Program-made: the position numbers and the translations under genes
Sequence record: OM634661.1
Strand: one strand, 5' to 3'
Length of the DNA: 64,000 bases
Part shown: one piece after another, positions 1-64,000 of the stretch
Layout: the number at the start of each line of letters is the position of its first letter
Position numbering within the stretch: position 1 is the stretch's first letter
The notes under the pieces: model-generated
What the model was told of the DNA's origin: nothing
Databases searched by the model: none
What the model saw: the letters and a program-made list of their open reading frames with translations, nothing else

Positions 1-39
1 TTGGCGATACTGTTATTAGAAAACGAAAGGGTGATTGAT

Positions 40-1320
40 TTGAAGGGATTTATTTCATGCTTGGGTGTATTGGTAGCAATATTGATGATTGTATCGTCTG
101 TATCAGCTATTAAAAATAAAAGTGCAGCAAATGAAGAGAATACATGGACGCACGAGACAGAGGTCTCTGAGGACAATATACCACTATCTGTAGAAGCAGA
201 GGTAGAGAAGCAAGAGAAGGCTGCTCAGAACGATGACAAAGAGATTGCTTCTTCTAATACTACTAATAAGGAAGAAACAAGTGTAGAGGAAGAAGAAGAG
301 CCTAAAAAGGAGAAGAAGAAAGTAAGTGATGGTAAGTTCGAATATGAAGTTCCTGAATCTGCTCCTTGGTGGTCTCCTGTAAGTGGTGGAGACATAGACT
401 CTAAGAACGTCCAGAAGGGCGAGAATGGGCAAGTAAGCACAATTGTAGGCAATGGTACTCAAGGTCAATCAGAACGTCAGCTAGACACTCCTAGACAGCT
501 TGCAGTGAGTCCTAATAAACAGGTTTACTTTATTGATGGAAGCAGTCAGGATGCAAAGATCCGAAAGTTCGATGGAAAGAAAAATGTAACAGTTGTAGAT
601 CTTATGCAGAGCCAGATCGTTAAAAGAGAAGGAGAGTTTATGTCTACTGGACTAAACTTTATTGGAAATACACTTTATGTGTCTGATATAAACAATTTAT
701 ACAAAGTAACAGACGGAAGAATTAATTCTGTAGGTCCTGCAATTAAAGATTACATGGAAAAACACAACTTTGCATATATATTCAGAACAGAAAAGTATAA
801 AAATTACATTTACTTAATGTTAGAAAGTAAAAGCTATCAATTCAGTATTATACGGTATAATGTAAATACTGGAAAGATAGAACAGGTCGTGGAGCAAAAT
901 ACTTATCCAGATCCATATAACTTCTATGTAAATGGAGAGAATGAGATCTTTATTGCTTGTTCGACTGGATATATTGTATGGGAACAACTACATCCAAGAC
1001 AAACAATAGATGCTTTTGTACATGCTGATCCTTCTGCCACTTCAATGGCTGATGTATGGATCGGTAAAGATGATGATATGTACATCATGGCATGGGAAGA
1101 AGGAGTCAAGAATGTCCTGTATAGAGATCCTAAAGGCGGAGCGGAAGATGAAGTTGATATGGTCATGGGAGATCGAAGAGGGTTTGTAGATGGTCATCAA
1201 GATGAAGTAGAGATGGATGGGGCGACAGACTTTGTATGGGATGGAAGTGGATATGTTTTTGCTGATACAAATAACCACGCCATCAGAAAATTATGGTACA
1301 ATGTAGGTCCTATGCATTAA
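40..1320 (+). CDS. Membrane-anchored or secreted NHL-repeat (beta-propeller) protein
   Basis: Probable TTG start at 40 after AAAGGGTGA. N-terminal hydrophobic segment (FISCLGVLVAILMIVSSVSA), then an E/K-rich linker, then NHL-like motifs (QLDTPRQLAVSPNKQVYFID; ATDFVWDGSGYVFADTNNHAIRKL). Confidence 0.7.
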   Translation: MKGFISCLGVLVAILMIVSSVSAIKNKSAANEENTWTHETEVSEDNIPLSVEAEVEKQEKAAQNDDKEIASSNTTNKEETSVEEEEEPKKEKKKVSDGKFEYEVPESAPWWSPVSGGDIDSKNVQKGENGQVSTIVGNGTQGQSERQLDTPRQLAVSPNKQVYFIDGSSQDAKIRKFDGKKNVTVVDLMQSQIVKREGEFMSTGLNFIGNTLYVSDINNLYKVTDGRINSVGPAIKDYMEKHNFAYIFRTEKYKNYIYLMLESKSYQFSIIRYNVNTGKIEQVVEQNTYPDPYNFYVNGENEIFIACSTGYIVWEQLHPRQTIDAFVHADPSATSMADVWIGKDDDMYIMAWEEGVKNVLYRDPKGGAEDEVDMVMGDRRGFVDGHQDEVEMDGATDFVWDGSGYVFADTNNHAIRKLWYNVGPMH

Positions 1321-1344
1321 CAAAGGGTAAAGGGAGAGTAAGCA

Positions 1345-1803
1345 GTGGGGGATAATATAAAAGAAAGTCGTATTTATAAGATCTGGAGGGGCATGAAGTA
1401 CAGATGTGAGAGTACAGCCTCTCCTTCTTATCAATATTATGGGGCAAAAGATATTAAGGTCTGCGATGAATGGCAGGATTTCGATTCTTTTTATGTATGG
1501 TCTATTAATAATGGATATACAGATGATCTTACTATAGAGAGAATAGATGTAAGTGATGATTACGGACCACACAATTGCGAATGGATATCTAAGAGAAAAC
1601 AGTCTAGGAATAAAACCAACACCACCCTACTCCAGATAGATGGCGTAGTAAAGACTTTGTATGAATGGTGTAAAGAATACGGGTTGCGTCCTAATACAGT
1701 AAGAAGTAGAATGAAAAGAGGATGGAAAGGGAGAGATTTATTAAAACCTGCAAGGGAAAAGAAACCATCCTATTATAAGAACTTTTATGGCGGCGGCGCA
1801 TAA
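1345..1803 (+). CDS. Free-standing HNH homing endonuclease
   Basis: Phage HNH signature WRGMKYRC...YQYYGAKDIKVCDEW...LTIERIDVSDDYGPHNCEW...QSRNK and a C-terminal HTH-like tail (KTLYEWCKEYGLRPNTVRSRMKRGW). GTG start after AAGGGAGAG. Confidence 0.88.
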   Translation: MGDNIKESRIYKIWRGMKYRCESTASPSYQYYGAKDIKVCDEWQDFDSFYVWSINNGYTDDLTIERIDVSDDYGPHNCEWISKRKQSRNKTNTTLLQIDGVVKTLYEWCKEYGLRPNTVRSRMKRGWKGRDLLKPAREKKPSYYKNFYGGGA

Positions 1804-1812
1804 CATTGTATA

Positions 1813-1838
1813 AGGAGGCTTTAGCCTCCTCTTCTTTT
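1813..1838 (+). terminator. Intrinsic terminator
   Basis: AGGAGGC-TTTA-GCCTCCT stem followed by CTTCTTTT, just after the HNH stop codon. Confidence 0.75.
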
Positions 1839-1864
1839 AATCTAATATAAGGAGGAATACATGT

Positions 1865-2011
1865 ATGGAGAAGTGCTATATGTGTAATAAGCGTCTAACA
1901 GTGAATACAGGTATGTATATTCTTCGTGTAAAGGATAGTAAGTTTTACATGTGTACGAATTGTAGAGTATTACAGAAGAGACTTGCTAAGAGATTAAAGG
2001 GTATTGTATAA
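1865..2011 (+). CDS. 48-aa C4 zinc-finger protein (not in ORF track)
   Basis: GGAGG at 1851-1855, ATG at 1865. Translates MEKCYMCNKRLTVNTGMYILRVKDSKFYMCTNCRVLQKRLAKRLKGIV*, i.e. CxxC-x22-CxxC. Confidence 0.8.
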   Translation: MEKCYMCNKRLTVNTGMYILRVKDSKFYMCTNCRVLQKRLAKRLKGIV

Positions 2012-2094
2012 TATAGGCGTATTAACTTTCAGCTTAAAATCTTTTGTTTTCAGTTTCATTTCTTTCTTATTGATTAAAGAGAGAATGGAAAGGA

Positions 2095-2124
2095 AGGTCT
2101 CTATTAATTTAGAGATCTTTTTTT
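2095..2124 (+). terminator. Intrinsic terminator
   Basis: AGGTCTCTA-TTAATT-TAGAGATCT stem followed by a T run. Confidence 0.75.
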
Positions 2125-2287
2125 ATTTATTTAGCAAAAAGGTATTGACAAATGAGTGTACAACAGTTGGGAGAGAGGTAAGAAAAACAGATCGCGGTTC
2201 GCCTTCGGCTATATAGATAGTAGCAATAAAATGACAAAGAATTGAAACGTCCCTATGGACAACAAGATAATAAGTGGTTATGGTAGC

Positions 2288-2329
2288 GACAGGGAATCTT
2301 GCCTTTTTAGCAGGAAGACCTGTCTTTTT
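2288..2329 (+). terminator. Terminator-like hairpin in the leader of the first structural-operon gene
   Basis: GACAGG/CCTGTC outer stem, TCTT/AAGA and CCT/AGG inner stems, then TTTTT; ends about 25 nt before ATG 2355. Confidence 0.45.
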
Positions 2330-2354
2330 ATTTAGCAAGAAAGGAGAGGTTGAT

Positions 2355-3041
2355 ATGTCAATTGAAGAGAGAAGAAAGGAACTTGAACAGTACAAAGATA
2401 AAGCTCCTGAAATAAAACCACAAAAAGAAGTGGAATTACCTAAAGCATGGCAACTTAGCGACAAAGGAAAGGAAGCTATTCAGATTGCTGTTGAGATGAG
2501 CAATACGAAACATGGTATGTACGCTTCTGTTCCTATGTTATGTAAAGCAGAAGAGTGTCCTTATGCGAAGGTATGTCCTCTTATCTCTATGGGTAAAGCG
2601 CCAGAAGGAGAAAGATGTCCGATTGAAATTGGGATGATCTTAACAAAATACGAGGATTATGCTGATGAGTTTGGTATTGATGAAAAGAATATTGTAGATA
2701 TGGGATTCGTAAAAGACCTCATTGATTGTGATATCCAAGTATTTAGAGCTGAAAATAAAATGGCGATTGATGGAGACTTCATCGAAGAGTTTACAGTTAC
2801 TGTGACAGAAAGCGGAGAAGAGATCAATGATATTCGTTTGTCTAAGGCTGTCGAATATAAAGACAAAATTCTAAGCAAAAAGCACAAGATCCTTCAATTA
2901 ATGAACAGTACACGTAAAGATAAAGCAGGAACAGTTCAAAGTTCAGTTCTTGATCCATCTAGTTATGCAGCTCAATTGATGCAAAGTTTTGCGAAGCAAG
3001 CGCCTATAGAAGCAGATTACGAAGAAGTGGATGATGAATAA
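2355..3041 (+). CDS. Cys-motif protein, possible terminase small subunit
   Basis: Better start is ATG 2355 after AAGGAGAGG. Contains C-x4-C-x5-C-x13-C and a helical core; lies a few genes upstream of terL. The function is a positional guess. Confidence 0.35.
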   Translation: MSIEERRKELEQYKDKAPEIKPQKEVELPKAWQLSDKGKEAIQIAVEMSNTKHGMYASVPMLCKAEECPYAKVCPLISMGKAPEGERCPIEIGMILTKYEDYADEFGIDEKNIVDMGFVKDLIDCDIQVFRAENKMAIDGDFIEEFTVTVTESGEEINDIRLSKAVEYKDKILSKKHKILQLMNSTRKDKAGTVQSSVLDPSSYAAQLMQSFAKQAPIEADYEEVDDE

Positions 3042-3814
3042 TGAGTCATCAAATGAAAAGTATCACAGAAATAGCTAAATCACAGATGGGTAAAATGATT
3101 GGGGAAGCAAAGTCTACTCCATACATGAAACATGTAGCTGGTGTTGGAGCTGTTGGTGGTCTTTCCAAAACGATTAATGATGACGTGGATGATGGTATTG
3201 TATCTACTACATCCAATATGGCTCTTGGTGCAATTGGTGCTGGGGGTGCATACTTTGGTGCTAAGAAGTTAACTGAGAATACAGACTATATAGATAGAGT
3301 GAAACGACTTGTAGGTACTGGAGATAGAAGTCAGTCCAATATGGTTGCTGCTAATAGTGAGAAGAAAGCTATAGAGAGTAGAAAAGAATCTGCAATGGCA
3401 ATGACAGAAGATCAGTCAAAGTATGTCTCTAATCAATCAGAGAAAAAGCAGAAGCTTAAAGTATCTGATATTAATGATCAAGAGATCTCTGTTAAAGCTG
3501 AAAAGACATTACACGATGCCAAAATTCAGCAAAAGGCAAAGAATACAATGAGTAAGCTGAAACTAGCAGGTGTAATTGGTGCTGCTACTTTAGGTTTTGC
3601 AGAAGTATTAGATATTAAGTCTGATATTGATCATAAGAGAAAAGAAAAGCAAATGGTTAAAAAGCAAGAGCAAGCCATTGTAAGAAATCGTAATGAAGAG
3701 CGTCAGAGCTTAAAGCAAATGAGCTATGGAAATGTTGATCTTGGGAATATTGTTTCCGAGATGTGGAATGAAAGAATTGGTCATCATAAGATGGGTAACT
3801 CAAAATTTCAATAA
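3041..3814 (+). CDS. Hypothetical protein with glycine-zipper-like hydrophobic segments
   Basis: GVGAVGGL, ALGAIGAGGAYFGA and LAGVIGAATLGFA segments; the ATG overlaps the upstream stop. Confidence 0.6.
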   Translation: MSHQMKSITEIAKSQMGKMIGEAKSTPYMKHVAGVGAVGGLSKTINDDVDDGIVSTTSNMALGAIGAGGAYFGAKKLTENTDYIDRVKRLVGTGDRSQSNMVAANSEKKAIESRKESAMAMTEDQSKYVSNQSEKKQKLKVSDINDQEISVKAEKTLHDAKIQQKAKNTMSKLKLAGVIGAATLGFAEVLDIKSDIDHKRKEKQMVKKQEQAIVRNRNEERQSLKQMSYGNVDLGNIVSEMWNERIGHHKMGNSKFQ

Positions 3815-3837
3815 TAAATAGAAAGGAGATATAAGAC

Positions 3838-4389
3838 ATGGCAATTAGTAATGTTTTAAAAGGCGTAGGTGCTAGTGCTGTTAGAGGTAAGTCTTTGAAC
3901 TTAAATAGAGGTGCTACATCTGCTAGGAGTGGCGGATATTCTAATCTAGGTACTGGTGGAAGCTTGAAATCTAGAGCTATGCAAACTGGAGCTTGGATGA
4001 GAGGGAATCTAGCCAACTCTTTAAGAGATGACAATGTAAGTTTACTAAGAGCTGCTGGAGGTCATGCTGCTCGTGGTGGTGTATTCGGTGGGTTAGCTGG
4101 GGGTATATCATCTAGTGCTCAAGGCGGCAGTTTCTGGGACGGTGCAAAAGAAGGTGCATTTAATGGTGCTGTTGGATGGACAGGATATAGAATGGGTATG
4201 AGAGCAACAGGAGCAACAAGTCGTAATCCATTTAGCCAACAAGGACCTGTTAGATCTGCTGTCAATATGTTTAATGCGACAAGTCAGAACCCTAATATTA
4301 GTCGTCCTGCTCAAAAACTTCTTCAACATAGACAAATGGAAGGACTAAGTAGAGCTGTGACAAAATCTCAAGGTAAGGGGATTTACTAA
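3838..4389 (+). CDS. Gly/Ala-rich basic hypothetical protein
   Basis: RBS AAAGGAG; GGVFGGLAGGISS and GAFNGAVGWTG motifs. Confidence 0.6.
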   Translation: MAISNVLKGVGASAVRGKSLNLNRGATSARSGGYSNLGTGGSLKSRAMQTGAWMRGNLANSLRDDNVSLLRAAGGHAARGGVFGGLAGGISSSAQGGSFWDGAKEGAFNGAVGWTGYRMGMRATGATSRNPFSQQGPVRSAVNMFNATSQNPNISRPAQKLLQHRQMEGLSRAVTKSQGKGIY

Positions 4390-4820
4390 TGGCTAGATTT
4401 GGTAGATATATAGAGAAGGCAATTAGTGCCGCTGAAAAGACAAAGAAGGTCGCATACAAACCATTAGATAAAGTAATTGATAAATCTATTGATGGAGTTG
4501 TTCATACTGCAAAGAACGCATCTAATTGGAAAGGTGGAAAGCTCTTAAAGAAAACAGATCCTTCTTTTTCAAATGCTTATACAGGCTATCGAGAAGGTGC
4601 GGGTTTAATTATAGGAGCTTCTGTTGTAGGTGGTGCGTATGGTATGACGGACTATAAAATGAAAACGGAGTTTGTTCCAAAGACAGGGGAAATTGCTTAT
4701 AGTGGAGCGCCTCCTATTATGGATGCGGAAGGTGTAGGTACTACACCAAATAGTCAAGCACCTACTCTTGGTGCTTCTGGAAGCATGGTCTTTGGGATGC
4801 ATAATGCTAGAAAGGGGTAA
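4389..4820 (+). CDS. Hypothetical protein with one hydrophobic segment
   Basis: Start coupled to the upstream stop; GAGLIIGASVVGGAYG segment. Confidence 0.6.
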   Translation: MARFGRYIEKAISAAEKTKKVAYKPLDKVIDKSIDGVVHTAKNASNWKGGKLLKKTDPSFSNAYTGYREGAGLIIGASVVGGAYGMTDYKMKTEFVPKTGEIAYSGAPPIMDAEGVGTTPNSQAPTLGASGSMVFGMHNARKG

Positions 4821-4827
4821 TTAGATA

Positions 4828-5289
4828 ATGAAAATGAATCCTTTTTTAAGAAACAAAGGTGGCAATGCTGCTGGTCAATCTGCTAGAGCTAAAGCAAAAT
4901 TTGGCGGACTTGGTGTTGCTGGTGCAGGATTTGGATTAGTAGATACATATATGAATATGAAGCAAGGTGATGATCTTGGAACCGCTGCTTTAAAAGCAAC
5001 TGGAACAGCAATGCTTTGGACAGCAGCTCCTGGAGCAATGACTGCATACACTGTTGCAACAACATTACCTTCTGTTGCTGCTGGTGTAACAAACTGGCAT
5101 AAGCAAAGATCAGAGTGGTGGCAACAGCAACATATCCGAGGTCAAGTTGGCGGAGGATATCAAGATACTCAAGCTGCCCTTACAATGAGGCAAGCAGCTG
5201 TACAGCAAATCCAAGGTAATAAATTAAATGCAAGAAGTGCTTTAGGTGGAGAAGCAAGAATCTTTAGTGAAAGTTACCATAGAGGATAA
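4828..5289 (+). CDS. Gly/Ala-rich hypothetical protein
   Basis: GGLGVAGAGFGL and long Ala/Thr-rich helices; directly upstream of terL. Confidence 0.6.
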   Translation: MKMNPFLRNKGGNAAGQSARAKAKFGGLGVAGAGFGLVDTYMNMKQGDDLGTAALKATGTAMLWTAAPGAMTAYTVATTLPSVAAGVTNWHKQRSEWWQQQHIRGQVGGGYQDTQAALTMRQAAVQQIQGNKLNARSALGGEARIFSESYHRG

Positions 5290-5295
5290 ATCAAT

Positions 5296-8250
5296 ATGAG
5301 TAATATTACACGTTATGACCAAGAAATGTTTGAAATATTCAATGATCCAGCAAAGTGGGCGGCTCACCATTTAGGTGAAGCCCCTCGTTGGTATCAAGAG
5401 CAAATTCTTCGCCATCCACACCATCGAAAAGTTCTTCGATGCGGACGAAGGATTGGTAAGTGTATTGTTTATGATCAAAGAGTAATGAATCCTGATACAG
5501 GTGAATATGTAGATGTTGAAACATTATATCATTTAAGCAAGGAAGAGAGTCAAAGCGGAAACAATCTTTTAACATTAAATGATAAGTATCAATTAGAACC
5601 TAGCGTATCATTCTTTGTAGAAGACAATGGAGTGAAAGAATCATTTAGAGTAAGAACAAAATATGGAGCAGAAGTTTCACTAACAGGGAATCACCCTGTC
5701 CTTACTTTAGATGGATGGGTAGAGGTAGATGCATTAGAAGTAGGTATGAGAATTGCAACACCTAAATCTATTAGTTACTTTGGGAATACAGAGATTGATG
5801 AGAGTAGAATTCAATTCATTGCTTCGCTACTTGCTGGAGGTCATTATTCTAAAGGTAAGATTACTTTTAGCTGTAATACAAAAAAGGCAATGGATACGTT
5901 TAGAAGTGCAGCTGAAAAAATGGGCTACAGATCAGTAAGAGATCTAACAAAAGAAAATACATGTATTCTTATTGTTGAACAAGAAGATGCGATCTTGCAA
6001 GATGTATTAATAGACAGAAGGGTTCCTGATGAAATATTTTCATTAACAAAAGATCAAATCGCTCTATTCCTAAATGTATTTTACGGAGTAAGTGGATGGG
6101 CATATAATGGGACACGACCAGAGATTGGTGTTTCGTCTTCTTCAAAACAATTGATGATTGATATCAAACACTTACTTTTAAGATTTGGAATACATGCGAA
6201 TCTCAAGAAGAAGAAGTCTAGGTATAAAGATAATATTTCTTATGTATATCAATTAGTCATTTTTAGAAAAGAAGGCCTGTTAAGATTTCATAATGAGATT
6301 AGTATCTCTGGTAAAGAAGATGTGTTAGCTAATATTAAACATAGAGCACTTCAAATAGAAGAAGCTGAACATACTGTTCCAAAAGAAGTATGGAAATACA
6401 TAGAGGAAGAAAGACTTGAGAAAGGTCTATCTAAGTCTCAAGTTTCTGGATCTACAAAAGAAAGATTGAGAACAAATGTCGCACCAAGCTTATCTAAAGT
6501 TGCTCAGTATGCAGAGAATCTAGAATCTTCTTTCTTATATGATATTGCTAGAAGTGATTTAATATGGGAAGAAGTTGTTGAGATTGAATCACTAGGTATG
6601 CAGCAAACATATGACGTATTTGTACCTGAGACTCACAATCTAGTTGTAGAAGATGTAATGGTTCATAATACATGGACAATGACAGCTCATATGCTATGGG
6701 TTGCATTTACTTGTAACGGCGGTAAGGAATTGAAGAAAGGTGCAACATGTCTTGTTGCTACACCATATGATACACAGGCTCGTGAGATTTTTGATCAGCT
6801 TAGAAACTTTATTGATAATAATGAGGTATTGAGATCATCTGTTGCTAGTATCACAAAATCTCCATATGAAATTGTTTTTAAGAATAAATCTCGTATTAAA
6901 CTTCATACAGCTGGAACAAGATCTGGAGCAGAGGGAGGAAGCTTACGTGGACAAAAAGCATCCTGGCTATATCTAGATGAGGTTGATTACTTAGGTGATA
7001 AGGATTTTGAGGCTATCTATGCCATTACATTAGAAGCTCCAAAGCGAATAGGTGTCATGTGTGCTTCTACACCTACAGGTCGAAGAGGTAAGTTCTTTCA
7101 GATCTGTAATGAAAAAATGAATCAAGAGGTAGTTGTTGATAAAGAAACGAATCAGTTTGACGAAGATACATATGATCGGAATACAGCAAGAGGATGGCAA
7201 GAATTCTATTTCCCTACAATGGTAAACCCTGAGTGGTCTCCTGATATGGAAAAGGAATTAAAAAGCATCTATTCAGAAGTCGCATATGAACATGAAGTAT
7301 TGGCTGAGTTCGGTACAGAGATGGTCGGAGTATTCAATAAGGATTATCTTGATGAAGCAAGTAATATTCCTTACAAGTTACTCGACAAACCTTATAGTTC
7401 TGCACCTATAGCTATTGGTGTCGATTGGGATAAGGCTGGAGCTGCTACTCAGATTGTTGTTTCTCAATGGGACCCGACAGACATGTGTAGATTAAGAGAT
7501 GGTATAGACGATCCTAATCAACCTAGATTCGGAAGGTTGAAAGTCATTAATAGGATTGAAATACCTAAGAGTGAATTTACATATGACAATGCTGTAAAGA
7601 CTTTGGTTGAATTAGATAAGATATATGATCCATTTGCTATCTATGTAGATAAAGGAGCGGGTGAATATCAAATAGAAGTATTGACAAAACAACTTGGTGA
7701 GAAAATCAGGGGTGTTGCATTAGGTAGTGCTTATGATGTAAGAGATCCTGTCAGAAGAATAATGGATAGAAAGCCATTAAAGCCTTACCTTGTAAATCAA
7801 TTAACACTTCTACTAGAAAGAGGTCAGCTCCGTATTCCTTCTAAAGATGTTGATGAGACATTTACAAGGCAGATGGAGAACTATCGAGTAGAGCGTATTG
7901 CTTATAAGACAGGAGAGCCTACTTATTCTAGTGATGATGAACATGCACTCGATGGATTAACATTCACACTCTTTGCTTTCTTAGAACACTTCCCAGATCT
8001 ACTAGCACTAACATATGAGGTTGAAGCAGCTAGAAAAGTCGGTGTGGCTAAGACAAAGAGATTTGATCCGTTAACAAATGTTTATGCAAAAGACCGAATG
8101 GAAACTAGATTTGAAACAAAACCAGAATGGGATGAACCAGGTCCACCACCATTGCAAAGAGCAACTGTTGGATCAAGTAGAAGTAAAAGAAGCTCTTGGG
8201 GAAGACGAGGATCTTCAAAAGCTTCAGTCCCTAAAAGAAAAAGCTGGTAA
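5296..8250 (+). CDS. terL: Terminase large subunit containing an intein (about 581 aa after splicing)
   Basis: Walker A GRRIGK|T is restored when the intein is removed. Walker B WLYLDEVD, coupling motif ASTP, RNase H-like nuclease motifs IGVDWD and DDEHALD. Confidence 0.93.
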   Translation: MSNITRYDQEMFEIFNDPAKWAAHHLGEAPRWYQEQILRHPHHRKVLRCGRRIGKCIVYDQRVMNPDTGEYVDVETLYHLSKEESQSGNNLLTLNDKYQLEPSVSFFVEDNGVKESFRVRTKYGAEVSLTGNHPVLTLDGWVEVDALEVGMRIATPKSISYFGNTEIDESRIQFIASLLAGGHYSKGKITFSCNTKKAMDTFRSAAEKMGYRSVRDLTKENTCILIVEQEDAILQDVLIDRRVPDEIFSLTKDQIALFLNVFYGVSGWAYNGTRPEIGVSSSSKQLMIDIKHLLLRFGIHANLKKKKSRYKDNISYVYQLVIFRKEGLLRFHNEISISGKEDVLANIKHRALQIEEAEHTVPKEVWKYIEEERLEKGLSKSQVSGSTKERLRTNVAPSLSKVAQYAENLESSFLYDIARSDLIWEEVVEIESLGMQQTYDVFVPETHNLVVEDVMVHNTWTMTAHMLWVAFTCNGGKELKKGATCLVATPYDTQAREIFDQLRNFIDNNEVLRSSVASITKSPYEIVFKNKSRIKLHTAGTRSGAEGGSLRGQKASWLYLDEVDYLGDKDFEAIYAITLEAPKRIGVMCASTPTGRRGKFFQICNEKMNQEVVVDKETNQFDEDTYDRNTARGWQEFYFPTMVNPEWSPDMEKELKSIYSEVAYEHEVLAEFGTEMVGVFNKDYLDEASNIPYKLLDKPYSSAPIAIGVDWDKAGAATQIVVSQWDPTDMCRLRDGIDDPNQPRFGRLKVINRIEIPKSEFTYDNAVKTLVELDKIYDPFAIYVDKGAGEYQIEVLTKQLGEKIRGVALGSAYDVRDPVRRIMDRKPLKPYLVNQLTLLLERGQLRIPSKDVDETFTRQMENYRVERIAYKTGEPTYSSDDEHALDGLTFTLFAFLEHFPDLLALTYEVEAARKVGVAKTKRFDPLTNVYAKDRMETRFETKPEWDEPGPPPLQRATVGSSRSKRSSWGRRGSSKASVPKRKSW
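5461..6669 (+). mobile_element. Intein (403 aa) with a LAGLIDADG-type endonuclease region
   Basis: Starts at Cys (CIVYDQRV), has block B LTGNHPVL, ends HNLVVEDVMVHN followed by Thr(+1). LAGLIDADG-like blocks look degenerate (IASLLAGGH; FLNVFYGVSG). Confidence 0.93.
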
Positions 8251-8288
8251 CAAAGGTTGACGTAGAAAGATGAAGTGGTTATTCTCAT

Positions 8289-8425
8289 AACAGCTAAGGA
8301 CTAGGACTCCCTTTTTCCTGGTCTTTCAGCTGTTTTTCAAGGTCGCTCATTCTCTCTCCCTTTGTTTTTAGCAACCTAGAGAGTATTCACCTTCCCTTTA
8401 TGCTCGATAGGTTGCTTCTTTTTTT
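8289..8425 (+). ncRNA. Two long hairpins with U tails and C/U-rich loops (tandem terminators or small RNA)
   Basis: Stem 8289-8334 with loop CTCCCTTTT; linker containing CTCCCTTT; stem 8370-8416 with loop TTCACCTTCCCTTTA; both stems are followed by T runs. Confidence 0.45.
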
Positions 8426-8450
8426 AATACATAAATAGGAGAGTGTATCT

Positions 8451-9905
8451 ATGGCAGATAAAAGAGTTCCATTTGATCCAGACTTTGATCTTGGAGGTCC
8501 AGGGATTGATACGGACCTAGAGAGAAGTACGATTAATTATAGACCTAGATTTGAATATAAGAAGAAAAGTCTTGTAAATTATGCTCCAGATATAGATCCT
8601 GAAATTGATCAGTCATATCTAGATGAATTTGAAGAATTAGAAGACTCCTCAGTTGTTGATACGTGGGAAGATGCAATAGATGTCTATGACAGAATTGTAG
8701 AAGTAGAAAAAGAACTGAGTGATAAATTAGCAGGGATTACAATTAAAGTTCCTAGAGAATATATTGTGTCTATGCAAAAGGCAGCTGAGAAATTCGGCTT
8801 TAATATCAAGGGAGATGAAATGCCGTTTGAACTTTATAAGAAAACATTTGATTACCCATCTTCTTTAGAGAAAGAAATGATTCAAGATCTATTTGAAGAT
8901 TATATGTCAGATGTAAATGGAAGTTTAAATGGTGAAATCTATACGGATGTAATAGAGATGAAGAAAGATTGGGAAGACACTATAGAGTTTTTAAAAAAGG
9001 GATTATTAGGACAGCTTGTTTCTCCATCACAATTTCCAAAAGAGAATATAACGGATGATGAAGCAATGATCCTAATAAAAGAAAAAGAAACTCAAATGAA
9101 TGAAGATTATCTTGAAACATTGAAAGTACAAAAAGCAAATGAAGAATTGCTTGATGAACTAATGATGACTGAATCAGGATCAGAAAGATACTTTCAAGTA
9201 GAAAAAGAAGTAGAAGAAGGATATAGAAAATCAGTCGAATTAGAAAGAAGACTGTATACAAAAAAAGAAATAGTTGACTTGATTGATAGAAAAGCTTCTG
9301 ATAGTGATGAGTTAATTAGCTTAATAGAAAAGACTATTGATTTCGATCCTTATGAAGAAGATAAAAAAGATTTAGTCTATCACTTTATGCGGCAATTTAG
9401 TGGAACGACTGATGCTAATACTGGAATGAAAAAGATTCAAGCTGTCTTAAAATTATCTATTGATAATAAAAAAGATAATGTGAATGAGATGAAAGCAAAT
9501 CTACGAGGTATAGCTGGTCAGGAGATTAAACAAAAAGCATATAAGAGATTGGTGAATGGTATTTTTCTAAAGAATGAAGTATTTGGAGAAGTATATGATG
9601 TACTAAATTATTTTGAAGGCATTCCTAGTATAGAGAACTTCGAGGTTTTAACTAATCATATTTCTAATGGAATGAAGCAAGCGAAAGATATGTACTTGCA
9701 ACAAGCAAGCGATTACTTCAAGATCCATGCAATGGATAGCCAGCAAAGATCTGAAAAGATCACTTCTGTTATTGATAAGGATGCAGCTAGACAAGGTTAT
9801 AAGCTGATGGGCAATATTGTTTCTCATATTAATAGTAGTAATGAAACATTCCCATCAGAAGATGAGTTGAGTGATTGGCTAAATAGATATATGGAACAAA
9901 ACTAA
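8451..9905 (+). CDS. Acidic helical hypothetical protein (probably virion-related)
   Basis: 484-aa ORF with RBS AGGAGAG inside the head module; no recognised motif. Confidence 0.6.
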   Translation: MADKRVPFDPDFDLGGPGIDTDLERSTINYRPRFEYKKKSLVNYAPDIDPEIDQSYLDEFEELEDSSVVDTWEDAIDVYDRIVEVEKELSDKLAGITIKVPREYIVSMQKAAEKFGFNIKGDEMPFELYKKTFDYPSSLEKEMIQDLFEDYMSDVNGSLNGEIYTDVIEMKKDWEDTIEFLKKGLLGQLVSPSQFPKENITDDEAMILIKEKETQMNEDYLETLKVQKANEELLDELMMTESGSERYFQVEKEVEEGYRKSVELERRLYTKKEIVDLIDRKASDSDELISLIEKTIDFDPYEEDKKDLVYHFMRQFSGTTDANTGMKKIQAVLKLSIDNKKDNVNEMKANLRGIAGQEIKQKAYKRLVNGIFLKNEVFGEVYDVLNYFEGIPSIENFEVLTNHISNGMKQAKDMYLQQASDYFKIHAMDSQQRSEKITSVIDKDAARQGYKLMGNIVSHINSSNETFPSEDELSDWLNRYMEQN

Positions 9906-9923
9906 AAAGGGAGAGATTGATAA

Positions 9924-10817
9924 ATGAATAGTAGAGAAGAACTTTTGCAAGATGTGTTAGGGAAAATGGGATTCAAAGGATCAGATGGAAGCGGGAAAAA
10001 AGATCTTTCAAGTTTCTATAGTCTACGAAGAGAACATGCACCACAAGGGAAGCAAGTTCTAACATATGAATTCAATGAAGATATTTATAAAGAGAACGGA
10101 TTAGACCTCATTCCAATTTCAGATGTTCACTTAGGATCTAGACATGCGAATATTCCTCTATTTCAAAAGTTTGTTGATTATATTCTAGAGACACCTAATG
10201 CAGTAACTATTTTAAATGGAGACCTTGCAGAAACAGCAACGAAAGTTTCAGTAGGAAAAGGGCATTTTGAAGAAAGTGAAAACCTACCAGAGCAATTAGA
10301 TATTCTAGAAGAGATATTAAAACCACTAGCAGATGCAGGAAAGATTCTTGGCATTGGACCAGGAAACCATGAAGAGCGAGTAGCTAATATGATCGGAATT
10401 AATCCTATGGCAATTCTAGCACAGAGACTAGGCGTTCCTTACTTTGGATATCAAGGATTCTTTAGAATTATAGTAAATGGTATTACATATCAAGTTGTAG
10501 CACATCATGGAGCTGGCGGCGGCGGGACAATGGGTTCCAAAGTAAATTCAGCTATGAAAATGAATTCTGTTATTCCGAATGCAGATGTTTATATTAGTGG
10601 GCATACACATGGCAAACTTTCATTCCCTGACGTTGTATGGGTCATGGATGATGAATCAGATCGTTTAATTGAACACAAGAGAACTTATGTTGTAGCAGGT
10701 TCATTTGTAGAATACTTTGGTGCATATCCTGAGATGAAAGCACTTGCTCCTTCTATTACAGGTTTGGTTATGTGTCATTTGAACTCGCAGTACAAAGATG
10801 TTCATACATATGTATAA
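9924..10817 (+). CDS. Calcineurin-like metallophosphoesterase
   Basis: Complete motif set SDVHLG, NGDLAE, GNHE, HH and GHTH. Confidence 0.88.
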   Translation: MNSREELLQDVLGKMGFKGSDGSGKKDLSSFYSLRREHAPQGKQVLTYEFNEDIYKENGLDLIPISDVHLGSRHANIPLFQKFVDYILETPNAVTILNGDLAETATKVSVGKGHFEESENLPEQLDILEEILKPLADAGKILGIGPGNHEERVANMIGINPMAILAQRLGVPYFGYQGFFRIIVNGITYQVVAHHGAGGGGTMGSKVNSAMKMNSVIPNADVYISGHTHGKLSFPDVVWVMDDESDRLIEHKRTYVVAGSFVEYFGAYPEMKALAPSITGLVMCHLNSQYKDVHTYV

Positions 10818-10835
10818 GAGGAGGTGCGGTGAACG

Positions 10836-12986
10836 TTGAACACCTGGGAAAGATTTAGAAATAGAGTAAGTGAAATTATTAGACCGAAAGCACATGTAGA
10901 TGAGGCGGCGGCTAGAGATCCTAAGAAAGTTAGAATCGTCCGCCCCTATCAACCTATTAGATCAGGAAATGGATTTGAGGATTCACCGATTGATCTAAAT
11001 GAAGTGTCAAATGCATATCATACAGACGCTTATATTAAACGAGCAGTAGATAAGTATATTGACCTTATGTTTAAAGAAGGATGGGACATATCAGGTAAAG
11101 ATGATGCAAAGAGTGAGTATGTATGGACTCGTTTAAAATTGATGGCAGAAGCAACAAACCAGCCAACAGATGCATTCTTCTATCAAGCAGCATTCGATTA
11201 TGTACTATTCGGAAATGCTTATATTGTAAAAGCAAGACAGACTGGAAGTAAAGGAAACTTATCTGGTGTGAATGCTACTGGTTACACATCAAAACAAGCA
11301 GTCGCAGGTTACTTTGTTCTTCCTGCAAACACCGTAACAATTGAGCGTGATGATAATGGTAACGTCACTAGATATCAACAACAGACTGGTGGAGGCTCTG
11401 CATTAGAGTTTGCTCCAGAGAATGTTATTCATATGGCATATAAACGACCAACAGGTAGAGCCTATGGTGTACCAATGATCGCTAATGTATTAGATGATGT
11501 TCTATTATTACGTCAAATAGAAGAAAACGTTGTTAGGCTTGTACATAAGCATTTATTCCCTGTTTACCTATGGAAAGTAGGATTAGCTCAACCAGGATAT
11601 GAAGCAACAGATGAAGAGATCGAACAGCTTGAAGAAGAGCTTGCGAATATGCCGATTGATGGAACAATGGTTGTTCCTGAAAGACATGATCTAAAAGCAA
11701 TTGGTGCAGAAGGTCAATCTATTAGTGCTGAAGGATACTTAAAGTATTTTAGACAGCGTGTATTCTCTGGTCTTGGTGTATCTGATTCAGTCATGGGTAT
11801 TGGAGACAGTGCTAATAAATCTACATCAGATAACCAATCAGCAGATCTATTTGATGCCGTAAAAGAATTCCAAAGATCTTTTGCTAATGCAGTCCAGCAT
11901 GAGATTATCAATGAGTTACTATTCGAAGGTGGATATGATCCAGTTATTAATCCAGATGATGAAGTTCATTTCTACTTTAGAGAGATCCAGCTTGATGCAA
12001 AGGTGAAGATGGAGAATCATGCAACACAGTTATTTATGCAAAATGTTATTACGCATGAAGAACTGCGGCAAATGATGGGTCTTGATCCAGTTGCAGACGA
12101 ATCTAGACTATGGATGAATATGTCTGGTTCAAACAGTGGAGGTTATTCTACAGATAGCGCAGTAGCAGCTGGTGAAAATGATGACCAACCAGAAAACCAA
12201 AGCGGTAAAAAGAAATCGCCTGGTAATGCAAAGAGAGAACAGTCAAATACTATTAATGTATCAGAGTCTGATAATGATCAAAATTTAGACGATATAAAAA
12301 ATACTGGAAAAGTATTGACGGAAGATACGGTAATGGTTAATTTAAATTCTGAGATAGGTATAGACAAATATTTTGAAACAATGACGACTTCATGGGTAAA
12401 TCTAAAAGAAGATGTTCTTTCTATGGTCAAGATGAATAAATCATTTAAAGAAATTAAAGCTTTTGGATCTGAACTGATTCGATCTAATCTTCAAAGTGCA
12501 AATAGTCGATATATCTATCAAGCAATGGATTTAGGTTTATCTCACTTATCTGAAGAAGTAAATACTCAAGTTAATACTCAAGCTCTTGATGTTAATTTTG
12601 CGAAAAAACAAATCATTAGAAAAAGTGAAAAATATGTAACAAGGTTAATTGATGATGTTGTACATATGATCGAAAAATCTTATCAAGAAGAAGATATTAA
12701 CAAGAGAGTTGCTACAATAGAAGCTTCATTTGATTCCAATCGGTATAGATTGAAATTAATATGTAAAGCAGAATTGTATAGAGCTTATAATTACGGCAGG
12801 GCTATTGCTGCTAAAGAAGCTGGTTATGAAACTATTTACTTTGATGGTAAAGATGGATGTCCTAAGTGTCGTGAAAGACATGGAGAAAAAATAGACTTAT
12901 CTTCACATAATCTATTAGATAGTATACCTCCGTATCATCCAGGTAGTGAGCGAATTCTCAGTATAAATATTGAAGGGAAGGAGTAG
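10836..12986 (+). CDS. Portal protein with C-terminal MuF (SPP1 gp7-like) domain
   Basis: TTG start after AGGAGGT. Portal-like core (DYVLFGNAYIVK; IHMAYKRPTGRAYGVP). After a low-complexity linker comes a MuF-like end (AELYRAYNYG...GCPKC...IPPYHP). Confidence 0.82.
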   Translation: MNTWERFRNRVSEIIRPKAHVDEAAARDPKKVRIVRPYQPIRSGNGFEDSPIDLNEVSNAYHTDAYIKRAVDKYIDLMFKEGWDISGKDDAKSEYVWTRLKLMAEATNQPTDAFFYQAAFDYVLFGNAYIVKARQTGSKGNLSGVNATGYTSKQAVAGYFVLPANTVTIERDDNGNVTRYQQQTGGGSALEFAPENVIHMAYKRPTGRAYGVPMIANVLDDVLLLRQIEENVVRLVHKHLFPVYLWKVGLAQPGYEATDEEIEQLEEELANMPIDGTMVVPERHDLKAIGAEGQSISAEGYLKYFRQRVFSGLGVSDSVMGIGDSANKSTSDNQSADLFDAVKEFQRSFANAVQHEIINELLFEGGYDPVINPDDEVHFYFREIQLDAKVKMENHATQLFMQNVITHEELRQMMGLDPVADESRLWMNMSGSNSGGYSTDSAVAAGENDDQPENQSGKKKSPGNAKREQSNTINVSESDNDQNLDDIKNTGKVLTEDTVMVNLNSEIGIDKYFETMTTSWVNLKEDVLSMVKMNKSFKEIKAFGSELIRSNLQSANSRYIYQAMDLGLSHLSEEVNTQVNTQALDVNFAKKQIIRKSEKYVTRLIDDVVHMIEKSYQEEDINKRVATIEASFDSNRYRLKLICKAELYRAYNYGRAIAAKEAGYETIYFDGKDGCPKCRERHGEKIDLSSHNLLDSIPPYHPGSERILSINIEGKE

Positions 12987-12992
12987 TGAGCA

Positions 12993-14399
12993 GTGAACAT
13001 CTTAAAATGGAATGGATTGGATCAAGATCCAAAACTTATTTCTGAATCAACTCATGTTAGACCACAGGTTCTAAAAGAAAGCGCACAAGCGTTACAAGAA
13101 TCTGAAGGCTCAAAGATCATTCTTCCTAAGATTGAAGCGATTCATGCTGGTACGACAAGAAATAGTACTCGGTATGTAGCAGAGAGGTTAAGAGGAAATC
13201 AAGAGTTGAAAAGTGGGGTCTTTAGTTGGACTCAGCCATATGCAAAGCCTATTATCTATAATCACGATGTAAACACAGAAGCAACAGGTCGAGTACAGAG
13301 TGCATCATTTAGTGAATACACTCAAGCAGGAAGACCTGGCATCATCGTTGTGCCTCGTATTACTCATGAGAAAGCTATTCAAGATGTATTAGAAGGTAGA
13401 CTCTTAACAGTAAGTATTGGTGCAAATACGGATGCCGTTACCTGTAGTGTATGTGGAACTGAAATCATTAGTGAAGGCTTCTGCGGTCACTTTAAAGGTG
13501 AAACTTACGAAGGCACTAAGGCAGAGTGGATCATTGGGAACGTTTGGTTCGATGAACTTAGCTGGGTCAATGTACCAAGTGATCAAGACGCAATGGTTGT
13601 TGATCAAGGATCAGTTATCTCAACAGCAGAATCATTTGCAATTAAAGATAACAAAGAGATCATCAATCTAGGATTAAGCACAAAAGAATGGACTGTTGCA
13701 GAATCCGTAGCAAGCAAAGAAGGATTAGTTGAAGGAAATAGTGAGGAGGAAGATGAAGTGACTTTAAAAGAACAATTAGCGAAAGCTCAAGAAGAGCTTG
13801 AAACGACAAAAGAATCACTTGTCAAAGCAGAAGAGCAAGTAGCTTCACTAGAAGAAGCGAAGAAAGAATTAGAGGAAGAAAAGAAAAGTTTAGAAACAAA
13901 GGTAACAGAAAGCGAAGAGTTGTTGACAACAGAAGCTGAAAAGCTTACAAATCTAGAAGAAGAGATGAAAACTTTAAAAGAAGAGAAAGAAAGTTTAGAA
14001 GAAGAGAAAAAGAATCTAACTGAATCTTTAGAGGAAGAAAAGAACGCTAGAGAAGAAGTCGTAGAGGAAAACACAAAAATCACTGCTAAACTAAAACAAT
14101 CTCTTGTTGAGCGAGTTGCCGATCTTCGTGTGCAAGTTGGTCTAGAGGAAAACGAACAAGATGCGGTTGCAAAATTATCAGAGCGTTCTACTGAGTCTTT
14201 AAAAGATTCACTTGCTGATCTTAAAGAACAAGCAAAGTCTATTAAGAACTTGGCTGCTACAGGTGCTACAGTACTTGAAGGCAGAGGATTAGGATCAGTA
14301 CAGAATCCTGGATCTAATGATGATATTAAAGAAAAAGAATTAGAACAAACTGAATCCGCTATGAAAAACTTATTCTCTGGACTAGGTGCAAAAAAATAA
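12993..14399 (+). CDS. Prohead protease fused to a coiled-coil scaffold
   Basis: Protease motifs KPIIYNHD, LTVSIGA and FDELSWVNVPSD; the C-terminal half is an E/K heptad coiled coil; lies between portal and capsid genes. Confidence 0.85.
   Translation: MNILKWNGLDQDPKLISESTHVRPQVLKESAQALQESEGSKIILPKIEAIHAGTTRNSTRYVAERLRGNQELKSGVFSWTQPYAKPIIYNHDVNTEATGRVQSASFSEYTQAGRPGIIVVPRITHEKAIQDVLEGRLLTVSIGANTDAVTCSVCGTEIISEGFCGHFKGETYEGTKAEWIIGNVWFDELSWVNVPSDQDAMVVDQGSVISTAESFAIKDNKEIINLGLSTKEWTVAESVASKEGLVEGNSEEEDEVTLKEQLAKAQEELETTKESLVKAEEQVASLEEAKKELEEEKKSLETKVTESEELLTTEAEKLTNLEEEMKTLKEEKESLEEEKKNLTESLEEEKNAREEVVEENTKITAKLKQSLVERVADLRVQVGLEENEQDAVAKLSERSTESLKDSLADLKEQAKSIKNLAATGATVLEGRGLGSVQNPGSNDDIKEKELEQTESAMKNLFSGLGAKK
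13758..14399 (+). CDS. Nested in-frame scaffold protein (213 aa)
   Basis: AGGAGG at 13744-13749 sits 8 nt before an in-frame GTG at 13758, exactly where the coiled coil begins. Confidence 0.6.
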   Translation: MTLKEQLAKAQEELETTKESLVKAEEQVASLEEAKKELEEEKKSLETKVTESEELLTTEAEKLTNLEEEMKTLKEEKESLEEEKKNLTESLEEEKNAREEVVEENTKITAKLKQSLVERVADLRVQVGLEENEQDAVAKLSERSTESLKDSLADLKEQAKSIKNLAATGATVLEGRGLGSVQNPGSNDDIKEKELEQTESAMKNLFSGLGAKK

Positions 14400-14429
14400 A
14401 TCTATACATAATCTAAGGAGGAAATAAAC

Positions 14430-15665
14430 ATGCCTTTACAACAAAATTTAGGCTCATACACTTTTGGTGGTAAGACACACACTAACCTTATTGTTTCTGA
14501 GGGTGCTGCCCCTGCTGAAAAGTGGATCGTATCAAAAGAAGAAAAAGTCAAATTCACTTATGAATTCGGACCAGAAGGAAATCAAAACGTTTTACTTGCT
14601 AAAGGTAAAATCGTAGAGCTAGGTGACGCAGAGTATGATCGTGAAACTGAGCGACAAGTATCTACTGTTAAAACAGCTACTGAAGGTTCTAAAAAAGCTG
14701 TAGGTGTTCTACACCACAACGTATATGAAACTCAACGTGATCGTTTATCAGGTGGAAACCAAAACAATCCTGTTGTTGTAACTCGTTCTTACATTGAAGT
14801 TCCATTATTTGAACATGAAACTCTAGCAACTGCTTCTGATTTCGCTTCAGCTATGGGATTCGGTGCTGCTTATGGTAACACTGCTACTAAAATCCAACCT
14901 GGTGATTTCGTCAAAGTTGGTAAAGATGGTAACTTTGTAAAACTTGATGTAGAAAATGATTCTCCATTTGAGATCGTTGGTCAAGCACTTGCTGTAGAGC
15001 GTGAGCTTCCACCAGCTGGATTCTTGCAATACTACATGGATATGGAAATTGATCAGCTTGAAGAGTTCCTTAAAACTCAATCATTTGCTCCATCTCCAGG
15101 TTCTGATGCAACTGGTGCTTACCCAATGGGTTATCCATACAGCAACAAATCTTGGAAAACAGAATACGAAAAACTTTTGAACCCAACAATCAACAAAGGT
15201 ATTCCTTTCTTAACTGATGGATACTTTGCTGCTAAGCAAACTGTTACTGGTATCAAGATTGACGATATCTATAATGCAAGCACAAACAACGATGGTCACA
15301 TCGAGCGTGTTGATGTTCAAGGTAAAGCAACTGTTACTGGTTCTACTATTACTGTAGGCGCAGGAGATCATAAATCAGCTGTATTCGTAAAACTTCGTCA
15401 TGATATCGACAAAGGTGCTGGTGATGCAATCACTGTTAAGTACACTGTCACTGAAGGCGGAAACCCTGTTGTTAAAACAATGAGCGGTAAAGACGTACAC
15501 GTAGATCTTAAACACAATGTTGTTGTTATCTATCCAGAAGCTGGCGCTACTATGACAGATGTAAGCATTGACGCTAAATTAGTTGTTAACCCAATCGCTG
15601 GTATTCCAACTGAGTGGGATTATGCAGGTTCTGTTGGTGCAGTTCGTATCTTGCTTCAACGCTAA
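14430..15665 (+). CDS. Capsid decoration or cement protein
   Basis: Immediately upstream of the major capsid gene; strong RBS; KGKIVELG...AVGVL and IQPGDFVKVGKDGNF motifs resemble head decoration proteins. Confidence 0.6.
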   Translation: MPLQQNLGSYTFGGKTHTNLIVSEGAAPAEKWIVSKEEKVKFTYEFGPEGNQNVLLAKGKIVELGDAEYDRETERQVSTVKTATEGSKKAVGVLHHNVYETQRDRLSGGNQNNPVVVTRSYIEVPLFEHETLATASDFASAMGFGAAYGNTATKIQPGDFVKVGKDGNFVKLDVENDSPFEIVGQALAVERELPPAGFLQYYMDMEIDQLEEFLKTQSFAPSPGSDATGAYPMGYPYSNKSWKTEYEKLLNPTINKGIPFLTDGYFAAKQTVTGIKIDDIYNASTNNDGHIERVDVQGKATVTGSTITVGAGDHKSAVFVKLRHDIDKGAGDAITVKYTVTEGGNPVVKTMSGKDVHVDLKHNVVVIYPEAGATMTDVSIDAKLVVNPIAGIPTEWDYAGSVGAVRILLQR

Positions 15666-15703
15666 TACATATCTATAAAAATCTTAAATACAACATAACA
15701 AAG

Positions 15704-15722
15704 GGAGGGGAGCTTCCCCTCC
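15704..15722 (+). promoter_or_regulatory. GC-rich hairpin without U tail upstream of the major capsid gene
   Basis: GGAGGGGA-GCT-TCCCCTCC. Confidence 0.45.
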
Positions 15723-15757
15723 AATATCTAAGGATAATTTAAGGAGGAAGTAAAAAC

Positions 15758-16849
15758 ATGAATTTACTAGAAAAATATAATAAAATGATGACAGAAAAAG
15801 AGGGGTCTGGATTCGTAAAGAATTCAAAAGTAACTGTAACTGAAGCCCTTACTACTGCTGATGCAAACATTTTAATCCCTAAAGTTGTTTCTCAAATCGT
15901 TGTAGAAGCGGCTGAGCCTTTATACCTTGCTTCTCAGTTCTTCCAAAAGGTTCAAATGTCTGAAGGTCGTTCAATGGAATTCATCCATTTTGGAGCTATT
16001 CGTGCATTTGAAATTGGAGAAGGTCAAGAGTATCCAAACCAAACATTAAACCTTACTAAACAAGGTATGGGTCCAGTAGATGTCAAAGTGAAAAAGTATG
16101 GTCTTAAAGTACAAATCACTGACGAAATGGTATCTGACTCTCAATGGGATGTTATTGGATTACACCTTAAAGCAGCAGGTCGTGCAATGGCACGTAAGAA
16201 AGAAGAAGTAATTTTCGAAGACTTTAACAAGCATGGTCACATCGTATTTGATGCTGAAGCATTCTCAGCTGGTCAAGATGGATACCCAACAGGTCGTGGT
16301 TTCGATGGTAACTATAACGGAACTCTTTCTGCTGAAGATATTATCGAAATGGCTACATCTATTATGGCAGCAGGTTATACACCGACTGACATTATCATGC
16401 ATCCACTTTGCTGGGCATTGTTTGCTAAGAACGCAGTACTTGATCAGGGTTCTACAGCAGCATTCGGTCAAGGTGCAGTAAGTTTTGATCCAACAAGCTT
16501 CAATACTTCTAATGCACTAGGTCTAAATGTTATCTTCTCTCCATTCGTTCGTTTTGACGATGTTGGTAAGCAATTTGACTTCTACATCGTAGATCGTAAC
16601 AACGTTGGTGTACTTCTAGTGAAAGAAGAAATCTCTACTGAGCAGTTTGATGATCCATTGCGTGACATCAAGACTCTTAAAATGAAAGAGCGTTATGGCG
16701 TAGGTATCTTAAACGGTGGAGAAGCTATTGCAGTTGCTAAGAACATCAAGTTCGCTAAGACTTATTCTGCACCACCTCGTACTTTCAAAGAAATGGAACT
16801 TCCAACAGATTACTCTGGCGAAGGCGCTAAAAAGAAAGACGAGATTTAA
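15758..16849 (+). CDS. Major capsid protein (HK97 fold)
   Basis: ILIPKVVSQIVVEA..., AFEIGEGQEYP and ARAMARKKEEVIF patterns; 363 aa; position; strong RBS AAGGAGG. Confidence 0.9.
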   Translation: MNLLEKYNKMMTEKEGSGFVKNSKVTVTEALTTADANILIPKVVSQIVVEAAEPLYLASQFFQKVQMSEGRSMEFIHFGAIRAFEIGEGQEYPNQTLNLTKQGMGPVDVKVKKYGLKVQITDEMVSDSQWDVIGLHLKAAGRAMARKKEEVIFEDFNKHGHIVFDAEAFSAGQDGYPTGRGFDGNYNGTLSAEDIIEMATSIMAAGYTPTDIIMHPLCWALFAKNAVLDQGSTAAFGQGAVSFDPTSFNTSNALGLNVIFSPFVRFDDVGKQFDFYIVDRNNVGVLLVKEEISTEQFDDPLRDIKTLKMKERYGVGILNGGEAIAVAKNIKFAKTYSAPPRTFKEMELPTDYSGEGAKKKDEI

Positions 16850-16881
16850 TCTAAGTACATATTCTCTCTAAGATTGCTATA

Positions 16882-16920
16882 AGTGAGTTAAGCCTACTCT
16901 TAATGGGTGGGCTTCTCATT
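16882..16920 (+). terminator. Hairpin or terminator after the major capsid gene
   Basis: AAGCCTACTC/GGGTGGGCTT stem with G-U pairs and an outer AGTGAG/CTCATT stem; weak U tail. Confidence 0.5.
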
Positions 16921-16952
16921 TATATAAATTACTTTATGGGGGCGTTTTAACA

Positions 16953-17204
16953 ATGGAAATCAAAAAGCTTACACTTTACGCACAACAGCCTACTGAACTT
17001 ATGACTGGTGAAGGTACTTATGTTCAAGTATTCGGTGCTGTAAAGCTTGGAACTTCACAGGATGTTTCAGAGTATGTAGGAGCAGATTCACTTGGGAAGT
17101 TTGCATTAGGTGAAGGACAGGTATTGTATGGGGCAGCTGGATCAGCCAGCTACATCAAGGATGGTGAAGATGTCATAGTTGTAAAGCATGACGAGAAACC
17201 CTAA
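16953..17204 (+). CDS. 83-aa putative virion protein ending in CCC-TAA
   Basis: Follows the major capsid gene; its last codons overlap the Ig-domain ORF, which is in the +1 frame. Confidence 0.7.
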   Translation: MEIKKLTLYAQQPTELMTGEGTYVQVFGAVKLGTSQDVSEYVGADSLGKFALGEGQVLYGAAGSASYIKDGEDVIVVKHDEKP

Positions 17205-17802
17205 GAACCCCGCAATAGGCGGGGGATCAAAACCTAATCCGACTGGCATCACGACAAGTGTTTCTACACTCAGTCTTGTAGAAGGAACAGGAAGCGATAT
17301 CCTAGTTAATATCGAACCATCATCAGCTGATCAGAACATTGTATTTACCACATCAAGTGCTTCAATTGCATCAATTTCAGAAGCTGGAACTAGCGATGGG
17401 AAGAAGAAGTTTCGTGTGAATGGCGTTTCTTCTGGAACTGCTACAATTACATTCACATCAAAACAAGACAGCTCGATCAAAAAGACTGTATCTGTCACTG
17501 TTAAGAAACCAGCACCGACTGGTATTACAGTTGATAAAGAAGTCTTAAACCTCACTACTGGTGAGTCTGGAGATCTAAACTTAAATGTTACTCCAGCAAA
17601 TGCTGTCCAAGAAGTAAGCGGTTCTACTGCTGATACTTCTATTGCTAGGATTAGTCCTCAAGGATTAGTCGATGGTAAAATTAAATATACTGTTAACTCT
17701 TTGAAAGCTGGAAGTACAACTATCACATTTAGTGTGAAGGAAGATACTTCTAAGAAGGTAACAGTCACTGTTAATGTAACAGATCCAATAGCTGAAGATT
17801 AA
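17188..17802 (+). CDS. Two bacterial Ig-like (Big_2-type) domains, probably made as a frameshift extension of 16953-17204
   Basis: Two repeats of PTGIT...L.L..G.S.DL...V.P..A.Q......S...SIA.IS; no good RBS before ATG 17188. Confidence 0.8.
   Translation: MTRNPKNPAIGGGSKPNPTGITTSVSTLSLVEGTGSDILVNIEPSSADQNIVFTTSSASIASISEAGTSDGKKKFRVNGVSSGTATITFTSKQDSSIKKTVSVTVKKPAPTGITVDKEVLNLTTGESGDLNLNVTPANAVQEVSGSTADTSIARISPQGLVDGKIKYTVNSLKAGSTTITFSVKEDTSKKVTVTVNVTDPIAED
17199..17224 (+). other. Putative +1 programmed frameshift site
   Basis: CCCTAA at 17199-17204, followed 3 nt later by hairpin CCCCGC-AATAG-GCGGGG; the +1 frame stays open to 17802. Confidence 0.65.
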
Positions 17803-17809
17803 AAGAAGA

Positions 17810-17848
17810 GAACCTGCCTCGGTTTCATTTGTAGGTAGGTTCTTCTTT
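17810..17848 (+). terminator. Intrinsic terminator
   Basis: GAACCTGCCT/AGGTAGGTTC stem followed by TTCTTT. Confidence 0.65.
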
Positions 17849-17867
17849 ATTAAAAGGAGATTTTAAT

Positions 17868-18236
17868 ATGTTAGAGCAATTTGATTTTGAATCTACAAAA
17901 AGACTTTCTAAAGAAGAAATGAAGACACTAGCTAATGAAGTGTTTGAAAAAGAATTTAGTCATCTTGTAAATGAAAACGGCGAAATCAATATGGAAGATT
18001 TAAAACTAGATCTATTCTGGCTACATATCGTTGAAAAAAGACATGCCAATTTACTTTATGGCGTAACAAGAGGTCGTCTAAGCAAACCAGGAACTTATAC
18101 GTCTTGGGCTTTAGAAGATATTGAGCATTATGCTAAAGAGGATGTTAAACATACGATAGAGGATCTAGAAAGTAATATAGAAGAAGAAGCATTAACATAT
18201 GAAATCATTAAAGAATTCTTTGGGATAAAAGAATAA
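17868..18236 (+). CDS. Hypothetical protein
   Basis: RBS AAAAGGAG; 122 aa, acidic. Confidence 0.65.
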   Translation: MLEQFDFESTKRLSKEEMKTLANEVFEKEFSHLVNENGEINMEDLKLDLFWLHIVEKRHANLLYGVTRGRLSKPGTYTSWALEDIEHYAKEDVKHTIEDLESNIEEEALTYEIIKEFFGIKE

Positions 18237-18250
18237 TAGGAGGAACTATC

Positions 18251-18637
18251 ATGGCGAGAATTAAAGTAGCAGTATCACCATTTTTTCAAGGGGAATTCAA
18301 AGATGAGTTCACAGGGATTACGTTTAAATCAAATTCTAATGGATTAAACATTTATTCTATTCCATCTGACGCAGATCTATCTGGTATTCAAAAAGGTGTT
18401 CGTAAGAAAATCTTAAACGTGATTGAAGGAAGATTAGAGCTAGATGCGTATACAAATGTTATTGAAGTAGAAGATGTAAAAGAAAAGAAAACCCCTAAAG
18501 AAAAAAAGGAAGAAGTTAAAGAGGTAGAAGTGAAAGAAGAAGATACTTCAAAAGAGCAAGAGGAGAAGAAAGATGCTGAAACGACTAAAAAGAAAACTAA
18601 AAAATCTCCTGCTAAAAAGAAAAAAGAAGATCAATAA
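18251..18637 (+). CDS. Hypothetical protein with an E/K-rich disordered tail
   Basis: RBS AGGAGG; C-terminus KKKTKKSPAKKKKEDQ. Confidence 0.65.
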   Translation: MARIKVAVSPFFQGEFKDEFTGITFKSNSNGLNIYSIPSDADLSGIQKGVRKKILNVIEGRLELDAYTNVIEVEDVKEKKTPKEKKEEVKEVEVKEEDTSKEQEEKKDAETTKKKTKKSPAKKKKEDQ

Positions 18638-18643
18638 CAAAGA

Positions 18644-18668
18644 GGTGGGAATTGGTCCCGCCTTCTTT
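18644..18668 (+). terminator. Intrinsic terminator
   Basis: GGTGGGA-ATTGG-TCCCGCC followed by TTCTTT. Confidence 0.6.
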
Positions 18669-18693
18669 AAAGCTCAAATAAGGGGTGATTTAA

Positions 18694-20172
18694 TTGGCAA
18701 TTAATAATTTCATTATAACTTCTGTGAATCCATCTAATGGAGAAACCAATGTAGCGCTAGATAAGATCATTGTTCTAAACTTTATATCCTCAATGAGTGC
18801 AGGTTCATTAAATGGAAATAATATTCGCTTAATTGATGTTGATGCAAATCAACAAGTAGATATTACGATTACATATGATTACACAGAAGCTTTAGCTAGG
18901 ATTGAGCCAGTATCTAGTCTATTAGGATCTCACTCTTATTCTTTAGAAATAACAGGTGGCTCAGAAGGTGTCAGAACCCTCTCAGGAGACTATCTAGGAA
19001 GCTCTAAGACTTATTCCTTTGTAACAGTAGAAACACCTCAAGAAGAGCCTATAGAAGAGCCAGAGGAGCCTATTGATACAGAAGAACCTACAGATCCCGT
19101 AGACGATACGGAAGAGCCTGTTGATGATGGTGAAGATCCCACTGATGATCCTGATACAGGAGAAACAGAAGAACCCCCTACAAATACAGATGATGACGTA
19201 ATAGATCCTGGCGGTGAAGATCCTGATGAATTTAACTTAGAGATCTTAGAGACATTTCCTAGAAAAGATGAAGTGAATGTAACACCAGAAACCATTATTA
19301 TTATCTTCTCAGAAGATGTTGATCCAGCAACAATAAGTGAGAATTCAATATATCTTATTAAAAGGCCATTAAGAAGAGAATTAACTAAAGTAGACTACAT
19401 GGTTCATTATGCACCATCTAAAAAAGCACCTATCCAAATAGACCCTATTGTAGATGAACCAACGAATATCATTACACTAACCGTTCCAGAAGAAACAATT
19501 TTAAATGATGAAGAGTATACAGTTATTATTAGCCCTAAAATCAAAAGCATTACTGGTAAGCCAATGGCAGAGCCTTATGTATTTGCTTTTATGTCTAAGT
19601 TTGATCATTTGTATGGTGATGAGGAAAGTATTCGGGATGATCTAAGACCTTATGCAAAGAACATACCAGATAGAATGCTTTATAGATATATGAGAGATAT
19701 TAGTAGAGAAGCATATGACATTGTTTCAACAACATCTACTTTTAATGCTGCTGACTATGCAGATGGCAAAGCACCATTCTTTGTTCACCAGTATGTAAGA
19801 TATAAAACATCTTATCAATTATTCCTGAATGCATACATGAATCAAATTGCACCAGGTGGAGATGACGGAGATGATGGCGGTCTTACGATCACTGCTGGTA
19901 CTATCAAACTTGGAGACCTTACTGTTCAAGGAGGAAGTGAATCTACTAGCTCAGGATCAAGCAATAAGAGCGGTGTAGAGCTTTCTATTGATATGAATGA
20001 TGTATTAGAAGAAATGAAGAAACGAATCAAGCATTGGGAAGATCTTCTTCATGGCTATCATAATAGAGGATATGCGAAGCCTAAACAAGGACAAATGAGC
20101 AGTAATAGTACACCGTCTACAGGTTATCCAGAGTTCTTGACTAGAGCAGAATACAGAGAGCTAGGAGGATAA
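18694..20172 (+). CDS. Neck or head-tail connector-like protein with two Ig-like (Big_5-type) domains
   Basis: ITSVNPSNGETNVALDKIIVLNF and ILETFPRKDEVNVTPETIIIIFSEDVD repeats separated by a P/D/E linker; helical C-terminal part; located in the neck module. Confidence 0.6.
   Translation: MAINNFIITSVNPSNGETNVALDKIIVLNFISSMSAGSLNGNNIRLIDVDANQQVDITITYDYTEALARIEPVSSLLGSHSYSLEITGGSEGVRTLSGDYLGSSKTYSFVTVETPQEEPIEEPEEPIDTEEPTDPVDDTEEPVDDGEDPTDDPDTGETEEPPTNTDDDVIDPGGEDPDEFNLEILETFPRKDEVNVTPETIIIIFSEDVDPATISENSIYLIKRPLRRELTKVDYMVHYAPSKKAPIQIDPIVDEPTNIITLTVPEETILNDEEYTVIISPKIKSITGKPMAEPYVFAFMSKFDHLYGDEESIRDDLRPYAKNIPDRMLYRYMRDISREAYDIVSTTSTFNAADYADGKAPFFVHQYVRYKTSYQLFLNAYMNQIAPGGDDGDDGGLTITAGTIKLGDLTVQGGSESTSSGSSNKSGVELSIDMNDVLEEMKKRIKHWEDLLHGYHNRGYAKPKQGQMSSNSTPSTGYPEFLTRAEYRELGG
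19031..19230 (+). repeat. Low-complexity coding repeat (EEP/TDP/DDP units)
   Basis: Encodes EEPIEEPEEPIDTEEPTDPVDDTEEPVDDGEDPTDDPDTGETEEPPTNTDDDVIDP. Confidence 0.7.
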
Positions 20173-20175
20173 TAA

Positions 20176-20706
20176 ATGGCAGAGATTAATTTAAGAAAAG
20201 AATTTGAAGCAATATTAGCTAAGTATGGATACAATGCTCTTCTTGTAAGAGAAGATAGCCAAGTAAGATGTTCTTGTTGGAATGAAAAGACGCAAGAAGC
20301 AAGTAGGGACTGTCCAGTATGTTTTGGGTTAGGAAGAGTACCTGTTGTAGAAAAACATACTTGTAGGTATCAAGACACATCTGTTCCAGAGACATTAGCA
20401 ATGTTAGGTCAAGAAGGTTCATTTGGTGGAATTGCTGTTCCTGGTCGATTCTTCTTCTTTAATTGGAATGCCAAAATACCAAAAGGCTCTTTAATTGTTG
20501 AAGTAGAGTGGAATGAAAAAGGGAGACCAGTCTATGAAGATGGCGGGATATTTGAAGTAAGTCATGTTGATAAGAAAAGGTTCCAAAAAGGACAAATCAT
20601 ATTTCAAAAAGTATATGTAAAAGATACACCTGTTGTAAAAGACATAAGAGGAATTAGAATCGCTAGTGTAGACAACATTATTAACTATGAGCTTATTGAG
20701 GGGTAG
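20176..20706 (+). CDS. Head-closure or adaptor protein with Cys motif
   Basis: RCSC...DCPVC motif; beta-rich; located in the neck module. Confidence 0.55.
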   Translation: MAEINLRKEFEAILAKYGYNALLVREDSQVRCSCWNEKTQEASRDCPVCFGLGRVPVVEKHTCRYQDTSVPETLAMLGQEGSFGGIAVPGRFFFFNWNAKIPKGSLIVEVEWNEKGRPVYEDGGIFEVSHVDKKRFQKGQIIFQKVYVKDTPVVKDIRGIRIASVDNIINYELIEG

Positions 20707-20714
20707 GTGAGAAT

Positions 20715-22580
20715 ATGCCAGCAACAAAACAGCATTTTGAATTAGTCAATCAAGTATACAATCAGCCAGATAATACTTTGATGTTAGTTGGCTCAGCGCT
20801 TGATGGTCCTAGTCAGATTCCATTTAAGATCAGAGAAGATATTAACCCTTATGATGTGTTAGGTGATTGTAAGATGGCAGATGCTTATTACTCTGCCCTA
20901 GCATCTGGATTAGAAAATATTATTCTTTATAGGATTAATGGATCACATGCAGAAGCATTAATCAAACCGACCTATAGAGAAGATCCAGTTATTCAAATAG
21001 AATCTGTCTCAGCGGCAGATGAATTTAATAAGGTCATTATCAGGGTGTTCATAGATCATATTTATATTATAGCTAGTGATGAAACAGGAAGAGTATATTC
21101 ATTTGATGATTATCCGACAGCTGCTGATATCACATATGCAATTAATAGAGATTCAGAATATGGATTAGTTGAAGTAAATGCAAAAGCTCTAGATCCAAAT
21201 TTTAAAATGTTAGGTATTGTAGATGAGACAACTGATATTTCTTTAACTGGTGGAAATGATGAAGCTGAGTTAATTCCATTAAGAGAAGAGAATCCTGACA
21301 TTTCTTTTACGATATCAAATATCAAAGAAAGATTGCTTGAATGTCTATTTGGACTAGATGAAGATGATCAAGCCGAAAGAAACCCAAACAGTGTGATTGG
21401 TTCAATGAATTATGGGGTGATATGTCTTGTAGATATATTCCATGATGACGATAAAGAAATTACGGAGATACTAGGATCTTTTTGCTTGAATAAAACAAGA
21501 CAATTAGGAACTGGAACTCTAGGTGTCATTGGAACATCTCCAATACTTGAACCGACAGAAGAAGATATCAAGTTAAAATATGATGCTTTAATGTTAGATA
21601 AAGGTATAGAGCATAGAGAATATTTCATCATACCTAGTGAAGAAGAGGCTCCTCCTACCCTGAATGTCACACTTGAACAAAATGATACAGGTGAGTGGGA
21701 AGCACATCTAAGCACAACAAACTTTATTATTAGTGACGAAGGTTTATATTCTGGAGAAGAAATAGATTATGATGAAGGATATGCTGATATTTATATTGAT
21801 GGCAAGAAAGTTGAACCTGCCTACAACAATATTTACAGTGTAGGTGATTTAAGACCAGGCGTTCATAAGGTGAAAGTTTCCTTAAAATCATATGATCACA
21901 GGTTCTTCCTATATCAAGGTCAAGTGATAGAAAAGACTGTAGAAATTACAATAGCTGGGGATGAACTTGTAAAAGCAAGAGAGATAGATCCTGATGCTTT
22001 GTATTATGTTCAAGTTGTCGTAGGAGATGGAAGATTAATAAATGTTGACCGAGTGATTTCTAATGCTTATAGTTATGCAGCAACACAAGCTTTAATCCCT
22101 TATCATGCAAGTATGACCAATAAATCTTTGTCTGGAATATCAAAAATACATTGGGAATTTAGAAAAGAAGATATTGCAACTTTATCAGGTAATGGTTATA
22201 CATGTATTGTACCATCTATTCGAAAAGGAATTGTGGCCTTTTCTTCTATATCATATGGGAAAAAAGACGCATCAGTTTTATCAAAACCTCAGTATTTAAG
22301 ATTGGCACAGAATGTGGTTTCTGCTTTACATGAAGATCTCGAAGAATATATCGGATCTACATATGAAGCGCTTCTGCAAAATGATGTGCAAGACAAAGCA
22401 GAAGAAATGTTGGAAGAGTTGATAGAAGACAAATCTATTAAAACATATACTTTTGAAATGTCTTTTTCAGAAGATAGACGATCTGCTGTAATACATATTG
22501 GCTTAGTTCCCTTCTCTGAAATTGAGGCAGTTCATTCTGTCACCTCTGTATCATTTCAAGAAGGAGTGATTGTAGAATGA
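20715..22580 (+). CDS. Tail-sheath-like paralogue with an inserted Ig-like domain
   Basis: LVGSALDGP start and YLRLAQNVVSAL...EYIG...IHIGLVPFSEIE end mirror the true sheath; insert at about 21640-21960. Confidence 0.65.
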   Translation: MPATKQHFELVNQVYNQPDNTLMLVGSALDGPSQIPFKIREDINPYDVLGDCKMADAYYSALASGLENIILYRINGSHAEALIKPTYREDPVIQIESVSAADEFNKVIIRVFIDHIYIIASDETGRVYSFDDYPTAADITYAINRDSEYGLVEVNAKALDPNFKMLGIVDETTDISLTGGNDEAELIPLREENPDISFTISNIKERLLECLFGLDEDDQAERNPNSVIGSMNYGVICLVDIFHDDDKEITEILGSFCLNKTRQLGTGTLGVIGTSPILEPTEEDIKLKYDALMLDKGIEHREYFIIPSEEEAPPTLNVTLEQNDTGEWEAHLSTTNFIISDEGLYSGEEIDYDEGYADIYIDGKKVEPAYNNIYSVGDLRPGVHKVKVSLKSYDHRFFLYQGQVIEKTVEITIAGDELVKAREIDPDALYYVQVVVGDGRLINVDRVISNAYSYAATQALIPYHASMTNKSLSGISKIHWEFRKEDIATLSGNGYTCIVPSIRKGIVAFSSISYGKKDASVLSKPQYLRLAQNVVSALHEDLEEYIGSTYEALLQNDVQDKAEEMLEELIEDKSIKTYTFEMSFSEDRRSAVIHIGLVPFSEIEAVHSVTSVSFQEGVIVE

Positions 22581-23209
22581 CAAAACCACCTAGATTACAA
22601 TCGGATTCATCTTGTGATTTTGACAAAATGACAACTATGATGTTTGAGCTTCTAAAAGAAGCTTGGGGTCCAGATTGGGGTGTATTCTGTGAAGCTTTCC
22701 CAAACGGAAGAGACAAAGAAGATATTGACTTCCCTATTATCACTTATGAATCAGAAAAATCTTTTCCAGGCCCAATAGGTCCATCAGGTAGAAAAGAGAT
22801 TAAACCTAGAAATAGAGAAACGATAATAGATGAAGAAGACAATGTAAAAGGATATGTCAGAGGACAGGTAATGGAACATGTGATTTTCTTTGATGTCTGG
22901 GAAGAGAACAATGCAAAGCTGTATAAGATTGCAAGTAAATTTAAGAATTTTCTCAATACATATACTGGGTTTTTGAAGAAAAACGGTGTTAAAGAAATGA
23001 TATTTTTAGAAGAAATTAAGCATCCTGGTGGTCTGTCTATTAGGGACAATGCGGTTGGTCGTAGATTCATATACCAAGTGATACTAGAGGATTTAGAATT
23101 CACGCCAAGCGAAGTATTTGAGAGAGTTACTGCTACGGTTGCCGCAAGGTTAAACCTAACAGATGACTATAAACCACAAGATGGAGATATTAACATTGTC
23201 ATTAAGTAA
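22577..23209 (+). CDS. Tail completion or terminator protein
   Basis: Directly upstream of the sheath gene; FPIITY and IFFDVW...FIYQVILE pattern. Confidence 0.55.
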   Translation: MTKPPRLQSDSSCDFDKMTTMMFELLKEAWGPDWGVFCEAFPNGRDKEDIDFPIITYESEKSFPGPIGPSGRKEIKPRNRETIIDEEDNVKGYVRGQVMEHVIFFDVWEENNAKLYKIASKFKNFLNTYTGFLKKNGVKEMIFLEEIKHPGGLSIRDNAVGRRFIYQVILEDLEFTPSEVFERVTATVAARLNLTDDYKPQDGDINIVIK

Positions 23210-23250
23210 CATATATCTTTTTCTTGAAAAACAAAAGGAGGAAAAAAATA

Positions 23251-24759
23251 ATGGCTAAGTATGATAACTTACCAGGCATTGAGGTCGAAATCGCTGACGG
23301 AGGTTTAATCCTTCCAGAAGATGCGACAACAGAAAGTCTATTGATCATCGCACCATGTGAAAATGAAGATACACCAGAACAACCTATGGCTGTTCGACAA
23401 TCAAGTGACCTTACTACAATGGGTTTCGGAGGCTTTGTTGTAAACGGCAAAGTCAACCAAATTGCTGTAGCATGGAAAGCCGCTTTTGACGGTGGTGCTC
23501 GTAACATCTCGTTACTAGCTCTTAAAGGTTCTACTGATGAAGAAAGATTTACATACTTGCAAGATGTCCTTTTCGGGATCTTAGAAGATTACTCTGTACA
23601 AAACATTGTTGCTGTTGGTGTATATGCTGATAAAGAAGCTGTTCTTACAGACACATCTTCACTAAGAGAAGAAGGAGTTAAAACTGAACAAACATTAGTC
23701 GCAGCATCAACTGTTAGTTATCCACTTGTTGTAGAAGCAGGTTCTGATACGATCACTGTTAGTGGTAAAACAATCACAGTGACTGCTAAAACATATTCAA
23801 AACCAGAATATCTTCTTGATGAAATTCGTAGAGAATTGAAAGCACAAAATCTAGTTGATATGGAAGTTTACTCTTCTAACTCAAGATTGCGATTTGTACA
23901 AGTAGGAAAGACTCCATTTGAAGTGGCTGCTGGAACTTTAGATCTAGGTATCGAAGGAACATCAACAGGATCTTCTGTAGGAAGCTTTGCTCAAATTCTA
24001 GCAACTTATGCTGAAATGCAAACAGTTCAACTTGGAAGCACTGTTGCTTATATCGGTACAACTGCACCTGTATCTAATACATTAAAAGATGTTAAAGACC
24101 ATGTTGATTATCTATCAAGCATTCACAATGAATATTCTGGTCACTTACAAGTATTTGCTGGTCCTGAATTTGGATACCAAGTACAAGGAAGAACAGATCT
24201 ATTCCTTATGAATGGTGTTGTTGCTTACGCAGCTCTTGTCACTACTTTGAAAGCTGAATCTGCAACAACTAACAAAACATTAACTGGTATGACAACTGTG
24301 AACTACAACCTTTCTCTTCGTCAATTAAATACTTTGACTGGAAACAAGTTTGTCACAGCTCGTCTTAAAAATGGTAGAGCTATCGTTACTGACGGTATCA
24401 CTACTGCACCTGATCGAATCATTGGAAACAAAGTATTTGCTTCTGATTACACTCGTTTGTCTACTCTTCGCATCACGCAAGCAGCAGTACAAACAGTTCG
24501 TGATATTTCAGAGCCATTCATTGGAGAGCCAAATGAGATGCCTCAGTATAACTCTCTTACTGCATCCATCAAAGGTGGATTAGATGCAATGAAAGAAGCA
24601 AAGGCAATCAACGATTACAACTTCACAGTTGTTACTCGTGGCGGTACTCTAACTGAAGCTATCGTTACATTAGAACTTGTCCCTGCATTTGAGCTTCGTA
24701 AGATTGCAGTGAATGTAAGTTTAAGCCCTGACTTCCAAAGAGATTCTGAAGACATCTAA
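23251..24759 (+). CDS. Major tail sheath protein
   Basis: ATG 23251 after AAAAGGAGG. MAKYDNLPGIEVEI start; C-terminal RLSTLRITQAAVQTVRDISEPFIGEPN...LELVPAFELRKIAVNVSL. Confidence 0.88.
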   Translation: MAKYDNLPGIEVEIADGGLILPEDATTESLLIIAPCENEDTPEQPMAVRQSSDLTTMGFGGFVVNGKVNQIAVAWKAAFDGGARNISLLALKGSTDEERFTYLQDVLFGILEDYSVQNIVAVGVYADKEAVLTDTSSLREEGVKTEQTLVAASTVSYPLVVEAGSDTITVSGKTITVTAKTYSKPEYLLDEIRRELKAQNLVDMEVYSSNSRLRFVQVGKTPFEVAAGTLDLGIEGTSTGSSVGSFAQILATYAEMQTVQLGSTVAYIGTTAPVSNTLKDVKDHVDYLSSIHNEYSGHLQVFAGPEFGYQVQGRTDLFLMNGVVAYAALVTTLKAESATTNKTLTGMTTVNYNLSLRQLNTLTGNKFVTARLKNGRAIVTDGITTAPDRIIGNKVFASDYTRLSTLRITQAAVQTVRDISEPFIGEPNEMPQYNSLTASIKGGLDAMKEAKAINDYNFTVVTRGGTLTEAIVTLELVPAFELRKIAVNVSLSPDFQRDSEDI

Positions 24760-24820
24760 TGTGCCAACCTGGGGGCTTCGTACCCAGGAAGTTTTATCAT
24801 AAAAAAGGAGGAAAATATTA

Positions 24821-25396
24821 ATGGCTACTCAATCTAAGTATACAAAAACTTATACTTCTTTTGGTGGAGCAGATATCATTGCTACATTCAACGGAAAAGT
24901 AATGGGAGAACTAAGTGCAATTACATACTCTGTAACTCGTGAAAAAGCTCCTGTTTACGTTATGGGTGATCCTAACCCTAAATCTTTCTCTCGTGGCAAA
25001 CGTGGAATTGCTGGAAGCTTAACATTCCAAGTATTTGACCGAGATGCACTTCATGTATTGAAAACAAAAGACAATCCAGTTTACCGTCAAGCACTGAACA
25101 CAAGTTTAGATGATGTTCGTGGTGTTCATGAGTATGGAAACATCTCACAAGACAAGGTAGCTCAAAGATGGAGTAAAGCTGAAATTCCTAAATACTCTGA
25201 TGAGATCCCTCCATTCGATATTACAATTAACTTCTTAAACGAATATGGTCAGTCTTCTCAGATGACGATTTATGGCGTTGAGATACTAAACGAAGGTATG
25301 GGTATGTCAGTTGATGACATTACAACTGAAAAAGCTTGTACATTCGTTGCTCGTAGCATCGAAGAAATGAAATCTGACGTATTTGAAAATCGCTAA
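24821..25396 (+). CDS. Major tail tube protein
   Basis: Follows the sheath; TYTSFGGADI...ITYSVTREKAP...RGKRGIAGSLTF...PPFDITINFLNEYG. Confidence 0.8.
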   Translation: MATQSKYTKTYTSFGGADIIATFNGKVMGELSAITYSVTREKAPVYVMGDPNPKSFSRGKRGIAGSLTFQVFDRDALHVLKTKDNPVYRQALNTSLDDVRGVHEYGNISQDKVAQRWSKAEIPKYSDEIPPFDITINFLNEYGQSSQMTIYGVEILNEGMGMSVDDITTEKACTFVARSIEEMKSDVFENR

Positions 25397-25402
25397 AAAC
25401 AT

Positions 25403-25429
25403 AGGGGTCCTGTAAAGGGCCTCTTTTTT
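25403..25429 (+). terminator. Intrinsic terminator
   Basis: AGGGGTCCT-GTAA-AGGGCCTCT followed by TTTTT. Confidence 0.75.
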
Positions 25430-25447
25430 AATAAAGGAGGAGAAAGA

Positions 25448-25993
25448 ATGGCTTCAGACAGATTTAAAACAGAAACGTACACCTCGTTCTCAGGTGCAGA
25501 TATTGTGGCAACAATTACACCTATTGGAGGAAGACCAGTTGTATTCGGTACAATACAGACGATCTCTTATAGTATATATAGACCAATGACACCTGTTAGG
25601 GCATTAGGTAGGATCAATCCTAAAGGCGTAACAAGAGGCCCTAGAACGATTGCAGGGAGCATCATATTTACTGTATTTGATCGACATGTTCTTCAATCAG
25701 TTATGGACTCTTACAGTTCATCTACAAATAAAAAGACATATAACTTTAGTGCAAGTGAATTGTTAGAAATGAAAAGAAATATGAGGACAGATGAGATGCC
25801 GCCTTTTGATGTAAACATTACCTTTATGAATGAATATGGAAATGCTTCATCTTTGAATCTCTATGGATTACATATTGTATCAGAAGGACAAACAATGTCT
25901 ATTGAAGATATGATCACAGAAAATACAATGCAGTATATCGCAATGGATATTGACTTGATGAAGCAAACAGGTTCTCATAAGAGTAGGAGGTAA
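25448..25993 (+). CDS. Tail tube paralogue 2
   Basis: Aligns by eye with 24821-25396 (TYTSFSGADI; RGPRTIAGSIIFTVFDR; PPFDVNITFMNEYG). Confidence 0.78.
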   Translation: MASDRFKTETYTSFSGADIVATITPIGGRPVVFGTIQTISYSIYRPMTPVRALGRINPKGVTRGPRTIAGSIIFTVFDRHVLQSVMDSYSSSTNKKTYNFSASELLEMKRNMRTDEMPPFDVNITFMNEYGNASSLNLYGLHIVSEGQTMSIEDMITENTMQYIAMDIDLMKQTGSHKSRR

Positions 25994-25998
25994 ATAGA

Positions 25999-26721
25999 AT
26001 GGCAAGAACAGTAGGTTACAATTACGGTCCAAATAAAAGCGTAGAGTATCAAAGATTTAATAGTGATTATTTTGAAGGTACTGATATTAGAATTTACTTT
26101 GGAGACATTTGGATTGATGAAGTAACAAGCTTGCAATATATGATGCAAGAAAACGTTGCACCGATCTTTGGATATGCCTCTTATACATGGGATAAAGTAG
26201 CTCGTGGAAGTAGACAGGTTCAAGGAAGCTTTCGAATCAATTTTAAAGAAAGTTACTATTTACATTCTGTTATGGAGAGGTTAAGTTCTAAAATAGATAA
26301 AGGTGCTTCAAGCAAAAGCTCTATCTTCAACAAATCTAATTTCAAAAAAGGACTTAATATTGAACACTTAATGGGTAATAGTAAATCATCTTCTTTTGAG
26401 AGTGTAGCAGATGAATTCGAGAAGTCATTTTGGGGAGAATCTTCTCAGTTTAAATCTAAAACAAATAATAGAGGAAAGAATAGTTACTTCTCTCCTGACA
26501 ATACTCAAAAGAATTTAGCAGAACATGGTTTCAATATACTTATCACATATGGTCCTTATAATGAAAGTGGAGGAAAAAGTACTGATGTTACTGCGGACAC
26601 AATTATTGGCGTTCAGCTAACAAGTGTAGGGAAAGTAATATCAGAAGAAAATGGAGCAGTGCAAGAAGAATACCAGTTTATCGCAAAAGATATTAGCGGT
26701 AACGTAAATAAATTAGCATAA
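25999..26721 (+). CDS. Tail tube paralogue 3 (divergent, probable tube initiator)
   Basis: YFEGTDIRIYFGD...LQYMMQENVAPIFGY...RGSRQVQGSFRINF resembles the tube motif. Confidence 0.6.
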   Translation: MARTVGYNYGPNKSVEYQRFNSDYFEGTDIRIYFGDIWIDEVTSLQYMMQENVAPIFGYASYTWDKVARGSRQVQGSFRINFKESYYLHSVMERLSSKIDKGASSKSSIFNKSNFKKGLNIEHLMGNSKSSSFESVADEFEKSFWGESSQFKSKTNNRGKNSYFSPDNTQKNLAEHGFNILITYGPYNESGGKSTDVTADTIIGVQLTSVGKVISEENGAVQEEYQFIAKDISGNVNKLA

Positions 26722-26742
26722 ACAAATAGGAGGAGTAAGAAA

Positions 26743-27222
26743 ATGGCGACAAAAAAAACTAAACAAACAGAAGAAGTATTGGAAGTACAAGAGGTAGATC
26801 AAGAAGTAGAAGTAAACGAAGATGTTTACCAAGAGGAAGAAGGATTGAATCCTGAGACAGATCCAGAAATGTTTGATGCAAATGGTAAGGAACTTTTATT
26901 TCCAAATGGACCAACTGTAGAACAAGTAGAAGAATGGAAGTCCCTTTATGAAGGAGAAGTATTCTTAACTGACTTTGATGGTACAAATATTTTCTTGTGG
27001 AGACCAATTACTCGTGCTGAACTAAGAAGTATTCGAAGCATCCAAGGTAAAGTTGATGAGTTCATGCGTGAAGAAAAGATCGTAGAAAAAGTTCTTTTAT
27101 ATCCAGAAGGATTATCAGCTCTAGCATTTAGAGAAATGAAAGGCGGCATTCCAAGTTATCTTTCTCAGTTAGTAATGGAGAAATCAGGTTATGTTGCTAA
27201 TACGGATGCACTAAAACTTTAA
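26743..27222 (+). CDS. Tail assembly chaperone 1
   Basis: Between tube and tape-measure genes; EWKSLYEGEVFLTDFDG...FLWRPITRAE. Confidence 0.65.
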   Translation: MATKKTKQTEEVLEVQEVDQEVEVNEDVYQEEEGLNPETDPEMFDANGKELLFPNGPTVEQVEEWKSLYEGEVFLTDFDGTNIFLWRPITRAELRSIRSIQGKVDEFMREEKIVEKVLLYPEGLSALAFREMKGGIPSYLSQLVMEKSGYVANTDALKL

Positions 27223-27242
27223 TATAAAATAGAAGATAACAG

Positions 27243-27273
27243 GGAGGGAGGCCAAATAGCTCCCTCCTTTTTT
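27243..27273 (+). terminator. Intrinsic terminator
   Basis: GGAGGGAG/CTCCCTCC stem followed by a T run. Confidence 0.8.
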
Positions 27274-27297
27274 CATTGGAAAGGAGAGTAAAGAGAA

Positions 27298-27804
27298 GTG
27301 GATACTAGAGAAAAAATCGCTGAATGGGAAATTCAGTATGATAAAGTATTTTACACAGACTTCGATGGTCAAGTTTTTATATGGAGAAGACTTACAAGGG
27401 CAGAGTATAAGATGCTTGCTAAAGTTTATTCTGATGAGATGGAGCGAAATGAACAGCTGTGTATACTATGTGTATTAGATCCTGTACTAACATTGGATGA
27501 CATGGATGGAATCTCTGGTGGTATTCCAGATAGATTGGCAGAAGAGATTTTAAAAGGATCTCACTTTGCTGCAACAGATGAAGAAATTAAGTTTTTAGAC
27601 TATACATATAATCAAGAAATGGAAGTCTTTGATAACCAAGTAAACTTAACAATCAAAGAAGCATTCCAAGATATGACTTTAAAAGAAATAGAAGACTTAA
27701 CAATAGAAAAAAGTATTGAATATTATGCAAAGGCAAAATGGATACTTTCTACTTTCAGAAATATCTCTTTTGAATCGGTTAGTGAACAAGACCCAATGAT
27801 ATGA
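27298..27804 (+). CDS. Tail assembly chaperone 2 (paralogue of chaperone 1)
   Basis: EWEIQYDKVFYTDFDG.VFIWRRLTRAE matches chaperone 1. Confidence 0.62.
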   Translation: MDTREKIAEWEIQYDKVFYTDFDGQVFIWRRLTRAEYKMLAKVYSDEMERNEQLCILCVLDPVLTLDDMDGISGGIPDRLAEEILKGSHFAATDEEIKFLDYTYNQEMEVFDNQVNLTIKEAFQDMTLKEIEDLTIEKSIEYYAKAKWILSTFRNISFESVSEQDPMI

Positions 27805-27825
27805 TGGAACAAGGAGTGAAGATGG

Positions 27826-30800
27826 ATGGCAGGAAGTGAGTATGAACAATATGTAAATAGTCGTAAAGAAGATGAATCCTCTTCTGGTCTTGGCAATGCC
27901 ATTAAAGTTGGAGCGTTAATAGGTGCTGGGGCATTAGGTTACAGATATAGAAGAGAATTAGGTAGTGGGATTAGAACTCTAGGCGCTGGAGCTATGAGTG
28001 TAACAAACAGAGGTGTTGCAAGATTAGCAAGAAGTGAAACATTAAAAGATCGAATCTCACAAACAGGATCTTTCTTAAAAGCAATGGATCACGCTTTAGA
28101 TATGAAATCTCCTGTCTTCCATCTTCAAAACAGGCAGCGATTCAATAATCGTTTTGACGACTCTATGAGAAGAAGCCTGACAGAACTTGAAAAAAGAAAA
28201 CAAGGTGTTATGCGAAGAACGCCTACTCAAATTGAACAATCATTAGATACTCTCAGACATAATAGAAAAATGGGAGACTTTATGACTGAAAGGGCATTAA
28301 GGTTTAATGCTTCTATGGATGCATTGAATAAAAAAATGCCAGACAGAATGCAAGGCGGTCTTAGAGATATTCTCAACAATATGTCTGATGACTTCTTTAA
28401 TGATCCGTCTAAAGGTAAGATAAGAGGTCTCTTAGATTCTTATTCTCCTGAAAACGCAAAGAAAAATAACTTTGCTTTCAATATACCTATCAAGTCAGAT
28501 TCAGAAAAGAGTCAGTTTATTGATGAGATGTTTGAAGTTCTTGATACATTCAGGGACACAAAGGCTCTTAGAAAAGAAGATGTAAAAGCTTCTAAGAAGA
28601 AAATGAGAGACAATATGTATGACGGATTTATGCGTCAACATAAAAAAGAAGACACCTTCTTTACCAAGATGATGGAGAAGCAAGGGTGGAAGCAAGCCAC
28701 TGTTGAAGATCTATTAATGCATAAGACAGGCGGCAAGATGGACAGTGGATCTATCAGGCTTCCAAAGAAAGATGGTTCTCATTTCGAAGCAAGAATGAAC
28801 AGTAAACTAAGCAAATTGATGAAGCTAGATCCTAAAGTAGGGGATCTGATTGCTGATCCAAATCTGTATGTAAACCCTAGAGGGGAAATGCTAGACCTCA
28901 GAAAAGCAGCTGAAACAACATGGAAAGGTCTTGCTGGGTTCAGGGATAATTTCCAAATTCCATTCTTACGATTTAACCCACTAGATTTAATGCACTTCAC
29001 ATCATTCCAAGCAGTTAAGGAAGCACCTCAAACATACTTTATGCGAAGAGGTACGATTGATGTTAAGACAGGTATTAGCAAAAACATAGAAACTGTTAGA
29101 CATCCTATGGCTCATAACCAAGATGCAAAGGTTGGACCATTAGGAAAAGAATATGTCTACATGAGTGGAAATGTCTATGATGTAGGAAGCGGGGATCTTG
29201 TTGAGACAGGTAAGTATCTAGCTTCTGGTCGTTTCGGTATGTATCCTCGTGCTTTATCTGGAATGGCAAACTTACATAGACAAGATTATAGAGATAGAGG
29301 ATTCTTAGGCAAGCTATTTGATGTAGGTAAACAAGAGAATGAAGCAGTATGGTCAAGAATGGCAAGTACTGTTACGAAGTTTAAAGACGAGAATTGGGAA
29401 CGTAATTACAAAACCCTGATTGCAAGCGGAAAGACAGAAGAAGCTTATAAGAACGTATATGCAATGCTTGAACAGCATACAACCCCTATGAGTGATGACA
29501 CAATATCTCATATCTCTTCTCAAGTTAAGAAGGCATATGGAAAGTTAGATATAGATATTGAAAATATGAAGTCACCTGAAGAGGTAATGACAACTTTAGG
29601 TAAGCTAAATGAAGCAACCATGCTTCCTAACTCTGGAGTTGTTCAGAATAAAGAATTAAGCTTACAGATCAATCAGTTCTGGGCGCAGTATAGAAATAAT
29701 CCAACAGAGTTTATGAAGAACCAGAGAATCAAGACTGATCATATGCCATATGTACCAGAAGCACTATCAGCTCTTGATATGCACGAAACAAATATGATCG
29801 ACAAACTAGATGACGTAAAGAGACTTATTCATCAACATGCAATTGCACAGGTTGAATTTGCAAACTCAAGTTCATCAAAAGTAACGGTTGGATCTTTAGT
29901 AAGAGAAGGTATTCGAAATGGACAGTTAGAAACAAATGCAATGTCTGAAGTAAGAGGATTAGATGTTCTTACTTCTATGAGATCTTATTGGGACGATGTG
30001 TATAAAAATGGTCCTCTTGAAAAGAATGCAGCGCTTGATCAATTTGCAAACACTGTAATGGATGAATCAAAACCATTCGTTCATGCACTTGATCAAACCA
30101 TTAAAGAACAGACTCCTTGGTACTCAATGGGTACAGGAGACTCACCTCCTCAATACTTTGGCTATGTTGGATATCAAACAATGGATAAAGCCAAAGGTGC
30201 TAAGTGGATGCTTGAAAACTTTAACAAGCAATATCAAAATGGAGAGTCTCCACTTAAAGCTGGTGTAAATTCATTAATGGGAGTATTAGGTCAGCCATTT
30301 GCTGGTCGTAAAAATATTCAAGATGTCACAACAGCAACCCTTCCATTCTATTACTTTGCAGAACGTCTAGATAACGCTATTTCTCAAGCAGGTCTTGGTT
30401 TATCTCAACAAAACAGGGGATCAATGCAGAGCATCTTACTGAATCAATTTGGAAGACGAATCATACTTCCTTATGTTGCTTATAAGCAAGCACAGTATCT
30501 TGATGATATGACAGGTGATGTTGTAAGTGACAAGCTTGGAGAAACTTATGCGAATATGCATGAGGATGTTGGAAGGATTAAAGAGATATTCGGACTGAAT
30601 AAAATCGGTGAAGATATTGCTTCTATACTTCCTGGTATTGAACAATTGAAAGAAATCACACCTATTAAAATGTTTAACTTTGCGACAATGGGTGCTTTCT
30701 TTGATAATAGGTCTGGTGAAGAAATCAGAGAGTATTATGAAGATGGGGAAGATCCTATTAGGAAAGGTCGTTTCTGGGGTATTGGATCAGGTACACCTTG

Positions 30801-33800
30801 GCAGGGCGGAAAGATAGATCGTTTTGAACCAAACTGGTACAGAAAGATGAAGTCTGATTACCAATACACAGATACGATGTATGGAAGCTCTTCAGAGTAT
30901 TGGGCAAACCACTGGATGCCTACATTAACACATCCATTTGCTCCACTCAAACATTTCTTACTAGATCCTAACCATTGGGCGAACAAGCACAAAGATGACA
31001 GACCTTATCCAGTCACTGGTGGAATTACAGAGCTTGAAAGTATTCCTTTAGTCGGTCCTTTATTAAATGCAACAGCAGGAAGAATTATTAATCCGACAAG
31101 AGTTGATCCAAGACTCGAAAAGAGTCATAGGGAATACTTAAAAGAAGTCAATGAACATATCAAGTCTCAATATGACCAAGCAACATCTGGCGGCTCACTT
31201 CAATTCATGCCAGCTGGTGGATATGAAATTATTGATGGAAATCTTGGTGGAGGCGAAGCTGGAAGCGGAGAAGGATATGGATACGGAGATGGCAGCGGGA
31301 CTGGAACTGGTGGAGGAGATGGCACACCTGTTGTTACCTCTGACGATATTGGTGGAGGTAGAGGTTCAACTGGTGCTTCTGGTGATTTAAGAGCAAGTCT
31401 TGCCATTATGAACAAAGCTTATTCTGAAAATGGAGGACCAGCACTAGGCTCTGGAGGAAGTCCTATTAGATCAATTACTGGACTAAATGACTTGAGAGAT
31501 CCTGATATGGTATCTGATTTAAAAGATATTGGACAGATTACAGATGCATCAGGAATTGCACGAGATGCTTTCTATAGCCTAAGTGAGGTTGCTGGTATCT
31601 ATGGTTTCTCTGTTAAGGCAGCCACTGGATTTGAAGAGGGTGGAAGAGGAACAACACTTGAAAATGCATCAAGAATGACAAGCTATGCAAGAGCATGGTG
31701 GGATCTTGAAATGGGCGGTATGGGTGGACAGCTATCAGAGATTGGTAGACGTTATGTTCCTCGTGACCCAAATAAAAGATACTACAATCCAATAAGAAAC
31801 CAAATGCCAGACTGGATAGACAAAATTGTCCAGTATAAACTCTTTTAATTGCTGGGAACCCCTTAGAGCCATTAACACCACAACGTAGCTGGTGACAGCA
31901 AGCGTGATGGTTTAAAAAGATAATGGATTGGGCAATCAGCAGCTTGACTTAATTTAATTCCCATGTAATGATATGGTAAAGTACTTCGTATGTGAAAAAG
32001 GAGGAAATACTATGGATTACAGAATAAAAGATATGAGAAATAAGAAATATGGAAGGCTTACTGCTTTGAGGTATATAGAAACCAGAGCAGGTGGAGCATA
32101 CTGGATGTTTAAATGTGACTGCGGAAATGAGAAGATCATTAACGGCTCAACAGTAAGATGCGGTAAAGTGAGTTCATGTGGTTGTCTTGCTAAAGAAGTT
32201 TTTTCTAAAAAGATCACTAAGCATGGAATGGCAAATACAAGGACATATAATATATGGGTCGGTATAAAACAGAGATGTTTAAATCCAAAGTCATCTGCGT
32301 ATGAAAACTATGGAGCTAAAGGAATAACAATTTGTGAAGAATGGATGGATTTTGAAAAGTTCTTTGCAGATATGGGTGAAGCACCTGAAGGGTTCACTAT
32401 TGAAAGAATAGATAATGAACTCGGTTATTCAAAAGTAAATTGCAAATGGGCAAATCGCTCAGAGCAAAATATAAATAAATCATACAAAAACAACACTACT
32501 GGTATGAAAAACATATCTTACAATAAAAGAGATGATGATTACTCCGTTGGTATTTGCAGAAATAAAAAGAGATATAGAAAGAACTTCAAAAATCTCGAAG
32601 ATGCAATCAAATGGAGAGACTCTCTCTTAGAGGAATTAAATAGTTGAGTTCAACGACTAGAGAAAGGGAAGGTCTTGAAAAAGGCAAACCGAGTATCGTA
32701 CAGCCAAGTGGTGTCCACCTTTCGTAATAAGAAAGAATTGCTTATAAAAAGCATAGGGCTTAAATGGAAAAAGAGAGGGCTAGATATTCTAGCTATGATA
32801 TAGTCTAGTCTACATGGAAAGCATGTAGCAGTTCATAAGAGAACGGCAACGAAGTAACGACTCGTTGTGAATGTAACGGCCAGGAGTAGAATACTTTACT
32901 GATTTCCAACATGGTGATCCTTTTGTAAAAGTAGCAAAGGGTGAAATGAGACTCCCAGGAGAAGCATATGAAACCCTAAACAAATTACATCCTGATGCAT
33001 TTGGAGAGTATGGCGCATTTGATAGATTTAAAATATTAGCAGATGTTGCTCCTTATAGTAGTCAATATAAATTCTACAAGGGCGTTGTCTCACAAATGAA
33101 CCAAGAAGGTCTCCTTGATGAGTCAATGCAAAAGCAATACAAGAAAGTAAGAGATCAAGTATCAGCTAAAAAAGATAAATATAACTTCTATAATAGAAGA
33201 TTTGACAATGCAGATATTTATCAAGAAGAAGTAACAATCACAAAAATTATAGATCAAAACACATTTTTGACAAAAGAACATCCAAATAATCCAATTAAAT
33301 TAGCGGGCGTTAGTATTAAAGCTGATGATGAAGAAACACAAGCATGGTTGAGTCAGTATATCTATGAAGGTGCTACAGTTAAAGTAGGATTAGATTCTGA
33401 TCCTTTATATAGAGTCAGAGATGACATGATGAATACAATGAGAGCTGTTGTATATGCAGGTGAAAGATCAGAGGGTATGCCTTTCTACATGTCAGAAAAA
33501 GGGCAGAACTTAAACTATATGCTTGCCAATAGATCTTCTGGTGGATTCATGGGTATTGGTGGAGAAAAAACTGTATCTGTTAAAGACGATGGTAGCGCAA
33601 CTTCTACTCAAGCCTTATATAGTAACGATCAAATCACAGTAGGTAAGATATGGGAGTACTTAACTCATGACATTCTTCCACAAGCACCAATTGTAGGAAC
33701 AGTGGCTGATAAGTTCTTACAGATCAGAAGTCCACTTGAAGAATATAAGAGAACTCAGATTTACGGTAAGGCATGGAAACCTTGGGAAGAACCAATTAGC

Positions 33801-34979
33801 GGATGGGTAGAACCAATGCTTGATACAATCAGAGAGAGACATCCTTTAGTGGCAGCAGCAGAAGGTTATGGAATCGGATGGTTGTTTGGAAGAAAAGGAA
33901 GAGGTAAGTATTATGGCAAATGGGTCGGAGCAATTATTGGTGGAGGATTAAGTGCTTCTAGGGTATTCGGTGAAGCGATCAGTTCCATGACTCCAGGCAA
34001 AAGCGGATATGATGATACATGGATGCCAGAGAGAAGAAGAAAAGAACGAGAGATTAATGAGTATTTTGATAGATTAAAATACATGAAGTTCAAAGGTCTC
34101 TATGAGAAGACAAGGCAAGAAGCATTAAAGCAAGAAGGCATTGATATTGAAAAAGTTATCGGTGATGGAGCAAATAAAGGAAAGCAAAATAAGCAAGAGA
34201 GAAGATTTGCTGATAGCGTAAAAAAATGGCTTTCCATTAGCAAAAAGATAGGTTATGGTGATGAAGAACAAATAAAATCACAATTAAGTGAAATCAGAGA
34301 TAGAATGAAAATCATAGATGAAGACAGACCTAATGTTGAAATTGGTCCGTTAGCAATGCTTGCTTTAAGATACAAAGCGGAATATGAGTCAACTCTTTAC
34401 GGAGCAGATCCAAATGGAGACATGACAAAAATATTCAGAGCATTACCTTCTAAAGATAGAGAGTTCTTCACTGAGTTCATGAAGGCTGCACCTGGAGAAA
34501 GAGAAGAAATCTTACGACTTGTTCCTAAAGATCAAAGAAGATTCTACCAAGCAAAATGGGGATTGGACACAGATGAACCTGAAAGCTTAGGATCTTACTT
34601 CTCAGACCACTACTTACCTGATGCAAATTGGGAAGGGTGGAAGCCAAATATTGATCTAGAAAGTATTAAATTGAAAGTTGTTAAAAATGAAGCACTTGAA
34701 TTAACAGAGTTCGGATTATGGGGCGATGATGAAAAAAGAGCAATGGAATCTGGTGTAGATAGTATTGATATAGATAGACCAACATTAGGTTCTAGAATTG
34801 ATGTAGGAAGAATTGAAAATATCCTAAGAGGCTCTGGTTTAAAAGACGTATCTGTATCCATGAACGTTTCAAGTGGTCAATCAGAAAGTAAAGTAGATAT
34901 TGGTATGAATATACTTAGAGATAGAACAGAAGAGCTTGCAAGTGAGATTAAGGAAAATATATCTAGTATATTCTCTTAA
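27826..34979 (+). CDS. Tape-measure-like protein, two exons (27826-31817 and 32879-34979), 2030 aa after splicing
   Basis: Joining TGG AT|G CCA gives NQMPDW-M-PGVEYFTDFQHGDPF in frame with the 677-aa ORF. Follows the chaperones; helical; hydrophobic segment near the C-terminus. Confidence 0.8.
31818..32878 (+). mobile_element. Group I intron (1061 nt) carrying a homing endonuclease
   Basis: P1 ACTGGAT/GTCCAGT with U31817-G31828 wobble; P element AATTGCTGGGAA; Q element AATCAGCAG; R element GTTCAACGACTAG; S element ATGATATAGTCT; P9 CTACATG/CATGTAG; terminal G at 32878. Confidence 0.93.
32012..32647 (+). CDS. Intron-encoded HNH homing endonuclease with AP2-like C-terminal domain
   Basis: ATG 32012 after AAGGAGG; CDCG...SCGC; WVGIKQRCLNP...TIERIDNELGYSKVNCKW; NNTTGMKNISY...FKNLEDAIKWR. 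Confidence 0.88.
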   Translation: MDYRIKDMRNKKYGRLTALRYIETRAGGAYWMFKCDCGNEKIINGSTVRCGKVSSCGCLAKEVFSKKITKHGMANTRTYNIWVGIKQRCLNPKSSAYENYGAKGITICEEWMDFEKFFADMGEAPEGFTIERIDNELGYSKVNCKWANRSEQNINKSYKNNTTGMKNISYNKRDDDYSVGICRNKKRYRKNFKNLEDAIKWRDSLLEELNS

Positions 34980-35002
34980 ACTATAATAGAAGGTGAAGGA
35001 AT

Positions 35003-38000
35003 ATGGACAAAAACAATCTTGTACAAAGATATGGCGGTGTCTCAGGCGATATAGTCTGGGATAGCCGCTCTCCTTCTAATTTCTCGAACACAAATAGTGC
35101 AGAAAGAAATGAAGGAGCACAGACTGCTGCAAAAGCGCTTAATGAATTAGATTACAATTCAAGTGCATATAAAAACTCATTAGGTATCTGGAGTCAAGTG
35201 AATCCAGCTAACCCTTTCCAAAATAATGGACAACAAGCCATTCAGGGATTAATGAATATGAAGGAAGGTTCTGATGTCTTTGTTTATGATACAGAGATAC
35301 TAGGAACAGCACCAATGCATAGAAAAAGAAATAGTGTCGATTTCTACACTCCTACAGAAATTGCAATACAGCATACGAAGTTTATTAATGGAAAGTTGCA
35401 AACAGTAGAAAATAGCAACCGATCTCTTCTTATTCAACCTACAACAGATGTGTACAACAAATTAGATGATCTTATTAGGCAAGCAGCAAAAGGCAGATGG
35501 GTTGGTATGACAGATGACCAGCGCAGAACCCTATCGGATTTGACTCTGTATTCAGGTGATGCATCAGAGTTATTTGACGTACAAAATGTTCATGGACGAA
35601 AGATTGTTACTGTTAAAACACAGAACAGAAAAGTTCATCCTTTACAGGGAAGTGTTCTTTCATCTTCTAAAAATATTGCGAGAATGCAACAAGGACTAAA
35701 AAACTTAATGGAGTTTGGAACAGCACCTAAAGACATGGCATGGGAATTAAATAGATTTATGCAAGGTACAACAAATGCAATGTTTGCAGGTTACAACGTT
35801 CATAACTTTGATCAACCTATGATGCTTGATTATCTAAAGAATACTGTAGGTAAGTCATTAGGTAAAGACAGCGTAGCTCAAAGATCATTAGATAAACTCT
35901 ATACAGCTATGTCAGCAACACAAGTAGATGCATTCTCTGCTATTAAGACATTATACAAAGATCCTTTTAGTCGATTTGGCGCTAGAACAACACTTGAAAG
36001 AATGGATGAATTGATTAATGGAAGTAAAAAGAGAGATGGGTCTCGTATCGCTCACTTTGGTCTTTCTGATGCAAAGGTAACAGTAGATACCTTTAATAGT
36101 ATATTAGCAGATAATAATGTTTCAAAAATGATCTCTTCTGGAGGTAAAGCAAGAATCCCAGGATACGGAACATGGACTTCTAAGAATATTGAAGTAGGAG
36201 ATTTATTATTCGGTAAAGCAGGTCTTAATAGTCATGATTATGACGGTGTATACAAAAGAAGAGGCGGCGTATTAGAGCCAGCTTACAATATTAAAACAAA
36301 CAATATCTATAGAAATACAACATATGAAGTAAAGAACTTCTTTGATGGTGTTGAAATTGATGGGAAGAAAATGTTTGGGGTTCAATTATACAACCAAAAT
36401 GATGATCTGCATCATACTATTTTTAGAGATAATATGGGTGAACTTCAAAAAGCGATTCATGGATCTTTAGAGCCAGCTAACAACAAGACGGATGCTATGA
36501 GAAGAACAGCTTCAAGACTTCAAAACGAAGATAGAGCACTAAGAAGATGGAGAAAAATGTTCTCTACAGAATCTGGCGGCGGTATGGATTTAGCAACTAG
36601 ACTTTATAACGCACTTGATATTGAAAGAGATGTTCGTAAGATAGCTGCTCAAGAAGGATTAAAAGACGAGAAGCTAATCAAACAACAGATTGACCAAATG
36701 ATTTTAAAGAACAATGAATGGAATACAGATGAATTTGTTCGAGACTACCACACAATGAAGGGTCGATTAAAGCATGAAGAAAGCTATGTAAGAAGCTTTA
36801 TGAACAAAGTACAGTCTAGTGAAATTGGTGGAGATACACCTTCAGCCAAAAGAGCACAGAATCTTGCAATGGCAAACTTCGGAAAGCTTCTTGATCAAGA
36901 GTTTGGTGTGAATGAGTACAAGAGAAAGTTACCAGCTGGAAGCAGAGCCTTACCAATCAACATGAATGGTGAAACTCAGTACTTAAATATGAATGGTGTA
37001 GAAGGATTAAAGAGACAAATGTATGGATCTCTTTATAAAGGTCATGTATCAAAACCAAATCCAAGTATCGTTAAGCAGAGATACAAAGAGCTTCTTGGAG
37101 AATTAAAAACAACCAATGCAATTAGTGCAAAGAAATATGAAGAAGTACTAGGTGCTTTGGATCATATAAGAAGTGGAGATTCCCTAGACAACTTATTAAC
37201 AGAGCTTTCAAACGAAGTCATGAATGAAAGAGACAGGAACTCTAAGCTTGGTCTTTCTCATATACCAGCTGAAAATCCAACTGGTGTAAACAAAACAAGT
37301 GAAAGACACAGGAATGTGTCAAAAGCTCTGAAGTCTGGTGAAATGGAAAAAATCATGGGTAGAGCTATTAACTCTGTAGATGCTTACAATATGCAGTGGG
37401 ATGGCAAGACACCAGTTCGTTTCTTAGGAAAAGAAGTAGAAGAAATGATGGATATCCATGACAAAGCAATTGGTAATATACTAAGCGACTCTGGTATTAA
37501 TAAAGATGCTCGTATCGGATTTGAAAATGCCAAAAACTCTAGATCGTCTTTAACAAAATTAGCACAAGCATTTGTGAATAATGGAATGCATGTTCAGTTT
37601 AGATATAACGAAGTAAGTAAAGGTTTAGTTATGGCACTTGCTTCACAAAAAGTTTCTGAATCTGTATTAGATGGATCTCTAAATGATTTAATGAAGAATA
37701 ATAATGTAGCGACAGTAAACCTTCCTAGAATGAATGAAGATGGAACAATTACACTAGGATCTCAGAACAGAGTAGCAAGACTTACAGCTCAAAGAAGTAA
37801 AGATGGGAGCTATCAGGTTGTCACAGCATTTGATGAAGTTATTCAATCATTAATGAGAGCAGCTCCTTTTGCTAAAGATCAACTTGAAATGGCAAGTGCA
37901 ACAGGCAAGAAGAATGGAATGCTTCGTATTGATAGCACATTGAATAGAAGAGCACGACTTGCGATGCAGAATCTTTCCATGAATAACAAAAAGATGAACA

Positions 38001-41000
38001 ACTCAGATATGGAAGACATGTATAAAACAGGATCTAGATTAGCGAACTGGATGCGTGGAAGAACAATAGACATCTCTGCATTTGCAGAAGAATGGTATAC
38101 AAACTTCTATGAAACAGCTTCTGATAAAGCTAGAAGAGAAATGAGATTGTCATCTCCAGATCGAATTAAGGCAAATATGCAATCAGGTGATTTGTTTGTA
38201 AACTCTATGGGTGTCAATGCAAGACGTATTTTCCAGAGACAGGTAGACGGCTGGTTAAGTGAAAACTTTAATATCAACGTAGATATGCACTCTGTAAAAG
38301 ATACTCATGTATCAAACTATATTCGTGCCACAGCAGATACAAGGCAGTTAACACCATTTGGATTCTTTAACCCAATGGCTCGTGAGAACATTATGAAATC
38401 TGTTAACTATCATCACCTAGATGGCAGTACTGTTAGGCAAAACCTACTAGCACGTAACTTTAGTGAAGATCGTATTGATCGAATCTTAAACAGAGGGGTT
38501 GTCACAGACAAAGCTTTAGAAGTAATGGGCGATGAAGTAGGATATCTGAATCTAAGAGCAGCATACATGGATGATAAAAGCATAGCTGAAAGAGCAACTT
38601 CTTTAAAATCTACATATGAAGAAAGAGCAAAGAACCCGAATCTTTCTGAAAAAGAAAGAGCTAAGTATGCTAGACTAGCGAAATCCATTGGTACGGCAGA
38701 AACGATCTCTACATTTGATGGTATGTTTATCATGGCTGATGACGTTGCTTCGGCATTTGAAATCAAGCGTGAAAAGAATATTAGAATATCACCAGGAGCA
38801 GAACTAAACAGTGCCATTGTAGATAAAATGAAGAAACATGTTGAATCTATGGGTGGTACATTTGATCTATCTCAAGATATGTCTATGGATGTAAAACTAA
38901 TTGGCAATGGAGTAGCAAGAGGAAAGAATGGCTCTATCACGATTAGTGACATTGCAAAAGATGATACATTCAGAAAACCAGTTGATGTATATGATAAATG
39001 GAGTAATGATGTCCGAATTAAGAAATGGGATGCAAAAGAAAATGTACTTGTATTAGAAGACACTGTGAAAACAGGTAACTCTACAAAGTTTGTTTCTGAT
39101 GCAGGACATCGTGTAACAAGTACAATTCTTCCAAGAGAAATTGTTGAAGCACTTGCTGGCGGTCAAGCAGATACAATCCTACCTGCTTTTGAAACAAGTA
39201 AGAGCCAGTGGGGAACTGAAATTAACAAGTATGTTAGCTTAGCTGTAGATGAGGCGAAGAGACAAGTTGAGTCTGGGAAATTAACAGTAGGTAAACTGAC
39301 TAAGGAAGAAACTACTCAGACTGTACTAGAACAAATTAAAGGCATGATGAGTAAGAATATTTCTAGGGAACTAGAAAAAGAAGCACTTGTTAAAGAAGGA
39401 CGAATTGTTCTATCTGATACATTTGGTATTGCTGGCGACAATGAATTAAGTATCGGATCAAGGGTCGATGCACAAGGAAGAAGACTTGGCGGATTGAATG
39501 GATTCTTATCTGATGTAGACAAATTGCTAGGAACAAGTTTCCAAGGTGGCAAAACCATTTTTGGTCAGGTAGGAATGGGACTACAGGATGTATACAATTG
39601 GGAGGACAGAATAGGTCTTTCTAATGAGAATTCAGCTGGACTTGTTAAGTACGGAAGAAAAGAAGCTGATATGATTTCCTCAAGAGCAAGAGCAGTATTA
39701 GGAGAAGAGAGCGCAGTAAGTACATGGCTTAATTCTCATATTAGAAATGCGGCTACAGCTCAAAAGAAAGATATTGAGAGAATCGGAAGCGGTCTTGTTA
39801 GAACCATTATAGAAGGAAGAGATGTTACTCCAAGTAGTGGAGATGTTGTTATTAGAACAACAGGAACAGCATTTGAAGCAGATAATATTGGTAGAGTGAC
39901 AGATCATGGAGTCAGAGAAATATCCATGAATGCAATTGATAACTTACCAGAAGTTACTCAAAAGAATCAAAAGTTCACTGTTCAAGATTACAACAGAACA
40001 ATACTGAACTTTGGTCGTACAGAAGGAACTTTTGGAGATGGATTGTCTTTTTCTGATTCTATTAAACAGAACAAAGGAACTGCTCTACTTGAAATGCCTG
40101 ATGAAACATTCTCAAGAAAATATCTAAGATTAATAGACTTTGGAGATCCTGCTAATAGAGCCATTGGTACGACTCCAGTAATGGAAGAGCTTGAGAAGGG
40201 CGCTCAGCAGATCTGGAGAGGCATTAAAGAGTATCAAGCTGTTGGGTCTAATGATAGCTTAACGCCTCAAGAAAGGGAGTCTAGGGTTAATAAGATTAGA
40301 GAGAACGTTGAAAGATCTATCTCAGACTATGAGGGTAAAGTAGCTCATATGACAAGTTCATCAAGGGACGGAAGTCTTGAGAAAAAACTTGGTTCTGCAA
40401 AGATGGATATGTCAGGTCGTTTTAGAATCCAAGGTGTAAGTCCATTTGCAAACTATGAAAAATCAGGAGATGGAACTTGGAATCAAGTTGGTAAATATCA
40501 AGAAGGCCATGTCTATATGAGTAGGCAAGCAGTTGGTGAAATGATTGATGGAGCAGAGAAGAATATTGCTTCTCAAATCATGGGATTGACCAATGAAGAA
40601 ATTAGTGGTCATGGACGCAATTTGAAGTCGAAAGTTCTTGATTATGTAAGAGATAATGGTTTATATGGATTTGTAAACCGTTACCCAACAATTAACCAAT
40701 CAACAATACAAGCAATGAAAGTATCTATTGATGAGTCAATGTCTTCAAAAGACAGAGGCGCAAGGTTAACTGTTGGAACAGCAGCAAGACTTAAAGCCGA
40801 TTATGACGGTGACTTCTTATCTACAGTATTAGCTCATTATAGTACAGATAATGCTAAAGCAATTCATGAAGACTTAGCGAAATTGCAACATGAAGAGCAT
40901 AGAGCAGGTCTACAAAGCGCACAAGGTGTTATGGATGACCTAGTATCAGATATTGATGTAAAAGCTAAACAGATGAACCTGACTGTTGGAGAGTTGATGA

Positions 41001-42307
41001 AGAGTCATGATGAAAGACACATTGATCTAAGAAATCAAATGATTGGTGCTAGAACCACAAGAATGGATGCTTTAGAATCAGCAGAGGCTCGTCTTGGTAA
41101 AGAATTCATTGGCTTCGTAGACAATACACGTTTTAAAGTATTGACACTGGCTCAAGCAACATATGAAACACTTCAAGAAACAACTGGTCGAAATGGTTCT
41201 CCACTTATGACAGGTCAAGAAGCAGCTAGAAGAAGAGAAATAGTTGAAGAATTCGGAAGAACATTCTCTCAGGATTTAATCTCTTCTAAGAAGTTTAGTG
41301 CAGAAACAGTAAAAGAATCTGTATTAAAAGTAAATCCTAGCTTATCTGGAATGGATCTTGAAACAGAAATCGAAAAGCAGATGTCACAAAGATATCAAGT
41401 CGTTGCATCTATGAACGAATCTATTTTAAATCCAACAGAGACAAACTTGCAGAAGTTCAGACAGGGAAATGAAATACTTGGTCTCTTTGATACTTCTACA
41501 CAGCAAGGTGCAGACAAACTAGACAACATGCTTTCTGAGATTCAATATATAAACAAATTAAATAGTAGTGCAGGAACAAGCACATCTGGTCCACTCAACA
41601 ATGCATTCTTAAAAGTAGGTCTTTCAGAAGGAAGTTCATTTGATCATCTTAGAAAGACATTGAGTGGTCAAGGCAACATGGTAATACCAACAGATGCTGT
41701 TAAAAATATTATGAGTATTGCTGATCCAGAAACAGCGGGTCAATTAGAAGAAGGTATTGGAGTCTACAAAAAGTCTCTTATTACAAACCTAGAAAGAATG
41801 AGCGGGAACCAAGATACAATCATGGATGCAATCGGTAAATCTCATTCTCTTGAAAACGAACAACTTCTAAGTAATGCAATGGCAGCAGATGAAGCTGGAA
41901 CAAAATTAAGAAGTGTTGTTGGAAAAGTAATGCCTGGTGGAATACATGGCGGTGGAGTGATGGCTGGTGCAGCAACATTTATGGGGCTATGGGCAACAAG
42001 TGCTTTAATGAGAAGTGGGCCAACACCTGAGTCTATGAAAGAATCAGCTCCTGCACCACCACCAGTTGAAAACCTTGCACAAAGCCAACCAACAGCACGA
42101 GTTGCTGAAAATGGCGAACATGTGAATATTCGAATATCTGCAAAAGATGCAAAGAATATGTCACAAGAAGACATAGCAGCTCTTGTTCATCAAGAAGTAA
42201 GTGGTATGTCAGGTATACCTATGAATATCAATCTAAATACAAACGACAACTTACAGAGAATCGACAAGAACTGGCTTCAACAAAAATTCTCAGATGCTAT
42301 GGGATGA
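35003..42307 (+). CDS. Candidate single-chain two-barrel virion RNA polymerase with N-terminal DEDDh exonuclease
   Basis: Exonuclease motifs D96-T-E98, D270, H351-x4-D356. Beta-like FDG (1238-1240) and K1362-x5-G-H-R1370. Beta'-like DMSGR (1802-1806), NRYPT (1892-1896) and ADYDGD (1932-1937). Hydrophobic helix near the C-terminus. Confidence 0.8.
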   Translation: MDKNNLVQRYGGVSGDIVWDSRSPSNFSNTNSAERNEGAQTAAKALNELDYNSSAYKNSLGIWSQVNPANPFQNNGQQAIQGLMNMKEGSDVFVYDTEILGTAPMHRKRNSVDFYTPTEIAIQHTKFINGKLQTVENSNRSLLIQPTTDVYNKLDDLIRQAAKGRWVGMTDDQRRTLSDLTLYSGDASELFDVQNVHGRKIVTVKTQNRKVHPLQGSVLSSSKNIARMQQGLKNLMEFGTAPKDMAWELNRFMQGTTNAMFAGYNVHNFDQPMMLDYLKNTVGKSLGKDSVAQRSLDKLYTAMSATQVDAFSAIKTLYKDPFSRFGARTTLERMDELINGSKKRDGSRIAHFGLSDAKVTVDTFNSILADNNVSKMISSGGKARIPGYGTWTSKNIEVGDLLFGKAGLNSHDYDGVYKRRGGVLEPAYNIKTNNIYRNTTYEVKNFFDGVEIDGKKMFGVQLYNQNDDLHHTIFRDNMGELQKAIHGSLEPANNKTDAMRRTASRLQNEDRALRRWRKMFSTESGGGMDLATRLYNALDIERDVRKIAAQEGLKDEKLIKQQIDQMILKNNEWNTDEFVRDYHTMKGRLKHEESYVRSFMNKVQSSEIGGDTPSAKRAQNLAMANFGKLLDQEFGVNEYKRKLPAGSRALPINMNGETQYLNMNGVEGLKRQMYGSLYKGHVSKPNPSIVKQRYKELLGELKTTNAISAKKYEEVLGALDHIRSGDSLDNLLTELSNEVMNERDRNSKLGLSHIPAENPTGVNKTSERHRNVSKALKSGEMEKIMGRAINSVDAYNMQWDGKTPVRFLGKEVEEMMDIHDKAIGNILSDSGINKDARIGFENAKNSRSSLTKLAQAFVNNGMHVQFRYNEVSKGLVMALASQKVSESVLDGSLNDLMKNNNVATVNLPRMNEDGTITLGSQNRVARLTAQRSKDGSYQVVTAFDEVIQSLMRAAPFAKDQLEMASATGKKNGMLRIDSTLNRRARLAMQNLSMNNKKMNNSDMEDMYKTGSRLANWMRGRTIDISAFAEEWYTNFYETASDKARREMRLSSPDRIKANMQSGDLFVNSMGVNARRIFQRQVDGWLSENFNINVDMHSVKDTHVSNYIRATADTRQLTPFGFFNPMARENIMKSVNYHHLDGSTVRQNLLARNFSEDRIDRILNRGVVTDKALEVMGDEVGYLNLRAAYMDDKSIAERATSLKSTYEERAKNPNLSEKERAKYARLAKSIGTAETISTFDGMFIMADDVASAFEIKREKNIRISPGAELNSAIVDKMKKHVESMGGTFDLSQDMSMDVKLIGNGVARGKNGSITISDIAKDDTFRKPVDVYDKWSNDVRIKKWDAKENVLVLEDTVKTGNSTKFVSDAGHRVTSTILPREIVEALAGGQADTILPAFETSKSQWGTEINKYVSLAVDEAKRQVESGKLTVGKLTKEETTQTVLEQIKGMMSKNISRELEKEALVKEGRIVLSDTFGIAGDNELSIGSRVDAQGRRLGGLNGFLSDVDKLLGTSFQGGKTIFGQVGMGLQDVYNWEDRIGLSNENSAGLVKYGRKEADMISSRARAVLGEESAVSTWLNSHIRNAATAQKKDIERIGSGLVRTIIEGRDVTPSSGDVVIRTTGTAFEADNIGRVTDHGVREISMNAIDNLPEVTQKNQKFTVQDYNRTILNFGRTEGTFGDGLSFSDSIKQNKGTALLEMPDETFSRKYLRLIDFGDPANRAIGTTPVMEELEKGAQQIWRGIKEYQAVGSNDSLTPQERESRVNKIRENVERSISDYEGKVAHMTSSSRDGSLEKKLGSAKMDMSGRFRIQGVSPFANYEKSGDGTWNQVGKYQEGHVYMSRQAVGEMIDGAEKNIASQIMGLTNEEISGHGRNLKSKVLDYVRDNGLYGFVNRYPTINQSTIQAMKVSIDESMSSKDRGARLTVGTAARLKADYDGDFLSTVLAHYSTDNAKAIHEDLAKLQHEEHRAGLQSAQGVMDDLVSDIDVKAKQMNLTVGELMKSHDERHIDLRNQMIGARTTRMDALESAEARLGKEFIGFVDNTRFKVLTLAQATYETLQETTGRNGSPLMTGQEAARRREIVEEFGRTFSQDLISSKKFSAETVKESVLKVNPSLSGMDLETEIEKQMSQRYQVVASMNESILNPTETNLQKFRQGNEILGLFDTSTQQGADKLDNMLSEIQYINKLNSSAGTSTSGPLNNAFLKVGLSEGSSFDHLRKTLSGQGNMVIPTDAVKNIMSIADPETAGQLEEGIGVYKKSLITNLERMSGNQDTIMDAIGKSHSLENEQLLSNAMAADEAGTKLRSVVGKVMPGGIHGGGVMAGAATFMGLWATSALMRSGPTPESMKESAPAPPPVENLAQSQPTARVAENGEHVNIRISAKDAKNMSQEDIAALVHQEVSGMSGIPMNINLNTNDNLQRIDKNWLQQKFSDAMG

Positions 42308-42334
42308 TCGTGATAGTATACAGGAGGAAAGACT

Positions 42335-45300
42335 ATGCAAACTATTCAAACTCAGATTAGATCAATTAGAAAAGAATCAAGTGAAGCGGTCTGGAGAATT
42401 TCTTATCTAGACCCTTCGCTCCAGTCTTATGTTGAAGTTTCTATGGGAGAAGGCGGAGATGTTAGAATAGGACCTCGATTATCAGAGGTCTTATCTGATA
42501 TCGAATTTCAAGCGAAGAGTTCTTATCCTATCAATGCAAATTGGATGGAAGATGATCCAGACAATTTATTCTCCGTAAAAAGCTTTAATGATATCGCTGT
42601 TTCTATTGAGATGGAAGTATCAACATATAAGGCTTATAGAAACAAGCAACGTATTCAATTAAAAAGAGAAATGTCTATAGAAGAAAGTGTTCCTTATTCA
42701 GAAAATGAATTCGGAGAAGAAGAAGATGCGATTGAAACACTTTACATACCAGAAGAAAAAGATACGAATATCAAACAAAACAACTTAAGAGATTCTAGTT
42801 ACTTCCTTGTTGGTAAGGTTGGTCGTGTTATTGATGGAGATACAATTGATCTTATTGTTGAAAGAAAAGGAAGTAAGGTTAAGGGTTCTGAATTTGAAAA
42901 AGGAAAGACAGTTAGAATCAGATTCTATGCAACACAAACACCTGAAACAAACAAAGCAGGGGATTATGACGAAAAGACAAACGCTGCTTATGCAAAGAAA
43001 TATAAGATTACAACAAAAGATGCTTATAAGATTGCAGACGAGGCCAAATCATTTGTTCAAAAACAATTGGGTGGTGCTGGTCTTATTGTCGTAGATTTAG
43101 ATACTGATAAAGATGGTAGGCTTAAAACAACATATGGTCGATATGTCGGTATGGTCTATAAGACAAGAGAAACAAATGCTGAGAATGTCTTTAGAAATCA
43201 AGGGAGCATTGCGAATAATATCAACAAAACAATTTTGATAACAGAATCAAAGAAAGTTCCAGGCACTCCATTAGGAACAATTAATAGTGAATTTGTATCA
43301 AAAGAATTTAGCCGTTTTGATGGAATGGTATGGGAAGCAGAACTTGGTCTCAACGCAACAAAGACAAAGCATGTTGGATCTGTAGGAAGCCTGATTGATC
43401 AAAAAGATCCTGATGGTGATAGTAAAAGATTAAATATGAAGACAGTGAATATTAAGTACGAAGAGGCTCCTAGTAACTTAATTGACTACATAGAACCTAA
43501 TGATGATAGAGCTGAAAGTAGAGCAAGTGATGCTTTATCAGAATACAGAGTGAGAATTGGTGACGTTGATCTAGTTATTCCTCCTCTATCTATTAACTTA
43601 AACAGAGCTTCTAATTTGCAAAAAATTAAAACGTTGCGAAGCAAATCTTCTATTATTACAAAAGTAGGTAGCAGTACAGAACACATTACGCTTCAATTAT
43701 ATTTTCATGATCTTGATTCTATTAACGGTAAAAGAATCAAAAGACATGCAAAGCTAAAAGACCAATACTATTACATGGATGGATTAAGACCATTGATTGC
43801 ACAGTTTAAAAAAGCTCCATTCCTTCCTATTGATAATGAATATATAAATGAAACGCTAGGTATTCACAACGTAGCTCTTGTCAATTTAACAGTATCAACT
43901 GTACCAGGATTTCCTCATTCATTGTCAGCGACTCTTGTTCTTGCAAAATTTGAACATGAAGCTTTCATGCCACAAGTTGAATTCTTAGGAAATGCTATCA
44001 ATTATCCTTTACTAAGATGGTATTACCAAGAAGCAATGGTTGATAACGGAAGTCCATACCGAACATACTTGTCTCCAATTGAGGGAGAACTAACAAACGA
44101 CTTTACGTTCTCTATTGCTGATGAAGATCAGCTTGCAGAAAGAAAAATGGCAATACAAAAGATTCGAATGATGGAAAATCCATTAACATATAAAGAAAAG
44201 ATTGATAATAAGGAAACAGAAATTGGTCGCTTAATTTCTGATGGTAAAAAGATAGAAGTGGCCTTGAAGCAATGGGAGCGATATCTAAATGTTAAATCAA
44301 AAGGATTACTTCCTAAAGTAGATGAGATGGGATATATTGAGCCAAATGATACATTAAGTCCTAAATCCCCAAACCCTAAAAGCCGACAAGCTTGGAAAGA
44401 GATCTATGAGAGCGAAGCTATTGCTTCTAAATCTAATGCAAGATTCTATCCAGTAGAGAGTCAAGAATTCCAAACAACAATGATGCCTGAACAATATACA
44501 AGAGAAGAATATAGAAGCTATTTTGGAGATCATAAAGCTGAAGGGTTTATCATGATCGGTCTTGATGGGGCGGCAAATAAAGAAGCTCTTCCAAGTTTCT
44601 ATCAGGATGTTGGTGGTAATAAAGACACGACAAATTCACCTTTATACTATATTCCAATGAGTCAGCCATCTTATGCACAACAAATCTTATCAAGAGCAAA
44701 GAATGCAGAGTTAAGCGCAAAAAATTATATTGATGAGTACACAGAGACTCAAAAGATCATTAGAGCAACAGAAGGAGAACTTGATCTTGTTGATTACCCG
44801 ATTGATGGATTGATTCTAACAAATATTGATGTCATGTATGAGAACTCTTTCAGTACAATGCATATACAAATGAATGATGCACCTACTAATCAATATCTTG
44901 GATCACAAGATCCTTATGTACAAGTAAAGTTTGAAGCAACTCAAGATGCTGTTAGACAACTAAAGGATTTATTGCAAACAGTAGATCGCTACTCTAAAGA
45001 ATACAGGCTTGGAATTACATCTGGATTTATGGGATTAGATAATCAATTAACAAATCTATTTGGAGTTAGAACTGTTCTTGCAGAAAATGTTGGTATTAAT
45101 ACTGTACCAGGATTCCCTGGCAGATTCCAAGTAGAGATGACACTTTGTGGATTCAATAAGACTCAGAAAAGAACAGAAGAACTTGAAGGTATATCACCTA
45201 TCTATGGTAATTCTTCAAAGGCAGATAGACATGCAAAGAATTACAATGCAGCAGTAGATAATGCCATTGTTGAAATGAAGATGAGAGACCTTGAAGTTTA

Positions 45301-48300
45301 TCCAGATTTAGAACTTCCAACTTATGATGAGTTAAATGCGGCACTTCCTTACATTTCATCTGGTGCTAAAAAGATTCCTAATTACTTAGGAAACAAGTAT
45401 GTTGACCCTGACTTCTACATCGCAACGCCGAATACATTAAGAGAAATGGTCAAAGAGATGAGAGAGAAAGAACATAAGATGCAGCTTAAAGACATGATGG
45501 GTGTACAAATGTACACAAGTAATCAGATGTCAGGACCATTAGATGGAGATGCTTCGATGTGGAGTCTCTTAAATAATGTAGATGAATCAGTGCCAGGTAT
45601 TAAAGCGGGATTCAATTGGGGCGGCGAAACAAGTTCGTCTGGTGGATCTTCTAAGGATGGCGGTGTATTCAAAAGCAAAGAGGTTCAAAAGTATGTAGAG
45701 GATAAGAAGAAGTTGAAAGAACCACCTACTTTGCAAGAATGGTCTAAATGGGGATATGGAACAACACCTAGTCAGTATCTTGCATGGAAAGAGAATCCTC
45801 ATCCAGAAGAATGGCAGGTATACAACCTAATATATCAAATGGTTGATACTAGATGGTTAAAAGCTGGTCTAGTCTTTAATGATAAAAAGAAAAGTACAAA
45901 GGCAATTGAAAAGGTCACATACTCTAAGAGAGATGATCTTTATAAGGTGAATTGGAATTACTTAGCTGATCAAGATCCAAGTCAGATTAAGAATGGTAAG
46001 AAAGTTAAGATCGGAAAGTTATCCAAGCAGGATTTTAGATCTACTAATAGCAAAGTAACAAGAGAGCGTATTGCAAACTTGATTAAAGCCATCTTCCATG
46101 TGAGAAGTGGATGGAAGCAATTCTACAGTAATGGATCTCCAATTTTCAGAGGTGGAGAGAACTCTGCTGGTATCGGAGGTGTTCCTCTAGGAGCAGAAGC
46201 TGAAGGTGTTTCAGAAGCTAAAAGACTTCTATGGGATTGGAAATATAATATTACATTTGCAGTAGATCATCTATTTAAGATGTATAAACAAGCAAATAAC
46301 AGTAAGGATCTCAATAAGAAATCTAGGCCTTGGGATTACATGATTCAAGGATATGCAACAGGAAACACAGATGGAGAATTGAAAAATTCATTTGTTGATG
46401 CAGTATATGCAAAATTTGATAGACAGTACAATGATGTAAAGGCGAAATATGCAACACCATCAAGCCCAATGAACTTGAAAGCATTCCAATATAAAAACGG
46501 CTTAAGTGATCATGACATTGCTGTTATCAAGGGAGATAAGGGAGCTATCATTGATGAGCTTCTATCCATTGGATATAGAGAAGTGAAAAGCACAACTCTT
46601 ATTATCTTTAAAGAGTATTATTCTAAAGCAGAAACAAAAAAGATTTTGGAAAAGAAAAGTGCAACAAAGCTGAAGAAGATACTAGATGATTACAGGCTAG
46701 ATAAGTATGGAAGCGGAGAAAGTTACAAGGAACCAGCCAATTCATATTTTGATCCAAACTTTAGTAATATTTCACAAGCTAAAGGGGCAAATGCTGATGA
46801 AGATGAGTATTACAGATATCAGAAATATATCGAAGCTGGAGACTACATTGACAATGCAGATGGTAATAGACTCGTAAATACAGATGATCCTCAAGAATTA
46901 TTTAGAGAGATGTTTGTAGATATGCTTGATTATGATCATAGATTTAGATTGCTTCGTGCATTCCCTACTTTCCAAATGTTTATTATCGAAGAAGGAAGAT
47001 GGATGGCAAACTATAGACTGTGGGATAACCTTTATGGATTTAATGCAATACAATCTATAGATGTACATAAAAATAGAAAGATTGCCGCTGACACAGCGAT
47101 TATCACTATGACAAATGTATATAACAATCTAAGAGCACGATCTATGGATACAAGCTACAGCGAGTGGGATTACAGCTTCTGGGATAACCTTGTCTTAGGA
47201 AATCCAAACGAAAAATTATTAGAAGCTAGAAAAGAATTACTGAGTAACATGATGCTAGAGCCAGGTGCTAGAATCCATTTAAGAATGGGATATGGATCAA
47301 GCGTACCAAATTTACCTGTTGTCTTTAACGGAACAATAACAGAGATGGACACAGAAGAGCTTGTAACAGTTGTTGCTCAAGGTGACGGTATTGAATTAAC
47401 AAACGTGATCTCTGGAGATCCTGATGATAAGAACAGAAGCTGGATTGGAACTATTGAAGAACCAAGAGACTTGATCTGTAACTTAATGACAAGTAAAGGT
47501 AACTGGTTCAAAGATGTAATCAACTGGACAAGTGGAAATACATTCTTCAAAGACAATCCATTAGGTGTACAACACTTTGGAATGCCTGGTAAAACACCAC
47601 CAGCAAACTTTGTACCATTCAATACTGATTATGGGGAAGCTGCTCAGAACATTTATTCTTCAAATGGAATACCTACATTTAGCCAATGGACTTATGAAAA
47701 TGGGGAGTCAATTCCATTCTCATTTGAAGGAGGAAACCCTTGGAGATGGATACAACCAGGTGATGAAGATAACATACTTCTTAGCTTCTATCTGAATACA
47801 ATCTGGGATATTACACAAACGATTGCATATTGTTCACCTGATTACGTTGCAGCCGTTCATCCATTTGAAACAAGAAGTACATTGTTCTTTGGTAAACCAT
47901 ACTGGAAGATGGCACATAGATATAGTAGCTCATACGAGTATGATTCTGGATCAAAACAATGGCTCAGAACTTTAAACACAGAGCATAGAAAACCATATAT
48001 GCAATTCCATTACTTAGATGGATATATGGACATTATCTCTAACAGAATCAAAGCAACTTCAGAAAATATGTATACAAACGTCATTGTGAACTATGACGGA
48101 AAACAAACAGAAACAATTTATGCTGATTACGACATTCATTTTGCAAAACAAAAGACAACTGTCATTGATGCGAAGATTGTTTCAAGAGCAAAAGGGATTG
48201 ACTTCTGGACATCTGAGAAACAGGCATTGTATTACGGAGCAAGTGCTCTTAGAGATTACATGAAAGATATGTATCAAGGAGAGCTAATTGTACTAGGAAC

Positions 48301-49315
48301 ACCAACATTGAAGCCTCATGACATGTGCTTCATGTCTGATGAGATGTCTGATATGAATGGAAACATTCAAGTAAAAGCAGTCACTCACTCTTTCTCATTA
48401 GAAACAGGTTTTGTTTCTTCTGTACAGCCAGATGCAGTAGTTGTTACAGATGATATGGCAATCTTATCTCAATCATCTTGGTTGCATTCATTTGGCACTG
48501 GATTACTAGGATCTATCGTTGGTACAAGATACGCATCTAGATCTTTAAGAAAAATTGTATCAAGTGCAATTGCTCAAAAATTAATCAAGACAGGTGGAAA
48601 GGGATCTAAAAAAGCGATAGAGAAATCATTACTAAAAGGACTGTCGTCAATTCCTGGAAACGATAAAGATGTGAAAGCCTTTAAGACGGCAATGGCAGAG
48701 TATATAAGGGCAGGAGAAGGAACAAGTGCTAAGTCACAAGCATTAGACAAAGCAACAAAAGCTCAATCGAGACTTGAAAGTAAAGTAGCTGAGTGGAAGC
48801 AAAGCGGGTCATTTGACAAGAAGAAGCTTGGTAAGAAAGGTATTAGTCAAGCAAAGATTGAGGTAAAACGAGCCACAGCAGTATCAAAACAAATCCTCAA
48901 TGCAACTAAGGGTGGTAAGAAAGCTATGAAGACAATCAGCCTTATTGGAAGAGGAGTGGCTGCATCAAACCCTATCGGCTTACTTGTCACAGCTGTTGCT
49001 ACATGGGCTGCTGAAACAATCGCTGAAAAATATAGAAGAAAGAAAGCATCTATGCAAGCATGTTTGATTCTTCCTTTGAAATATCAAGGTAGAGAATTCA
49101 CAGCTGGCATCAATGGACACAAAGGACTTGTTGTTGGAGACAACCCAGGCCGTATAGATAACTTCTTATCAGGAGCAGGATTTGATGGTAAGAATGATGG
49201 CGGACTAGATGAATGGGTAATGGACTTGTGGAATTGGGCAACAGATGCAGAAGATAAGAAATATAGCGTAAGTGAAGAAGACTTAATGTCTGGAGATTAT
49301 AAATTAAATCAATAA
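42335..49315 (+). CDS. Giant baseplate-hub protein with N-terminal thermonuclease (SNase) domain and a degenerate lysozyme-like domain
   Basis: RVIDGDTI...RIRFYATQTPE...YGRYVGMVY; hub-like LEPGARIHLRMGYG...FNGTITE and VKAVTHSFS; hydrophobic C-terminal helices. Confidence 0.72.
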   Translation: MQTIQTQIRSIRKESSEAVWRISYLDPSLQSYVEVSMGEGGDVRIGPRLSEVLSDIEFQAKSSYPINANWMEDDPDNLFSVKSFNDIAVSIEMEVSTYKAYRNKQRIQLKREMSIEESVPYSENEFGEEEDAIETLYIPEEKDTNIKQNNLRDSSYFLVGKVGRVIDGDTIDLIVERKGSKVKGSEFEKGKTVRIRFYATQTPETNKAGDYDEKTNAAYAKKYKITTKDAYKIADEAKSFVQKQLGGAGLIVVDLDTDKDGRLKTTYGRYVGMVYKTRETNAENVFRNQGSIANNINKTILITESKKVPGTPLGTINSEFVSKEFSRFDGMVWEAELGLNATKTKHVGSVGSLIDQKDPDGDSKRLNMKTVNIKYEEAPSNLIDYIEPNDDRAESRASDALSEYRVRIGDVDLVIPPLSINLNRASNLQKIKTLRSKSSIITKVGSSTEHITLQLYFHDLDSINGKRIKRHAKLKDQYYYMDGLRPLIAQFKKAPFLPIDNEYINETLGIHNVALVNLTVSTVPGFPHSLSATLVLAKFEHEAFMPQVEFLGNAINYPLLRWYYQEAMVDNGSPYRTYLSPIEGELTNDFTFSIADEDQLAERKMAIQKIRMMENPLTYKEKIDNKETEIGRLISDGKKIEVALKQWERYLNVKSKGLLPKVDEMGYIEPNDTLSPKSPNPKSRQAWKEIYESEAIASKSNARFYPVESQEFQTTMMPEQYTREEYRSYFGDHKAEGFIMIGLDGAANKEALPSFYQDVGGNKDTTNSPLYYIPMSQPSYAQQILSRAKNAELSAKNYIDEYTETQKIIRATEGELDLVDYPIDGLILTNIDVMYENSFSTMHIQMNDAPTNQYLGSQDPYVQVKFEATQDAVRQLKDLLQTVDRYSKEYRLGITSGFMGLDNQLTNLFGVRTVLAENVGINTVPGFPGRFQVEMTLCGFNKTQKRTEELEGISPIYGNSSKADRHAKNYNAAVDNAIVEMKMRDLEVYPDLELPTYDELNAALPYISSGAKKIPNYLGNKYVDPDFYIATPNTLREMVKEMREKEHKMQLKDMMGVQMYTSNQMSGPLDGDASMWSLLNNVDESVPGIKAGFNWGGETSSSGGSSKDGGVFKSKEVQKYVEDKKKLKEPPTLQEWSKWGYGTTPSQYLAWKENPHPEEWQVYNLIYQMVDTRWLKAGLVFNDKKKSTKAIEKVTYSKRDDLYKVNWNYLADQDPSQIKNGKKVKIGKLSKQDFRSTNSKVTRERIANLIKAIFHVRSGWKQFYSNGSPIFRGGENSAGIGGVPLGAEAEGVSEAKRLLWDWKYNITFAVDHLFKMYKQANNSKDLNKKSRPWDYMIQGYATGNTDGELKNSFVDAVYAKFDRQYNDVKAKYATPSSPMNLKAFQYKNGLSDHDIAVIKGDKGAIIDELLSIGYREVKSTTLIIFKEYYSKAETKKILEKKSATKLKKILDDYRLDKYGSGESYKEPANSYFDPNFSNISQAKGANADEDEYYRYQKYIEAGDYIDNADGNRLVNTDDPQELFREMFVDMLDYDHRFRLLRAFPTFQMFIIEEGRWMANYRLWDNLYGFNAIQSIDVHKNRKIAADTAIITMTNVYNNLRARSMDTSYSEWDYSFWDNLVLGNPNEKLLEARKELLSNMMLEPGARIHLRMGYGSSVPNLPVVFNGTITEMDTEELVTVVAQGDGIELTNVISGDPDDKNRSWIGTIEEPRDLICNLMTSKGNWFKDVINWTSGNTFFKDNPLGVQHFGMPGKTPPANFVPFNTDYGEAAQNIYSSNGIPTFSQWTYENGESIPFSFEGGNPWRWIQPGDEDNILLSFYLNTIWDITQTIAYCSPDYVAAVHPFETRSTLFFGKPYWKMAHRYSSSYEYDSGSKQWLRTLNTEHRKPYMQFHYLDGYMDIISNRIKATSENMYTNVIVNYDGKQTETIYADYDIHFAKQKTTVIDAKIVSRAKGIDFWTSEKQALYYGASALRDYMKDMYQGELIVLGTPTLKPHDMCFMSDEMSDMNGNIQVKAVTHSFSLETGFVSSVQPDAVVVTDDMAILSQSSWLHSFGTGLLGSIVGTRYASRSLRKIVSSAIAQKLIKTGGKGSKKAIEKSLLKGLSSIPGNDKDVKAFKTAMAEYIRAGEGTSAKSQALDKATKAQSRLESKVAEWKQSGSFDKKKLGKKGISQAKIEVKRATAVSKQILNATKGGKKAMKTISLIGRGVAASNPIGLLVTAVATWAAETIAEKYRRKKASMQACLILPLKYQGREFTAGINGHKGLVVGDNPGRIDNFLSGAGFDGKNDGGLDEWVMDLWNWATDAEDKKYSVSEEDLMSGDYKLNQ

Positions 49316-49328
49316 GGGATGTGGTTGT

Positions 49329-50459
49329 ATGGCTCGAAATGATAAGCAGGAAGCTTGGGAAAAGGGATATATAGATAATGTAGGGCAAATGAAACAAGCC
49401 TATGACTATCGACAAGACTTCCTTAAAGATTTTAGTCTTAACGGTGAGAAAAAGGAAGATGATCAAATTGGTGATGATTCTGGTTCTGGTGGCGGCGGTA
49501 GCGTCACCATTGGAACTAAATATGATGACGTTATTAACGAAGCTGGAAAGAAGTACGGTATCAATCCGTACTTCATAGCTTCAGTTATAAAACAAGAAAG
49601 TAACTTTAATCCTAGTGCAGGGTCTCATGCTGGTGCAAGAGGATTAATGCAATTAATGCCAGCCACTGCAAAAGCGTTAGGAGTATCTAATCCATCAGAT
49701 CCTAGACAGAATGTAATGGGAGGAACTAAATACCTAAAGCAAATGTTGCAAGCTCAAGGATGGAATCCTGTACTGGCATTAGCTGCGTATAATGCTGGGC
49801 CAGGTAACGTTCGTAAGTATGGAGGAGTTCCGCCATTTAAAGAGACTCAGCATTATGTTAAAGTTATTCCTCAAAACTTCAAGAATTATACAGGGGAAAC
49901 ATTAACAAGTAAGAATGTAAAATGGTCAGGAGACATGGCTAGTTCTGGAGGTAAGACCAGCTTTAGTGGATCTGGAAGTCAGATCACAATCAAAGGTGGA
50001 AGGATCTATATCCCTACAGGCATAGGTAGAAGTCAGTATGCAGCTAAGAGGAGATCAGAAGGAAGCTCAACAAATTGGGCAGCATGGAAGAAACTAGACT
50101 CTAAAAAGTTTAATCATAACGGACCTATGAAATCTGTGAATAAGTATGCACCTGATGCACATGCGGCTTTTAATTTACTATATGAAAAGCTTGGTAAAAA
50201 AACACTTCTAATCAACTCTGGTTTTAGAAATGGCGATCCAGCAATGCATGGAGCAGGATGTGCATTTGATATAGGATGTAGAGGAAAAAAAGATGCTTTG
50301 TTTGTAGCTGATACAGCTTGGTCTCTAGGATTTAGAGGAATAGGTGTTGGAGGTAATCTAGGAGGCGGAGCAGGATTTGTACACGTAGACATTGGTCCAG
50401 ATGGCGGAGGATGGAGTTATGGATATGGGAAGTATAGAGGCCCTAATAGCATGAGGTAG
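49329..50459 (+). CDS. Virion-associated lysin: lytic transglycosylase plus M15-type peptidase
   Basis: IKQESNF, GLMQLMP and AAYNAG (SLT domain); SGFR...MHGAGCAFDI...FVHVDIG (M15 zinc peptidase). Confidence 0.9.
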   Translation: MARNDKQEAWEKGYIDNVGQMKQAYDYRQDFLKDFSLNGEKKEDDQIGDDSGSGGGGSVTIGTKYDDVINEAGKKYGINPYFIASVIKQESNFNPSAGSHAGARGLMQLMPATAKALGVSNPSDPRQNVMGGTKYLKQMLQAQGWNPVLALAAYNAGPGNVRKYGGVPPFKETQHYVKVIPQNFKNYTGETLTSKNVKWSGDMASSGGKTSFSGSGSQITIKGGRIYIPTGIGRSQYAAKRRSEGSSTNWAAWKKLDSKKFNHNGPMKSVNKYAPDAHAAFNLLYEKLGKKTLLINSGFRNGDPAMHGAGCAFDIGCRGKKDALFVADTAWSLGFRGIGVGGNLGGGAGFVHVDIGPDGGGWSYGYGKYRGPNSMR

Positions 50460-50470
50460 GAGGAAGTTGT

Positions 50471-50656
50471 GTGCCAATTGGAAACATATTAAAAGAAAAG
50501 ATAGCAAATACAAATGCATTTGAGAAAAAACACATAGAGTTCTTAAAAGAAATTAAAGAATTTAAGAATAATAAAAAACTCCAAGATGAATATAAACGTG
50601 TACAGGTCATTCTAGAAAAAACAGTGAGTAAGGTAGGGGGTTTTCATTATGAATAA
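50471..50656 (+). CDS. Small basic hypothetical protein
   Basis: GGAGG 7 nt before GTG; overlaps the next start. Confidence 0.55.
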   Translation: MPIGNILKEKIANTNAFEKKHIEFLKEIKEFKNNKKLQDEYKRVQVILEKTVSKVGGFHYE

Positions 50657-51014
50657 TAATAATCCAATTACAAAAAAGATATATGATCAAGTTGTAAGAC
50701 CTGCGCTTGCTAGTCGATTAAGTCCAGTTAAAGGTTATATTACAGCCGTATATTATGAAAGACAAACAGTAGATGTTGTATGGAAAGATCCAAATGCTGG
50801 GTCAGAGAGAAAATCTTCTGACCTTGCACTTCCTCCAGAAGGAGATGGAGTCTTCAGCCAAGGATTAGAAGTTGGAGACTATGCTGTTGTAGCATTCAGG
50901 CATGGGAGTATAGAAAGTCCTTACATATCAAGTATTGAAAGAAGATATAGAGATGAAAGTAAATTTAGTTCTAAATTTGGTAGTGGCATTCCTAAAGGAA
51001 TAGGTTATCTTTAA
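50649..51014 (+). CDS. Baseplate spike OB-fold (gpV/gp5 N-terminal-like) protein
   Basis: VKGYITAVYYERQTVDVVW...LEVGDYAVVAF...PYI. Confidence 0.6.
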   Translation: MNNNNPITKKIYDQVVRPALASRLSPVKGYITAVYYERQTVDVVWKDPNAGSERKSSDLALPPEGDGVFSQGLEVGDYAVVAFRHGSIESPYISSIERRYRDESKFSSKFGSGIPKGIGYL

Positions 51015-51029
51015 TCGGAGGTGATATTT

Positions 51030-51596
51030 ATGGATGGATTAAAACCGTTTATTAATGAAATATATCCAGATGGTGATGTAGATTATTCTCCACCAGAATG
51101 GAGGCAGAAGATAGAGGATGAACTTTTAAGACATGGTGTAACAGATTATGATGAAGAACATGAGAAGGATCAAAAAATCAAGCCTAATGAAGTAGGGATG
51201 AAACATCCTGAAACAGAAGCCGTTGTGAGATTAAATGATGATGGAACGATTCATGTCTTTGCATCAGAAACTTTAGGTATTATTATGGACCCTCATAGTA
51301 AATCTATTAATTTCATTGGAGAAAACATTAACTTCTTTAGTCATAAGACACATCTCAAAACAAAGCCAACAGGTCTACTTTGGAATGAAAACTCATTCAA
51401 TTCACAATTGTATTATGAAGATCAAAATGAAGGTAAGGTTTCTTTTGTAGGTAAAAAGCAAAAGCTTAAAAACAAAAAATGGGTAGAAGAAGAAGTTGAG
51501 ATCCAACCTTTTCAAAAAAAGAAAGGTAAAAATACATATAGTCCTGGAATATTAGAAGTGCTTGATGATCTAGGAATACCAACAGAGAAGGAGTGA
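51030..51596 (+). CDS. Probable spike C-terminal beta-strand protein
   Basis: ATG 51030 after GGAGGTG; AVVRLNDDGTIHVFA...IIMDPHSKSINFIGENINF beta-repeat pattern. Confidence 0.45.
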   Translation: MDGLKPFINEIYPDGDVDYSPPEWRQKIEDELLRHGVTDYDEEHEKDQKIKPNEVGMKHPETEAVVRLNDDGTIHVFASETLGIIMDPHSKSINFIGENINFFSHKTHLKTKPTGLLWNENSFNSQLYYEDQNEGKVSFVGKKQKLKNKKWVEEEVEIQPFQKKKGKNTYSPGILEVLDDLGIPTEKE

Positions 51597-51601
51597 TTTG
51601 A

Positions 51602-52099
51602 ATGGGAAGAATTGATTGGGCTTTCACAGATGATGGAGATCTAGACTTAGGTGCTCCTAAAGTAGATGTTGAAGGAGAGTTCTTATACATTCATCCAGAC
51701 GGAACAGAATCAACAGATAAAGGTGAAGACGGAAGACTTATCAGAGATATTGCATACAGATATGGATATGATGCAGATAAGACTGTGATATTAAATAGAC
51801 TGATGACAGATTCCCCTGATTGGTTCCACCATCCTTCTATGGGTGGTAATTTAACTGATTTAATTGGAGAGCCAAATACAAGAGAAACAGCAGAGCTAGG
51901 AGCGCAGTATATTAGACAGGCGTTAATGTATGCAGGGCTATTTGATTTTAGAGATATAGATGTAAAGCCTATACCAGTATCTCATAGGGAAATTGCATTT
52001 ATGATAACAGTTAATAGAGTAAATGATGATCCATACCAATTTCCTTTGGTATTTAATTTGGAGCATGGTGTCTTAAACTATTATGAGAAGCCAGAGTAG
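51602..52099 (+). CDS. Baseplate wedge protein (gp25/W-like)
   Basis: DGDLDL...WFHHPSMGGNLTDLIG...IRQAL pattern; directly upstream of the J-like gene. Confidence 0.7.
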   Translation: MGRIDWAFTDDGDLDLGAPKVDVEGEFLYIHPDGTESTDKGEDGRLIRDIAYRYGYDADKTVILNRLMTDSPDWFHHPSMGGNLTDLIGEPNTRETAELGAQYIRQALMYAGLFDFRDIDVKPIPVSHREIAFMITVNRVNDDPYQFPLVFNLEHGVLNYYEKPE

Positions 52100-52111
52100 G
52101 AGGATAAATAG

Positions 52112-52921
52112 ATGTTTAATATGAAGAAACCTCAAGAGGAGATTTTAGCAGATATATTAGAAAGACTTACGACAGATACAGACATAACAGATGTAGATCC
52201 AGGAAGTGTCGCAAGAACTTTTTCAGAAGTAATATCGGAACAGTTTTATGAATTCTATACGCAATTAGATATAAGTGTAGCTATGCACTTTGTCAGTACT
52301 TCAAATGGTAGATTCCTAGATCTAATTGGAGAGCTTTTAGATTGTAAGCGTGAAAACGGTGAAACAGATGATCTATACAGAGCAAGAATTACGCAGCAAG
52401 TATATGTTGTAGCAGGTGCTAATCAAACGGCTATTAGATTAAAAGCTCTTAGTGTGAATGGAGTAAAAGATGTAGTGTTACGAGAGTATACTCATGGAGC
52501 GGGTTCTTTTAGCATCTACGTCATTGTAGAAGAATCAGAATCAATTAAAAGTGTTGTGAGTGCTGTTCAAGCAGCTGTAGATGATGTAAAAGGATTTGGA
52601 GTCTATGCTGAAGTGTCAAGTCCAGTATTGATTTCTCTAGATTTAATGGTTAGGTTAATATTTAGTAATGAGGCGGGATCAGCAGAGAAATCCACAATAC
52701 GACAAGGCGTGGTAAATGCTGTAAGAGAATACATAAGAGAATTGTCTCTTGGAGAAACATTCATTATTAATGAGACAATCCAAAGGATCATGGATGTAAG
52801 TGACAAGATCTTAGACTTAGAAATCTATGGTATGAAAGTAGACGGTCTCTCTCGTTTCATTAATAACGTAACAATTAATAAAGATGAAAAGATTGTACTA
52901 GATAGTTTAGAAATCGTGTAA
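52112..52921 (+). CDS. Baseplate J-like protein (short form)
   Basis: DVDPGSVARTF, GRFLDLIG and GETDDLYRARI motifs. Confidence 0.85.
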   Translation: MFNMKKPQEEILADILERLTTDTDITDVDPGSVARTFSEVISEQFYEFYTQLDISVAMHFVSTSNGRFLDLIGELLDCKRENGETDDLYRARITQQVYVVAGANQTAIRLKALSVNGVKDVVLREYTHGAGSFSIYVIVEESESIKSVVSAVQAAVDDVKGFGVYAEVSSPVLISLDLMVRLIFSNEAGSAEKSTIRQGVVNAVREYIRELSLGETFIINETIQRIMDVSDKILDLEIYGMKVDGLSRFINNVTINKDEKIVLDSLEIV

Positions 52922-52934
52922 AGAGGGTGCTTTC

Positions 52935-54707
52935 ATGGATTTAAGTAGATTTACCGAACAAATGAGAGCAATGCTTCCACAGTGGATGAAGATGGTGAAA
53001 GATCCTGACTCTGTGGGAGCACAGTTTCTAAATGTGTTTGGAATGGAATTTGAAGATGTTCAAACATATTTAGACTGGATTGTAAATAATCATTTTATCG
53101 GTACAGCGAGTATTGACCAAATTGATATAACGTATAAAGTACCATTGGCACTTCCTGTTGTTTCTGATGTTGTTGAAATTCAGAATGTGTTTGGTATGAG
53201 GAAAGATGCTGTGATTTCTGAAACAAATAGAATTCATTTCACAGTTGTTGATTCTTTAAGGGATTTTTATTTAGCAGATCCCTACATGGATGTATGTATC
53301 TTAGATAGAACACAAGGTGTTGTTTATCTTAGACCTGGAAAAGCTATTCTAGATAACATATCAAATCCTCATATTCACGATGAAGGTCTTGGAGAAATTA
53401 TTGGACCAGAAGGAGTAGAAGTTGAAGGCTCTACTCCAGTTGATGAAGAAGAAGAAAAAGATGAGAGTGGAGTAGAAGAAGAGGAAGAATACCTTTCTTA
53501 TGAAGAAGGAAATCCATTATTCACACCATTTGTTTCTGTGGAGATCAATGGAACACTCCACTATGAATATAGCCTTCATCACGTATGGAATCCATTTGAT
53601 GAATTCGGAATGCTGTTAGGCATTTATAGGCTTCATGGTGAACGAAATGCTCAATTTAAAGAGAGAATACTGGATGTATTCAGAAAGCCAGCAAATGCAA
53701 CAAAGACTGGATTGATGAATGGAATTAGTAGAGAACTTGGATTGAATTCTGAAGATATCAATATTAATGAATTTGCAGACAAAGCTTTTAGAGGTTCTAT
53801 GATTAATGATGATGGAACACCTAGTCAGAAGCTTATCAATTATGTTGAGAGAATCAATAAGGTATTAGGATTCACTTGGGATAATATGAGCTGGGGCGAA
53901 GCTTACTGGAGATCAGTAGAAGAAAGTCAAATCGGCTTAGAGTATCTTCCTCACATATGGGATGTTAATACTGATATGTGGAAAAGAGAAGAGTTCCAAA
54001 GTGGAATAGGAGATGGAGATGACCTGTTAGTTACAGCTCCTAAAGATGAAGATAATATTAGAAACTTTAATTACTACTTAGGACTAAGAGGCAAGAGAAA
54101 TGGCGTTGAAGAGATAGATCCTGAACTTCGATTTAAATACAAAATCACAGCGACAGGGAAAATCATGAACGAAGAATATAAGCCAGAATCTTATAAGTAC
54201 AGCATTATTACATCAGAAATTATTTACTTACACTATATTGTAAGAGCAGTAAAAGAATATATGTACACAACAAATATTGATTTTAATCCAAATACACCTG
54301 GATATATATTTGATGATAAAACAAGCTCAAATGTTGAGGTCGTCACAGGTAATACTGTTATGAGTAAAGATGATCACAGATATTTAAGAGTAGGGTCATG
54401 GTTATCAACTAGATCTGTAAGTGACACACCTATTATTGATGATTTGAAAATCAAGTGGTATGACACAACAGGAGCAGAGCAAGAGTTTGTCTTAGACTCT
54501 CAAGAAGATTTCACAAGAAATGATGCAACTGTTGATACAAACCTGACGAATGTGTTTGTTTCTGAAGAGGGAACTGTAGAGCTTGGATTTGGAGACTTCT
54601 ATCAAATGATTGACACAGAAGGATCATTTAGAGAAGGAACACATAGTCAAAGCGTAGAGATTATTAGACGAGGTTCGGTTCAATTGAAATTACCGAAAAA
54701 CCAATGA
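52935..54707 (+). CDS. Baseplate wedge or structural protein
   Basis: FDEFGMLLGIYRLHGERNAQFKERIL motif; position after the J-like gene; acidic insert. Confidence 0.6.
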   Translation: MDLSRFTEQMRAMLPQWMKMVKDPDSVGAQFLNVFGMEFEDVQTYLDWIVNNHFIGTASIDQIDITYKVPLALPVVSDVVEIQNVFGMRKDAVISETNRIHFTVVDSLRDFYLADPYMDVCILDRTQGVVYLRPGKAILDNISNPHIHDEGLGEIIGPEGVEVEGSTPVDEEEEKDESGVEEEEEYLSYEEGNPLFTPFVSVEINGTLHYEYSLHHVWNPFDEFGMLLGIYRLHGERNAQFKERILDVFRKPANATKTGLMNGISRELGLNSEDININEFADKAFRGSMINDDGTPSQKLINYVERINKVLGFTWDNMSWGEAYWRSVEESQIGLEYLPHIWDVNTDMWKREEFQSGIGDGDDLLVTAPKDEDNIRNFNYYLGLRGKRNGVEEIDPELRFKYKITATGKIMNEEYKPESYKYSIITSEIIYLHYIVRAVKEYMYTTNIDFNPNTPGYIFDDKTSSNVEVVTGNTVMSKDDHRYLRVGSWLSTRSVSDTPIIDDLKIKWYDTTGAEQEFVLDSQEDFTRNDATVDTNLTNVFVSEEGTVELGFGDFYQMIDTEGSFREGTHSQSVEIIRRGSVQLKLPKNQ

Positions 54708-54722
54708 AGGGAATGAGAATAG

Positions 54723-55754
54723 ATGGCAAGAAGTGAAGATAATGCGGTAGGAAATCTTACCTTTCCAGATTTAAACTTAACATCTTATCCAGACAAGATT
54801 GATTCTAGGGTTGAAGGTGATCCTGGATTTAACACAAACATGAGTGGATATACAAACTTAAAAGACTATAACATGGCAGAGCATGTGAATGCTCTTGGGG
54901 ATGCAACAATGGCAATGGAGCGAATCATTGGTGTTAATCCCCATATTGATCGTGATGGAGTTAATAGGGTTACAATTGATCAGAGACTATATGTATTAGA
55001 AGATCCAACTAGATATGATCTAAGATATGGAGGAGCAGGGTGGATTTTAAGTCAGACACTTGTTGGTCATACACATACTGGTGGGCCAGGACATCCTTCT
55101 CAAATTGACTTAACAAAAGAAGTTAAAAACAAACTAGGGAAAAATAATATCGACTTATCTAACGACAAAGGATTAACAGGCGCAGATATTACAATGTCTC
55201 CTGGAGTAAGTACATCTATAGCTGATTCAGTAAATGACAAGCTATCAACTTCACAAGGTGGAACAGTAAGAGGAGAAGTCAATTTTACAGAAAGAGTCCA
55301 ACTCTTAACTGAAAAACATTTTAATGCTGAAAACAATAACAACGGAACTGTCATATCAGATCCAAGTACAAGACAAGGAAAAGCGTTAAGAGGAAGCGGA
55401 ACAGAAGATGTAAGAATCATTCATCAAGGAATGAGAGATTTAGAGTATGGGAAATACGTCATGGCTGTAAGACTTAGAGTTAGCTCACTTGCTAATTATA
55501 ATGTTGCTTATTTCAGAATGTACAATAGATTAAATAACGCATGGGTTGCAAATAATATTGTGAATTTAAAAGGAACAGATTTTGATCAAGCTGGTAAATG
55601 GAAAATGTTTTATATGGTATTTGATGCCGAAGGGGATGCGGAAAGTTCTTACTGTATTGCACATGTAGGTAAACACGCAACCGCTGGAAACATCAATGTA
55701 GATTTTGATTATGGATATATTACTCCTGCTCACCCAGCAGTATTTGATAGATAA
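54723..55754 (+). CDS. Tail fibre or baseplate protein with C-terminal carbohydrate-binding-like domain
   Basis: AEHVNALGDA anchor-like motif; beta-sandwich-like C-terminus (LEYGKYVMAVRLRV). Confidence 0.5.
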   Translation: MARSEDNAVGNLTFPDLNLTSYPDKIDSRVEGDPGFNTNMSGYTNLKDYNMAEHVNALGDATMAMERIIGVNPHIDRDGVNRVTIDQRLYVLEDPTRYDLRYGGAGWILSQTLVGHTHTGGPGHPSQIDLTKEVKNKLGKNNIDLSNDKGLTGADITMSPGVSTSIADSVNDKLSTSQGGTVRGEVNFTERVQLLTEKHFNAENNNNGTVISDPSTRQGKALRGSGTEDVRIIHQGMRDLEYGKYVMAVRLRVSSLANYNVAYFRMYNRLNNAWVANNIVNLKGTDFDQAGKWKMFYMVFDAEGDAESSYCIAHVGKHATAGNINVDFDYGYITPAHPAVFDR

Positions 55755-55768
55755 GGAGGGATTGAAAG

Positions 55769-57970
55769 ATGGCTTTATCGAGACCAGAAGGTTTAATGCC
55801 AGCATATGCAGGTTTGATGAGTCCTGACATCCCTTTCTCTACAGTATTCAGATGGTATTTTAGAGGAGAGTCGAAAACAGATTACCAAACAAAATATCAA
55901 ATTAGAATATACAGATACATAAGCGGGTCATGGACTGTACAGCATACTTACAATGGAACAGGCAAAGTCGAAGAGGTAGATGCTAGTTCTATAGGTTACA
56001 CCTTCTCACTTAATACAGAGTATATGTGGGACGTAAAAACTTGGAACAAGGCAAATAAAGAAAGCGATTTTTCATACAGGGCAAAATTCATCTATAGAAG
56101 ATGTCCTAATGGAGATCAATTAGATTGGAACACTACTGATCCAAAGATGAATGAATCAGTGAAAAACACTTATTATTTTACAGAAATCAAAACAAACTTA
56201 ATGAAACTTCTGAAAGATTATAAAGATTATGATAAAAATATTGAAGACAAGATTAATCGTCTATTTACAACTGAAGTTGTACCTTTAAGACAAGACTTTG
56301 ATGATTTGCAAGATATACTTGTTTATATAGGGACTAAAGAAGGTATCGAATTCACTATTAAAAACCGTAGAGTCACAGAAGAAAAAAGACCTAACCTCAT
56401 CTTTGGTCGATTTGATGGCGCTCCAAAAGATTATGATTTAAGAGCAGCTAGAGGAGATTTTGAACTTGAGATATACGAAGCTCTTAAATTGATCGAATGG
56501 ATTGAAGATGGACTTGGTGTGACAGATCTTTCTAAAATTAAAGGATATATCAAAATGCTTGAGATGATTCCTCCTCAACCAATATCAAAAGTTAGGATGA
56601 ATATGCAAGCGGCTGATATGTATCAAATGAAATCCATAACGGCTTCTAATGATGGAGTTAATGACAACACAATAGATGTAGCATGGACTGTCAATGGTAT
56701 CAGTGGAATAAAAGGTTACTTCTATTATGATGACATGTCTCCTAGTGAAGATGTCAGACTATACGATCTTGAATTTGAATATGCTCACCAAACAGGATCT
56801 TTCAAAACAAGATACTTTATGACACCAGATGATATTAAAAAATACTCAGAAATGAGTTTTGATTTAAACTGGCATGGGTTGTTTACAACAATTGAAGGTG
56901 TTCAAAAATCTTTCCAGACAATGAAGATTACAGCTGTTGATTTTAGAAACAATAAATCAGCACCATATAATCTAAAGAAGACATATAATAGTAATTTTAA
57001 AACACCTATCGGAGTAAAAGAATATCAGGTTGAATATCAAAAGAGTGCATTGACTGCTAGTTCATATAGCACAAGCGGTAAATGGGATAGAGTATACACA
57101 GGTTCTAAATTGAATACAACATACAAAGTAAGTGGTGCAGAAGGTAAGCTATGGCATCGTGTAAGAGTTGTTGATAAGAGCGGTTTAATATCAAATTGGA
57201 TGTACGCATCTAAAGCTGTTGTATGGGACCCATTGAAACCACCTGGTAAAGTAAAGAACCCAAGAACAAAAGACCACACAACAAATAGTATGGTTGTATA
57301 TTGGGATGCAACACCAAACTGTGAGTCTTATGAAGTATCTAGATTCTGGGAAAATATCATTGGATCTACAACAGGACTTCAAAAGAAAGATACAGGATTG
57401 AAAGCAAATACAAAGTACAATTATTATGTTCGTGGGGTAAACAGAAAGGGCAAAGGACCTTGGACACCAACATCAGGAAAGACGAAACCAAATGTCAAAG
57501 AAGCAATCTGGACAACTTGGCACACTCACACTTGGTCTGATAAGCGAGGATGGATGCCTCAAACAGGACATAACCATACAATGGTTTATCAAGGTAAAGC
57601 AAGTAGTGCTGTTGGTAATAACAGAGGGATGTTCTATTTTAACCACGCTGATATATGGAAAGTAATCGGTGGTAAAAAAATTGTAAGCATATCTATTGAA
57701 GTGCAAAGAAAGTCTGGGGGAAGCTCAGCAGCTCAAGCACCAACATTTGGCGTTCATGACAACAATAGATATTATGATGGGTATCCACCAGTATGGGGTT
57801 CTTTCAAGTCTCCAATAAAATTTTCAGTTGGAACAAAAAAATGGGTAGAGCTACCTGTGAGTTTTGGAAACAGAATAAAAAATAAACAAGGAACAGGTAT
57901 TGCGATACATGGAAATCCTTATATGTGTTTTGCAAATAAAGCTAGACTCAAAATAAAATATGAAGCTTAA
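55769..57970 (+). CDS. Tail fibre or receptor-binding protein with fibronectin type III domains
   Basis: Fn3 signatures (YQIRI...YMWDVKTWN; VVYWDAT...LKANTKYNYYVRGVN) and a C-terminal beta-sandwich. Confidence 0.65.
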   Translation: MALSRPEGLMPAYAGLMSPDIPFSTVFRWYFRGESKTDYQTKYQIRIYRYISGSWTVQHTYNGTGKVEEVDASSIGYTFSLNTEYMWDVKTWNKANKESDFSYRAKFIYRRCPNGDQLDWNTTDPKMNESVKNTYYFTEIKTNLMKLLKDYKDYDKNIEDKINRLFTTEVVPLRQDFDDLQDILVYIGTKEGIEFTIKNRRVTEEKRPNLIFGRFDGAPKDYDLRAARGDFELEIYEALKLIEWIEDGLGVTDLSKIKGYIKMLEMIPPQPISKVRMNMQAADMYQMKSITASNDGVNDNTIDVAWTVNGISGIKGYFYYDDMSPSEDVRLYDLEFEYAHQTGSFKTRYFMTPDDIKKYSEMSFDLNWHGLFTTIEGVQKSFQTMKITAVDFRNNKSAPYNLKKTYNSNFKTPIGVKEYQVEYQKSALTASSYSTSGKWDRVYTGSKLNTTYKVSGAEGKLWHRVRVVDKSGLISNWMYASKAVVWDPLKPPGKVKNPRTKDHTTNSMVVYWDATPNCESYEVSRFWENIIGSTTGLQKKDTGLKANTKYNYYVRGVNRKGKGPWTPTSGKTKPNVKEAIWTTWHTHTWSDKRGWMPQTGHNHTMVYQGKASSAVGNNRGMFYFNHADIWKVIGGKKIVSISIEVQRKSGGSSAAQAPTFGVHDNNRYYDGYPPVWGSFKSPIKFSVGTKKWVELPVSFGNRIKNKQGTGIAIHGNPYMCFANKARLKIKYEA

Positions 57971-57971
57971 T

Positions 57972-57989
57972 GGGCGGTATTAACCGCCC
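57972..57989 (+). terminator. Hairpin, possible terminator
   Basis: GGGCGGT-ATTA-ACCGCCC followed by TTATATAT. Confidence 0.5.
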
Positions 57990-58013
57990 TTATATATAAA
58001 GGAGGGAAACGAG

Positions 58014-61000
58014 TTGGCTCAGTATGGACATAACTTTTATGGTACGGCTTACTATGGTAAGACAAACGCCTTCTCTGGGGATTACACAACAAAAGAGATC
58101 CCAACTGATGAAGATTTAAAATCAACATTTACAGTAAATATCCAAGCTGTTATACCTGATGCATTTTACGGTCCTCAATCAGATGAGATTATTCCTAGTG
58201 AAAATGACTGGACATATGATGAAGCGTTTGATGTGTTAAAGTCAAACAAAGGAAATGCTTCTTTAGAATTCGGTATTACTTGTGATCGAATCATTATTCA
58301 TCATGAAAAGAGAAACAGTGGAGCAGATAAAATTACTGTACAAATCAAAACAATCCCTGTAGATGGATCAGAACCAACAGAGAGAACAGAAACATTCTCT
58401 TCTAAATCTTCTAATATTAATACAAATGCTAATTTCACAATAGGTAATTTAGCTTATGGGAGACAAGAGGTAAAAGTCATTATTGACGGTGCAAATCCAT
58501 CAACAGATTACTTTTCATTTAAAGGAATATCTTGTCGGGTTACACATTTCACTATCGAAACAAGAGCAGGAAAAGATGGGGTATGGACTGATTTCGTCAA
58601 AATCAATACGACATATACAGTCGTAAATGCTGATCAATTTCGATATAAAGTATCTGGTACATCTCCAGATTACGCAGGGAACAATATGATACAAGTAAGA
58701 GTATGGATGGCATCTTCTGATAATGAAATGACTCCTGAGATTATGAGTATTGAGAATATTGCAGGTAATTCTGAGAACAGAACTGAAAGAGGGTATTGGG
58801 AAGGTATTATCGACATGCAGCTTGTAGCAACTGCTATAGGCAAGACATTTAGAAAGATCGAAGGAATCTACTGGACACAAAGAGTACCTGAAACTACTGA
58901 CCTTATTATTAGATCATGTTCATCAACAAATGCTTTGTCATTCGGAAAATGGACAGTTCCTTATAGATTGAATACATATAGAGTAAGACTAAAAGAAGGT
59001 ATACAAGAAGGATACATAGATACACCTCTTGTCAAACCAGAGTCTAAATCTCAATTTATCAGAAATATTCAATGGGAAGAGTGGAGAGATCAGTCTTATC
59101 TTCCACCTGATGATACAAATACATGGGTGAGATATGTTTTCTTAGATACAACAAAAAGCAATGAAAACAATCCTTACCACATGATACATAACCCTATGAA
59201 TGCATCTGATAAGACATTGTATTCTTTAGGTAAAAGAAATTTCTATGTAAGAGTAAGGCTTCATCGAAGAATAGATAAGATGTCTCCAGCTGTAGATTTT
59301 ATTCATTTAGATTCAAGAATGAATTACACAGAAGAAAAGATTATAGAAGGCAAAGATTTTTCTGCTGTGAACAATCACAATACAGGTAAAGACATTGTAT
59401 TAGATATGAGTACGTTGTCTTATAACCCTCCAGCGGAAGTTAATCAGCCAACTTATGAATTAGACGACAGAACGAACAGACCTCAAGATGTCGTGCTTTA
59501 TTACGATAGTGAAAAAGAAGAAGGTATTCGATCAAATGAAACAACGAATCCATCAGATAAAATATGGGCTGAAACAAAAACAAGAGAACCAGGTATGACA
59601 ACTGGATTAAGAAAACACTATCAATATAGTGGAGGTAATGTTAGATATCCTGAAGTGAGAAAAGTAGAGATGGCATCTTCATTCACTCCATCACTAGATA
59701 GAAGTAAAAAGTACAGATATTATCTACAAAATGGATGGCCTACAATTTTCCATGAAGTAGCTACTGGAGATACATTCAAGTCAATTGCAGATAGTCACAA
59801 TGTAAAAGAAGACGATTTGAAAAATTTAAATCCTGATCCAATATATAATGACAATGGAACATTAACAGTAGGTCAAAAGTTAGAAGTGCCAAACTATTCA
59901 ACAAACGAAAATGTGGATATAAAATTTGAAAGTAATGATGATGTCATTACAGATAAGTCGTCTCAAAATGCATTAATTGATCAATCAAATGACTTAACAA
60001 GTGATGTGATTGTTTCTCAGGTTGTAAAATCATCTATTTATGGTGAAGTAGATTGGGTATCAGATGAGAGAATATACGAAGGAGTCATCAACCCTAATGA
60101 TGTGAGAAAGGAATATAAAAGATCTCATATCACACCAGACTCAGGAGTATCAACTGAATTCAGATACATAGCTGGAGAAAATGATACTTATGAAACAATA
60201 GGAAAGAAATTTGGTGTAGACCCATTAGATATCGCATTAAAGAATCAAGAAGTGGAAGTCGTTCAAGGATTAGAAGTGATCGTACCTGCAAGAATCACAC
60301 TTCCTGATATCCATCCTAAAGCATATGTATCAGACAACCCATATAAGATAGATATTATTTATAATAGCGTAAAGAAACAAGATGGTACTGTTATTCCTGA
60401 ATCAGCCTTAGATGTAACCGAGGTAGAAATTGAATACAAGATAAAACTTGTTGAAGAAGTTAGAGTTACAAGAGGTCAAGTAAGAAACGGAAAAGACTTA
60501 TTGTCACATCCTAGAATCAAAAAGATTACAAAAGTAACAAGTCTTGATCGTGTGAGAGAGTATAATCCATATGATCCTGTTCAAAAATCTGGAGACTTCC
60601 TAAGAGACAATAACTATATTGATTGGTCTCCAGCAGAAGGCACATCATCTGAACCAGAACCACTAGAAGATTACTATGTATCTTATGAATGTGAAGTACC
60701 AGATAGAGTAACTATCACAATTGATACGAATTACTTTGAAGAGGGTGGAGTAGATAGAATTTGGAGATCACCTGAAGTTAAAGAATTCAGTGGTATGTGT
60801 TATCCAGGTTTCGATTTCAAAGTAGAAGCTCCTCCATTTTCTGAATGGAAAAATTCTAATGATGAAGATGTAGAAGACTTCGAGTATGTTATTGAAGATG
60901 ATGATCTATGGGTGAAAACATGGATTGAGTATGATGAAGCAGAGAACAAGTATTACGTCATGGGATCTCTTCAAGATCTAGTTCCGAAAGACAACTGGTT

Positions 61001-61247
61001 CCCAACTATACAAACAGGGTTCTATTACTTAGGAAAAGATGAGTATTACTTATATAATGAACCTGTTGTTCTTGAACCTACAGCTAAAGATGTACCAACT
61101 GCTAAAAATGTAAAGTATGTTGATGGTAAGTATGAAAAAGGTGCTTACATTGAAGAAGGTTCAGTGAATAATGTAAGGAACTCTGGATTTGATACAACAA
61201 CGAATATTAAAACAATATACAAAAAAACATTTAAGAAAGAAGTCTAA
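58014..61247 (+). CDS. Baseplate or fibre protein with two LysM domains
   Basis: TTG start after AAAGGAGG; HEVATGDTFKSIADSHNV...LNP...LTVGQKLEVP and YIAGENDTYETIGKKFGV...LEVIVP. Confidence 0.72.
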   Translation: MAQYGHNFYGTAYYGKTNAFSGDYTTKEIPTDEDLKSTFTVNIQAVIPDAFYGPQSDEIIPSENDWTYDEAFDVLKSNKGNASLEFGITCDRIIIHHEKRNSGADKITVQIKTIPVDGSEPTERTETFSSKSSNINTNANFTIGNLAYGRQEVKVIIDGANPSTDYFSFKGISCRVTHFTIETRAGKDGVWTDFVKINTTYTVVNADQFRYKVSGTSPDYAGNNMIQVRVWMASSDNEMTPEIMSIENIAGNSENRTERGYWEGIIDMQLVATAIGKTFRKIEGIYWTQRVPETTDLIIRSCSSTNALSFGKWTVPYRLNTYRVRLKEGIQEGYIDTPLVKPESKSQFIRNIQWEEWRDQSYLPPDDTNTWVRYVFLDTTKSNENNPYHMIHNPMNASDKTLYSLGKRNFYVRVRLHRRIDKMSPAVDFIHLDSRMNYTEEKIIEGKDFSAVNNHNTGKDIVLDMSTLSYNPPAEVNQPTYELDDRTNRPQDVVLYYDSEKEEGIRSNETTNPSDKIWAETKTREPGMTTGLRKHYQYSGGNVRYPEVRKVEMASSFTPSLDRSKKYRYYLQNGWPTIFHEVATGDTFKSIADSHNVKEDDLKNLNPDPIYNDNGTLTVGQKLEVPNYSTNENVDIKFESNDDVITDKSSQNALIDQSNDLTSDVIVSQVVKSSIYGEVDWVSDERIYEGVINPNDVRKEYKRSHITPDSGVSTEFRYIAGENDTYETIGKKFGVDPLDIALKNQEVEVVQGLEVIVPARITLPDIHPKAYVSDNPYKIDIIYNSVKKQDGTVIPESALDVTEVEIEYKIKLVEEVRVTRGQVRNGKDLLSHPRIKKITKVTSLDRVREYNPYDPVQKSGDFLRDNNYIDWSPAEGTSSEPEPLEDYYVSYECEVPDRVTITIDTNYFEEGGVDRIWRSPEVKEFSGMCYPGFDFKVEAPPFSEWKNSNDEDVEDFEYVIEDDDLWVKTWIEYDEAENKYYVMGSLQDLVPKDNWFPTIQTGFYYLGKDEYYLYNEPVVLEPTAKDVPTAKNVKYVDGKYEKGAYIEEGSVNNVRNSGFDTTTNIKTIYKKTFKKEV

Positions 61248-61269
61248 GTCAGCGATAAGCTGGCTTTTT
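61246..61269 (+). terminator. Intrinsic terminator
   Basis: AAGTCAGC-GATAA-GCTGGCTT followed by TTT. Confidence 0.75.
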
Positions 61270-61273
61270 CTCA

Positions 61274-61302
61274 TTGACTAAATTTTACAGAATGGTTAGT
61301 AT
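61274..61302 (+). promoter_or_regulatory. SigA-type promoter
   Basis: TTGACT-N17-TAGTAT directly after the terminator; hairpin GCCCCT-TTAC-AGGGGT at the predicted 5' end. Confidence 0.6.
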
Positions 61303-61350
61303 TTAGTATGCCCCTTTACAGGGGTAAATTTTAATAAGAGGTGTTGCTAA

Positions 61351-63246
61351 TTGTCTTCAATCGAGATGCTAAAAATGCAAAAGGAAATCAGCCAAAACAA
61401 AGAAGAGGTTGAAAGATTGCAAGGTATCATCGAGGCAAAAGTGAATGTAGGCTCAGTGAAAACGTATGTCATTAACAAAGAAAGATGGGGCATTTACGAT
61501 GATCTTTCTCATCCCGAAGAAACGACAAAGGGAATTAATGATGCGATTAATTGGGCAGTAAAAGAAGGAGGTTTCAACCATGTTTTTTTACCAAGGGGTG
61601 ATTACTTGATAGATCCTATAGGTAAAAAAAGATTTGAGGAAGAAGGCGGCATACATATTGAAGTCTCTAACTTCCATTTTGAATTAGCAAAAGATGCAAG
61701 ACTAAAAGCTATGACAAACGATGCATGGGGTTACAATCTTATTTTCACTAGGAAGACAAAGAATATTATCATTAGCGGAGGGATTATTGAAGGAGACAGA
61801 TACGAGCATGACTATGAAGGTTATCCAGAAATCAAAGATAGAGTGAGACATGAGTGGGGATTTGGCATCTCTATTCAAGGATCTGAAAACATTATTGTAG
61901 AGAATGTAGAATTAAGAAACTTTACAGGTGACGGTATTATTGTGGCAGCTCATGGAATGATTGGCGTTCCTTGGGTTGATTATACTCCTCCAAAACGAGT
62001 CACAATAAAAGATTGTAAGTTTGATTCTGCTAGAAGAAATAATATATCAGTAGTCTCCTCAGATGGTGTTTTGATTATGAATAACAAGATTATTAATGCT
62101 GGAGGTCCTGGAACGAAAGATAATCCTAAGTCAGCTGGAACTACCCCTCAATTCGGAATTGATCTTGAAGGTTATGGAGAAGATGATATTGATTATGAAA
62201 CACCTGATCATGTCTTAGTAATTGGCAACTATTTCAAAAACAATGCCGTTGCTTCACTTATAAACTTCTCAGGATATAAAGTAATTGTTTCTAATAATAT
62301 ATCTGACAATCTCATTTCATATGGAAATGGAACAGATACGATCATTACAAACAATCTAATGATCAGAGAAGATAGAAAAGGAACAGCTATTGCTGGAGCA
62401 AAAGTATCACAAGGGTTTGATAGAAATGGTGCAATTATTAGTGGCAATATGATCACTGGATTTGAAACAGGTATTGATGTTAGAGGCGTAAATTCTATTG
62501 TTTCTAATAACATGATCAATGATGTCATCAATGGAATCAACTGTTACAATTTAGAAAACGCATTGATTGCAAATAATTATGTTTGGAAAGTTCAATCAAG
62601 AGGGATAAATGTAACAGAGAGTGTTCAAGACATCACGATAGAAAGCAATGTACTTAAAGATGTCAAAGACACTTCCATGTATTTGTTTAATTCTAAGAAA
62701 ATCAAAATTAGAAGTAATGATTTCAGTAACTGTAAAAAAGCCCTTCGCATCAATGGAGCAAAGAGTATTTTCGCTGCTAATAATACATTCGATGTAAATG
62801 GATTTGAAGGAGCAGAAGGCGAAATCATTATTGAAAACAATGCAGATGTTTTACTCAAAGATAATATTTTCAATGAGTCTAAAAATAATGCAGTGATGGT
62901 TCTTGGCAAAGCAGATACAAGAGTAAAGATGATAGGAAACCATTTTGAAAAACCTTCTTCCTTTATTCTAGTTCTATGTAATGATTTGAAGAATCTTGAG
63001 ATGATGAACAATACAATGTCATTCCTTCCAAACAGAAACGGAGTCCAAGGTATAAGACTAGAAAGATGCAGCGAGGCTCTGTTATTAAACAACACCATTT
63101 CTTCAGGAAATGAATATACACTAGGAGATGCAATACATACTGCAAACTCATCATCAACAAAGATCCTTCGTAACACTATCTTGAAAGGTAAAATAAATAA
63201 AAATTCTACAACAGATACAGATGAGGGGAATATCGTTATAGGATAA
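61351..63246 (+). CDS. Right-handed parallel beta-helix protein (pectate-lyase-like, possible depolymerase)
   Basis: TTG start after AGAGGTG; GINDAINWA...VFLPRGDY start and many I/V-x-I-x-N-N beta-helix rungs. Confidence 0.8.
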   Translation: MSSIEMLKMQKEISQNKEEVERLQGIIEAKVNVGSVKTYVINKERWGIYDDLSHPEETTKGINDAINWAVKEGGFNHVFLPRGDYLIDPIGKKRFEEEGGIHIEVSNFHFELAKDARLKAMTNDAWGYNLIFTRKTKNIIISGGIIEGDRYEHDYEGYPEIKDRVRHEWGFGISIQGSENIIVENVELRNFTGDGIIVAAHGMIGVPWVDYTPPKRVTIKDCKFDSARRNNISVVSSDGVLIMNNKIINAGGPGTKDNPKSAGTTPQFGIDLEGYGEDDIDYETPDHVLVIGNYFKNNAVASLINFSGYKVIVSNNISDNLISYGNGTDTIITNNLMIREDRKGTAIAGAKVSQGFDRNGAIISGNMITGFETGIDVRGVNSIVSNNMINDVINGINCYNLENALIANNYVWKVQSRGINVTESVQDITIESNVLKDVKDTSMYLFNSKKIKIRSNDFSNCKKALRINGAKSIFAANNTFDVNGFEGAEGEIIIENNADVLLKDNIFNESKNNAVMVLGKADTRVKMIGNHFEKPSSFILVLCNDLKNLEMMNNTMSFLPNRNGVQGIRLERCSEALLLNNTISSGNEYTLGDAIHTANSSSTKILRNTILKGKINKNSTTDTDEGNIVIG

Positions 63247-63257
63247 ATAAATGGAGG

Positions 63258-63280
63258 AGACACCTTAAATGGTGTCTTTT
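63258..63280 (+). terminator. Intrinsic terminator
   Basis: AGACACC-TTAAAT-GGTGTCT followed by TTT. Confidence 0.7.
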
Positions 63281-63345
63281 CTTATTGCTTTTAAAAAAAA
63301 TAGTGGTTAAAAAGGAGAAAGAAGACTCTAAAAGGAGTGATGGAA

Positions 63346-64000
63346 ATGTCAGATTATATTGAAGCAATTACTTCTATAGATGAAGAAAAAGAAGTTCTTG
63401 TGTTTGAAACAGAAGGGTACGTTGTAGATGGCGATAAAAACTGGAAAGATATATTTGTAGAAACTGAATTTGTATACAAAGGTGGAAAGATAGGTATATC
63501 ACCAAGAGTATATGAGACAAATATGTATATGTATGTGGAACTAGAAAATACACAGATAAGTGATCCAGATGTAGATCCTATTGTTTATAAAGGATCAGCT
63601 ACTATTGGAGTGCAAGTCACATATGATAGAAATTTACTTGCAGCAAAAGATATACCTGGGCTTGTAATTGATCAACATTATGTATTAAAAGCAAAAATTA
63701 CAAAGACAAATTATAAAATCTATTTAGATGACACTGTTATATTCAATATAGAATACAGTGGTATGCCTAGAGGATCTGTAGGAGCATTTGCTTCATCAGG
63801 AAATGAACTTGTAAGGATGGAAGTACAAAGCTCATTCCCTGATGCATGGGAAACAAATGTTGATGAAATTAGTGGGGCTATATGTTCCACAGAAGAAGAT
63901 AATGCAAGTAATAAATTTATCTATTTGAAAAACAGCAAGGCTGATAAAGAATTATTTATAGAACAAGAAATTGATGTGAAGGAAAATAAAGACAGAACCA
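63346..64000 (+). CDS. Partial ORF (runs off the window), concanavalin/LamG-like virion protein
   Basis: AAAGGAG RBS and ATG 63346; open to the window end (MSDYIEAITS...NWKDIFVETEF...YKIYLDD...RGSVGAF). Confidence 0.55.
   Translation, partial: MSDYIEAITSIDEEKEVLVFETEGYVVDGDKNWKDIFVETEFVYKGGKIGISPRVYETNMYMYVELENTQISDPDVDPIVYKGSATIGVQVTYDRNLLAAKDIPGLVIDQHYVLKAKITKTNYKIYLDDTVIFNIEYSGMPRGSVGAFASSGNELVRMEVQSSFPDAWETNVDEISGAICSTEEDNASNKFIYLKNSKADKELFIEQEIDVKENKDRT

Follow-up and report, generated by a model that had tools for sequence, protein, structure and literature searches.

On independent occasions, ribosomal frameshifting has been recruited to add Ig-like domains to a variety of phage proteins (PMC5009743). 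The tails of phage SPP1 contain two forms of gp17.1 at a ratio of 3:1, and the extended form, gp17.1*, is produced by a +1 shift in which ribosomes pause at a rare CCC codon and slip onto the overlapping, frequent CCU within the hexamer CCCUAA (PMC6316719). The +1 site of tsh in the Listeria phages PSA, A118 and A500 is '(AAA) CCC_UGA', and the +1 shift in cps of phage PSA is stimulated by a pseudoknot (PMC5009743). A first-pass annotation of the DNA described here invoked both the SPP1 case and the extension of capsid and tail proteins in Listeria phages as precedents; the latter is borne out by PMC5009743, and the former by PMC6316719 as well as by the SPP1 sequence, which has the same CCCUAA. 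Specifically, gene 17.1 in the SPP1 record ends with GCT CCC TAA, followed by the FN3 frame.

Ig-like domains are also carried by T4 Hoc and T5 pb10, in which a small capsid-binding module is joined through a linker to one or more outward-facing Ig-like domains. These are non-essential accessory virion proteins that are encoded in head modules as single open reading frames (ORFs), without recoding.

Here, we report an analysis of a pair of overlapping genes in a stretch of 64,000 nucleotides (hereafter, the window) that is 100% identical to Bacillus phage vB_BauM_KLEB27-3 (OM634661.1), with window coordinates equal to record coordinates. KLEB27-3 is a jumbo myovirus of Bacillus australimaris with a genome of 216,671 bp, and its relatives include phages WH1, Edson and 0305phi8-36; a literature search found no paper on KLEB27-3. 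Genome-wide counts given below refer to the pieces of the record that cover 214 of its 216.7 kb. The genes of interest, gp017 (16953-17204) and gp018 (17188-17802), lie in a module with the order portal (gp013), prohead protease (gp014), gp015, major capsid protein (gp016), gp017, gp018, gp019-gp022 and tail sheath (gp023), where the major capsid gene (15758-16849) was recognized by its matches to Phage_capsid_4 and PHROG 3922. GenBank lists gp017 and gp018 as two separate CDSs, each labeled 'structural protein', and annotates no recoding. Judging from the sequence, it is probable that the two are a single recoded gene that is read through by a programmed +1 frameshift at a CCC-stop 'shifty stop'. 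The features on which this reading is built are as follows.

16890-16914, plus strand: terminator-like hairpin after gp016, the upstream boundary of the cassette (10 pairs and a T-rich tail; dG -17.9 kcal/mol, z -5.1)
16938-16942, plus strand: Shine-Dalgarno-like GGGGG of gp017 (duplex energy with the anti-Shine-Dalgarno sequence -8.4 kcal/mol)
16953-17204, plus strand: zero-frame ORF gp017, starting at ATG 16953; 83 aa, 8.8 kDa, an all-beta ORFan and presumed virion-anchoring module
17179-17240, plus strand: longest stretch of the cassette that is invariant among all the haplotypes compared, centred on the shift site and spanning the opening of the +1 frame, shift site, hairpin and linker (0 of 69 variable sites)
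17196-17204, plus strand: candidate shift site AAA CCC TAA at the 3' end of gp017; the hexamer is that of SPP1 17.1/17.1*, and the AAA-CCC-stop context is that of Listeria tsh
17203-17802, plus strand: +1-frame extension of 199 codons and a stop, comprising the linker KNPAIGGGSKPNPTG and two Ig-like domains; a separate CDS, gp018, from ATG 17188 in GenBank
17208-17224, plus strand: 6-bp all-GC hairpin CCCCGC/AAUAG/GCGGGG, 3 nt after the stop, a candidate 3' stimulator (dG -13 kcal/mol, z -3.0)
17242-17490, plus strand: Ig-like domain 1 (Big_2, Pfam PF02368; gp018 residues 19-101), all-beta in the AlphaFold2 (AF2) model
17524-17781, plus strand: Ig-like domain 2 (Big_2/Big_9-like), the second Big_2 stretch, also matched by Big_9 (residues 119-198) and PHROG 41 (residues 108-198), all-beta in the AF2 model
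17805-17848, plus strand: long hairpin with a trailing UUAUU, located past the Ig ORF, the downstream boundary of the cassette (dG -21.4 kcal/mol, z -5.6)

The gp017/gp018 cassette sits in a variable slot: gp017-gp020 have no homologues in WH1 or Edson, and gp015, the capsid protein, gp021 and gp022 do. The next large structural protein, gp021 (18694-20172), carries N-terminal Big_5 Ig-like domains and weakly matches the PhiKZ capsid decoration protein gp35; thus, several Ig-bearing proteins are encoded by the head/neck module.

The geometry of the overlap leaves little room for a shift anywhere but at the CCC codon. As described in the first-pass annotation, the 83-aa ORF ends with AAA CCC TAA at 17196-17204, and the +1 frame at this point is CCT AAG AAC. 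This frame leads into the linker (K-N-P-A-I-G-G-G-S-K-P-N-P) and remains open for 199 codons up to the TAA at 17800-17802. Upstream, the +1 frame is shut by a TAA at 17182-17184 and opens from 17185 through AGC ATG ACG AGA AAC CCT AAG; therefore, any shift is confined to 17185-17204, and CCC_T is the only codon within these bounds with perfect +1 re-pairing. At this site, re-pairing would move from CCC (17199-17201) to CCT (17200-17202), and reading would restart at AAG 17203. When CCCT is read as one step, the outcome is a protein of 282 aa and 29.1 kDa (P0006), such that the two predicted products, originally given as 83 aa and 282 aa, match the computed 8.8 kDa and 29.1 kDa.

The codon usage of KLEB27-3 has the bias described for SPP1. 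CCC is the rarest proline codon, accounting for 10 of the 682 proline codons in window genes (1.5%) and 69 of the 2094 over 214 kb (3.3%); CCT is common, with 313 occurrences in window genes and 1040 genome-wide (46-50% of proline codons). Among the 292 gene-like ORFs in the 214 kb, gp017 alone ends with CCC followed by a stop, with 0.30 such gene ends expected, and when every +1-overlapping frame pair was scanned, only gp017/gp018 had CCCT within the overlap. No tRNA-Pro genes are encoded in the 214 kb examined.

Outside the window, at OM634661 120039-120112 (L010:6038-6113, minus strand), GenBank annotates a tRNA-Phe with anticodon AAA. This tRNA has an 8-nt anticodon loop, CUAAAAAA, is reported by ARAGORN as 'tRNA-??? 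anticodon (aaaa)', and matches the Rfam tRNA model at 60 bits with an insertion in the loop. By its sequence, it looks like a tRNA of the quadruplet (UUUU) or frameshift-suppressor type, or else a degenerate one. CCC_U is not a site at which it can act, and a quick scan of +1 ORF pairs with in-frame TTTT yielded no convincing target for it.

The 6-bp GC hairpin that had been proposed to start 3 nt past the stop is indeed present at 17208-17224. Only 3 of 200 shuffled sequences fold equally well, and the entire window contains two all-GC hairpins of 6 bp, this one included, compared with 0.02 in mononucleotide shuffles. The other (57972-57989; GGGCGG with a loop of 6) begins immediately past the stop codon of the 55769-57970 gene and probably acts as a terminator. 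The hairpin downstream of gp017 lies within the Ig frame and is built from rare codons, namely CCC (1.5% of proline codons), GGC (11% of glycine codons) and GGG (7%), with a joint probability of 1.7e-6 for these synonymous choices, suggesting that selection acts at the level of the RNA, not of the peptide. Nothing larger stood out in a search for additional RNA structure or a pseudoknot around the shift site (z about -1.3). Because the SPP1 site has no obvious hairpin, a stimulatory role for this one is a conjecture. A search of sequence collections for the combined pattern of site and hairpin gave a single match (L008), which we rejected as a chance occurrence at an unrelated rho-independent terminator in a high-GC contig.

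The two Ig-like domains predicted in the first-pass annotation are well supported. Two stretches of gp018 match Pfam Big_2 (PF02368) with 45.9 bits, against a gathering cut-off of 22.8, and gp018 also matches PHROG 215, 'structural protein with Ig domain', at 8e-25. In a single-sequence AF2 model, two all-beta modules are preceded by approximately 25-30 unstructured residues at the N-terminus. Taken alone, gp018 thus starts with the linker and contains no anchoring domain. For the Ig part, the only relatives are distant Big_2 domains of bacterial surface proteins, and these are uninformative with respect to the acceptor.

The acceptor is far more obscure. Searches of protein libraries with 5.8 and 1.8 billion entries retrieved only two close homologues of gp017, P0007 and P0008, which came from a word search. 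Searches against Pfam, PHROG and the PDB gave no match even at an E-value of 10 and no similarity to any known decoration family, IMG/VR contained no relatives, and the protein library searches turned up no natural protein in which a gp017 homologue is fused in frame to Ig domains. An exhaustive HMMER search of 1.8 billion representatives yielded, beyond the close relatives, weak matches to repeats in two giant proteins. One of these, P0010 (2354 aa), contains seven HYR-like repeats with 31-38% identity to the C-terminal half of gp017 over about 50 aa; such matches are unreliable and may hint at a small beta-sandwich or be noise, and gp017 shows no similarity to the giant proteins of KLEB27-3 itself. 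The AF2 model of gp017, built from a 3-sequence alignment, has a pLDDT of 38 and is unusable, with only beta strands predicted, and the neighbours of gp017 in the ESM Atlas are unnamed small phage proteins, along with generic beta-sandwich or cupin folds, all of which serve as leads only. We consider the gp017 module a putative virion anchor given its location after the capsid gene, the lack of an anchoring module in gp018 on its own, and the depositors' labeling of both CDSs as structural. The description of gp017 as a head-module accessory protein derives only from gene position and the depositors' 'structural protein' label.

The cassette is not confined to KLEB27-3. Two independent Logan assemblies of public runs carry it, with 99% (L006) and 86% (L005) amino acid identity in gp017, and contigs from four further runs, belonging to four studies, span the shift site with no indel. 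Relatives of KLEB27-3 occur in metagenomes from food fermentation, rhizosphere, soil and freshwater. One of the contigs that span the site, of 721 nt and from a soil metatranscriptome run (X11), covers 17090-17810, that is, the 3' half of gp017, the shift site and the whole Ig ORF, and is compatible with a single transcript, with DNA carry-over as another possible origin. The first-pass annotation had suggested examining conservation of CCCTAA in homologues. The two-frame layout proved to be retained with no indel in at least six haplotypes, among which divergence is shallow. Given that all relatives are close (at least 86% amino acid identity in gp017), conservation of the site is weakly informative. 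The invariance of 17179-17240 has a probability of about 0.005 if this window is taken as pre-specified and about 0.36 if any window is allowed, and is therefore supportive only.

Selection on the encoded proteins is easier to read. When three sequences were compared pairwise, the 19, 11 and 15 substitutions in the Ig frame were all synonymous, with 0 non-synonymous changes, and with all haplotypes pooled, 32 of the 35 variable sites in this frame fall in third codon positions. For gp017, pN/pS is about 0.2 in the comparison with L005. Thus, as judged from substitution patterns, purifying selection acts on gp017 and, in strict form, on the Ig frame. The same comparison reveals that the 83-aa module diverges far faster than the Ig part, with 11 amino acid changes and a one-codon indel versus none, and with pS of 0.29 versus 0.13. 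This gap reflects either different constraints or recombination near the junction.

The main rival explanation takes the GenBank annotation at face value. Under this scenario, gp017 and gp018 are two separate proteins, the latter (204 aa, 20.9 kDa) being translated from ATG 17188 through coupled termination-reinitiation without a Shine-Dalgarno sequence, and the CCC TAA and the hairpin are incidental or perform some other role at the RNA level. The ATG is suitably placed, 14 nt upstream of the gp017 stop and two codons after the +1 frame opens, and it is the start chosen in GenBank; furthermore, the 282-aa fusion is a predicted product. An ATG would, however, be expected by chance within six codons about a quarter of the time, and this one lacks a ribosome-binding site, as originally noted: its Shine-Dalgarno duplex, at -1.5 kcal/mol, ranks with the weakest of the window, where nearly all other genes have values of approximately -6 to -14 kcal/mol. 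The Shine-Dalgarno sequence is also weak at 5 of the 17 other annotated overlapping starts in the genome, so its absence alone does not exclude initiation, although those five may themselves be mis-called. The other in-frame ATG, GTG and TTG codons (17416, 17701 and 17734) are inside the Ig domains, and accordingly no other start yields the whole Ig product. A protein initiated at ATG 17188 would carry a Gly/Pro linker at its N-terminus and lack an anchoring module, and a hairpin of -13 kcal/mol located 20 nt past the start would hinder rather than help initiation. Finally, separate translation would put three features down to coincidence: a CCC-stop found at no other gene end, a hairpin written in rare codons, and a sequence that exactly matches two validated +1 sites. 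We therefore regard this explanation as unlikely, albeit one to be taken seriously.

Two further possibilities treat the frame break as an accident rather than a signal. Two frames that join into a sensible architecture are also typical of a fresh frameshift mutation, and the gene could have once been continuous, been broken by a 1-nt indel and now be decaying, with only the 83-aa stub made and the Ig frame silent. This is hard to reconcile with the exclusively synonymous changes and the excess of third-position variation in the Ig frame, or with the persistence of the two-frame layout, free of indels, in six or more haplotypes drawn from several studies, and we consider it very improbable. 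That the deposited genome contains a sequencing or assembly error, and that the true gene is one continuous ORF, has nothing in its favor beyond being a generic possibility. The site contains no homopolymer of over four or five bases, and the same sequence recurs in contigs of four other runs as well as in both independent Logan assemblies, which makes an error scarcely credible. Selection together with the conserved layout effectively rules out both accidents. The programmed frameshift is the reading we prefer, because all the sequence-level features predicted from the SPP1 and Listeria type of shift are found here: the motif, a rare CCC overlapping a common CCU, an internal start with no Shine-Dalgarno sequence, a +1 frame encoding a linker and Ig domains, a nearby hairpin, conservation and purifying selection.

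We infer the slip and its efficiency by analogy with those sites, along the following lines. Ribosomes would initiate at ATG 16953 and translate the 83-aa module, and most of them would stop at TAA 17202-17204, releasing the 8.8-kDa protein. A fraction would pause with peptidyl-tRNA-Pro on the rare CCC and a slowly decoded stop codon in the A site, a pause that is probably prolonged by the GC hairpin positioned at the mRNA entrance, 3 nt after the stop. The paused tRNA would then slip +1 onto the common CCU, and translation would resume at AAG 17203 and read on through the Gly/Pro linker and the two Big_2 domains, giving the 282-aa, 29.1-kDa form with the same N-terminus. If SPP1 gp17.1* and the Listeria proteins are a guide, both forms may co-assemble through their common N-terminal module, putatively on the head or elsewhere on the virion, such that only some copies display Ig domains. 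The displayed domains most likely would contact cell-surface carbohydrate weakly, a presumed adhesive role.

One correction applies to the mass-spectrometry check proposed earlier. The junction peptide put forward in the first-pass annotation is not tryptic, because K-P bonds resist trypsin, which yields only HDEKPK; digestion with Glu-C is computed to release a junction peptide corresponding to residues 82-110 of the 282-aa fusion (P0006), KPKNPAIGGGSK...

To our knowledge, shifty stops are rarely accompanied by a dedicated hairpin stimulator on the 3' side in bacterial +1 frameshifting. We tentatively propose a broader model, which we hold to be possible but less than probable, in which such a combination joins a new 83-aa virion anchor to an Ig pair that exceeds it more than twofold in size. 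The rate of recoding would then set the number of adhesin-bearing copies of a minimal decoration protein on the jumbo-phage virion, and the cassette, flanked by terminator-like hairpins in a hypervariable slot, would be a self-contained display unit.

If the shift is confirmed, the annotation of KLEB27-3 would change from two 'structural protein' CDSs to one recoded gene with two products, and the CCC-stop +1 mechanism of SPP1 and Listeria phages would extend to 0305phi8-36-like jumbo myoviruses and to a very small acceptor that does not look essential. The case of a small acceptor fits the idea that Ig domains land beside any virion protein and are rescued by frameshifting. Being compact, with a 9-nt motif, a 3-nt spacer and a 17-nt hairpin, the site offers a handy natural test of 3' stimulators of +1 shifting in Bacillus, and systems for sub-stoichiometric display on phage particles could possibly be modeled on it.

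Comparison with phages that lack recoding at the equivalent position provides some guidance on what the fusion could be. WH1 and Edson are 0305phi8-36-like jumbo phages related to KLEB27-3, and they encode single-ORF proteins of 281 aa (gp107 of WH1, L003:5945-6790; GAKEdson_1040 of Edson, L004:5544-6389) in this same slot, which is flanked by the major capsid gene and the gp021 homologue. Each has a Pro-rich linker between an N-terminal domain of approximately 75 aa and two beta-sandwich domains, SdrD_B and Big_6, an organization that mirrors the 282-aa fusion but is contained in one frame, at a position within the slot that differs from that of gp017/gp018. We considered these proteins as homologues of gp017/gp018 and rejected the idea, homology being undetectable. 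The architectural parallel nevertheless makes the 282-aa fusion a plausible functional form. T4 Hoc and T5 pb10 share no sequence similarity with gp017, for which capsid binding is putative.

The closest likeness is to SPP1, which also has a Bacillus host. Both phages have the identical CCC UAA hexamer with its passage from a rare CCC to a common CCU, and in both, a virion protein acquires a beta-sandwich extension of the adhesion type, resulting in two products with a common N-terminus, as predicted for KLEB27-3. The differences lie in the partners and the context of the site. The SPP1 acceptor is an essential tail tube protein of 177 aa, whereas that of KLEB27-3 is an 83-aa ORFan adjoining the capsid gene; the SPP1 extension is one FN3 domain of 87 aa, compared with 199 aa, two Big_2 domains and more than twice the size of the acceptor in KLEB27-3. 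SPP1 has GCU before CCC and no obvious hairpin, in contrast to AAA before CCC and a hairpin in KLEB27-3. The SPP1 event is proven, and the KLEB27-3 shift is a prediction from sequence.

The tsh sites of Listeria phages PSA, A118 and A500 resemble that of KLEB27-3 in their AAA-CCC-stop context, and all these are phages of low-GC Firmicutes in which CCC is a rare proline codon; the stop is UGA in Listeria tsh and UAA in KLEB27-3. At the Cps site of PSA, the +1 shift occurs at ACA_CCC_UCC and is stimulated by a 3' RNA structure. The Listeria acceptors are major tail or capsid proteins, and KLEB27-3 brings a shifty stop and a hairpin together at one site. Overall, the locus would represent a known recoding mechanism and no new principle, differing from the described systems in its tiny ORFan acceptor, its jumbo-phage setting and its rare-codon GC hairpin.

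Follow-up and report, generated by a model that had tools for sequence, protein, structure and literature searches.

The tail region of Bacillus phage vB_BauM_KLEB27-3, a contractile-tailed jumbo phage with a genome of 216.7 kb, encodes a 2434-residue protein, gp034, in which a DEDDh 3'-5' exonuclease, a single-chain β/β′-type two-barrel RNA polymerase and a conserved C-terminal domain can be recognized from the sequence. Since gp034 shares a conserved block with nucleases and enzymes that cut the cell wall, delivery of a phage-encoded transcription enzyme by the tail is probable. The window analyzed here is the first 64 kb of the genome (OM634661.1), and the block within it is best read as encoding the tail lumen and hub of a 0305phi8-36-like lineage of jumbo contractile-tailed phages, found in the Bacillota with an outlier in Acinetobacter.

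A conserved gene block between the tail chaperonins and the baseplate

The block consists of reading frames at positions 27826–31848, 31973–32647, 32946–34979, 35003–42307, 42335–49315 and 49329–50459, all on the plus strand. The initial annotation had described it as four consecutive genes separated by 13–27 nt over about 22.6 kb; the spacing and the span are right, since the last four reading frames are separated by 23, 27 and 13 nt and the whole block measures 22,634 bases, but the first of these genes is not a single frame. Ahead of the block lies a two-gene tail assembly chaperonin, with gp029 (26743–27222, plus strand; phrog_29362) as its first half and gp030 (27298–27804, plus strand), placed as the “tail chaperonin” genes of WH1 are, as its second. 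The C-terminal domain of gp029 (residues 58–159) shares homology with the gp030 N-terminus (BLASTP 9e-15), and the same two-gene arrangement is known from gp143/gp144 of 0305phi8-36 (PMC2147016).

Gene order was inspected in 11 further genomes or contigs, including a 246,926-bp Priestia assembly contig. The chaperonin pair is followed by gene 1 and then by the polymerase protein in all 11, the hub comes next in every related locus that reaches that far, and the lysin follows the hub in each of the six related loci that extend far enough. The expectation that the four genes co-occur in this order among relatives thus held throughout the sample, as far as the contigs reach. In addition, 24 contigs appear to carry homologues of gene 1 as well as of the hub, judging from matching lengths of the longest contig. 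Polymerase, exonuclease, nucleases and wall hydrolases are all encoded within this conserved co-linear block, which bears out its earlier description as an enzyme-loaded module. By annotation, head genes lie upstream of the block in KLEB27-3 and the phage has sheath genes; the term “structural” attached to gene 1 and gp034 in the KLEB27-3 and WH1 records is likewise a matter of annotation only.

Gene 1 and its putative group I intron

Gene 1 (annotated as gp031 and gp033; 27826–34979, plus strand) contains one group I intron-type insertion and would encode a virion protein of about 2030 residues when spliced. Its two pieces, of 1340 and 677 residues and about 1.06 kb apart, align to residues 12–1329 and 1352–2025 of the unsplit gp096 of WH1, and uninterrupted orthologues exist among the relatives. 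Within the insertion lies gp032 (31973–32647, plus strand; annotated start 32012), an HNH homing endonuclease reading frame that matches the phrog_374 HNH endonuclease (E = 7e-66) and is 84% identical to the reading frame at the same site in the related locus L015, where the surrounding gene is about 50% identical. The Rfam Intron_gpI model scores 19.6 bits at the KLEB27-3 site, under the 50-bit gathering score; at the same site in relatives it scores 77.3 bits (L016) and 21.9 bits (L015). A splice model with U before the 5' junction and G at the end of the intron gives a stop-free product of 2030 residues, which aligns to residues 12–2025 of WH1 gp096 in a single co-linear alignment. These features indicate that a group I intron carrying an HNH endonuclease gene interrupts gene 1, which would be expressed only after splicing.

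The gene 1 family profile matches ORF145 of 0305phi8-36 (E = 0) as well as Moorella CDS0026 and ME3_35, identifying gene 1 at the sequence level as the orthologue of ORF145. This runs counter to its earlier designation as the tape measure, the published tape measure of 0305phi8-36 being ORF146. The gene 1 product combines an SNase-like fold with long helices. For the SNase-like (OB-fold) domain (33207–33620, plus strand; gp033 residues ~88–225), AlphaFold gave a model with a pLDDT of 74.7 (mefcb9e176582), and the top 35 Foldseek matches of this model in the PDB are staphylococcal nuclease, at marginal E-values of 3e-3 to 2e-2 and a target TM of about 0.6. Because the domain has no sequence-profile match and the stretch contains no invariant Arg, it is probably non-catalytic, in keeping with the SNase-like remnant that had been suspected in the first gene.

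Predicted exonuclease and RNA polymerase domains of gp034

The gene for gp034, the exonuclease-polymerase protein (35003–42307, plus strand), is located between the tail-assembly (chaperonin) genes and the baseplate hub gene, and is the positional equivalent of ORF146 in 0305phi8-36. Its family comprises 112 representatives, 75 of which are full-length at 2100–2760 residues; length is tightly held at about 2400–2500 residues, and sequence evolution is fast except at the C-terminus. The predicted DEDDh (DnaQ-like) 3'-5' exonuclease domain (35270–36118, plus strand; residues ~90–372) lies N-terminal of the polymerase. Searches of the PDB with the family profile returned the exonuclease 9l8b (E = 3.2e-7) along with TREX1 and the PolC exonuclease, and the residues of Exo I (D96/E98), Exo II (N265/D270) and Exo III (H351/D356) occur in order, each of them kept in 29 of 29 full-length relatives.

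The two-barrel RNA polymerase core (39002–41803, plus strand; residues ~1334–2267) was identified through fold as well as sequence. The AlphaFold model of gp034 (m9b1e3c822b25) has a pLDDT of 73 and a pTM of 0.63, with pLDDT values of ~80–90 across the core. Foldseek comparison of the core with the PDB gave 393 matches at E ≤ 1e-3, and all 50 of the 50 listed are β′, Rpb1 or Rpo1N chains; matches in BFVD include RNAP subunits of phages and giant viruses. The β′-type catalytic barrel (40616–40858, plus strand) carries R1893-x-P1895 and D1933-x-D-G-D1937, the latter reading DYDGD at residues 1933–1937, and DxDGD is kept in 72 of the 75 full-length relatives. This barrel matches Pfam RNA_pol_Rpb1_2 (E = 0.003–0.015) and, in profile comparison with the PDB, Rpb1 homologues and the phiKZ and AR9 β′ chains (6e-4 to 8e-3). 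The β-type barrel region (39053–39304, plus strand) carries K1362 and R1370, kept in 30 and 25 of 30 aligned rows, respectively, and set eight residues apart like K979/K987 of Rpb2. Its PDB profile match to a bacterial β subunit is weak (E = 0.63), and no counterpart of the Rpb2 Asp D837 could be picked out in this barrel.

Throughout the 30 aligned rows, at 16–45% identity, R1893, P1895, D1933, D1935, G1936, D1937 and K1362 are invariant, and they match the set listed for two-barrel polymerases (PMC2919709), which names Rpb1 R446/P448, the metal-binding triad D-x-D-x-D, and Rpb2 K979/K987 and D837. We argue for a working polymerase active site because the whole catalytic set is strictly invariant in a family that has diverged to about 20% identity. 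Sequence and modeled fold together classify the gp034 core as a predicted two-barrel RNA polymerase, whose preference for NTP or dNTP is not readable from the sequence. The initial annotation had placed an RNA polymerase and an exonuclease in the second gene, and both are recovered here, the exonuclease by its profile match (E = 3e-7) and the polymerase by DYDGD and the β′ fold match.

The conserved C-terminal domain (41954–42304, plus strand) opens with a Gly/Ala-rich hydrophobic segment (residues 2318–2336) and is more strongly conserved than any other part of the family; in Moorella phage MTATph1 only this domain and the N-terminus of gp034 are recognizable. AlphaFold confidence is low over this domain.

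The baseplate hub protein, the tail-associated lysin and the hydrophobic segments

The baseplate hub protein gp035 (42335–49315, plus strand; 2326 residues) is encoded directly before the baseplate genes. In tblastn searches it matches ORF147 of 0305phi8-36, the “baseplate hub protein” (4e-52 across residues 390–2279), and also the ME3 hub and Moorella CDS0032. Hubs of the 0305phi8-36 type have a T4 gp27-like core with exchangeable enzyme domains (PMC2147016), and among the 76 relatives found for gp035 the distant ones carry M23, SLT, NlpC/P60, glucosaminidase or amidase domains. In gp035 an SNase/thermonuclease domain (42761–43192, plus strand; residues ~143–286) is indicated by matches to the phrog_452 endonuclease (2e-8) and NCBIfam EcnA (2.8e-4), with Pfam SNase at E 0.05 and 14.5 bits falling under the 21-bit cut-off. 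Relatives are named thermonuclease-family endonuclease, two of them with PF00565, and D167, G168, D169, T170, R196, E204 and R269 are invariant or nearly so. Of the two enzyme domains earlier ascribed to the hub, the SNase is backed by these family-model matches, whereas a lysozyme-like relic was not found in gp035.

The fourth gene encodes gp036, a tail-associated lysin of 376 residues (49329–50459, plus strand) with an SLT transglycosylase and an M15/LAS-type peptidase, as had been proposed. The SLT domain (49530–49853, plus strand; residues 68–175) matches Pfam SLT at 1.4e-30, with 105.7 bits against a cut-off of 21.3 bits, and in the PDB it matches, among others, an SLT domain from the tape measure protein of a phage (9b45). 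The peptidase (50181–50405, plus strand; residues ~285–359) is the weaker of the two assignments, made through phrog_894 (1.5e-5) and a BLASTP match (2e-9) of the gp036 C-terminus to the Peptidase_M15_3 protein that occupies this position in the related locus L010; the region has no Pfam match.

Each of the first three proteins had been credited with a hydrophobic segment near its C-terminus. Such segments are present, at ~104 and ~101 residues before the C-terminus in the gp034 and gp035 families (mean Kyte-Doolittle values of 1.33 and 1.40; in gp035 at 48956–49012, plus strand, residues 2208–2226, with 1.42), but that of gene 1 lies 327 residues before the end (0.83), and in all three proteins they are Gly/Ala-rich, moderate and below the usual transmembrane threshold.

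Comparison with known systems

Transcription-coupled genome entry, established for T7 and N4, had been regarded as not known for this architecture, which overlooked the virion RNA polymerase fused to the tape measure of Thermus phage P23-45 (PMC10770324). There, gp96 serves as the tape measure and carries a virion RNA polymerase at its N-terminus (Chaban et al., 2024; PMC10770324), and this polymerase has been proposed to transcribe the first genes during DNA entry. Like gp034, gp96 combines a single-chain two-barrel polymerase and DxDGD in a giant tail-module protein encoded beside tail-tip genes. However, P23-45 has a non-contractile tail whereas KLEB27-3 has sheath genes, and the polymerase is N-terminal in gp96, which has no exonuclease, but occupies the C-terminal half of gp034, behind the exonuclease. 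The tape measure role is held by gp96, while gp034 is only a candidate for it. P23-45 further possesses a second, non-virion polymerase; a search of the whole 216.7-kb KLEB27-3 genome found no second polymerase-like reading frame besides gp034, but KLEB27-3 encodes two sigma factors for the host polymerase. Alignment of the gp034-family profile with residues 1–1200 of gp96 by hhalign covered 53 columns at RxP...DxDGD (probability 2.7%, E = 0.017), and since only these columns align, the two polymerases represent different families.

Phage 0305phi8-36 presents the same order of two-gene chaperonin, ORF145, ORF146 and hub ORF147 (Thomas et al., 2007; Hardies et al., 2007; PMC2147016). Gene 1 and gp035 have clear homologues in ORF145 and ORF147, respectively, whereas ORF146 is a non-homologous positional counterpart of gp034; both ORF145 and ORF146 were detected in 0305phi8-36 virions by mass spectrometry. 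ORF146 contains no DxDxD, gives no profile match and has no polymerase or exonuclease signature, so that a polymerase is not needed for a structural role at the position of gp034. A separate YonO-like polymerase, orf99, is encoded outside the structural region of 0305phi8-36. The hub of that phage carries wall-degrading domains where gp035 has the SNase, and no separate lysin gene follows it.

The best profile and fold matches of the gp034 core are the polymerases of phiKZ (7ogp) and AR9 (the non-virion β′ 7s01_d) and cellular β/β′, including bacterial and archaeal β′/Rpo1N, at 13–18% identity over ~250–400 aligned columns. These enzymes consist of several polypeptides, whereas gp034 carries both barrels on one chain within its 2434 residues. 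Single-chain two-barrel enzymes are otherwise represented by YonO, QDE-1 and the crAss-like polymerases, and in the crAss-like (phi14:2 gp66) and N4 virion polymerases, as in gp034, polymerase domains reside within very large proteins, there virion proteins that are delivered into the host. The polymerase proteins of these podoviruses are, however, stored in the head whereas gp034 is encoded among tail genes, and the N4 enzyme is of the T7-like type, unrelated to the gp034 core. CrAss-like, N4, YonO and QDE-1 enzymes are absent among the 50 listed PDB fold matches of the core, and the crAss-like ones appear only weakly in BFVD.

A possible role in genome entry

On balance, we lean towards reading these genes as a tail-lumen and hub block in which the polymerase of gp034, built into the tail, enters with the DNA and transcribes the first genes. 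The gene 1 protein, gp034, gp035 and gp036 would all be built into the tail; upon sheath contraction the hub and the lysin would cut the wall, and the gene 1 protein and gp034 would leave through the tube, before or with the DNA, an exit that their Gly/Ala-rich hydrophobic segments may assist. The gp034 polymerase would transcribe the first-entering genes, its exonuclease could act at entry on 3' ends of DNA or RNA, and the phage sigma factors would afterwards redirect the host polymerase. Delivery through the tail and early transcription are the steps that we infer, and the membrane insertion, ejection and transcription-coupled entry envisaged in the initial annotation are likewise hypothetical. 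The tape-measure-fused virion polymerase of P23-45 provides a precedent for this proposal; speaking against it are the two sigma factors, with which the whole programme could run on the host polymerase, and a folded polymerase core of ~900 residues that must be stored in, and traverse, a narrow tube. The missing polymerase signature of ORF146, the hydrophobic segments below the transmembrane threshold and the lack of a repeated promoter-like motif in the stretch searched also count against it.

A refinement of this proposal, possible though somewhat doubtful, is that gp034 itself is the tape measure and unites ruler, exonuclease and polymerase in one polypeptide. The P23-45 arrangement would then have arisen a second time, independently, in a phage with a contractile tail, and gene 1 would encode another lumen or hub-proximal protein. 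The position of gp034 directly upstream of the hub, where 0305phi8-36 has its published tape measure ORF146, the orthology of gene 1 to ORF145 and not to ORF146, and the tightly held length of the gp034 family fit this view, as does its fast evolution outside the C-terminus, which Hardies et al. saw in ORF146 and its counterparts. However, at least 1200 of the 2434 residues of gp034 belong to globular enzyme domains, and gene 1, which lies directly 3' of the chaperonin pair in KLEB27-3 and likewise in the relatives, is held equally tightly in length (~2000–2200 residues). Tape measure genes usually lie directly after the tail chaperonins. Length does not discriminate between the two as ruler, because the two change in size together in ME3 (1263 and 1603 residues), and gene 1 is an equally good tape measure candidate.

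It is unlikely, in our estimation, that gp034 is a structural tail protein that does not transcribe phage genes, the early genes being read by the host polymerase. Its enzyme domains would then persist for architecture or carry out some other nucleic-acid task at entry, for example to degrade nucleic acid, whether from the host or extracellular, to trim DNA ends or to counter defence. The two phage sigma factors are consistent with such a role, as are the recurrence of nucleases in the block and the lack of a polymerase signature at the same position in 0305phi8-36; in addition, a search of 16.7 kb at the genome's far end found no repeated promoter-like motif. Nevertheless, the catalytic set has stayed strictly invariant despite the divergence of the family, and a decaying relic would lose it first. 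Storage of the gene 1 protein and gp034 in the head as ejection proteins, as in T7, N4 and crAss-like phages, with their genes merely lying beside tail genes, would suit the easier accommodation of folded enzyme domains in a capsid and the head packaging of all known virion polymerases with the sole exception of that of P23-45 (PMC10770324), but seems very improbable given that in every relative the two genes are flanked by the tail chaperonin pair and the hub gene, with head genes upstream, and that the conserved C-terminal domain of gp034, adjoining the hub gene, fits a contact with the hub.

Delivery of a polymerase by the tail has so far been shown in just one long-tailed phage, Thermus P23-45. 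The polymerase of gp034 constitutes an undescribed family, distinct from the P23-45 enzyme and found in contractile-tailed phages, in which the tail would probably bring along the enzyme for transcribing the first genes to enter the host.

Organization of the tail block

The window corresponds to bases 1-64000 of the record of Bacillus phage vB_BauM_KLEB27-3 (KLEB27-3), to which the 22.6-kb tail block is 100% identical. The genome of KLEB27-3 (OM634661.1; 216,671 bp; host Bacillus australimaris) leads from the terminase, portal, protease and capsid genes through two sheath paralogs, three tube paralogs and two small genes to the tail block, which is followed by baseplate wedge and fiber genes. 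Because of this gene order, with its sheath, tube and baseplate genes, KLEB27-3 is a contractile-tailed jumbo phage. A crAss-like phage, which might be proposed from the giant genes on one strand and a weak Rpb1 match, was ruled out, given that the window is 100% identical to the record of a Bacillus myovirus. At 20715-26721 lie the two sheath paralogs, gp023 and gp025, and the three tube-like genes in a row, gp026-gp028; the Bacillus phage WH1 and other relatives have similar sets. The C-terminus of gp029 is homologous to the N-terminus of gp030 (9e-15), reproducing the two-gene tail assembly chaperonin of phage 0305phi8-36.

The initial annotation described four consecutive genes within 22.6 kb. 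The last three junctions do have the stated gaps, of 23, 27 and 13 nt, but the first “gene” consists of two pieces. All reading frames are on the plus strand: the first piece of gene 1 (27826-31848, 1340 aa), an HNH endonuclease ORF (31973-32647, 224 aa), the second piece of gene 1 (32946-34979, 677 aa), gp034 (35003-42307, 2434 aa), the baseplate hub gp035 (42335-49315, 2326 aa) and the lysin gp036 (49329-50459, 376 aa).

Gene 1 is interrupted by a probable homing element

The two pieces of gene 1 align to residues 12-1329 and 1352-2025 of a single unbroken WH1 protein of 2025 aa, with 42% and 63% identity. The ORF between them encodes an HNH endonuclease (phrog_374, 7e-66), and the Rfam match to a group I intron at this site is weak (19.6 bits). 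The same split is found in two metagenomic relatives (a piece of 1348 or 1506 aa, an ORF of 211 aa and a piece of 672 or 640 aa), in one of which the insertion scores above the Rfam group I intron threshold (77.3 bits). Joining the predicted exons yields an open frame of 2030 aa that aligns to the WH1 protein in a single block spanning the junction; in this splice model a U precedes the 5′ junction and G is the last nucleotide of the intron. Recoded stops or a frameshift were considered and set aside in favor of an intron, since a homing endonuclease ORF lies inside the insertion, the insertion is common to relatives, and the copy of one relative exceeds the Rfam threshold. The endonucleases of KLEB27-3 and contig L015 are 84% identical as against about 50% for the host gene, which is the mark of a mobile element. 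In most relatives gene 1 is unsplit and encodes about 2000-2200 aa.

Gene 1 homologs in which an intein takes the place of the intron were observed in contig L010 (597-7730; Hint_2/Intein_splicing) and in the relative protein P0305 (PF14890), and homing elements thus appear to have targeted gene 1 repeatedly. Elsewhere in the genome, residues ~69-458 of the large terminase (5296-8250, 984 aa) are an intein that carries a LAGLIDADG homing endonuclease (Pfam Intein_splicing 1.5e-16, LAGLIDADG_3 3.9e-12). Outside the window, at 146335-150705 of the record (46335-50000 of part L005 and 1-705 of part L006), DNA polymerase III alpha is annotated as two pieces, gp164 and gp166, that flank an HNH endonuclease gene, gp165; this looks like a second intron-type interruption. 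The essential genes of KLEB27-3 would then harbor three or more elements of the self-splicing or homing type: the terminase intein, the gene 1 intron and the apparent interruption of DNA polymerase III alpha.

No family match for gene 1 was found in Pfam, NCBIfam or PHROGs, and its profile returned nothing from the PDB. For the second piece, the predicted structure (pLDDT 74.7) shows a β-barrel at residues ~88-225 followed by long helices. Its 35 best fold matches in the PDB are without exception staphylococcal nuclease (target TM about 0.6), with marginal E-values of 3e-3 to 2e-2. The SNase-like remnant proposed for the first gene is therefore plausible on the basis of this predicted fold, and the term “remnant” is apt, as none of the arginines in the domain is invariant.

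Which protein is the tape measure?

The gene 1 family profile matches ORF145 of 0305phi8-36 along its length (E = 0), as well as CDS0026 of the Moorella phage MTATph1 and ME3_35 of the Acinetobacter phage vB_AbaM_ME3 (ME3). The gene order in 0305phi8-36 is chaperonins ORF143/144, ORF145, ORF146 (“hypothetical tape measure protein”) and hub ORF147, and both ORF145 and ORF146 are virion proteins by mass spectrometry. With gene 1 being the counterpart of ORF145, and ORF146 the published tape measure, the positional equivalent of the tape measure is gp034 rather than gene 1, and the label initially placed on the first gene needs revision. Lengths are tightly held within each of the gene 1 and gp034 families, and both proteins are shorter in ME3.

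A two-barrel polymerase and an exonuclease in gp034

For gp034 and gp035, the signal came from family profiles and predicted structures only, as single-sequence searches of either protein against the PDB returned nothing; gp034 alone gave a weak match to Pfam RNA_pol_Rpb1_2 (E = 0.015). An exhaustive HMMER search with residues 1235-2434 of gp034 retrieved 112 cluster representatives, none of them a known polymerase. Seventy-five of these are 2100-2760 aa long, and DxDGD occurs at the equivalent place in all but three of these full-length relatives (72/75). Residue conservation was scored in an alignment of 30 rows with 16-45% identity, where the invariants include K1362, R1893, P1895, D1933, D1935, G1936 and D1937, and where R1370 is kept in 25 rows. 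These positions correspond to the residues invariant in all two-barrel polymerases, that is R446, P448 and D479/481/483 of Rpb1 and K979/K987, eight residues apart, of Rpb2 (Ruprich-Robert and Thuriaux, PMC2919709); the fourth aspartate of the two-barrel set was not located in gp034.

Profile and fold comparisons point to the same enzymes. The gp034 family profile matches Rpb1/β′ catalytic barrels in the PDB (6e-4 to 8e-3), including those of the phiKZ and AR9 non-virion polymerases, and its K1362 region gives a weak match to a β subunit (E = 0.63). The predicted structure of residues 1235-2434 (pLDDT 73, pTM 0.63, core about 80-90) has 393 PDB matches at E ≤ 1e-3, the best 50 listed being all β′/Rpb1/Rpo1N chains with AR9 β′ first. 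In a viral structure library, the WH1 homolog was followed by a “minor tail protein” of the uncultured siphovirus ctnpt50 (BFVD A0A8S5SD80_1; 1.7e-13 over 828 columns), the second-best viral match of the gp034 core, and by an ME3 protein. The ctnpt50 match hints at further tail-associated polymerases.

The N-terminal part of gp034 contains a DEDDh exonuclease (family profile against the PDB, E = 3.2e-7), and all 29 relatives compared retain its residues D96/E98, N265/D270 and H351/D356. The RNA polymerase plus exonuclease originally assigned to this gene are thus both recovered through profile and fold matches and conserved residues, with the exonuclease coming before the polymerase. DEDDh exonucleases of this kind proofread for DNA polymerases, and the two activities of gp034 may act on the incoming DNA ends instead of transcribing, through PolD-like DNA synthesis, for example, or through priming and repair coupled to 3′ trimming. 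We regard this as very unlikely; if true, gp034 would be the first two-barrel machine for processing DNA ends to be delivered with the virion, from a phage tail. By profile as well as fold, the nearest relatives of gp034 are β′ chains of the multisubunit type. For the favored role in transcription, it is relevant that the KLEB27-3 genome offers no polymerase candidate besides gp034: no second, YonO-like polymerase is annotated, and a six-frame motif scan returned gp034 only. Another protein considered, gp277 (746 aa), had no relevant match.

Hub, lysin and hydrophobic segments

Homologs of gp035 are ORF147 of 0305phi8-36, a “baseplate hub protein” (4e-52, residues 390-2279), the hub of ME3 and CDS0032 of the Moorella phage. 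Its N-terminus is a thermonuclease domain, in agreement with the SNase first assigned to it; the lysozyme-like relic also ascribed to the hub was not recovered, either by Pfam and PDB-profile searches or by hhalign of gp035 against gp036. More distant gp035 relatives carry M23, SLT, NlpC/P60, glucosaminidase or amidase domains in place of the thermonuclease, domain swaps that match the “hyperplastic hub with exchangeable domains” (Hardies et al., PMC2147016). The reading of gp036 as an SLT plus M15 lysin holds, with a strong SLT domain and a C-terminal domain similar to the Peptidase_M15_3 protein that occupies this place in contig L010 (2e-9).

Hydrophobic segments had been noted near the C-termini of the giant proteins. 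Those of gp034 (41954-42010) and gp035 (48956-49012) are indeed located about 100 residues from the end (family medians 104 and 101), but are only moderately hydrophobic, below the usual transmembrane threshold. In gp034, the segment is Gly/Ala-rich and stands at the start of the last ~115 residues, the most conserved stretch of the protein. Despite the like placement, the C-terminal regions of gp034 and gp035 have no sequence similarity, and pairwise BLASTP revealed no C-terminal domain shared among the three giant proteins.

Conservation and distribution of the block

Co-occurrence of the four genes in this order in related genomes had been proposed as a test, and the block is indeed conserved: the chaperonin pair is followed by members of the gene 1, gp034 and hub families and then by a small lysin of varying type. 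The order was read in WH1 and Edson, in the related genomes or contigs L007, L008/L009, L010, L011, L015 and L016, and in a contig of 246,926 bp from a Priestia assembly, with hub and lysin readable where the contig reaches far enough. In each of these the middle gene belongs to the gp034 family and carries DxDGD. The terminal lysin is an amidase in WH1, a glucosaminidase in L011, an M15 peptidase in L010 and SLT plus M15 in KLEB27-3. To judge from matching lengths of the longest contig, 24 contigs seem to hold homologs of both gene 1 and the hub.

The gp034 family comprises 75 full-length clusters at 50% identity. Its members come from contigs 200-250 kb long and from assemblies named Priestia, Cytobacillus, Gottfriedia and Enterococcus. 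Phage-sized contigs with the block (about 207-247 kb) were observed in assemblies under all four names, as in the 246,926-bp Priestia contig JBHZOX010000006.1 of GCA_042787905.1 (L019) and with the proteins P0259, P0264 and P0164; they may represent jumbo phages that were carried or co-cultured.

The order is unchanged in ME3, where a middle protein of 1603 aa (ME3_36, L012 10485-15296) lies between the ORF145 homolog and the hub. The profile of the gp034 catalytic barrel weakly matches ME3_36 (domain E = 1.2e-4), which has a DHDQD variant of the triad; together with the match of the predicted ME3 structure to the gp034 model (1.3e-10), this suggests that the tail-module polymerase may reach phages of Gram-negative hosts. 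ORF146 of 0305phi8-36 has neither the polymerase motif nor a profile match, and a YonO-like polymerase gene is encoded elsewhere in that genome (PMC2147016). The distribution looks complementary: 0305phi8-36 has the YonO-like gene and an ORF146 without the signature, whereas in KLEB27-3 gp034 bears the signature and a further polymerase gene is absent. In MTATph1 (L014, OR602862.1, 176.6 kb), a transposase gene interrupts the gp034-family gene at one point; all that can be recognized of the latter is the N-terminal part, which includes the exonuclease, and the C-terminal domain, and the polymerase signature was not found in it.

Discussion

The initial observation of an enzyme-loaded block of tail genes holds for the most part, and the block proves to be conserved. 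Domain content, conservation of catalytic residues, gene order and, for one relative, the presence of the positional counterparts in virions are shown; going further, gp034 would be housed in the KLEB27-3 tail, would exit through the tail tube and would transcribe the early phage genes. The two sigma factors encoded by KLEB27-3 fit a hand-over to the host enzyme, but also a complete reliance on it. A search of the final 16.7 kb of the genome for repeated promoter-like motifs yielded ribosome-binding-site-like repeats only.

Virion RNA polymerases allow a phage to start its program without the host enzyme, and few such systems are known. All those known until 2024 were head-packaged; in that year, one fused to the tape measure was shown in the non-contractile tail of the Thermus phage P23-45 (PMC10770324). 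This protein, gp96, is a tape measure of 5002 aa; at its N-terminus is a virion polymerase for which transcription in the course of DNA entry has been proposed (PMC10770324). It is the closest functional precedent for gp034. The gp034 profile aligns to residues 1-1200 of gp96 over only 53 columns around the catalytic loop (probability 2.7%), so that gp034 may be gp96-like in its working but is not a member of the gp96 family. As an extension of the mechanism published in 2024, the earlier proposal of an ejection complex that opens the wall, inserts in the membrane, handles nucleic acid and starts transcription is a reasonable hypothesis. A literature search that covered few subscription journals returned no paper on a contractile-tailed phage with a polymerase in this place.

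The block would extend the idea of a tail-borne virion polymerase to contractile-tailed jumbo phages. The gp034 polymerase family is nearer to cellular β/β′ than to the YonO/crAss/P23-45 clade, which points to an independent recruitment; its fusion to an exonuclease is without a described counterpart, and the family is not rare. The block also reopens the question of the tail ruler in the 0305phi8-36 lineage, with the gene 1 protein and gp034 as the two candidates, and supplies a delimited sequence set with which to ask how a tail tube stores a folded polymerase and lets it out.

Follow-up and report, generated by a model that had tools for sequence, protein, structure and literature searches.

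The window, a stretch of 64,000 nt from sequence record OM634661 of the Bacillus jumbo phage vB_BauM_KLEB27-3 (a literature search with the phage name returned nothing), carries a virion-protein gene whose reading frame is divided between two annotated ORFs, gp031 and gp033, with a third, gp032, lying between them (Table 1). The final ten codons and the stop of gp031 as annotated belong to the intervening sequence, and this tail of the 1340-aa product ends …DWIDKIVQYKLF. The gp033 annotation omits 22 conserved codons (32880-32945), which have no start codon, include an invariant G-D-P upstream of the annotated ATG and follow a TAA at 32874-32876 that is an in-frame stop ahead of the exon 2 frame. 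When 27826-31817 and 32879-34979 are joined, they give a frame of 6,093 nt that is 2,030 codons long and free of internal stops. The predicted full-length protein of ~230 kDa reads ...NQMPDW-M-PGVEYFTDFQHGDPFVK across the junction, and the peptide spanning the junction in this model is NQMPDWMPGVEYFTDFQHGDPFVK.

Table 1. Features of the divided virion-protein gene and of the proposed group I intron, in window coordinates
Feature	Position	Strand	Details
Annotated ORF gp031	27826-31848	+	1340 aa; GenBank label "structural protein"
Exon 1, virion-protein gene	27826-31817	+	1,330 codons plus AT (two bases of the split codon)
Group I intron	31818-32878	+	1,061 nt; begins after U31817, final base G32878 (omega G)
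P1	31811-31834	+	exon ACUGGAU (31811-31817) with internal guide GUCCAGU (31828-31834)
Core, 5' half	31840-31949	+	CM match, Twort similarity, MFE fold, covariation in 33 relatives
P3, 5' strand	31840-31845	+	CUCUUU
P element	from 31847	+	AAUUGCUGGGAACC
P4	31850-31855 / 31936-31941	+	UGCUGG / UCAGCA
P5	31860-31862 / 31930-31932	+	CCC / GGG
P5a	31869-31874 / 31921-31926	+	CCAUUA / UAAUGG
Q element	from 31934	+	AAUCAGCAGC
P6, 5' strand	31942-31949	+	GCUUGACU (RNA); GCTTGACT (DNA)
Intron ORF, open frame	from 31973 or 32012, ends 32647	+	ORF listing
Intron-encoded ORF gp032	32012-32647	+	211 aa, in P6 loop, preceded by AAAGGAGG
Core, 3' half	32642-32828	+	helices located, CM match, alignment of 8 copies
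P6, 3' strand	32642-32649	+	AGUUGAGU (RNA); AGTTGAGT (DNA)
R element	from 32648	+	GUUCAACGACUAGA
J6/7	3' of P6 3' strand	+	UCAAC
P7, 5' strand	32655-32659	+	GACUA
Peripheral hairpins, P7.1/P7.2 position	32660-32771	+	3' core half
P3, 3' strand	32772-32777	+	AGAGAG, abuts P8
P8	32778-32784 / 32788-32794	+	GGCUAGA / UCUAGCU
S element	from 32795	+	AUGAUAUAGUCU
J8/7	between P8 and P7 3' strand	+	AUGAUA
P7, 3' strand	32801-32805	+	UAGUC
P9	32810-32816 / 32822-32828	+	CUACAUG / CAUGUAG, GAAA loop
3' end of intron	32846-32878	+	terminal hairpin CAACGA 32847-32852 / UCGUUG 32862-32867, short tail, G32878
Exon 2, virion-protein gene	32879-34979	+	G32879 completes the ATG codon; then 699 codons and stop
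Annotated ORF gp033	32946-34979	+	677 aa; GenBank covers exon 2 in part

In tblastn searches, the exon ends match a single continuous ORF in four phages, WH1, Edson, 0305phi8-36 and Moorella MTATph1, with exactly one codon separating the pieces. The joined exons align without gaps to these four uninterrupted GenBank homologues across NPIRNxMPxW-[M/L]-PGxxYF, an agreement at the junction that is far beyond chance. The insertion splits the codon that lies between Trp and Pro-Gly, within the most conserved motif of the host family. An initial annotation, made from the DNA letters, had proposed that the 1340-aa and 677-aa ORFs are one gene, that the splice sites lie exactly between 31817 and 31818 and between 32878 and 32879, and that splicing joins TGG AT to G CCA in one 2,030-aa frame; the gap-free alignment, the single intervening codon and the absence of an internal stop bear out all three proposals. 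It also held that an intact protein requires splicing. We agree, because the 22 conserved codons are startless and sit behind an in-frame stop, and the host transcript is presumably spliced.

The intervening sequence has the organization of a phage IA-type group I intron, in which peripheral hairpins lie between P7 and the 3' strand of P3. The P1 loop is 10 nt long, and the wobble pair at the 5' splice site is U31817•G31828. P1, P4, P5 and P5a are reproduced by MFE folding, with the two intron halves analysed as separate pieces rather than joined after removal of the ORF. The distal P5 extension ends in a GUGA tetraloop, and the P7 pairing, GACUA/UAGUC, is invariant in the intron family. The helix GCTTGACT/AGTTGAGT (31942-31949/32642-32649) closes the ORF-containing loop, the last codons and stop of gp032 overlapping its 3' strand. 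For the 3' strand of P3, a register of AAAGAG (32770-32775) was dropped in favor of AGAGAG, which is the covarying one. P10 pairing of the guide region with exon 2 was not evident. The ORFs, P1 (ACTGGAT/GTCCAGT in the DNA, with U31817 opposite G31828), the P, Q, R and S elements, the terminal G32878 and the P6 helix bounding the ORF had all been called at the outset, and every one was recovered base for base. Overall, we put the probability that 31818-32878 is a mobile group I intron splitting one virion gene at about 0.9.

Rfam returned no match at the gathering threshold anywhere in the window, and in a permissive scan RF00028 reached 19.6 bits versus a gathering score of 50 bits. The gathering score is a curated score cut-off and not a structural feature. 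The same model gives 70.6 bits, and passes, on an ORF-less relative with the same core; among the ORF-bearing copies described below, it scores only that of contig L156 (37.3 bits). The shortfall is likely due to the ORF interrupting P6. Because Rfam gave no match at gathering and only a sub-threshold score in the permissive scan, a family-specific covariance model was built from 24 of 33 ORF-less relatives, with the ORF-bearing copies left out. The 33 relatives yield a consensus with P3, P4, P5, P5a, P6, P6a and P9, in which 21 of 34 pairs covary. In the window, the family model matches the 5' half of the intron (R1) at 117 bits (E 1.4e-28) and the 3' half at 28.4 bits (E 6e-6), and finds nothing convincing in the remainder. 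One weak match, at 60830-60932 inside the continuous gp045 ORF, was dismissed as chance. The expectation that a group I model search would recover the intron was therefore realized with the family model, in both halves, but not with RF00028. At the DNA level both halves also resemble hundreds of sites in phages, among them the experimentally named Twort nrdE intron with I-TwoI.

The same intron and ORF occupy the same codon in seven further jumbo-phage contigs (L156, L203, L204/L205 and L206-L209), as inserts of 986-1,050 nt. All eight copies have U at position -1 and a terminal G, and the exon frames are open in each. P1 pairs in 55 of 56 cells over the eight copies, with both sides changing in compensation at two positions. 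For P3, 48 of 48 cells are paired and three positions show compensatory changes. Covariation in the eight-copy alignment extends to P8, P9 and the terminal hairpin, the support for P9 and the terminal hairpin coming from inspection of the alignment rather than from pair counts. By comparison, the site is uninterrupted in 56 of 77 IMG/VR relatives and in all four GenBank relatives. WH1 and Edson, which lack the intron, have the closest host proteins (65% and 48% identity in the two parts), and their empty site keeps the same core, ATGCCAGACTGGAT followed directly by GCC. Carriers whose host proteins are 29-62% identical retain the ORF at 57-84%. One further candidate, L164, has a 546-nt gap; it is contiguous at the junction and carries a protein-level insertion further downstream, and was rejected as a second occupied site. 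Absence from the closest relatives is as expected of a mobile intron, and the patchy presence at one identical site supports a homing element.

The start of gp032 at MDYR is kept in all eight copies, and the ORF in L156 is 66% identical to gp032. The protein has a CxC...CxC zinc-ribbon-like motif at its N terminus, an HNH-like core in the centre with Arg in place of the first His, and an AP2-like domain at its C terminus, and it matches PHROG 374, "HNH endonuclease", at E 7e-66. Pfam gave no match: HNH and HNH_3 were absent from gp032 at E up to 5, and also from 46 relatives. I-HmuI (PDB 1u3e) is an HNH homing endonuclease from a Bacillus phage intron, and the gp032 core (…ERIDN…Y…NC.W…N) aligns to its HNH motif. 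The match of the gp032 family profile is weak, however (E 0.058), and an invariant Arg of the family aligns with the catalytic His of I-HmuI. An AF2 model of gp032 (pLDDT 91) yielded only a weak AP2 fold match, and I-HmuI was not returned in the fold search. Kinship with I-TwoI was considered and rejected, as comparison revealed no similarity. In the T4 td intron, also a phage group I intron, an endonuclease ORF is looped out of P6, and its product, I-TevI, is a GIY-YIG enzyme. The initial annotation likened gp032 to I-TevI; the position of the ORF in P6 is indeed alike, whereas the protein has no GIY-YIG match in Pfam or NCBIfam. By these comparisons gp032 is HNH-like only weakly, and its nuclease activity is uncertain given the missing Pfam nuclease domain and the Arg at the catalytic His position. 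It is nonetheless most likely the putative DNA endonuclease of the element. Separately, that the ORF is better conserved than the host protein could in part be due to constraint and not to recent transfer.

We propose that the late transcript would fold into P1-P9 and that an external guanosine would attack after U31817. The freed exon 1 would then attack after G32878, joining ...TGG AT to G CCA... and giving the 2,030-aa protein. Without splicing, translation would terminate at the stop codon of the intron, 31846-31848, after 1,330 native residues. The intron is predicted to be self-splicing, and tail assembly may depend on this. During mixed infection, gp032 would cut intron-less copies of the gene, and repair would then copy the intron in.

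Alternatively, the intron may be genuine but have lost its mobility, passing vertically and disappearing now and then, with gp032 a DNA-binding remnant or a maturase-like helper. We find this unlikely, although the lack of a Pfam HNH or GIY-YIG match, the Arg in place of the catalytic His and a similarity limited to the AP2-like domain and the weak I-HmuI match all speak for it. In eight divergent hosts the ORF keeps its full length (207-214 aa) at 57-84% identity, better conserved than the host protein, and the intron is missing from the closest host relatives yet present at the identical codon in distant ones. Far less probable is that a free-standing endonuclease gene has split the virion gene into proteins of 1340 and 677 aa that cooperate without splicing. 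A complete group I core surrounds the ORF, covariation and canonical U and omega-G boundaries recur in eight copies, and when precisely 31818-32878 is excised, the frame is whole again and the one missing codon returns; these weigh against the listing of gp031, gp032 and gp033 as three CDS in the public record and the lack of an Rfam intron call at threshold. The ATG at 32946, with AAGGG ahead of it, could act as a start, but the conserved codons before it, including the G-D-P, would stay untranslated. Just as hard to sustain is a decayed, splicing-dead relic that leaves the gene effectively truncated in this phage: J8/7 is one base off consensus (AUGAUAUAGUC versus (A/G)AAGAUAUAGUC in the 33 relatives) and P10 is not visible, but the paired core elements are all intact, both exon frames are open over 2,030 codons, L206 shares the AUG variant of J8/7, the phage has been isolated and propagated, and mass spectrometry identifies the matching product of 0305phi8-36 as a virion protein.

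A group I intron with its own ORF is a well-known type of selfish element, of which this is a previously unannotated case, and knowledge of how such introns work or where they live is unchanged. What it does call for is a correction of OM634661, from three CDS to one 2,030-aa virion protein and an intron-encoded ORF, with an equal correction due in at least seven metagenomic jumbo-phage contigs. As the Rfam group I model misses ORF-bearing phage introns, split genes of this kind are probably under-called.

Among known introns, Twort nrdE intron 2 with I-TwoI (AF485080) resembles this one in its 5' core (79% identity over ~107 nt) and has the same layout, a 5' core followed by an ORF in the P6 region and a 3' core. 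Its host gene, in contrast, is a ribonucleotide reductase gene, and I-TwoI has no similarity to gp032. The initial annotation considered virion-structural hosts uncommon for phage group I introns. This does not stand, since Tourasse and Kolsto described in 2008 group I introns at three tape-measure gene sites and in tail-tube and terminase genes of prophages from the B. cereus group (PMC2504315). Those IA1/IA2 introns are patchy and interrupt their host genes where conservation is highest (PMC2504315). They share with the present intron a Bacillus phage virion-structural host, a conserved site and patchiness, but differ in host genes and sites, the orf145 family not being reported there (PMC2504315). 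One of them is in BwK1, a distant relative of 0305phi8-36 (PMC2504315), and 0305phi8-36 itself is intron-less at the site described here.

[quoted passage not shown] It matches orf145 of 0305phi8-36, a "virion structural protein", and the authors of that genome named the following gene, orf146, as the tape measure on the basis of its length (PMC2147016). In the window, gp034 (35003-42307) occupies the orf146 position. Tape-measure models from Pfam, PHROG and NCBIfam matched neither exon nor any of three full-length relatives, and searches of Pfam, NCBIfam, PHROGs and PDB sequences with the exons, gp034 and the full-length relatives gave no informative family. A GpH-like match in BFVD has a probability of 0.06. 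For relative P0103, the C-terminal 1,189 aa are predicted as a compact multidomain body and not a rod-like one (pTM 0.77; the N-terminal ~840 aa lie outside the model). The host gene does directly follow a tail-chaperone pair, as tape-measure genes do, although by position only: gp029 and gp030 precede it, and their positional counterparts in WH1 and 0305phi8-36 carry the annotation tail chaperonin.

The roughly 2,000-aa virion protein family, with ~460 members, is common to 0305phi8-36-like jumbo phages, and its conserved motif is the target of a second class of selfish element. LAGLIDADG inteins are present in three relatives (P0026, P0109 and P0112), where they begin after HGDP[Y/F], 16 codons further downstream than the intron. 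The inteins are removed at the protein level, not from RNA, and are absent from the gene in the window. The intron, in eight contigs, and the inteins thus share a stretch of ~20 codons, NxMPxW-[M/L]-PGxxYxxxFxHGDP[Y/F]. A tentative reading, to which we give some weight but less than even odds, is that the shared target marks the functional centre of an uncharacterised virion family in jumbo phages of Bacillota, that this protein may be a delivered enzyme with ties to "large polyvalent proteins" and not a ruler, and that gp032 could be an HNH lineage with a His-to-Arg change. Together, the intron and intein sites single out the motif under the most constraint in this large orphan virion protein, a starting place for structural and functional work.

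The sequence record of Bacillus phage vB_BauM_KLEB27-3 (OM634661.1; 216.7-kb genome, host Bacillus australimaris) lists gp031, gp032, and gp033 as three separate genes and annotates no intron. Megablast matches the window to bases 1-64000 of the record. A name search of the literature found no paper on this phage. We find that the element within these genes is a real, unannotated group I intron whose P6 loop contains an ORF. Every ORF and sequence element quoted in the initial annotation was found where it had been placed, and joining the two exons gives 6,093 nt, or 2,030 codons, without a stop. Exon 1 is read in the frame of 27826, and the intron interrupts the codon at 31816 after two bases; with G32879 this codon becomes ATG, and the CCA at 32880 stays in the frame of the 677-aa ORF. 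The exon-2 frame has a TAA at 32874-32876 and no start codon ahead of ATG 32946; therefore, translation can reach the 22 codons PGVEYFTDFQHGDPFVKVAKGE only by reading on from exon 1. The two sides of the junction were searched separately by tblastn, with 405 codons from the end of exon 1 and 400 from the start of exon 2. Both pieces fall in one annotated ORF of 1,930-2,025 aa in WH1, Edson, 0305phi8-36, and Moorella phage MTATph1, and the spacing between them is exactly three bases in all four. The spliced model aligns to these uninterrupted relatives without a gap, confirming that the two large ORFs are one gene; the junction reads …NPIRNQMPDW-M-PGVEYF… in KLEB27-3, …NPIRNEMPDW-M-PGAEYF… in WH1, and …NPVANTMPDW-L-PGSDYF… in 0305phi8-36. 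Only one further in-frame cut, 31818|32880, leaves a terminal G; with it the exon would finish in A instead of U, and the comparative data exclude it. The splice sites first proposed are correct, with U at the exon end and G at the intron end in 8/8 distinct copies, and we infer that the RNA is spliced there.

Coordinates of the intron, its host gene and other features discussed (window positions unless a contig is named)
Feature	Position (strand)	Size	Record label or description
gp031	27826-31848		structural protein
gp032 (intron ORF)	32012-32647	211 aa	hypothetical protein
gp033	32946-34979		structural protein
Exon 1	27826-31817
Intron	31818-32878	1,061 nt
Exon 2	32879-34979
Covariance-model match, 5' half	31833 onward		117 bits, E 1e-28
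Covariance-model match, 3' half	32712-32838		28.4 bits, E 6e-6
Weak covariance-model match	60830-60932 (+)		14 bits, E 0.03
Promoter-like element	31944-31972 (+)		TTGACT, 17 nt, TG-extended AATGAT
gp034	35003-42307	2,434 aa
gp002	1393-1803 (+)	136 aa
gp010	5296-8250 (+)	984 aa	terminase large subunit
gp023-gp025	20715-24759		210-aa hypothetical ORF between two 'tail sheath protein' CDS
Second insertion in contig L207	5262-6236	324 aa	LAGLIDADG/HTH ORF

DNA similarity connects the 5' part of the intron with 252 records, the Twort nrdE intron carrying I-TwoI among them (79% over ~107 nt), and the 3' part with 848. The exact pattern of the 5' core occurs at at least 117 IMG/VR loci; among the matches listed, 43 are compact, and in the others an ORF splits the core, either in P6 or at a point downstream of it. 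The RNAalifold consensus of 33 non-redundant compact relatives comprises P3, P4, P5, P5a, P6, P6a, and P9, with two-sided changes at 21/34 pairs. A compact relative sharing this core exceeds the RF00028 gathering score, at 70.6 bits, and the helix naming is therefore fixed. A search with group I models had been suggested. A covariance model derived from 24 compact relatives, all of them outside the host gene, matches both intron halves and nothing else convincing in the 64-kb window. RF00028 stays below its gathering score there (19.6 bits, E 0.03), its match being limited to GAUAUAGUCUA and the P9 hairpin. At that score RF00028 misses every ORF-bearing copy, in the window and in the metagenomic jumbo-phage contigs L156 and L203-L209 (best 37 bits), so split genes of this kind likely go unannotated. 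When each half was folded thermodynamically by itself (z = -2.7 and -3.5), P1, P4, P5, P5a, P8, P9, and the terminal hairpin were recovered. The intron has hairpins between P7 and P3', a signature of the IA subgroup, to which it probably belongs. Together, DNA similarity, the covariance model, covariation, and the terminal G in 8/8 copies bear out the assignment to group I. The weak model match in the table sits inside the uninterrupted gp045 ORF and was judged to be chance.

The same intron is found at the same codon in other phages. A profile search recovered 77 IMG/VR loci of the host protein family; 56 are exactly contiguous at the junction, and the rest mostly have a few codons of alignment slack. 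L156 has a 1,004-nt insert there, with a frame change; its ribozyme is homologous to that of the window, and its ORF of 211 aa shares 66% identity with the window intron ORF. Searching with the intron ORF gave 24 close clusters, all of 169-218 aa, and L203-L209 show the ORF layout of the window (roughly 1,350-1,430 aa, 207-214 aa, and 550-690 aa) except for L207, whose downstream part is broken by a second insertion. In 8/8 distinct copies the insert lies between a Trp codon and a Pro codon. P1 is paired in 55/56 cells across the eight copies, with both sides changed at two positions: in L204 exon GAC becomes GAG and guide CAG becomes CAC, and in L156 exon GAU becomes GCU and guide U becomes G. 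P3 is paired in 48/48 cells, with compensatory changes at three positions, and the P8, P9, and terminal hairpin sequences differ among copies yet are complementary. These comparisons independently prove both splice sites, as well as the long-range pairing of P3, which spans the ORF. The ORF that interrupts the gene again in L207, where neither Rfam nor the family model calls a ribozyme, could be a free-standing endonuclease gene or belong to another intron.

The intron is probably mobile. WH1 and Edson, which lack the intron, have the host proteins most identical to that of KLEB27-3 (65% for the part encoded by exon 2 and 48% for the final 900 aa of exon 1), and intron carriers range from 62/48% (L203) down to 38/29% (L207). 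The intron ORFs of these carriers are nevertheless 57-84% identical to that of KLEB27-3, and the empty site in WH1 and Edson has the same ATGCCAGACTGGAT|GCC core as KLEB27-3. Homing with gain and loss would produce this distribution, a pattern that does not by itself prove present-day activity.

The intron ORF starts at ATG 32012, with AAAGGAGG 8 nt upstream; its product is conserved from MDYR onward in all copies, and its stop codon falls inside the P6 3' strand. PHROG 374, 'HNH endonuclease', matches it at E 7e-66. With Pfam and NCBIfam, neither the product nor any of 45 relatives matched a nuclease domain; among the relatives, one matches AP2 (E 1e-4) and one the I-HmuI NUMOD-like domain. 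CxC…CxC, R88-C89, R132, Y139, and N143 are invariant in the family alignment, and D134, C144, W146, and N155 nearly so. In a profile search of PDB sequences, I-HmuI (1u3e) was matched weakly (E 0.058), with …sieRiDn…Y…NcrW…N aligned to the HNH motif, whose His is an invariant Arg in this family. The AF2 model is confident (pLDDT 91), and the sole fold match is a weak AP2 domain in the C-terminal sheet and helix (E 0.12). The product is unrelated to I-TwoI and has no GIY-YIG match. We therefore regard it as a putative homing endonuclease from an HNH-like family that is poorly characterised; the likeness to I-TevI drawn initially holds for the position in P6 but not for the protein. Upstream of the ORF lies a promoter-like element; its TTGACT hexamer belongs to the P6 5' strand, 5/8 copies show partial conservation of TTGAC and TGTAA, and such matches in that region are no more numerous than by chance. 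Near the left genome end, gp002 resembles the central core of the intron ORF (residues 73-166; 38.5% identity, E 6e-17) and looks like a free-standing, shorter paralogue.

The host gene had been called a tape-measure gene, of a structural kind in which introns were said to be uncommon. Neither description is supported. The basis for the former was only position after the chaperone pair. By sequence the gene matches 0305phi8-36 orf145, whose product mass spectrometry identified among the virion proteins; the authors of that work gave the tape-measure role to the neighbouring orf146 because of its length (PMC2147016). By position gp034 corresponds to orf146, the presumed tape measure, and curated families match neither the host protein nor gp034. 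The host protein is thus a large virion protein adjoining the presumed tape measure, and we infer that tail assembly would depend on splicing. As to the latter, B. cereus-group prophages have group I introns at three positions of the tape-measure gene, in a tail-tube gene (including that of BwK1, which is distantly related to 0305phi8-36), and in terminase genes; these IA1/IA2 introns interrupt their host genes where conservation is highest (Tourasse and Kolsto 2008, PMC2504315). DNA matches of the present family include the AR9 head protease/scaffold gene and a staphylococcal terminase gene, and a structural-gene host is therefore not unusual.

The host protein family has 458 matches, mostly of ~2,000 aa, on contigs up to 250 kb. 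AF2 models a natural 1,189-aa relative (the C-terminal 60%) as compact and multidomain (pLDDT 78, pTM 0.77), with the junction in a high-confidence, loop-rich stretch; the junction block of the alignment holds an invariant G-D-P…G.R.PG..Y. BFVD returned family members and a 'Large polyvalent protein associated domain-containing' protein (E 1.5e-39). The only PDB fold matched is a staphylococcal-nuclease-like (OB-fold) domain, which lies downstream of the junction at about residues 630-760 of the model of this relative, P0103 (Foldseek E 2e-3, target TM up to 0.68), and some relatives carry precomputed SNase Pfam matches or a thermonuclease name. Three other relatives (P0026, P0109, and P0112; 2,374-2,479 aa) have a LAGLIDADG intein after HGDP[Y/F], 16 codons downstream of the intron site, so this conserved motif is a target for selfish elements of two classes.

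Elsewhere in the window, neither Rfam nor the family intron model matches the gp023-gp025 region. Published work on 0305phi8-36 mentions a tail-tube paralogue, and these are therefore probably duplicated genes rather than a split gene. Residues 69-458 of gp010 match Pfam Intein_splicing (E 1.5e-16), with LAGLIDADG_3 at 269-335; this intein, not annotated as such, is a second selfish element within the 64 kb.

Follow-up and report, generated by a model that had tools for sequence, protein, structure and literature searches.

We predict with fair confidence that gp034 (UNY39803.1), a giant protein of Bacillus phage vB_BauM_KLEB27-3, is delivered through the phage tail, combines a DEDDh exonuclease with a minimal two-barrel RNA polymerase (RNAP), and acts on the entering genome. 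The window analyzed here comprises bases 1 to 64000 of the 216.7-kb record OM634661.1, in which gp034 is labeled "structural protein." As the preliminary description had reported, the 2434-aa open reading frame (ORF) was open throughout its 2,434 codons, and it was identical to bases 35003-42307 of the record. Its ATG was preceded by a AAGGTGAAGG ribosome-binding site with a 4-base gap. The gp034 sequence alone fell below threshold for every Pfam, PHROG, and NCBIfam model. The gene, here also called G2, is one of three giant genes in the tail module (Table 1).

Table 1. Features of gp034 and neighboring genes in the 64,000-nucleotide window
Feature	Residues	Nucleotides	Strand	Basis or remark
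G1, putative tape measure, upstream of gp034		27826..34979	+	Two ORFs here
gp031		27826-31848	+	Aligns to N-part of relatives' single 2,023-2,041-aa protein
gp032, HNH endonuclease gene, between gp031 and gp033		32012-32647	+	PHROG E 4e-66
gp033		32946-34979	+	Aligns to C-part of relatives' single 2,023-2,041-aa protein
gp034 (UNY39803.1), G2	2,434 aa	35003..42307	+	Uninterrupted ORF; predicted exonuclease and two-barrel polymerase
Predicted DEDDh (DnaQ-like) 3'-5' exonuclease domain	aa ~36-380	35108..36142	+	Motifs, fold
Beta-rich domain and long helix	aa ~390-520	36170..36562	+	DSSP of model
Linker/unknown region	aa 521-999	36563..37999	+	Scattered conservation: R588, E592, H819, P908
Predicted single-chain two-barrel RNAP-like module	aa 1000-2110	38000..41332	+	AF2, fold matches
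Beta-like barrel region	aa ~1238-1395	38714..39187	+	[D/E]1239-G1240, K1362, R1370
FDG	aa 1238	38714	+	Script check
KFVSDAGHR	aa 1362-1370	39086	+	Script check
Beta'-like catalytic barrel	aa ~1798-1945	40394..40837	+	DMSGR, NRYPT, DYDGD
DMSGR	aa 1802-1806	40406	+	Script check
NRYPT	aa 1892-1896	40676	+	Script check
ADYDGD	aa 1932	40796	+	Script check; DYDGD at 1933-1937
Gly/Ala-rich hydrophobic helix	aa 2317-2336	41951..42010	+	Kyte-Doolittle
GGVMAGAATFMGLWATSALM	aa 2317	41951	+	Script check
C-terminal domain	aa 2337-2434	42011..42304	+	Candidate virion or tail docking domain
G3, gp035	2,326 aa	42335..49315	+	Synteny: adjoins gp034 family gene in every case
gp036, lytic transglycosylase (SLT)		49329..50459	+	Pfam SLT E 1.4e-30

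Every motif quoted in the preliminary description was recovered in place by a script check. A second FDG, at aa 447 of gp034, is meaningless. In the gp034 family alignment (n = 44 sequences, identities down to 19%), the exonuclease residues D96, E98, D270, H351, and D356 were each present in 44/44 sequences, as were K1362, R1893, P1895, D1933, D1935, G1936, and D1937. Position 1370 was R in 42/44 and K in 2/44; position 1239 was D in 32/44 and E in 12/44, and G1240 was present in 42/44. The DMSGR motif was looser (D in 32/44, G in 40/44, and R in 32/44). Because the motifs are kept across 44 sequences reaching 19% identity, the set as read from the alignment exceeds chance. We find it scarcely credible that gp034 serves the tail or baseplate in a purely structural role, its enzyme-like folds being inactive relics. 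The bare "structural" annotation and the lack of any Pfam, PHROG, or NCBIfam model at threshold on its sequence would suit such a protein; however, the DEDDh five, the metal triad, R-x-P, and K were all found in 44/44 sequences at 19 to 50% identity, and relic domains do not keep catalytic residues invariant to that extent.

According to Ruprich-Robert and Thuriaux, eight positions are invariant in all two-barrel RNAPs: Rpb2 D837, K979, and K987, and Rpb1 R446, P448, and the D-x-D-x-D triad (PMC2919709). The gp034 counterparts (for Rpb2 D837 a candidate one) fell in the same order, at D/E1239, K1362, R/K1370, R1893/P1895, and D1933/D1935/D1937. K1362 and R1370 are eight residues apart (K-x7-R), as are Rpb2 K979 and K987, with which they were equated by order and spacing, without alignment to beta. 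At position 1370, the predicted second lysine is conservatively swapped for arginine in most members. D/E1239 lies 123 residues ahead of K1362; no beta-subunit alignment was obtained for it. In the beta'-like half, R1893/P1895 sit 40 residues ahead of D1933 and aligned by hhalign to NRNPS of the AR9-like beta'N comparator, and D1933/D1935/D1937 aligned to its DYDGD.

We modeled aa 1-520 and aa 1000-2110 of gp034 with AlphaFold (AF2). The model of aa 1000-2110 formed one compact body (pLDDT 84.1, pTM 0.82). A Foldseek search with this model gave 361 PDB matches at E ≤ 1e-3; the best 50 of the 361 were all RNAP structures, and among these 50 the chains identifiable by description were beta' subunits. 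AR9 nvRNAP ranked first (E 8e-7, ~15% identity), followed by phiKZ, cyanobacterial, and E. coli enzymes, so that the RNAP beta' fold expected of the polymerase module was found. The BFVD fold search returned a gp034 family member (TMq 0.62) and a siphovirus "minor tail protein" (E 4e-23, TMq 0.53, 1,161 columns), after which came phage and giant-virus RNAP large subunits. These data support the prediction that aa 1000-2110 form a minimal (~1,100-aa) single-chain two-barrel RNAP.

Confidence was high in both predicted barrels, with pLDDT values of 86-94 at the beta'-barrel motifs and 92-96 at the beta-like motifs. For the beta'-like barrel, Pfam RNA_pol_Rpb1_2 (PF00623, Rpb1 domain 2) was matched by 8/20 family members (best E 1.9e-5) and was precomputed on P0053 and P0054, and the family profile aligned to AR9-like nvRNAP beta'N with an hhalign probability of 86.7% (E 4.4e-6). 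The catalytic motif of AR9 is likewise DYDGD (PMC9209446). Eight of the 11 weak tblastn matches outside the family were annotated as beta' genes. In the beta-like region, the model placed strands at 1241-1245, 1254-1261, 1293-1298, 1337-1355, 1362-1365, 1370-1376, and 1391-1393, and BFVD gave matches of 500-610 columns, one of them to the poxvirus 132-kDa RNAP subunit, which we take to be the second-largest (Rpb2-type) subunit. The earlier proposal had both RNAP halves in one chain. Its beta' half was borne out by fold, Pfam, and profile alignment; its beta half stands on K1362/R1370, the pTM 0.82 model, and weaker fold matches to second-largest subunits, with no match to beta or Rpb2 at the sequence level (Pfam on 20 members; profile comparison), and is the weakest part of the polymerase reading.

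Archaeal PolD pairs a two-barrel catalytic subunit with an exonuclease subunit. By analogy, the module in gp034 could be a DNA or repair polymerase and its fused exonuclease a proofreader, a possibility that we consider very improbable. The classic layout for proofreading joins a polymerase covalently to a DEDDh exonuclease, the sugar specificity of the module is not readable from sequence, and PolD is an established homolog of RNAP large subunits (PMC7281927). However, PolD was absent from the best 50 of the 361 PDB fold matches, all of which were RNAPs; the hhalign match, like the NRxP(T/S)...DxDGD signature, points to RNAP beta'; and Pol III alpha, primases, and helicases are separately encoded in the phage genome.

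The model of aa 1-520 (pLDDT 87.6) matched TREX1/2, ExoI, and ERI1/3 in a Foldseek search against PDB (probability 1.00, TM(target) 0.55-0.62); higher-ranked Hsp70 matches were discarded (TM 0.16, rmsd ~20 Å). Motif I corresponds to D96/E98, motif II to D270, and motif III to H351/D356 (H-x4-D). The best PDB sequence match of the family profile was Exonuclease I (E 0.038), and Pfam RNase_T was matched by 2/20 family members. With five motif residues conserved in 44/44 sequences and a TREX/ExoI/ERI fold, the N-terminal DEDDh exonuclease of the preliminary description was upheld, and an enzyme with an RNase-H-like fold is the supported prediction. The domain has its fold and all three motifs in common with E. 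coli ExoI, TREX1/2, and ERI1 (over ~400-490 columns for ExoI) at ~10% identity; in contrast to these enzymes, it is fused to a polymerase within a phage tail protein. Behind it, DSSP of the same model showed strands at 390-475 and helices at 478-519, and G399, G407, D414, Y441, H471, and R514 were invariant or nearly so in the family alignment. The ExoI alignment to the model (398-493 columns, TM(query) 0.28-0.34) takes in this domain following the nuclease, and the beta-rich domain with its helix may represent an ExoI-like arrangement. The region from aa 521 to 999 had no family, PDB, or PHROG match.

The placement of gp034 in a tail module, as claimed earlier, was supported by a strictly conserved gene order in eight loci: sheath, tubes, chaperones, a ~2,000-aa putative tape measure, the gp034-type gene, a second giant, a cell-wall hydrolase, and baseplate. 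G1 comes after three tube-like and two chaperone-like genes and encodes 2,023-2,160 aa in relatives; a group I intron match at G1 was weak (E 0.036, below the Rfam threshold). Downstream, gp035 matched phrog_20474 (E 6e-214) and gave weak nuclease-like matches at aa 143-286, and the gp036 slot is filled by an M15 peptidase, glucosaminidase, or amidase in relatives. This conserved block of three 2,000- to 2,500-aa tail proteins shows predicted enzymatic cargo, not just structure.

The gp034 family comprised 42 clusters at 50% identity. On jumbo-phage contigs, homologs of 2,366-2,759 aa formed about 60 clusters, and homologs were found on viral contigs of up to 264 kb. Lengths in the 42-cluster family were nearly all 2,366-2,564 aa; outside this range fell one distant member of 2,759 aa and short fragments. 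Relatives of either half, exonuclease or polymerase, were all this same 2,366- to 2,759-aa protein, and the exonuclease was strictly coinherited with the polymerase across the family. No homolog was detected in 185,579 bacterial and archaeal genomes, and a tblastn search of 50,697 phage records with the polymerase module matched only WH1 and Edson. In the same gene slot of Moorella phage MTATph1, the exonuclease and C-terminal parts were kept but DxDGD was not; therefore, the polymerase is dispensable in some relative of this tail module.

Database annotation suggests that gp034 is a virion component: two independent phage records label family members "structural protein" and "virion structural protein_gp095." It is quite improbable that gp034 instead stays unpackaged, as a late, cell-resident, nonvirion RNAP that happens to sit in the tail operon. 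In favor of that alternative, no other RNAP-like gene was found in the genome, and Bacillus phages do have nonvirion single-chain RNAPs (YonO and 0305phi8-36 gp99). However, the gene is invariably flanked by the putative tape measure on one side and by the second giant or baseplate genes on the other, two phage records carry a structural or virion label, and in its giant size and conserved C-terminal domain gp034 parallels the virion enzymes of N4, crAss, and P23-45. A polymerase that appeared only with the late tail proteins would also be too late to drive the program. Apart from an unrelated DPDGD in gp035, gp034 was the only DxDGD ORF in the genome (ORFs of at least 200 aa; at least 250 aa in the first 50 kb), and no nonvirion RNAP partner was found in the KLEB27-3 genome.

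Phage phi14:2, a crAss-like podovirus, encodes gp66, which like gp034 is a giant protein with a single-chain two-barrel RNAP and a DxDxD loop; both were first recognized via the DxDxD motif. Unlike gp034, gp66 has no exonuclease, and the beta' half of gp034 is nearer to multisubunit-type enzymes. A weak BFVD fold match led to a piece of a crAss-like giant protein (E 4.5e-3). Coliphage N4 vRNAP, located in the podovirus capsid, is a functional analog only. It too is a giant protein with a central polymerase, its terminal domains serve injection and encapsidation, and it transcribes the early genes, with host RNAP acting later; its fold, however, is the unrelated T7-like one (RRM-fold palm domain).

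Another known system is Thermus phage P23-45 gp96 (PMC10770324): this protein and gp034 are both giant polypeptides of a tail module, associated with the tape measure, in which a single-chain two-barrel RNAP is one module. The P23-45 vRNAP and crAss-like gp66 are tail- or virion-borne, and gp96, fused to its tape measure, is thought to enter with or before the DNA and transcribe pre-early genes (PMC10770324). In contrast, gp034 is a separate ORF downstream of G1, adds a DEDDh exonuclease, and comes from a jumbo phage of Bacillota with a contractile tail. The gp034 family profile had no detectable similarity to gp96 aa 1-1200 (hhalign probability 0.2%). A gp96-type tape-measure-fused vRNAP was ruled out, as gp034 is a separate ORF and G1 holds the tape-measure position.

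The best structural and sequence matches to the catalytic barrel were the beta'N subunits of AR9/PBS1-like and phiKZ-like nvRNAPs (AR9 gp270, PDB 7S01). AR9 shares the DYDGD variant of the metal loop, and these enzymes likewise come from jumbo phages, several on Bacillota hosts. Each is divided among four or five polypeptides whose genes lie outside the tail module, whereas gp034 unites a strongly pared-down beta-like and beta'-like core in a single chain, with an exonuclease, in a tail operon. In full-length family members both halves lay in a single ORF, which ruled out a multisubunit RNAP of AR9/phiKZ type; shorter entries were collinear with parts of gp034. YonO (SPbeta) and 0305phi8-36 gp99 are, like gp034, single-polypeptide two-barrel polymerases of Bacillus phages, and 0305phi8-36 shares with KLEB27-3 a genome plan of structural left arm and early right arm. 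Both, however, are ~800-aa nonvirion enzymes related to the RdRP Pfam PF05183, which was matched by 0/20 gp034 family members at E ≤ 1; a YonO/RdRP-like RNAP was ruled out on this count. NCgl1702 of Corynebacterium glutamicum, a 2,169-aa beta::beta' fusion from a mobile element (PMC2919709, PMC7824862), resembles gp034 by description: in each, a giant, fast-evolving single chain bears beta-like and then beta'-like motifs and large regions of unassigned function. NCgl1702 was absent from the family search matches and, unlike gp034, has no reported exonuclease or tail context (PMC2919709, PMC7824862).

Virion-delivered two-barrel RNAPs are known from few lineages: the phiKZ/AR9-type multisubunit enzymes, crAss-like gp66, and P23-45 gp96. 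The gp034 family would be a fourth solution, a minimal beta-beta' fusion with a catalytic barrel nearest to the AR9-type phage enzymes. Its distinctive traits are the permanent link of a predicted RNAP to a DEDDh exonuclease and a giant gene of its own, between putative tape measure and baseplate in contractile-tail jumbo phages of Bacillota. Standard libraries missed the family, with no curated Pfam or NCBIfam threshold reached and no PHROG match. Neither an exonuclease-RNAP fusion nor the gp034 family was described in the literature searched, and the novelty surmised in the preliminary description stands. If active, gp034 would offer a compact single-chain core of a cellular-type RNAP for structural and evolutionary study of barrel reduction, a test case linking genome entry to transcription in Gram-positive hosts, and possibly the first polymerase-exonuclease pairing in transcription.

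We propose that the beta-like barrel supplies K1362/R1370 and the beta'-like barrel supplies R1893-x-P1895 and the Mg-binding D1933-x-D1935-G-D1937 loop. gp034 would be synthesized late, together with the tail proteins, and become part of the virion; its most probable place would be within or at the lumen of the tail or the baseplate, beside G1 and G3, with its C-terminal domain as a docking element. We infer that it would be ejected into the cell at infection and make RNA on the incoming genome ahead of any phage protein synthesis, possibly held at the membrane by its hydrophobic helix, and that it might help to pull in DNA. gp034 probably lets the phage bring its own transcription enzyme into the cell. 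Later gene classes would fall to host RNAP redirected by two phage sigma factors. The exonuclease would probably act on the polymerase's nucleic acid, either preparing the DNA end or template or trimming RNA 3' ends.

How far such early transcription would be independent of host RNAP, as the preliminary description had it, is tempered by the rest of the genome. KLEB27-3 has genes for Pol III alpha, primases, helicases, and two sigma factors. Its early arm begins with a near-consensus extended -10 sigma-A-type promoter, and one of perfect consensus lies further into it; host RNAP could therefore begin infection alone. Across the genome, near-consensus sigma-A promoters were not enriched (8 observed versus 16.6 expected), and scans of the early arm for repeats and 10-mers gave no phage-specific promoter motif. 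The evidence on transcription of the earliest genes is mixed, with few sigma-A consensus promoters on one side and one strong early-arm promoter and two sigma factors on the other.

These data bear on another role for a gp034 delivered with the DNA, in which the polymerase serves mainly genome entry or priming and early mRNA is left to host RNAP. gp034 would then be a membrane-held motor reeling in the 217-kb genome, or a maker of primers or of a single special RNA. The strong promoter heading the early arm, the two sigma factors, and the lack of a phage-specific motif in the early-arm scans all fit, as do the hydrophobic helix and anchor-like C-terminal domain, and the authors of the 0305phi8-36 (PMC2147016) and P23-45 (PMC10770324) studies raised the coupling of RNAP to DNA entry as a possibility. 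We nevertheless consider this role unlikely. With sigma-A consensus promoters rare genome-wide, the early genes would benefit from a second polymerase; the virion two-barrel RNAPs that are known transcribe pre-early genes (PMC10770324); and the hydrophobic segment of gp034 is weak as a membrane anchor.

Within the preferred reading of a tail-delivered exonuclease and polymerase, we tentatively suggest that the two form one coupled machine, in which the nuclease readies the genome end or template or trims the transcript 3' end. Such a machine would be, to our knowledge, the first RNAP to which a proofreading or processing exonuclease is covalently attached. gp034 would then be the sole phage-encoded RNAP in a jumbo phage that otherwise reprograms host RNAP by sigma factors, and its 1,100-aa module, which has a fold-level counterpart in a siphovirus "minor tail protein," would mark a wider, unrecognized class of beta-beta' fusion polymerases that are borne by tails and descend from the AR9-type phage lineage.

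The C-terminal hydrophobic helix noted previously is present as a segment; its hydrophobicity is only moderate (best 19-residue Kyte-Doolittle mean, 1.32), and a transmembrane label for aa 2317-2336, read from sequence, is not secure. F2326, W2330, and S2333 within it were near-invariant in the family alignment, and in the domain that follows, P2340, P2342, R2366, E2372, D2415, and N2416 were invariant. Similar hydrophobic segments are carried by gp031, gp033, and gp035.

Bases 1-64000 of OM634661.1, the 216,671-bp genome of Bacillus phage vB_BauM_KLEB27-3 (KLEB27-3), are identical to the window. The phage infects Bacillus australimaris and originates from a Lithuanian karst lake, and the tail-sheath genes annotated in the record mark it as contractile-tailed. 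Every annotated gene of the window is on the plus strand, and each 2-kb bin has a positive GC skew. The open reading frame under study encodes gp034 (UNY39803.1), whose sole annotation is "structural protein"; its 2,434 codons run without interruption, and a good ribosome-binding site lies ahead of the start. The preliminary description had read this protein as a candidate virion-packaged single-chain RNA polymerase (RNAP) fused to a DEDDh exonuclease, and a script check found every motif quoted for it where it had been placed (see the table). The C-terminal hydrophobic helix is likewise present, though merely moderate: the Kyte-Doolittle 19-residue mean tops out at 1.32, and on this value we rejected the stretch as a secure transmembrane segment.

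Positions of features in gp034, its tail module and the genomes compared
Feature	Location	Remark
FDG	gp034 aa 1238-1240	script-verified
KFVSDAGHR	gp034 aa 1362-1370	script-verified
DMSGR	gp034 aa 1802	script-verified
NRYPT	gp034 aa 1892	script-verified
ADYDGD	gp034 aa 1932	script-verified
DEDDh residues	gp034 D96/E98, D270, H351/D356	script-verified
Gly/Ala-rich hydrophobic stretch, C-terminal	gp034 aa 2317-2336	script-verified
Tail-module order 1-3: sheath, three tube-like genes, two paralogous chaperone-like genes		
Tail-module order 4: G1	tape-measure position	~2,020-2,160 aa
Tail-module order 5: gp034-family gene (G2)		2,415-2,515 aa (loci examined)
Tail-module order 6-8: G3, variable cell-wall hydrolase, baseplate genes		G3 2,320-2,450 aa
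gp010	window 5296-8250	large terminase
Tail sheath and tail tube genes	window 20715-26721	by annotation
gp029 + gp030	window 26743-27804	chaperone-like
gp031 + gp033	window 27826-34979	G1, split
gp034	window 35003-42307 (+)	G2
gp035	window 42335-49315	G3
Gly/Ala-rich helices (genes in window 27826-49315)	gp031 aa ~19-39; gp033 aa ~327-345; gp034 aa 2317-2336; gp035 aa ~2203-2226	one per protein
DNA polymerase III alpha	OM634661.1 146335-150705	split
TTTACA-17-TGxTATAAT	OM634661.1 216638-216610 (-)	extended -10 promoter
TTGACA-17-TATAAT	OM634661.1 144648-144620 (-)	perfect-consensus promoter
Moorella phage MTATph1 tail module	OR602862.1 17026-49658	

Standard libraries barely detect gp034. Pfam gave a sub-threshold match to RNA_pol_Rpb1_2 (aa 1877-1944, E 0.015), and direct searches of PHROGs, NCBIfam and PDB sequences yielded no useful match. 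Exhaustive HMMER searching with aa 1150-2050 as the query recovered 42 clusters at 50% identity; their lengths are 2,366-2,564 aa once short fragments and a distant 2,759-aa member are set aside. When the polymerase part and the exonuclease part were each used in word-indexed searches, the same giant proteins came back both times, with no other architecture for either half; the shorter family entries were collinear with parts of gp034 and retained DxDGD. All matches recovered from contigs, isolates and viral collections were phage-like or of unknown origin, and no relative, prophage or cellular, was found in 185,579 bacterial and archaeal species (one genome each). In an alignment of 44 members with identity down to 19%, the exonuclease residues D96, E98, D270, H351 and D356 were invariant, as were K1362, R1893, P1895, D1933, D1935, G1936 and D1937 in the polymerase module. 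Position 1370 was Arg in 42 members and Lys in 2, position 1239 was Asp in 32 and Glu in 12, and G1240 was kept in 42 of the 44. Because a structural relic would lose such a pattern of invariance, the motifs are not a matter of chance, and we consider it scarcely credible that gp034 is an inactive relic.

The model of aa 1-520 (pLDDT 87.6, pTM 0.84) matched the folds of TREX1/2, ERI1/3, E. coli ExoI and the exonuclease domains of B-family polymerases, with a probability of 1.00 and target TM-scores up to 0.62 for the TREX, ERI and ExoI structures. Hsp70/DnaK matches that ranked above TREX and ExoI were rejected (TM 0.16, rmsd ~20 Å). Since ExoI aligns over ~400-490 columns of the model, the beta-rich domain and helix that follow the nuclease may mirror the ExoI arrangement. 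Exonuclease I was also the best PDB sequence match of the family profile, at a sub-significant E of 0.038, and Pfam RNase_T was matched by two of 20 family members. The DEDDh exonuclease proposed for the N terminus is thus corroborated by its fold and by the five invariant residues; given that invariance, we predict that the domain very probably has 3'-5' exonuclease activity.

The polymerase module (aa 1000-2110) was modeled with AlphaFold2 from the 44-sequence alignment, giving a mean pLDDT of 84.1, a pTM of 0.82, and pLDDT values of 86-96 across all motif sites. Foldseek returned 361 PDB matches at E ≤ 1e-3; the best 50 of these were all RNA polymerase structures, and those chains identifiable by description were beta'. 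The top match was the AR9 non-virion RNAP (7S01 chain d, E 8e-7), followed, among the matches listed, by cyanobacterial, E. coli, mycobacterial and phiKZ enzymes. Polymerases of animal viruses, of both the RNA and the DNA kind, were among the named matches of the fold and sequence searches. That gp034 is a PolD-like DNA polymerase with a proofreader is, in our judgment, very improbable. At the sequence level, eight of 20 family members matched Pfam RNA_pol_Rpb1_2 (best E 1.9e-5), which is also a precomputed domain on two homologues. Permissive tblastn with aa 1780-1960 gave 11 matches outside the family, eight of them annotated beta' genes of AR9-like jumbo phages of Bacillus, Staphylococcus and Listeria. 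Aligned by hhalign with the beta'-N protein of Staphylococcus phage Madawaska, the family profile scored a probability of 86.7% (E 4.4e-6) over a region spanning NRxP to DYDGD; against PDB sequences, its beta' match fell below significance. The Pfam, tblastn and hhalign results agree with the fold result, and all four point to the beta'-type barrel that had been proposed. DYDGD is also the catalytic motif of the AR9 RNAP itself (PMC9209446). Membership of gp034 in the two-barrel superfamily is well supported, and polymerase activity is predicted.

The beta-like half is less secure than the beta' half. None of the 20 family members matched an Rpb2 or beta Pfam model, and tblastn with this half returned noise only. 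Its support comes from the invariant K1362 with R/K1370 eight residues on, from the D/E1239-G1240 pair, from a strand-rich, high-confidence domain (aa 1241-1393) inside one compact AlphaFold2 model, and from BFVD fold matches of 500-610 columns. These include the poxvirus 132-kDa RNAP subunit, which we take to be the second-largest, Rpb2-type subunit. The single-chain two-barrel polymerase of the preliminary description stands on fold and sequence for its beta' half and on the lysine/arginine residues, the model and the BFVD matches for its beta-like half, with no beta or Rpb2 sequence match. Ruprich-Robert and Thuriaux listed eight positions invariant throughout two-barrel RNAPs, namely, the D-x-D-x-D triad and R446/P448 of Rpb1 and D837 and K979/K987 of Rpb2 (PMC2919709). 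Each of the eight has a conserved candidate counterpart in the gp034 family, in matching order, with arginine mostly in place of the second lysine.

KLEB27-3, Bacillus phages WH1 and Edson (the latter by match position), and Logan and IMG/VR contigs of up to 264 kb share one gene order around gp034. Because this order repeats across phages and contigs, the assignment of the family gene to the tail module, as first described, is solid. gp034 is separate from the putative tape measure (G1), without fusion. The evidence for packaging consists of the labels in two independent records, "structural protein" in KLEB27-3 and "virion structural protein" in WH1; a late polymerase that is not packaged is an improbable reading.

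Several features of the neighboring genes were also observed. The tape-measure-position gene is split into gp031 and gp033 (1,340 and 677 aa), which align to the N- and C-terminal parts of single 2,023- to 2,041-aa proteins in relatives, with the HNH endonuclease gene gp032 between them. Between gp032 and gp033, RF00028 (group I intron) gave a weak match at E 0.036, which falls short of the threshold; the interruption could represent an intron that carries a homing endonuclease gene. The same split-gene pattern recurs in DNA polymerase III alpha, annotated as two coding sequences that flank an HNH endonuclease gene. Ahead of G1, gp029 and gp030 are paralogues (33% identity, E 4e-13) whose WH1 counterparts are annotated "tail chaperonin". 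The tail core is unusually redundant, with three genes in a row annotated as tail tube protein besides two annotated as tail sheath (621 and ~502 aa), and the large terminase gp010, at 984 aa, is long for its family. Downstream of gp034, the giant protein gp035 weakly resembles nucleases at aa 143-286, matching the phrog_452 endonuclease at E 2e-8 and NCBIfam EcnA at E 2.8e-4, the latter well short of its cut-off. Over aa 815-2286 it strongly matches phrog_20474, labeled "endolysin"; for aa 1-800, no match was found among PDB sequences. By these similarities, gp035 likewise seems to bear enzymatic cargo. gp031, gp033, gp034 and gp035 have one Gly/Ala-rich, moderately hydrophobic helix apiece, those of gp034 and gp035 lying ~100 residues from the C terminus; such helices may serve ejected proteins as membrane-inserting segments. 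In Moorella phage MTATph1, the tail-module order is unchanged, and the G2 slot holds a gene of just 1,309 aa, whose product matches gp034 in the exonuclease region alone, together with one transposase gene; a short downstream ORF corresponds to the gp034 C-terminal domain, and DxDGD is absent throughout the locus. This is either a copy broken by one insertion or a polymerase-less variant.

The KLEB27-3 genome pairs a structural left arm on the plus strand with a minus-strand right arm made up of small genes of the early and replication classes, the two-arm plan described for 0305phi8-36 (PMC2147016). Unlike 0305phi8-36, KLEB27-3 has no recognizable YonO-like polymerase: gp277 (746 aa), the sole large gene toward the right end and similar in placement to 0305phi8-36 orf99, has neither an RdRP match nor DxDGD. 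With a minimum ORF length of 200 aa (250 aa across the first 50 kb), gp034 was the sole carrier of D-x-D-[GA]-[DE], an unrelated DPDGD in gp035 aside. The phage encodes two sigma factors, gp089 and gp210, so host RNAP is certainly used at some stage of infection. Near-consensus sigma-A promoters (at least 11 of 12 matches) were not enriched across the genome (8 observed versus 16.6 in shuffles), and searches for direct repeats and enriched 10-mers found no phage-specific early promoter motif, only ribosome-binding sites. A near-consensus extended -10 sigma-A-type promoter stands at the head of the early arm and is directed into it, with 33 bp between it and the right end of the record; a perfect-consensus promoter lies further in. 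The strong promoter at the head of the arm gives genuine weight to the view that host polymerase alone could start the program.

By analogy with P23-45 gp96, crAss gp66 and N4, we nevertheless consider it probable, if by no means sure, that gp034 is a virion transcriptase. We infer that it would be assembled into the tail region via its conserved C-terminal domain, delivered at infection, and used to make RNA on the incoming genome, with host polymerase, redirected by the phage sigma factors, taking over later. That the delivered protein serves mainly DNA entry or priming is conceivable but unlikely.

By function and position, the nearest system is the tape-measure-fused virion RNAP of P23-45. 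gp034 differs in having its own gene and in lacking profile similarity to gp96 (hhalign probability 0.2%). In the ancestry of its catalytic barrel, gp034 comes closest to the AR9-type multisubunit phage RNAPs, relative to which it is a single, much reduced chain within a tail operon. The family is not of the YonO/RdRP type, PF05183 being matched by none of 20 members. A conceptual precedent is NCgl1702, a 2,169-aa beta::beta' fusion from a corynebacterial mobile element (PMC2919709, PMC7824862), which we liken to gp034 by description alone and which none of the searches retrieved. Literature searches on KLEB27-3, WH1, NCgl1702 and exonuclease-RNAP fusions yielded no account of the gp034 family, which is absent from a 2021 comparative survey and a 2026 jumbo-phage review. 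In line with the initial guess at novelty, we found no earlier account in which a two-barrel RNAP of any kind is joined to a DEDDh exonuclease.

The second-best BFVD match was A0A8S5SD80_1, which comes from an uncultured siphovirus and is labeled "minor tail protein" (1,161 columns, 12% identity, E 4e-23, TMq 0.53). This fold match suggests that the whole ~1,100-aa polymerase module exists in other tail proteins. A0A172Q021_2, an uncharacterized protein of Acinetobacter jumbo phage ME3, gave a 454-column fold match, and the two models hint at further unannotated single-chain RNAPs of tails or virions.
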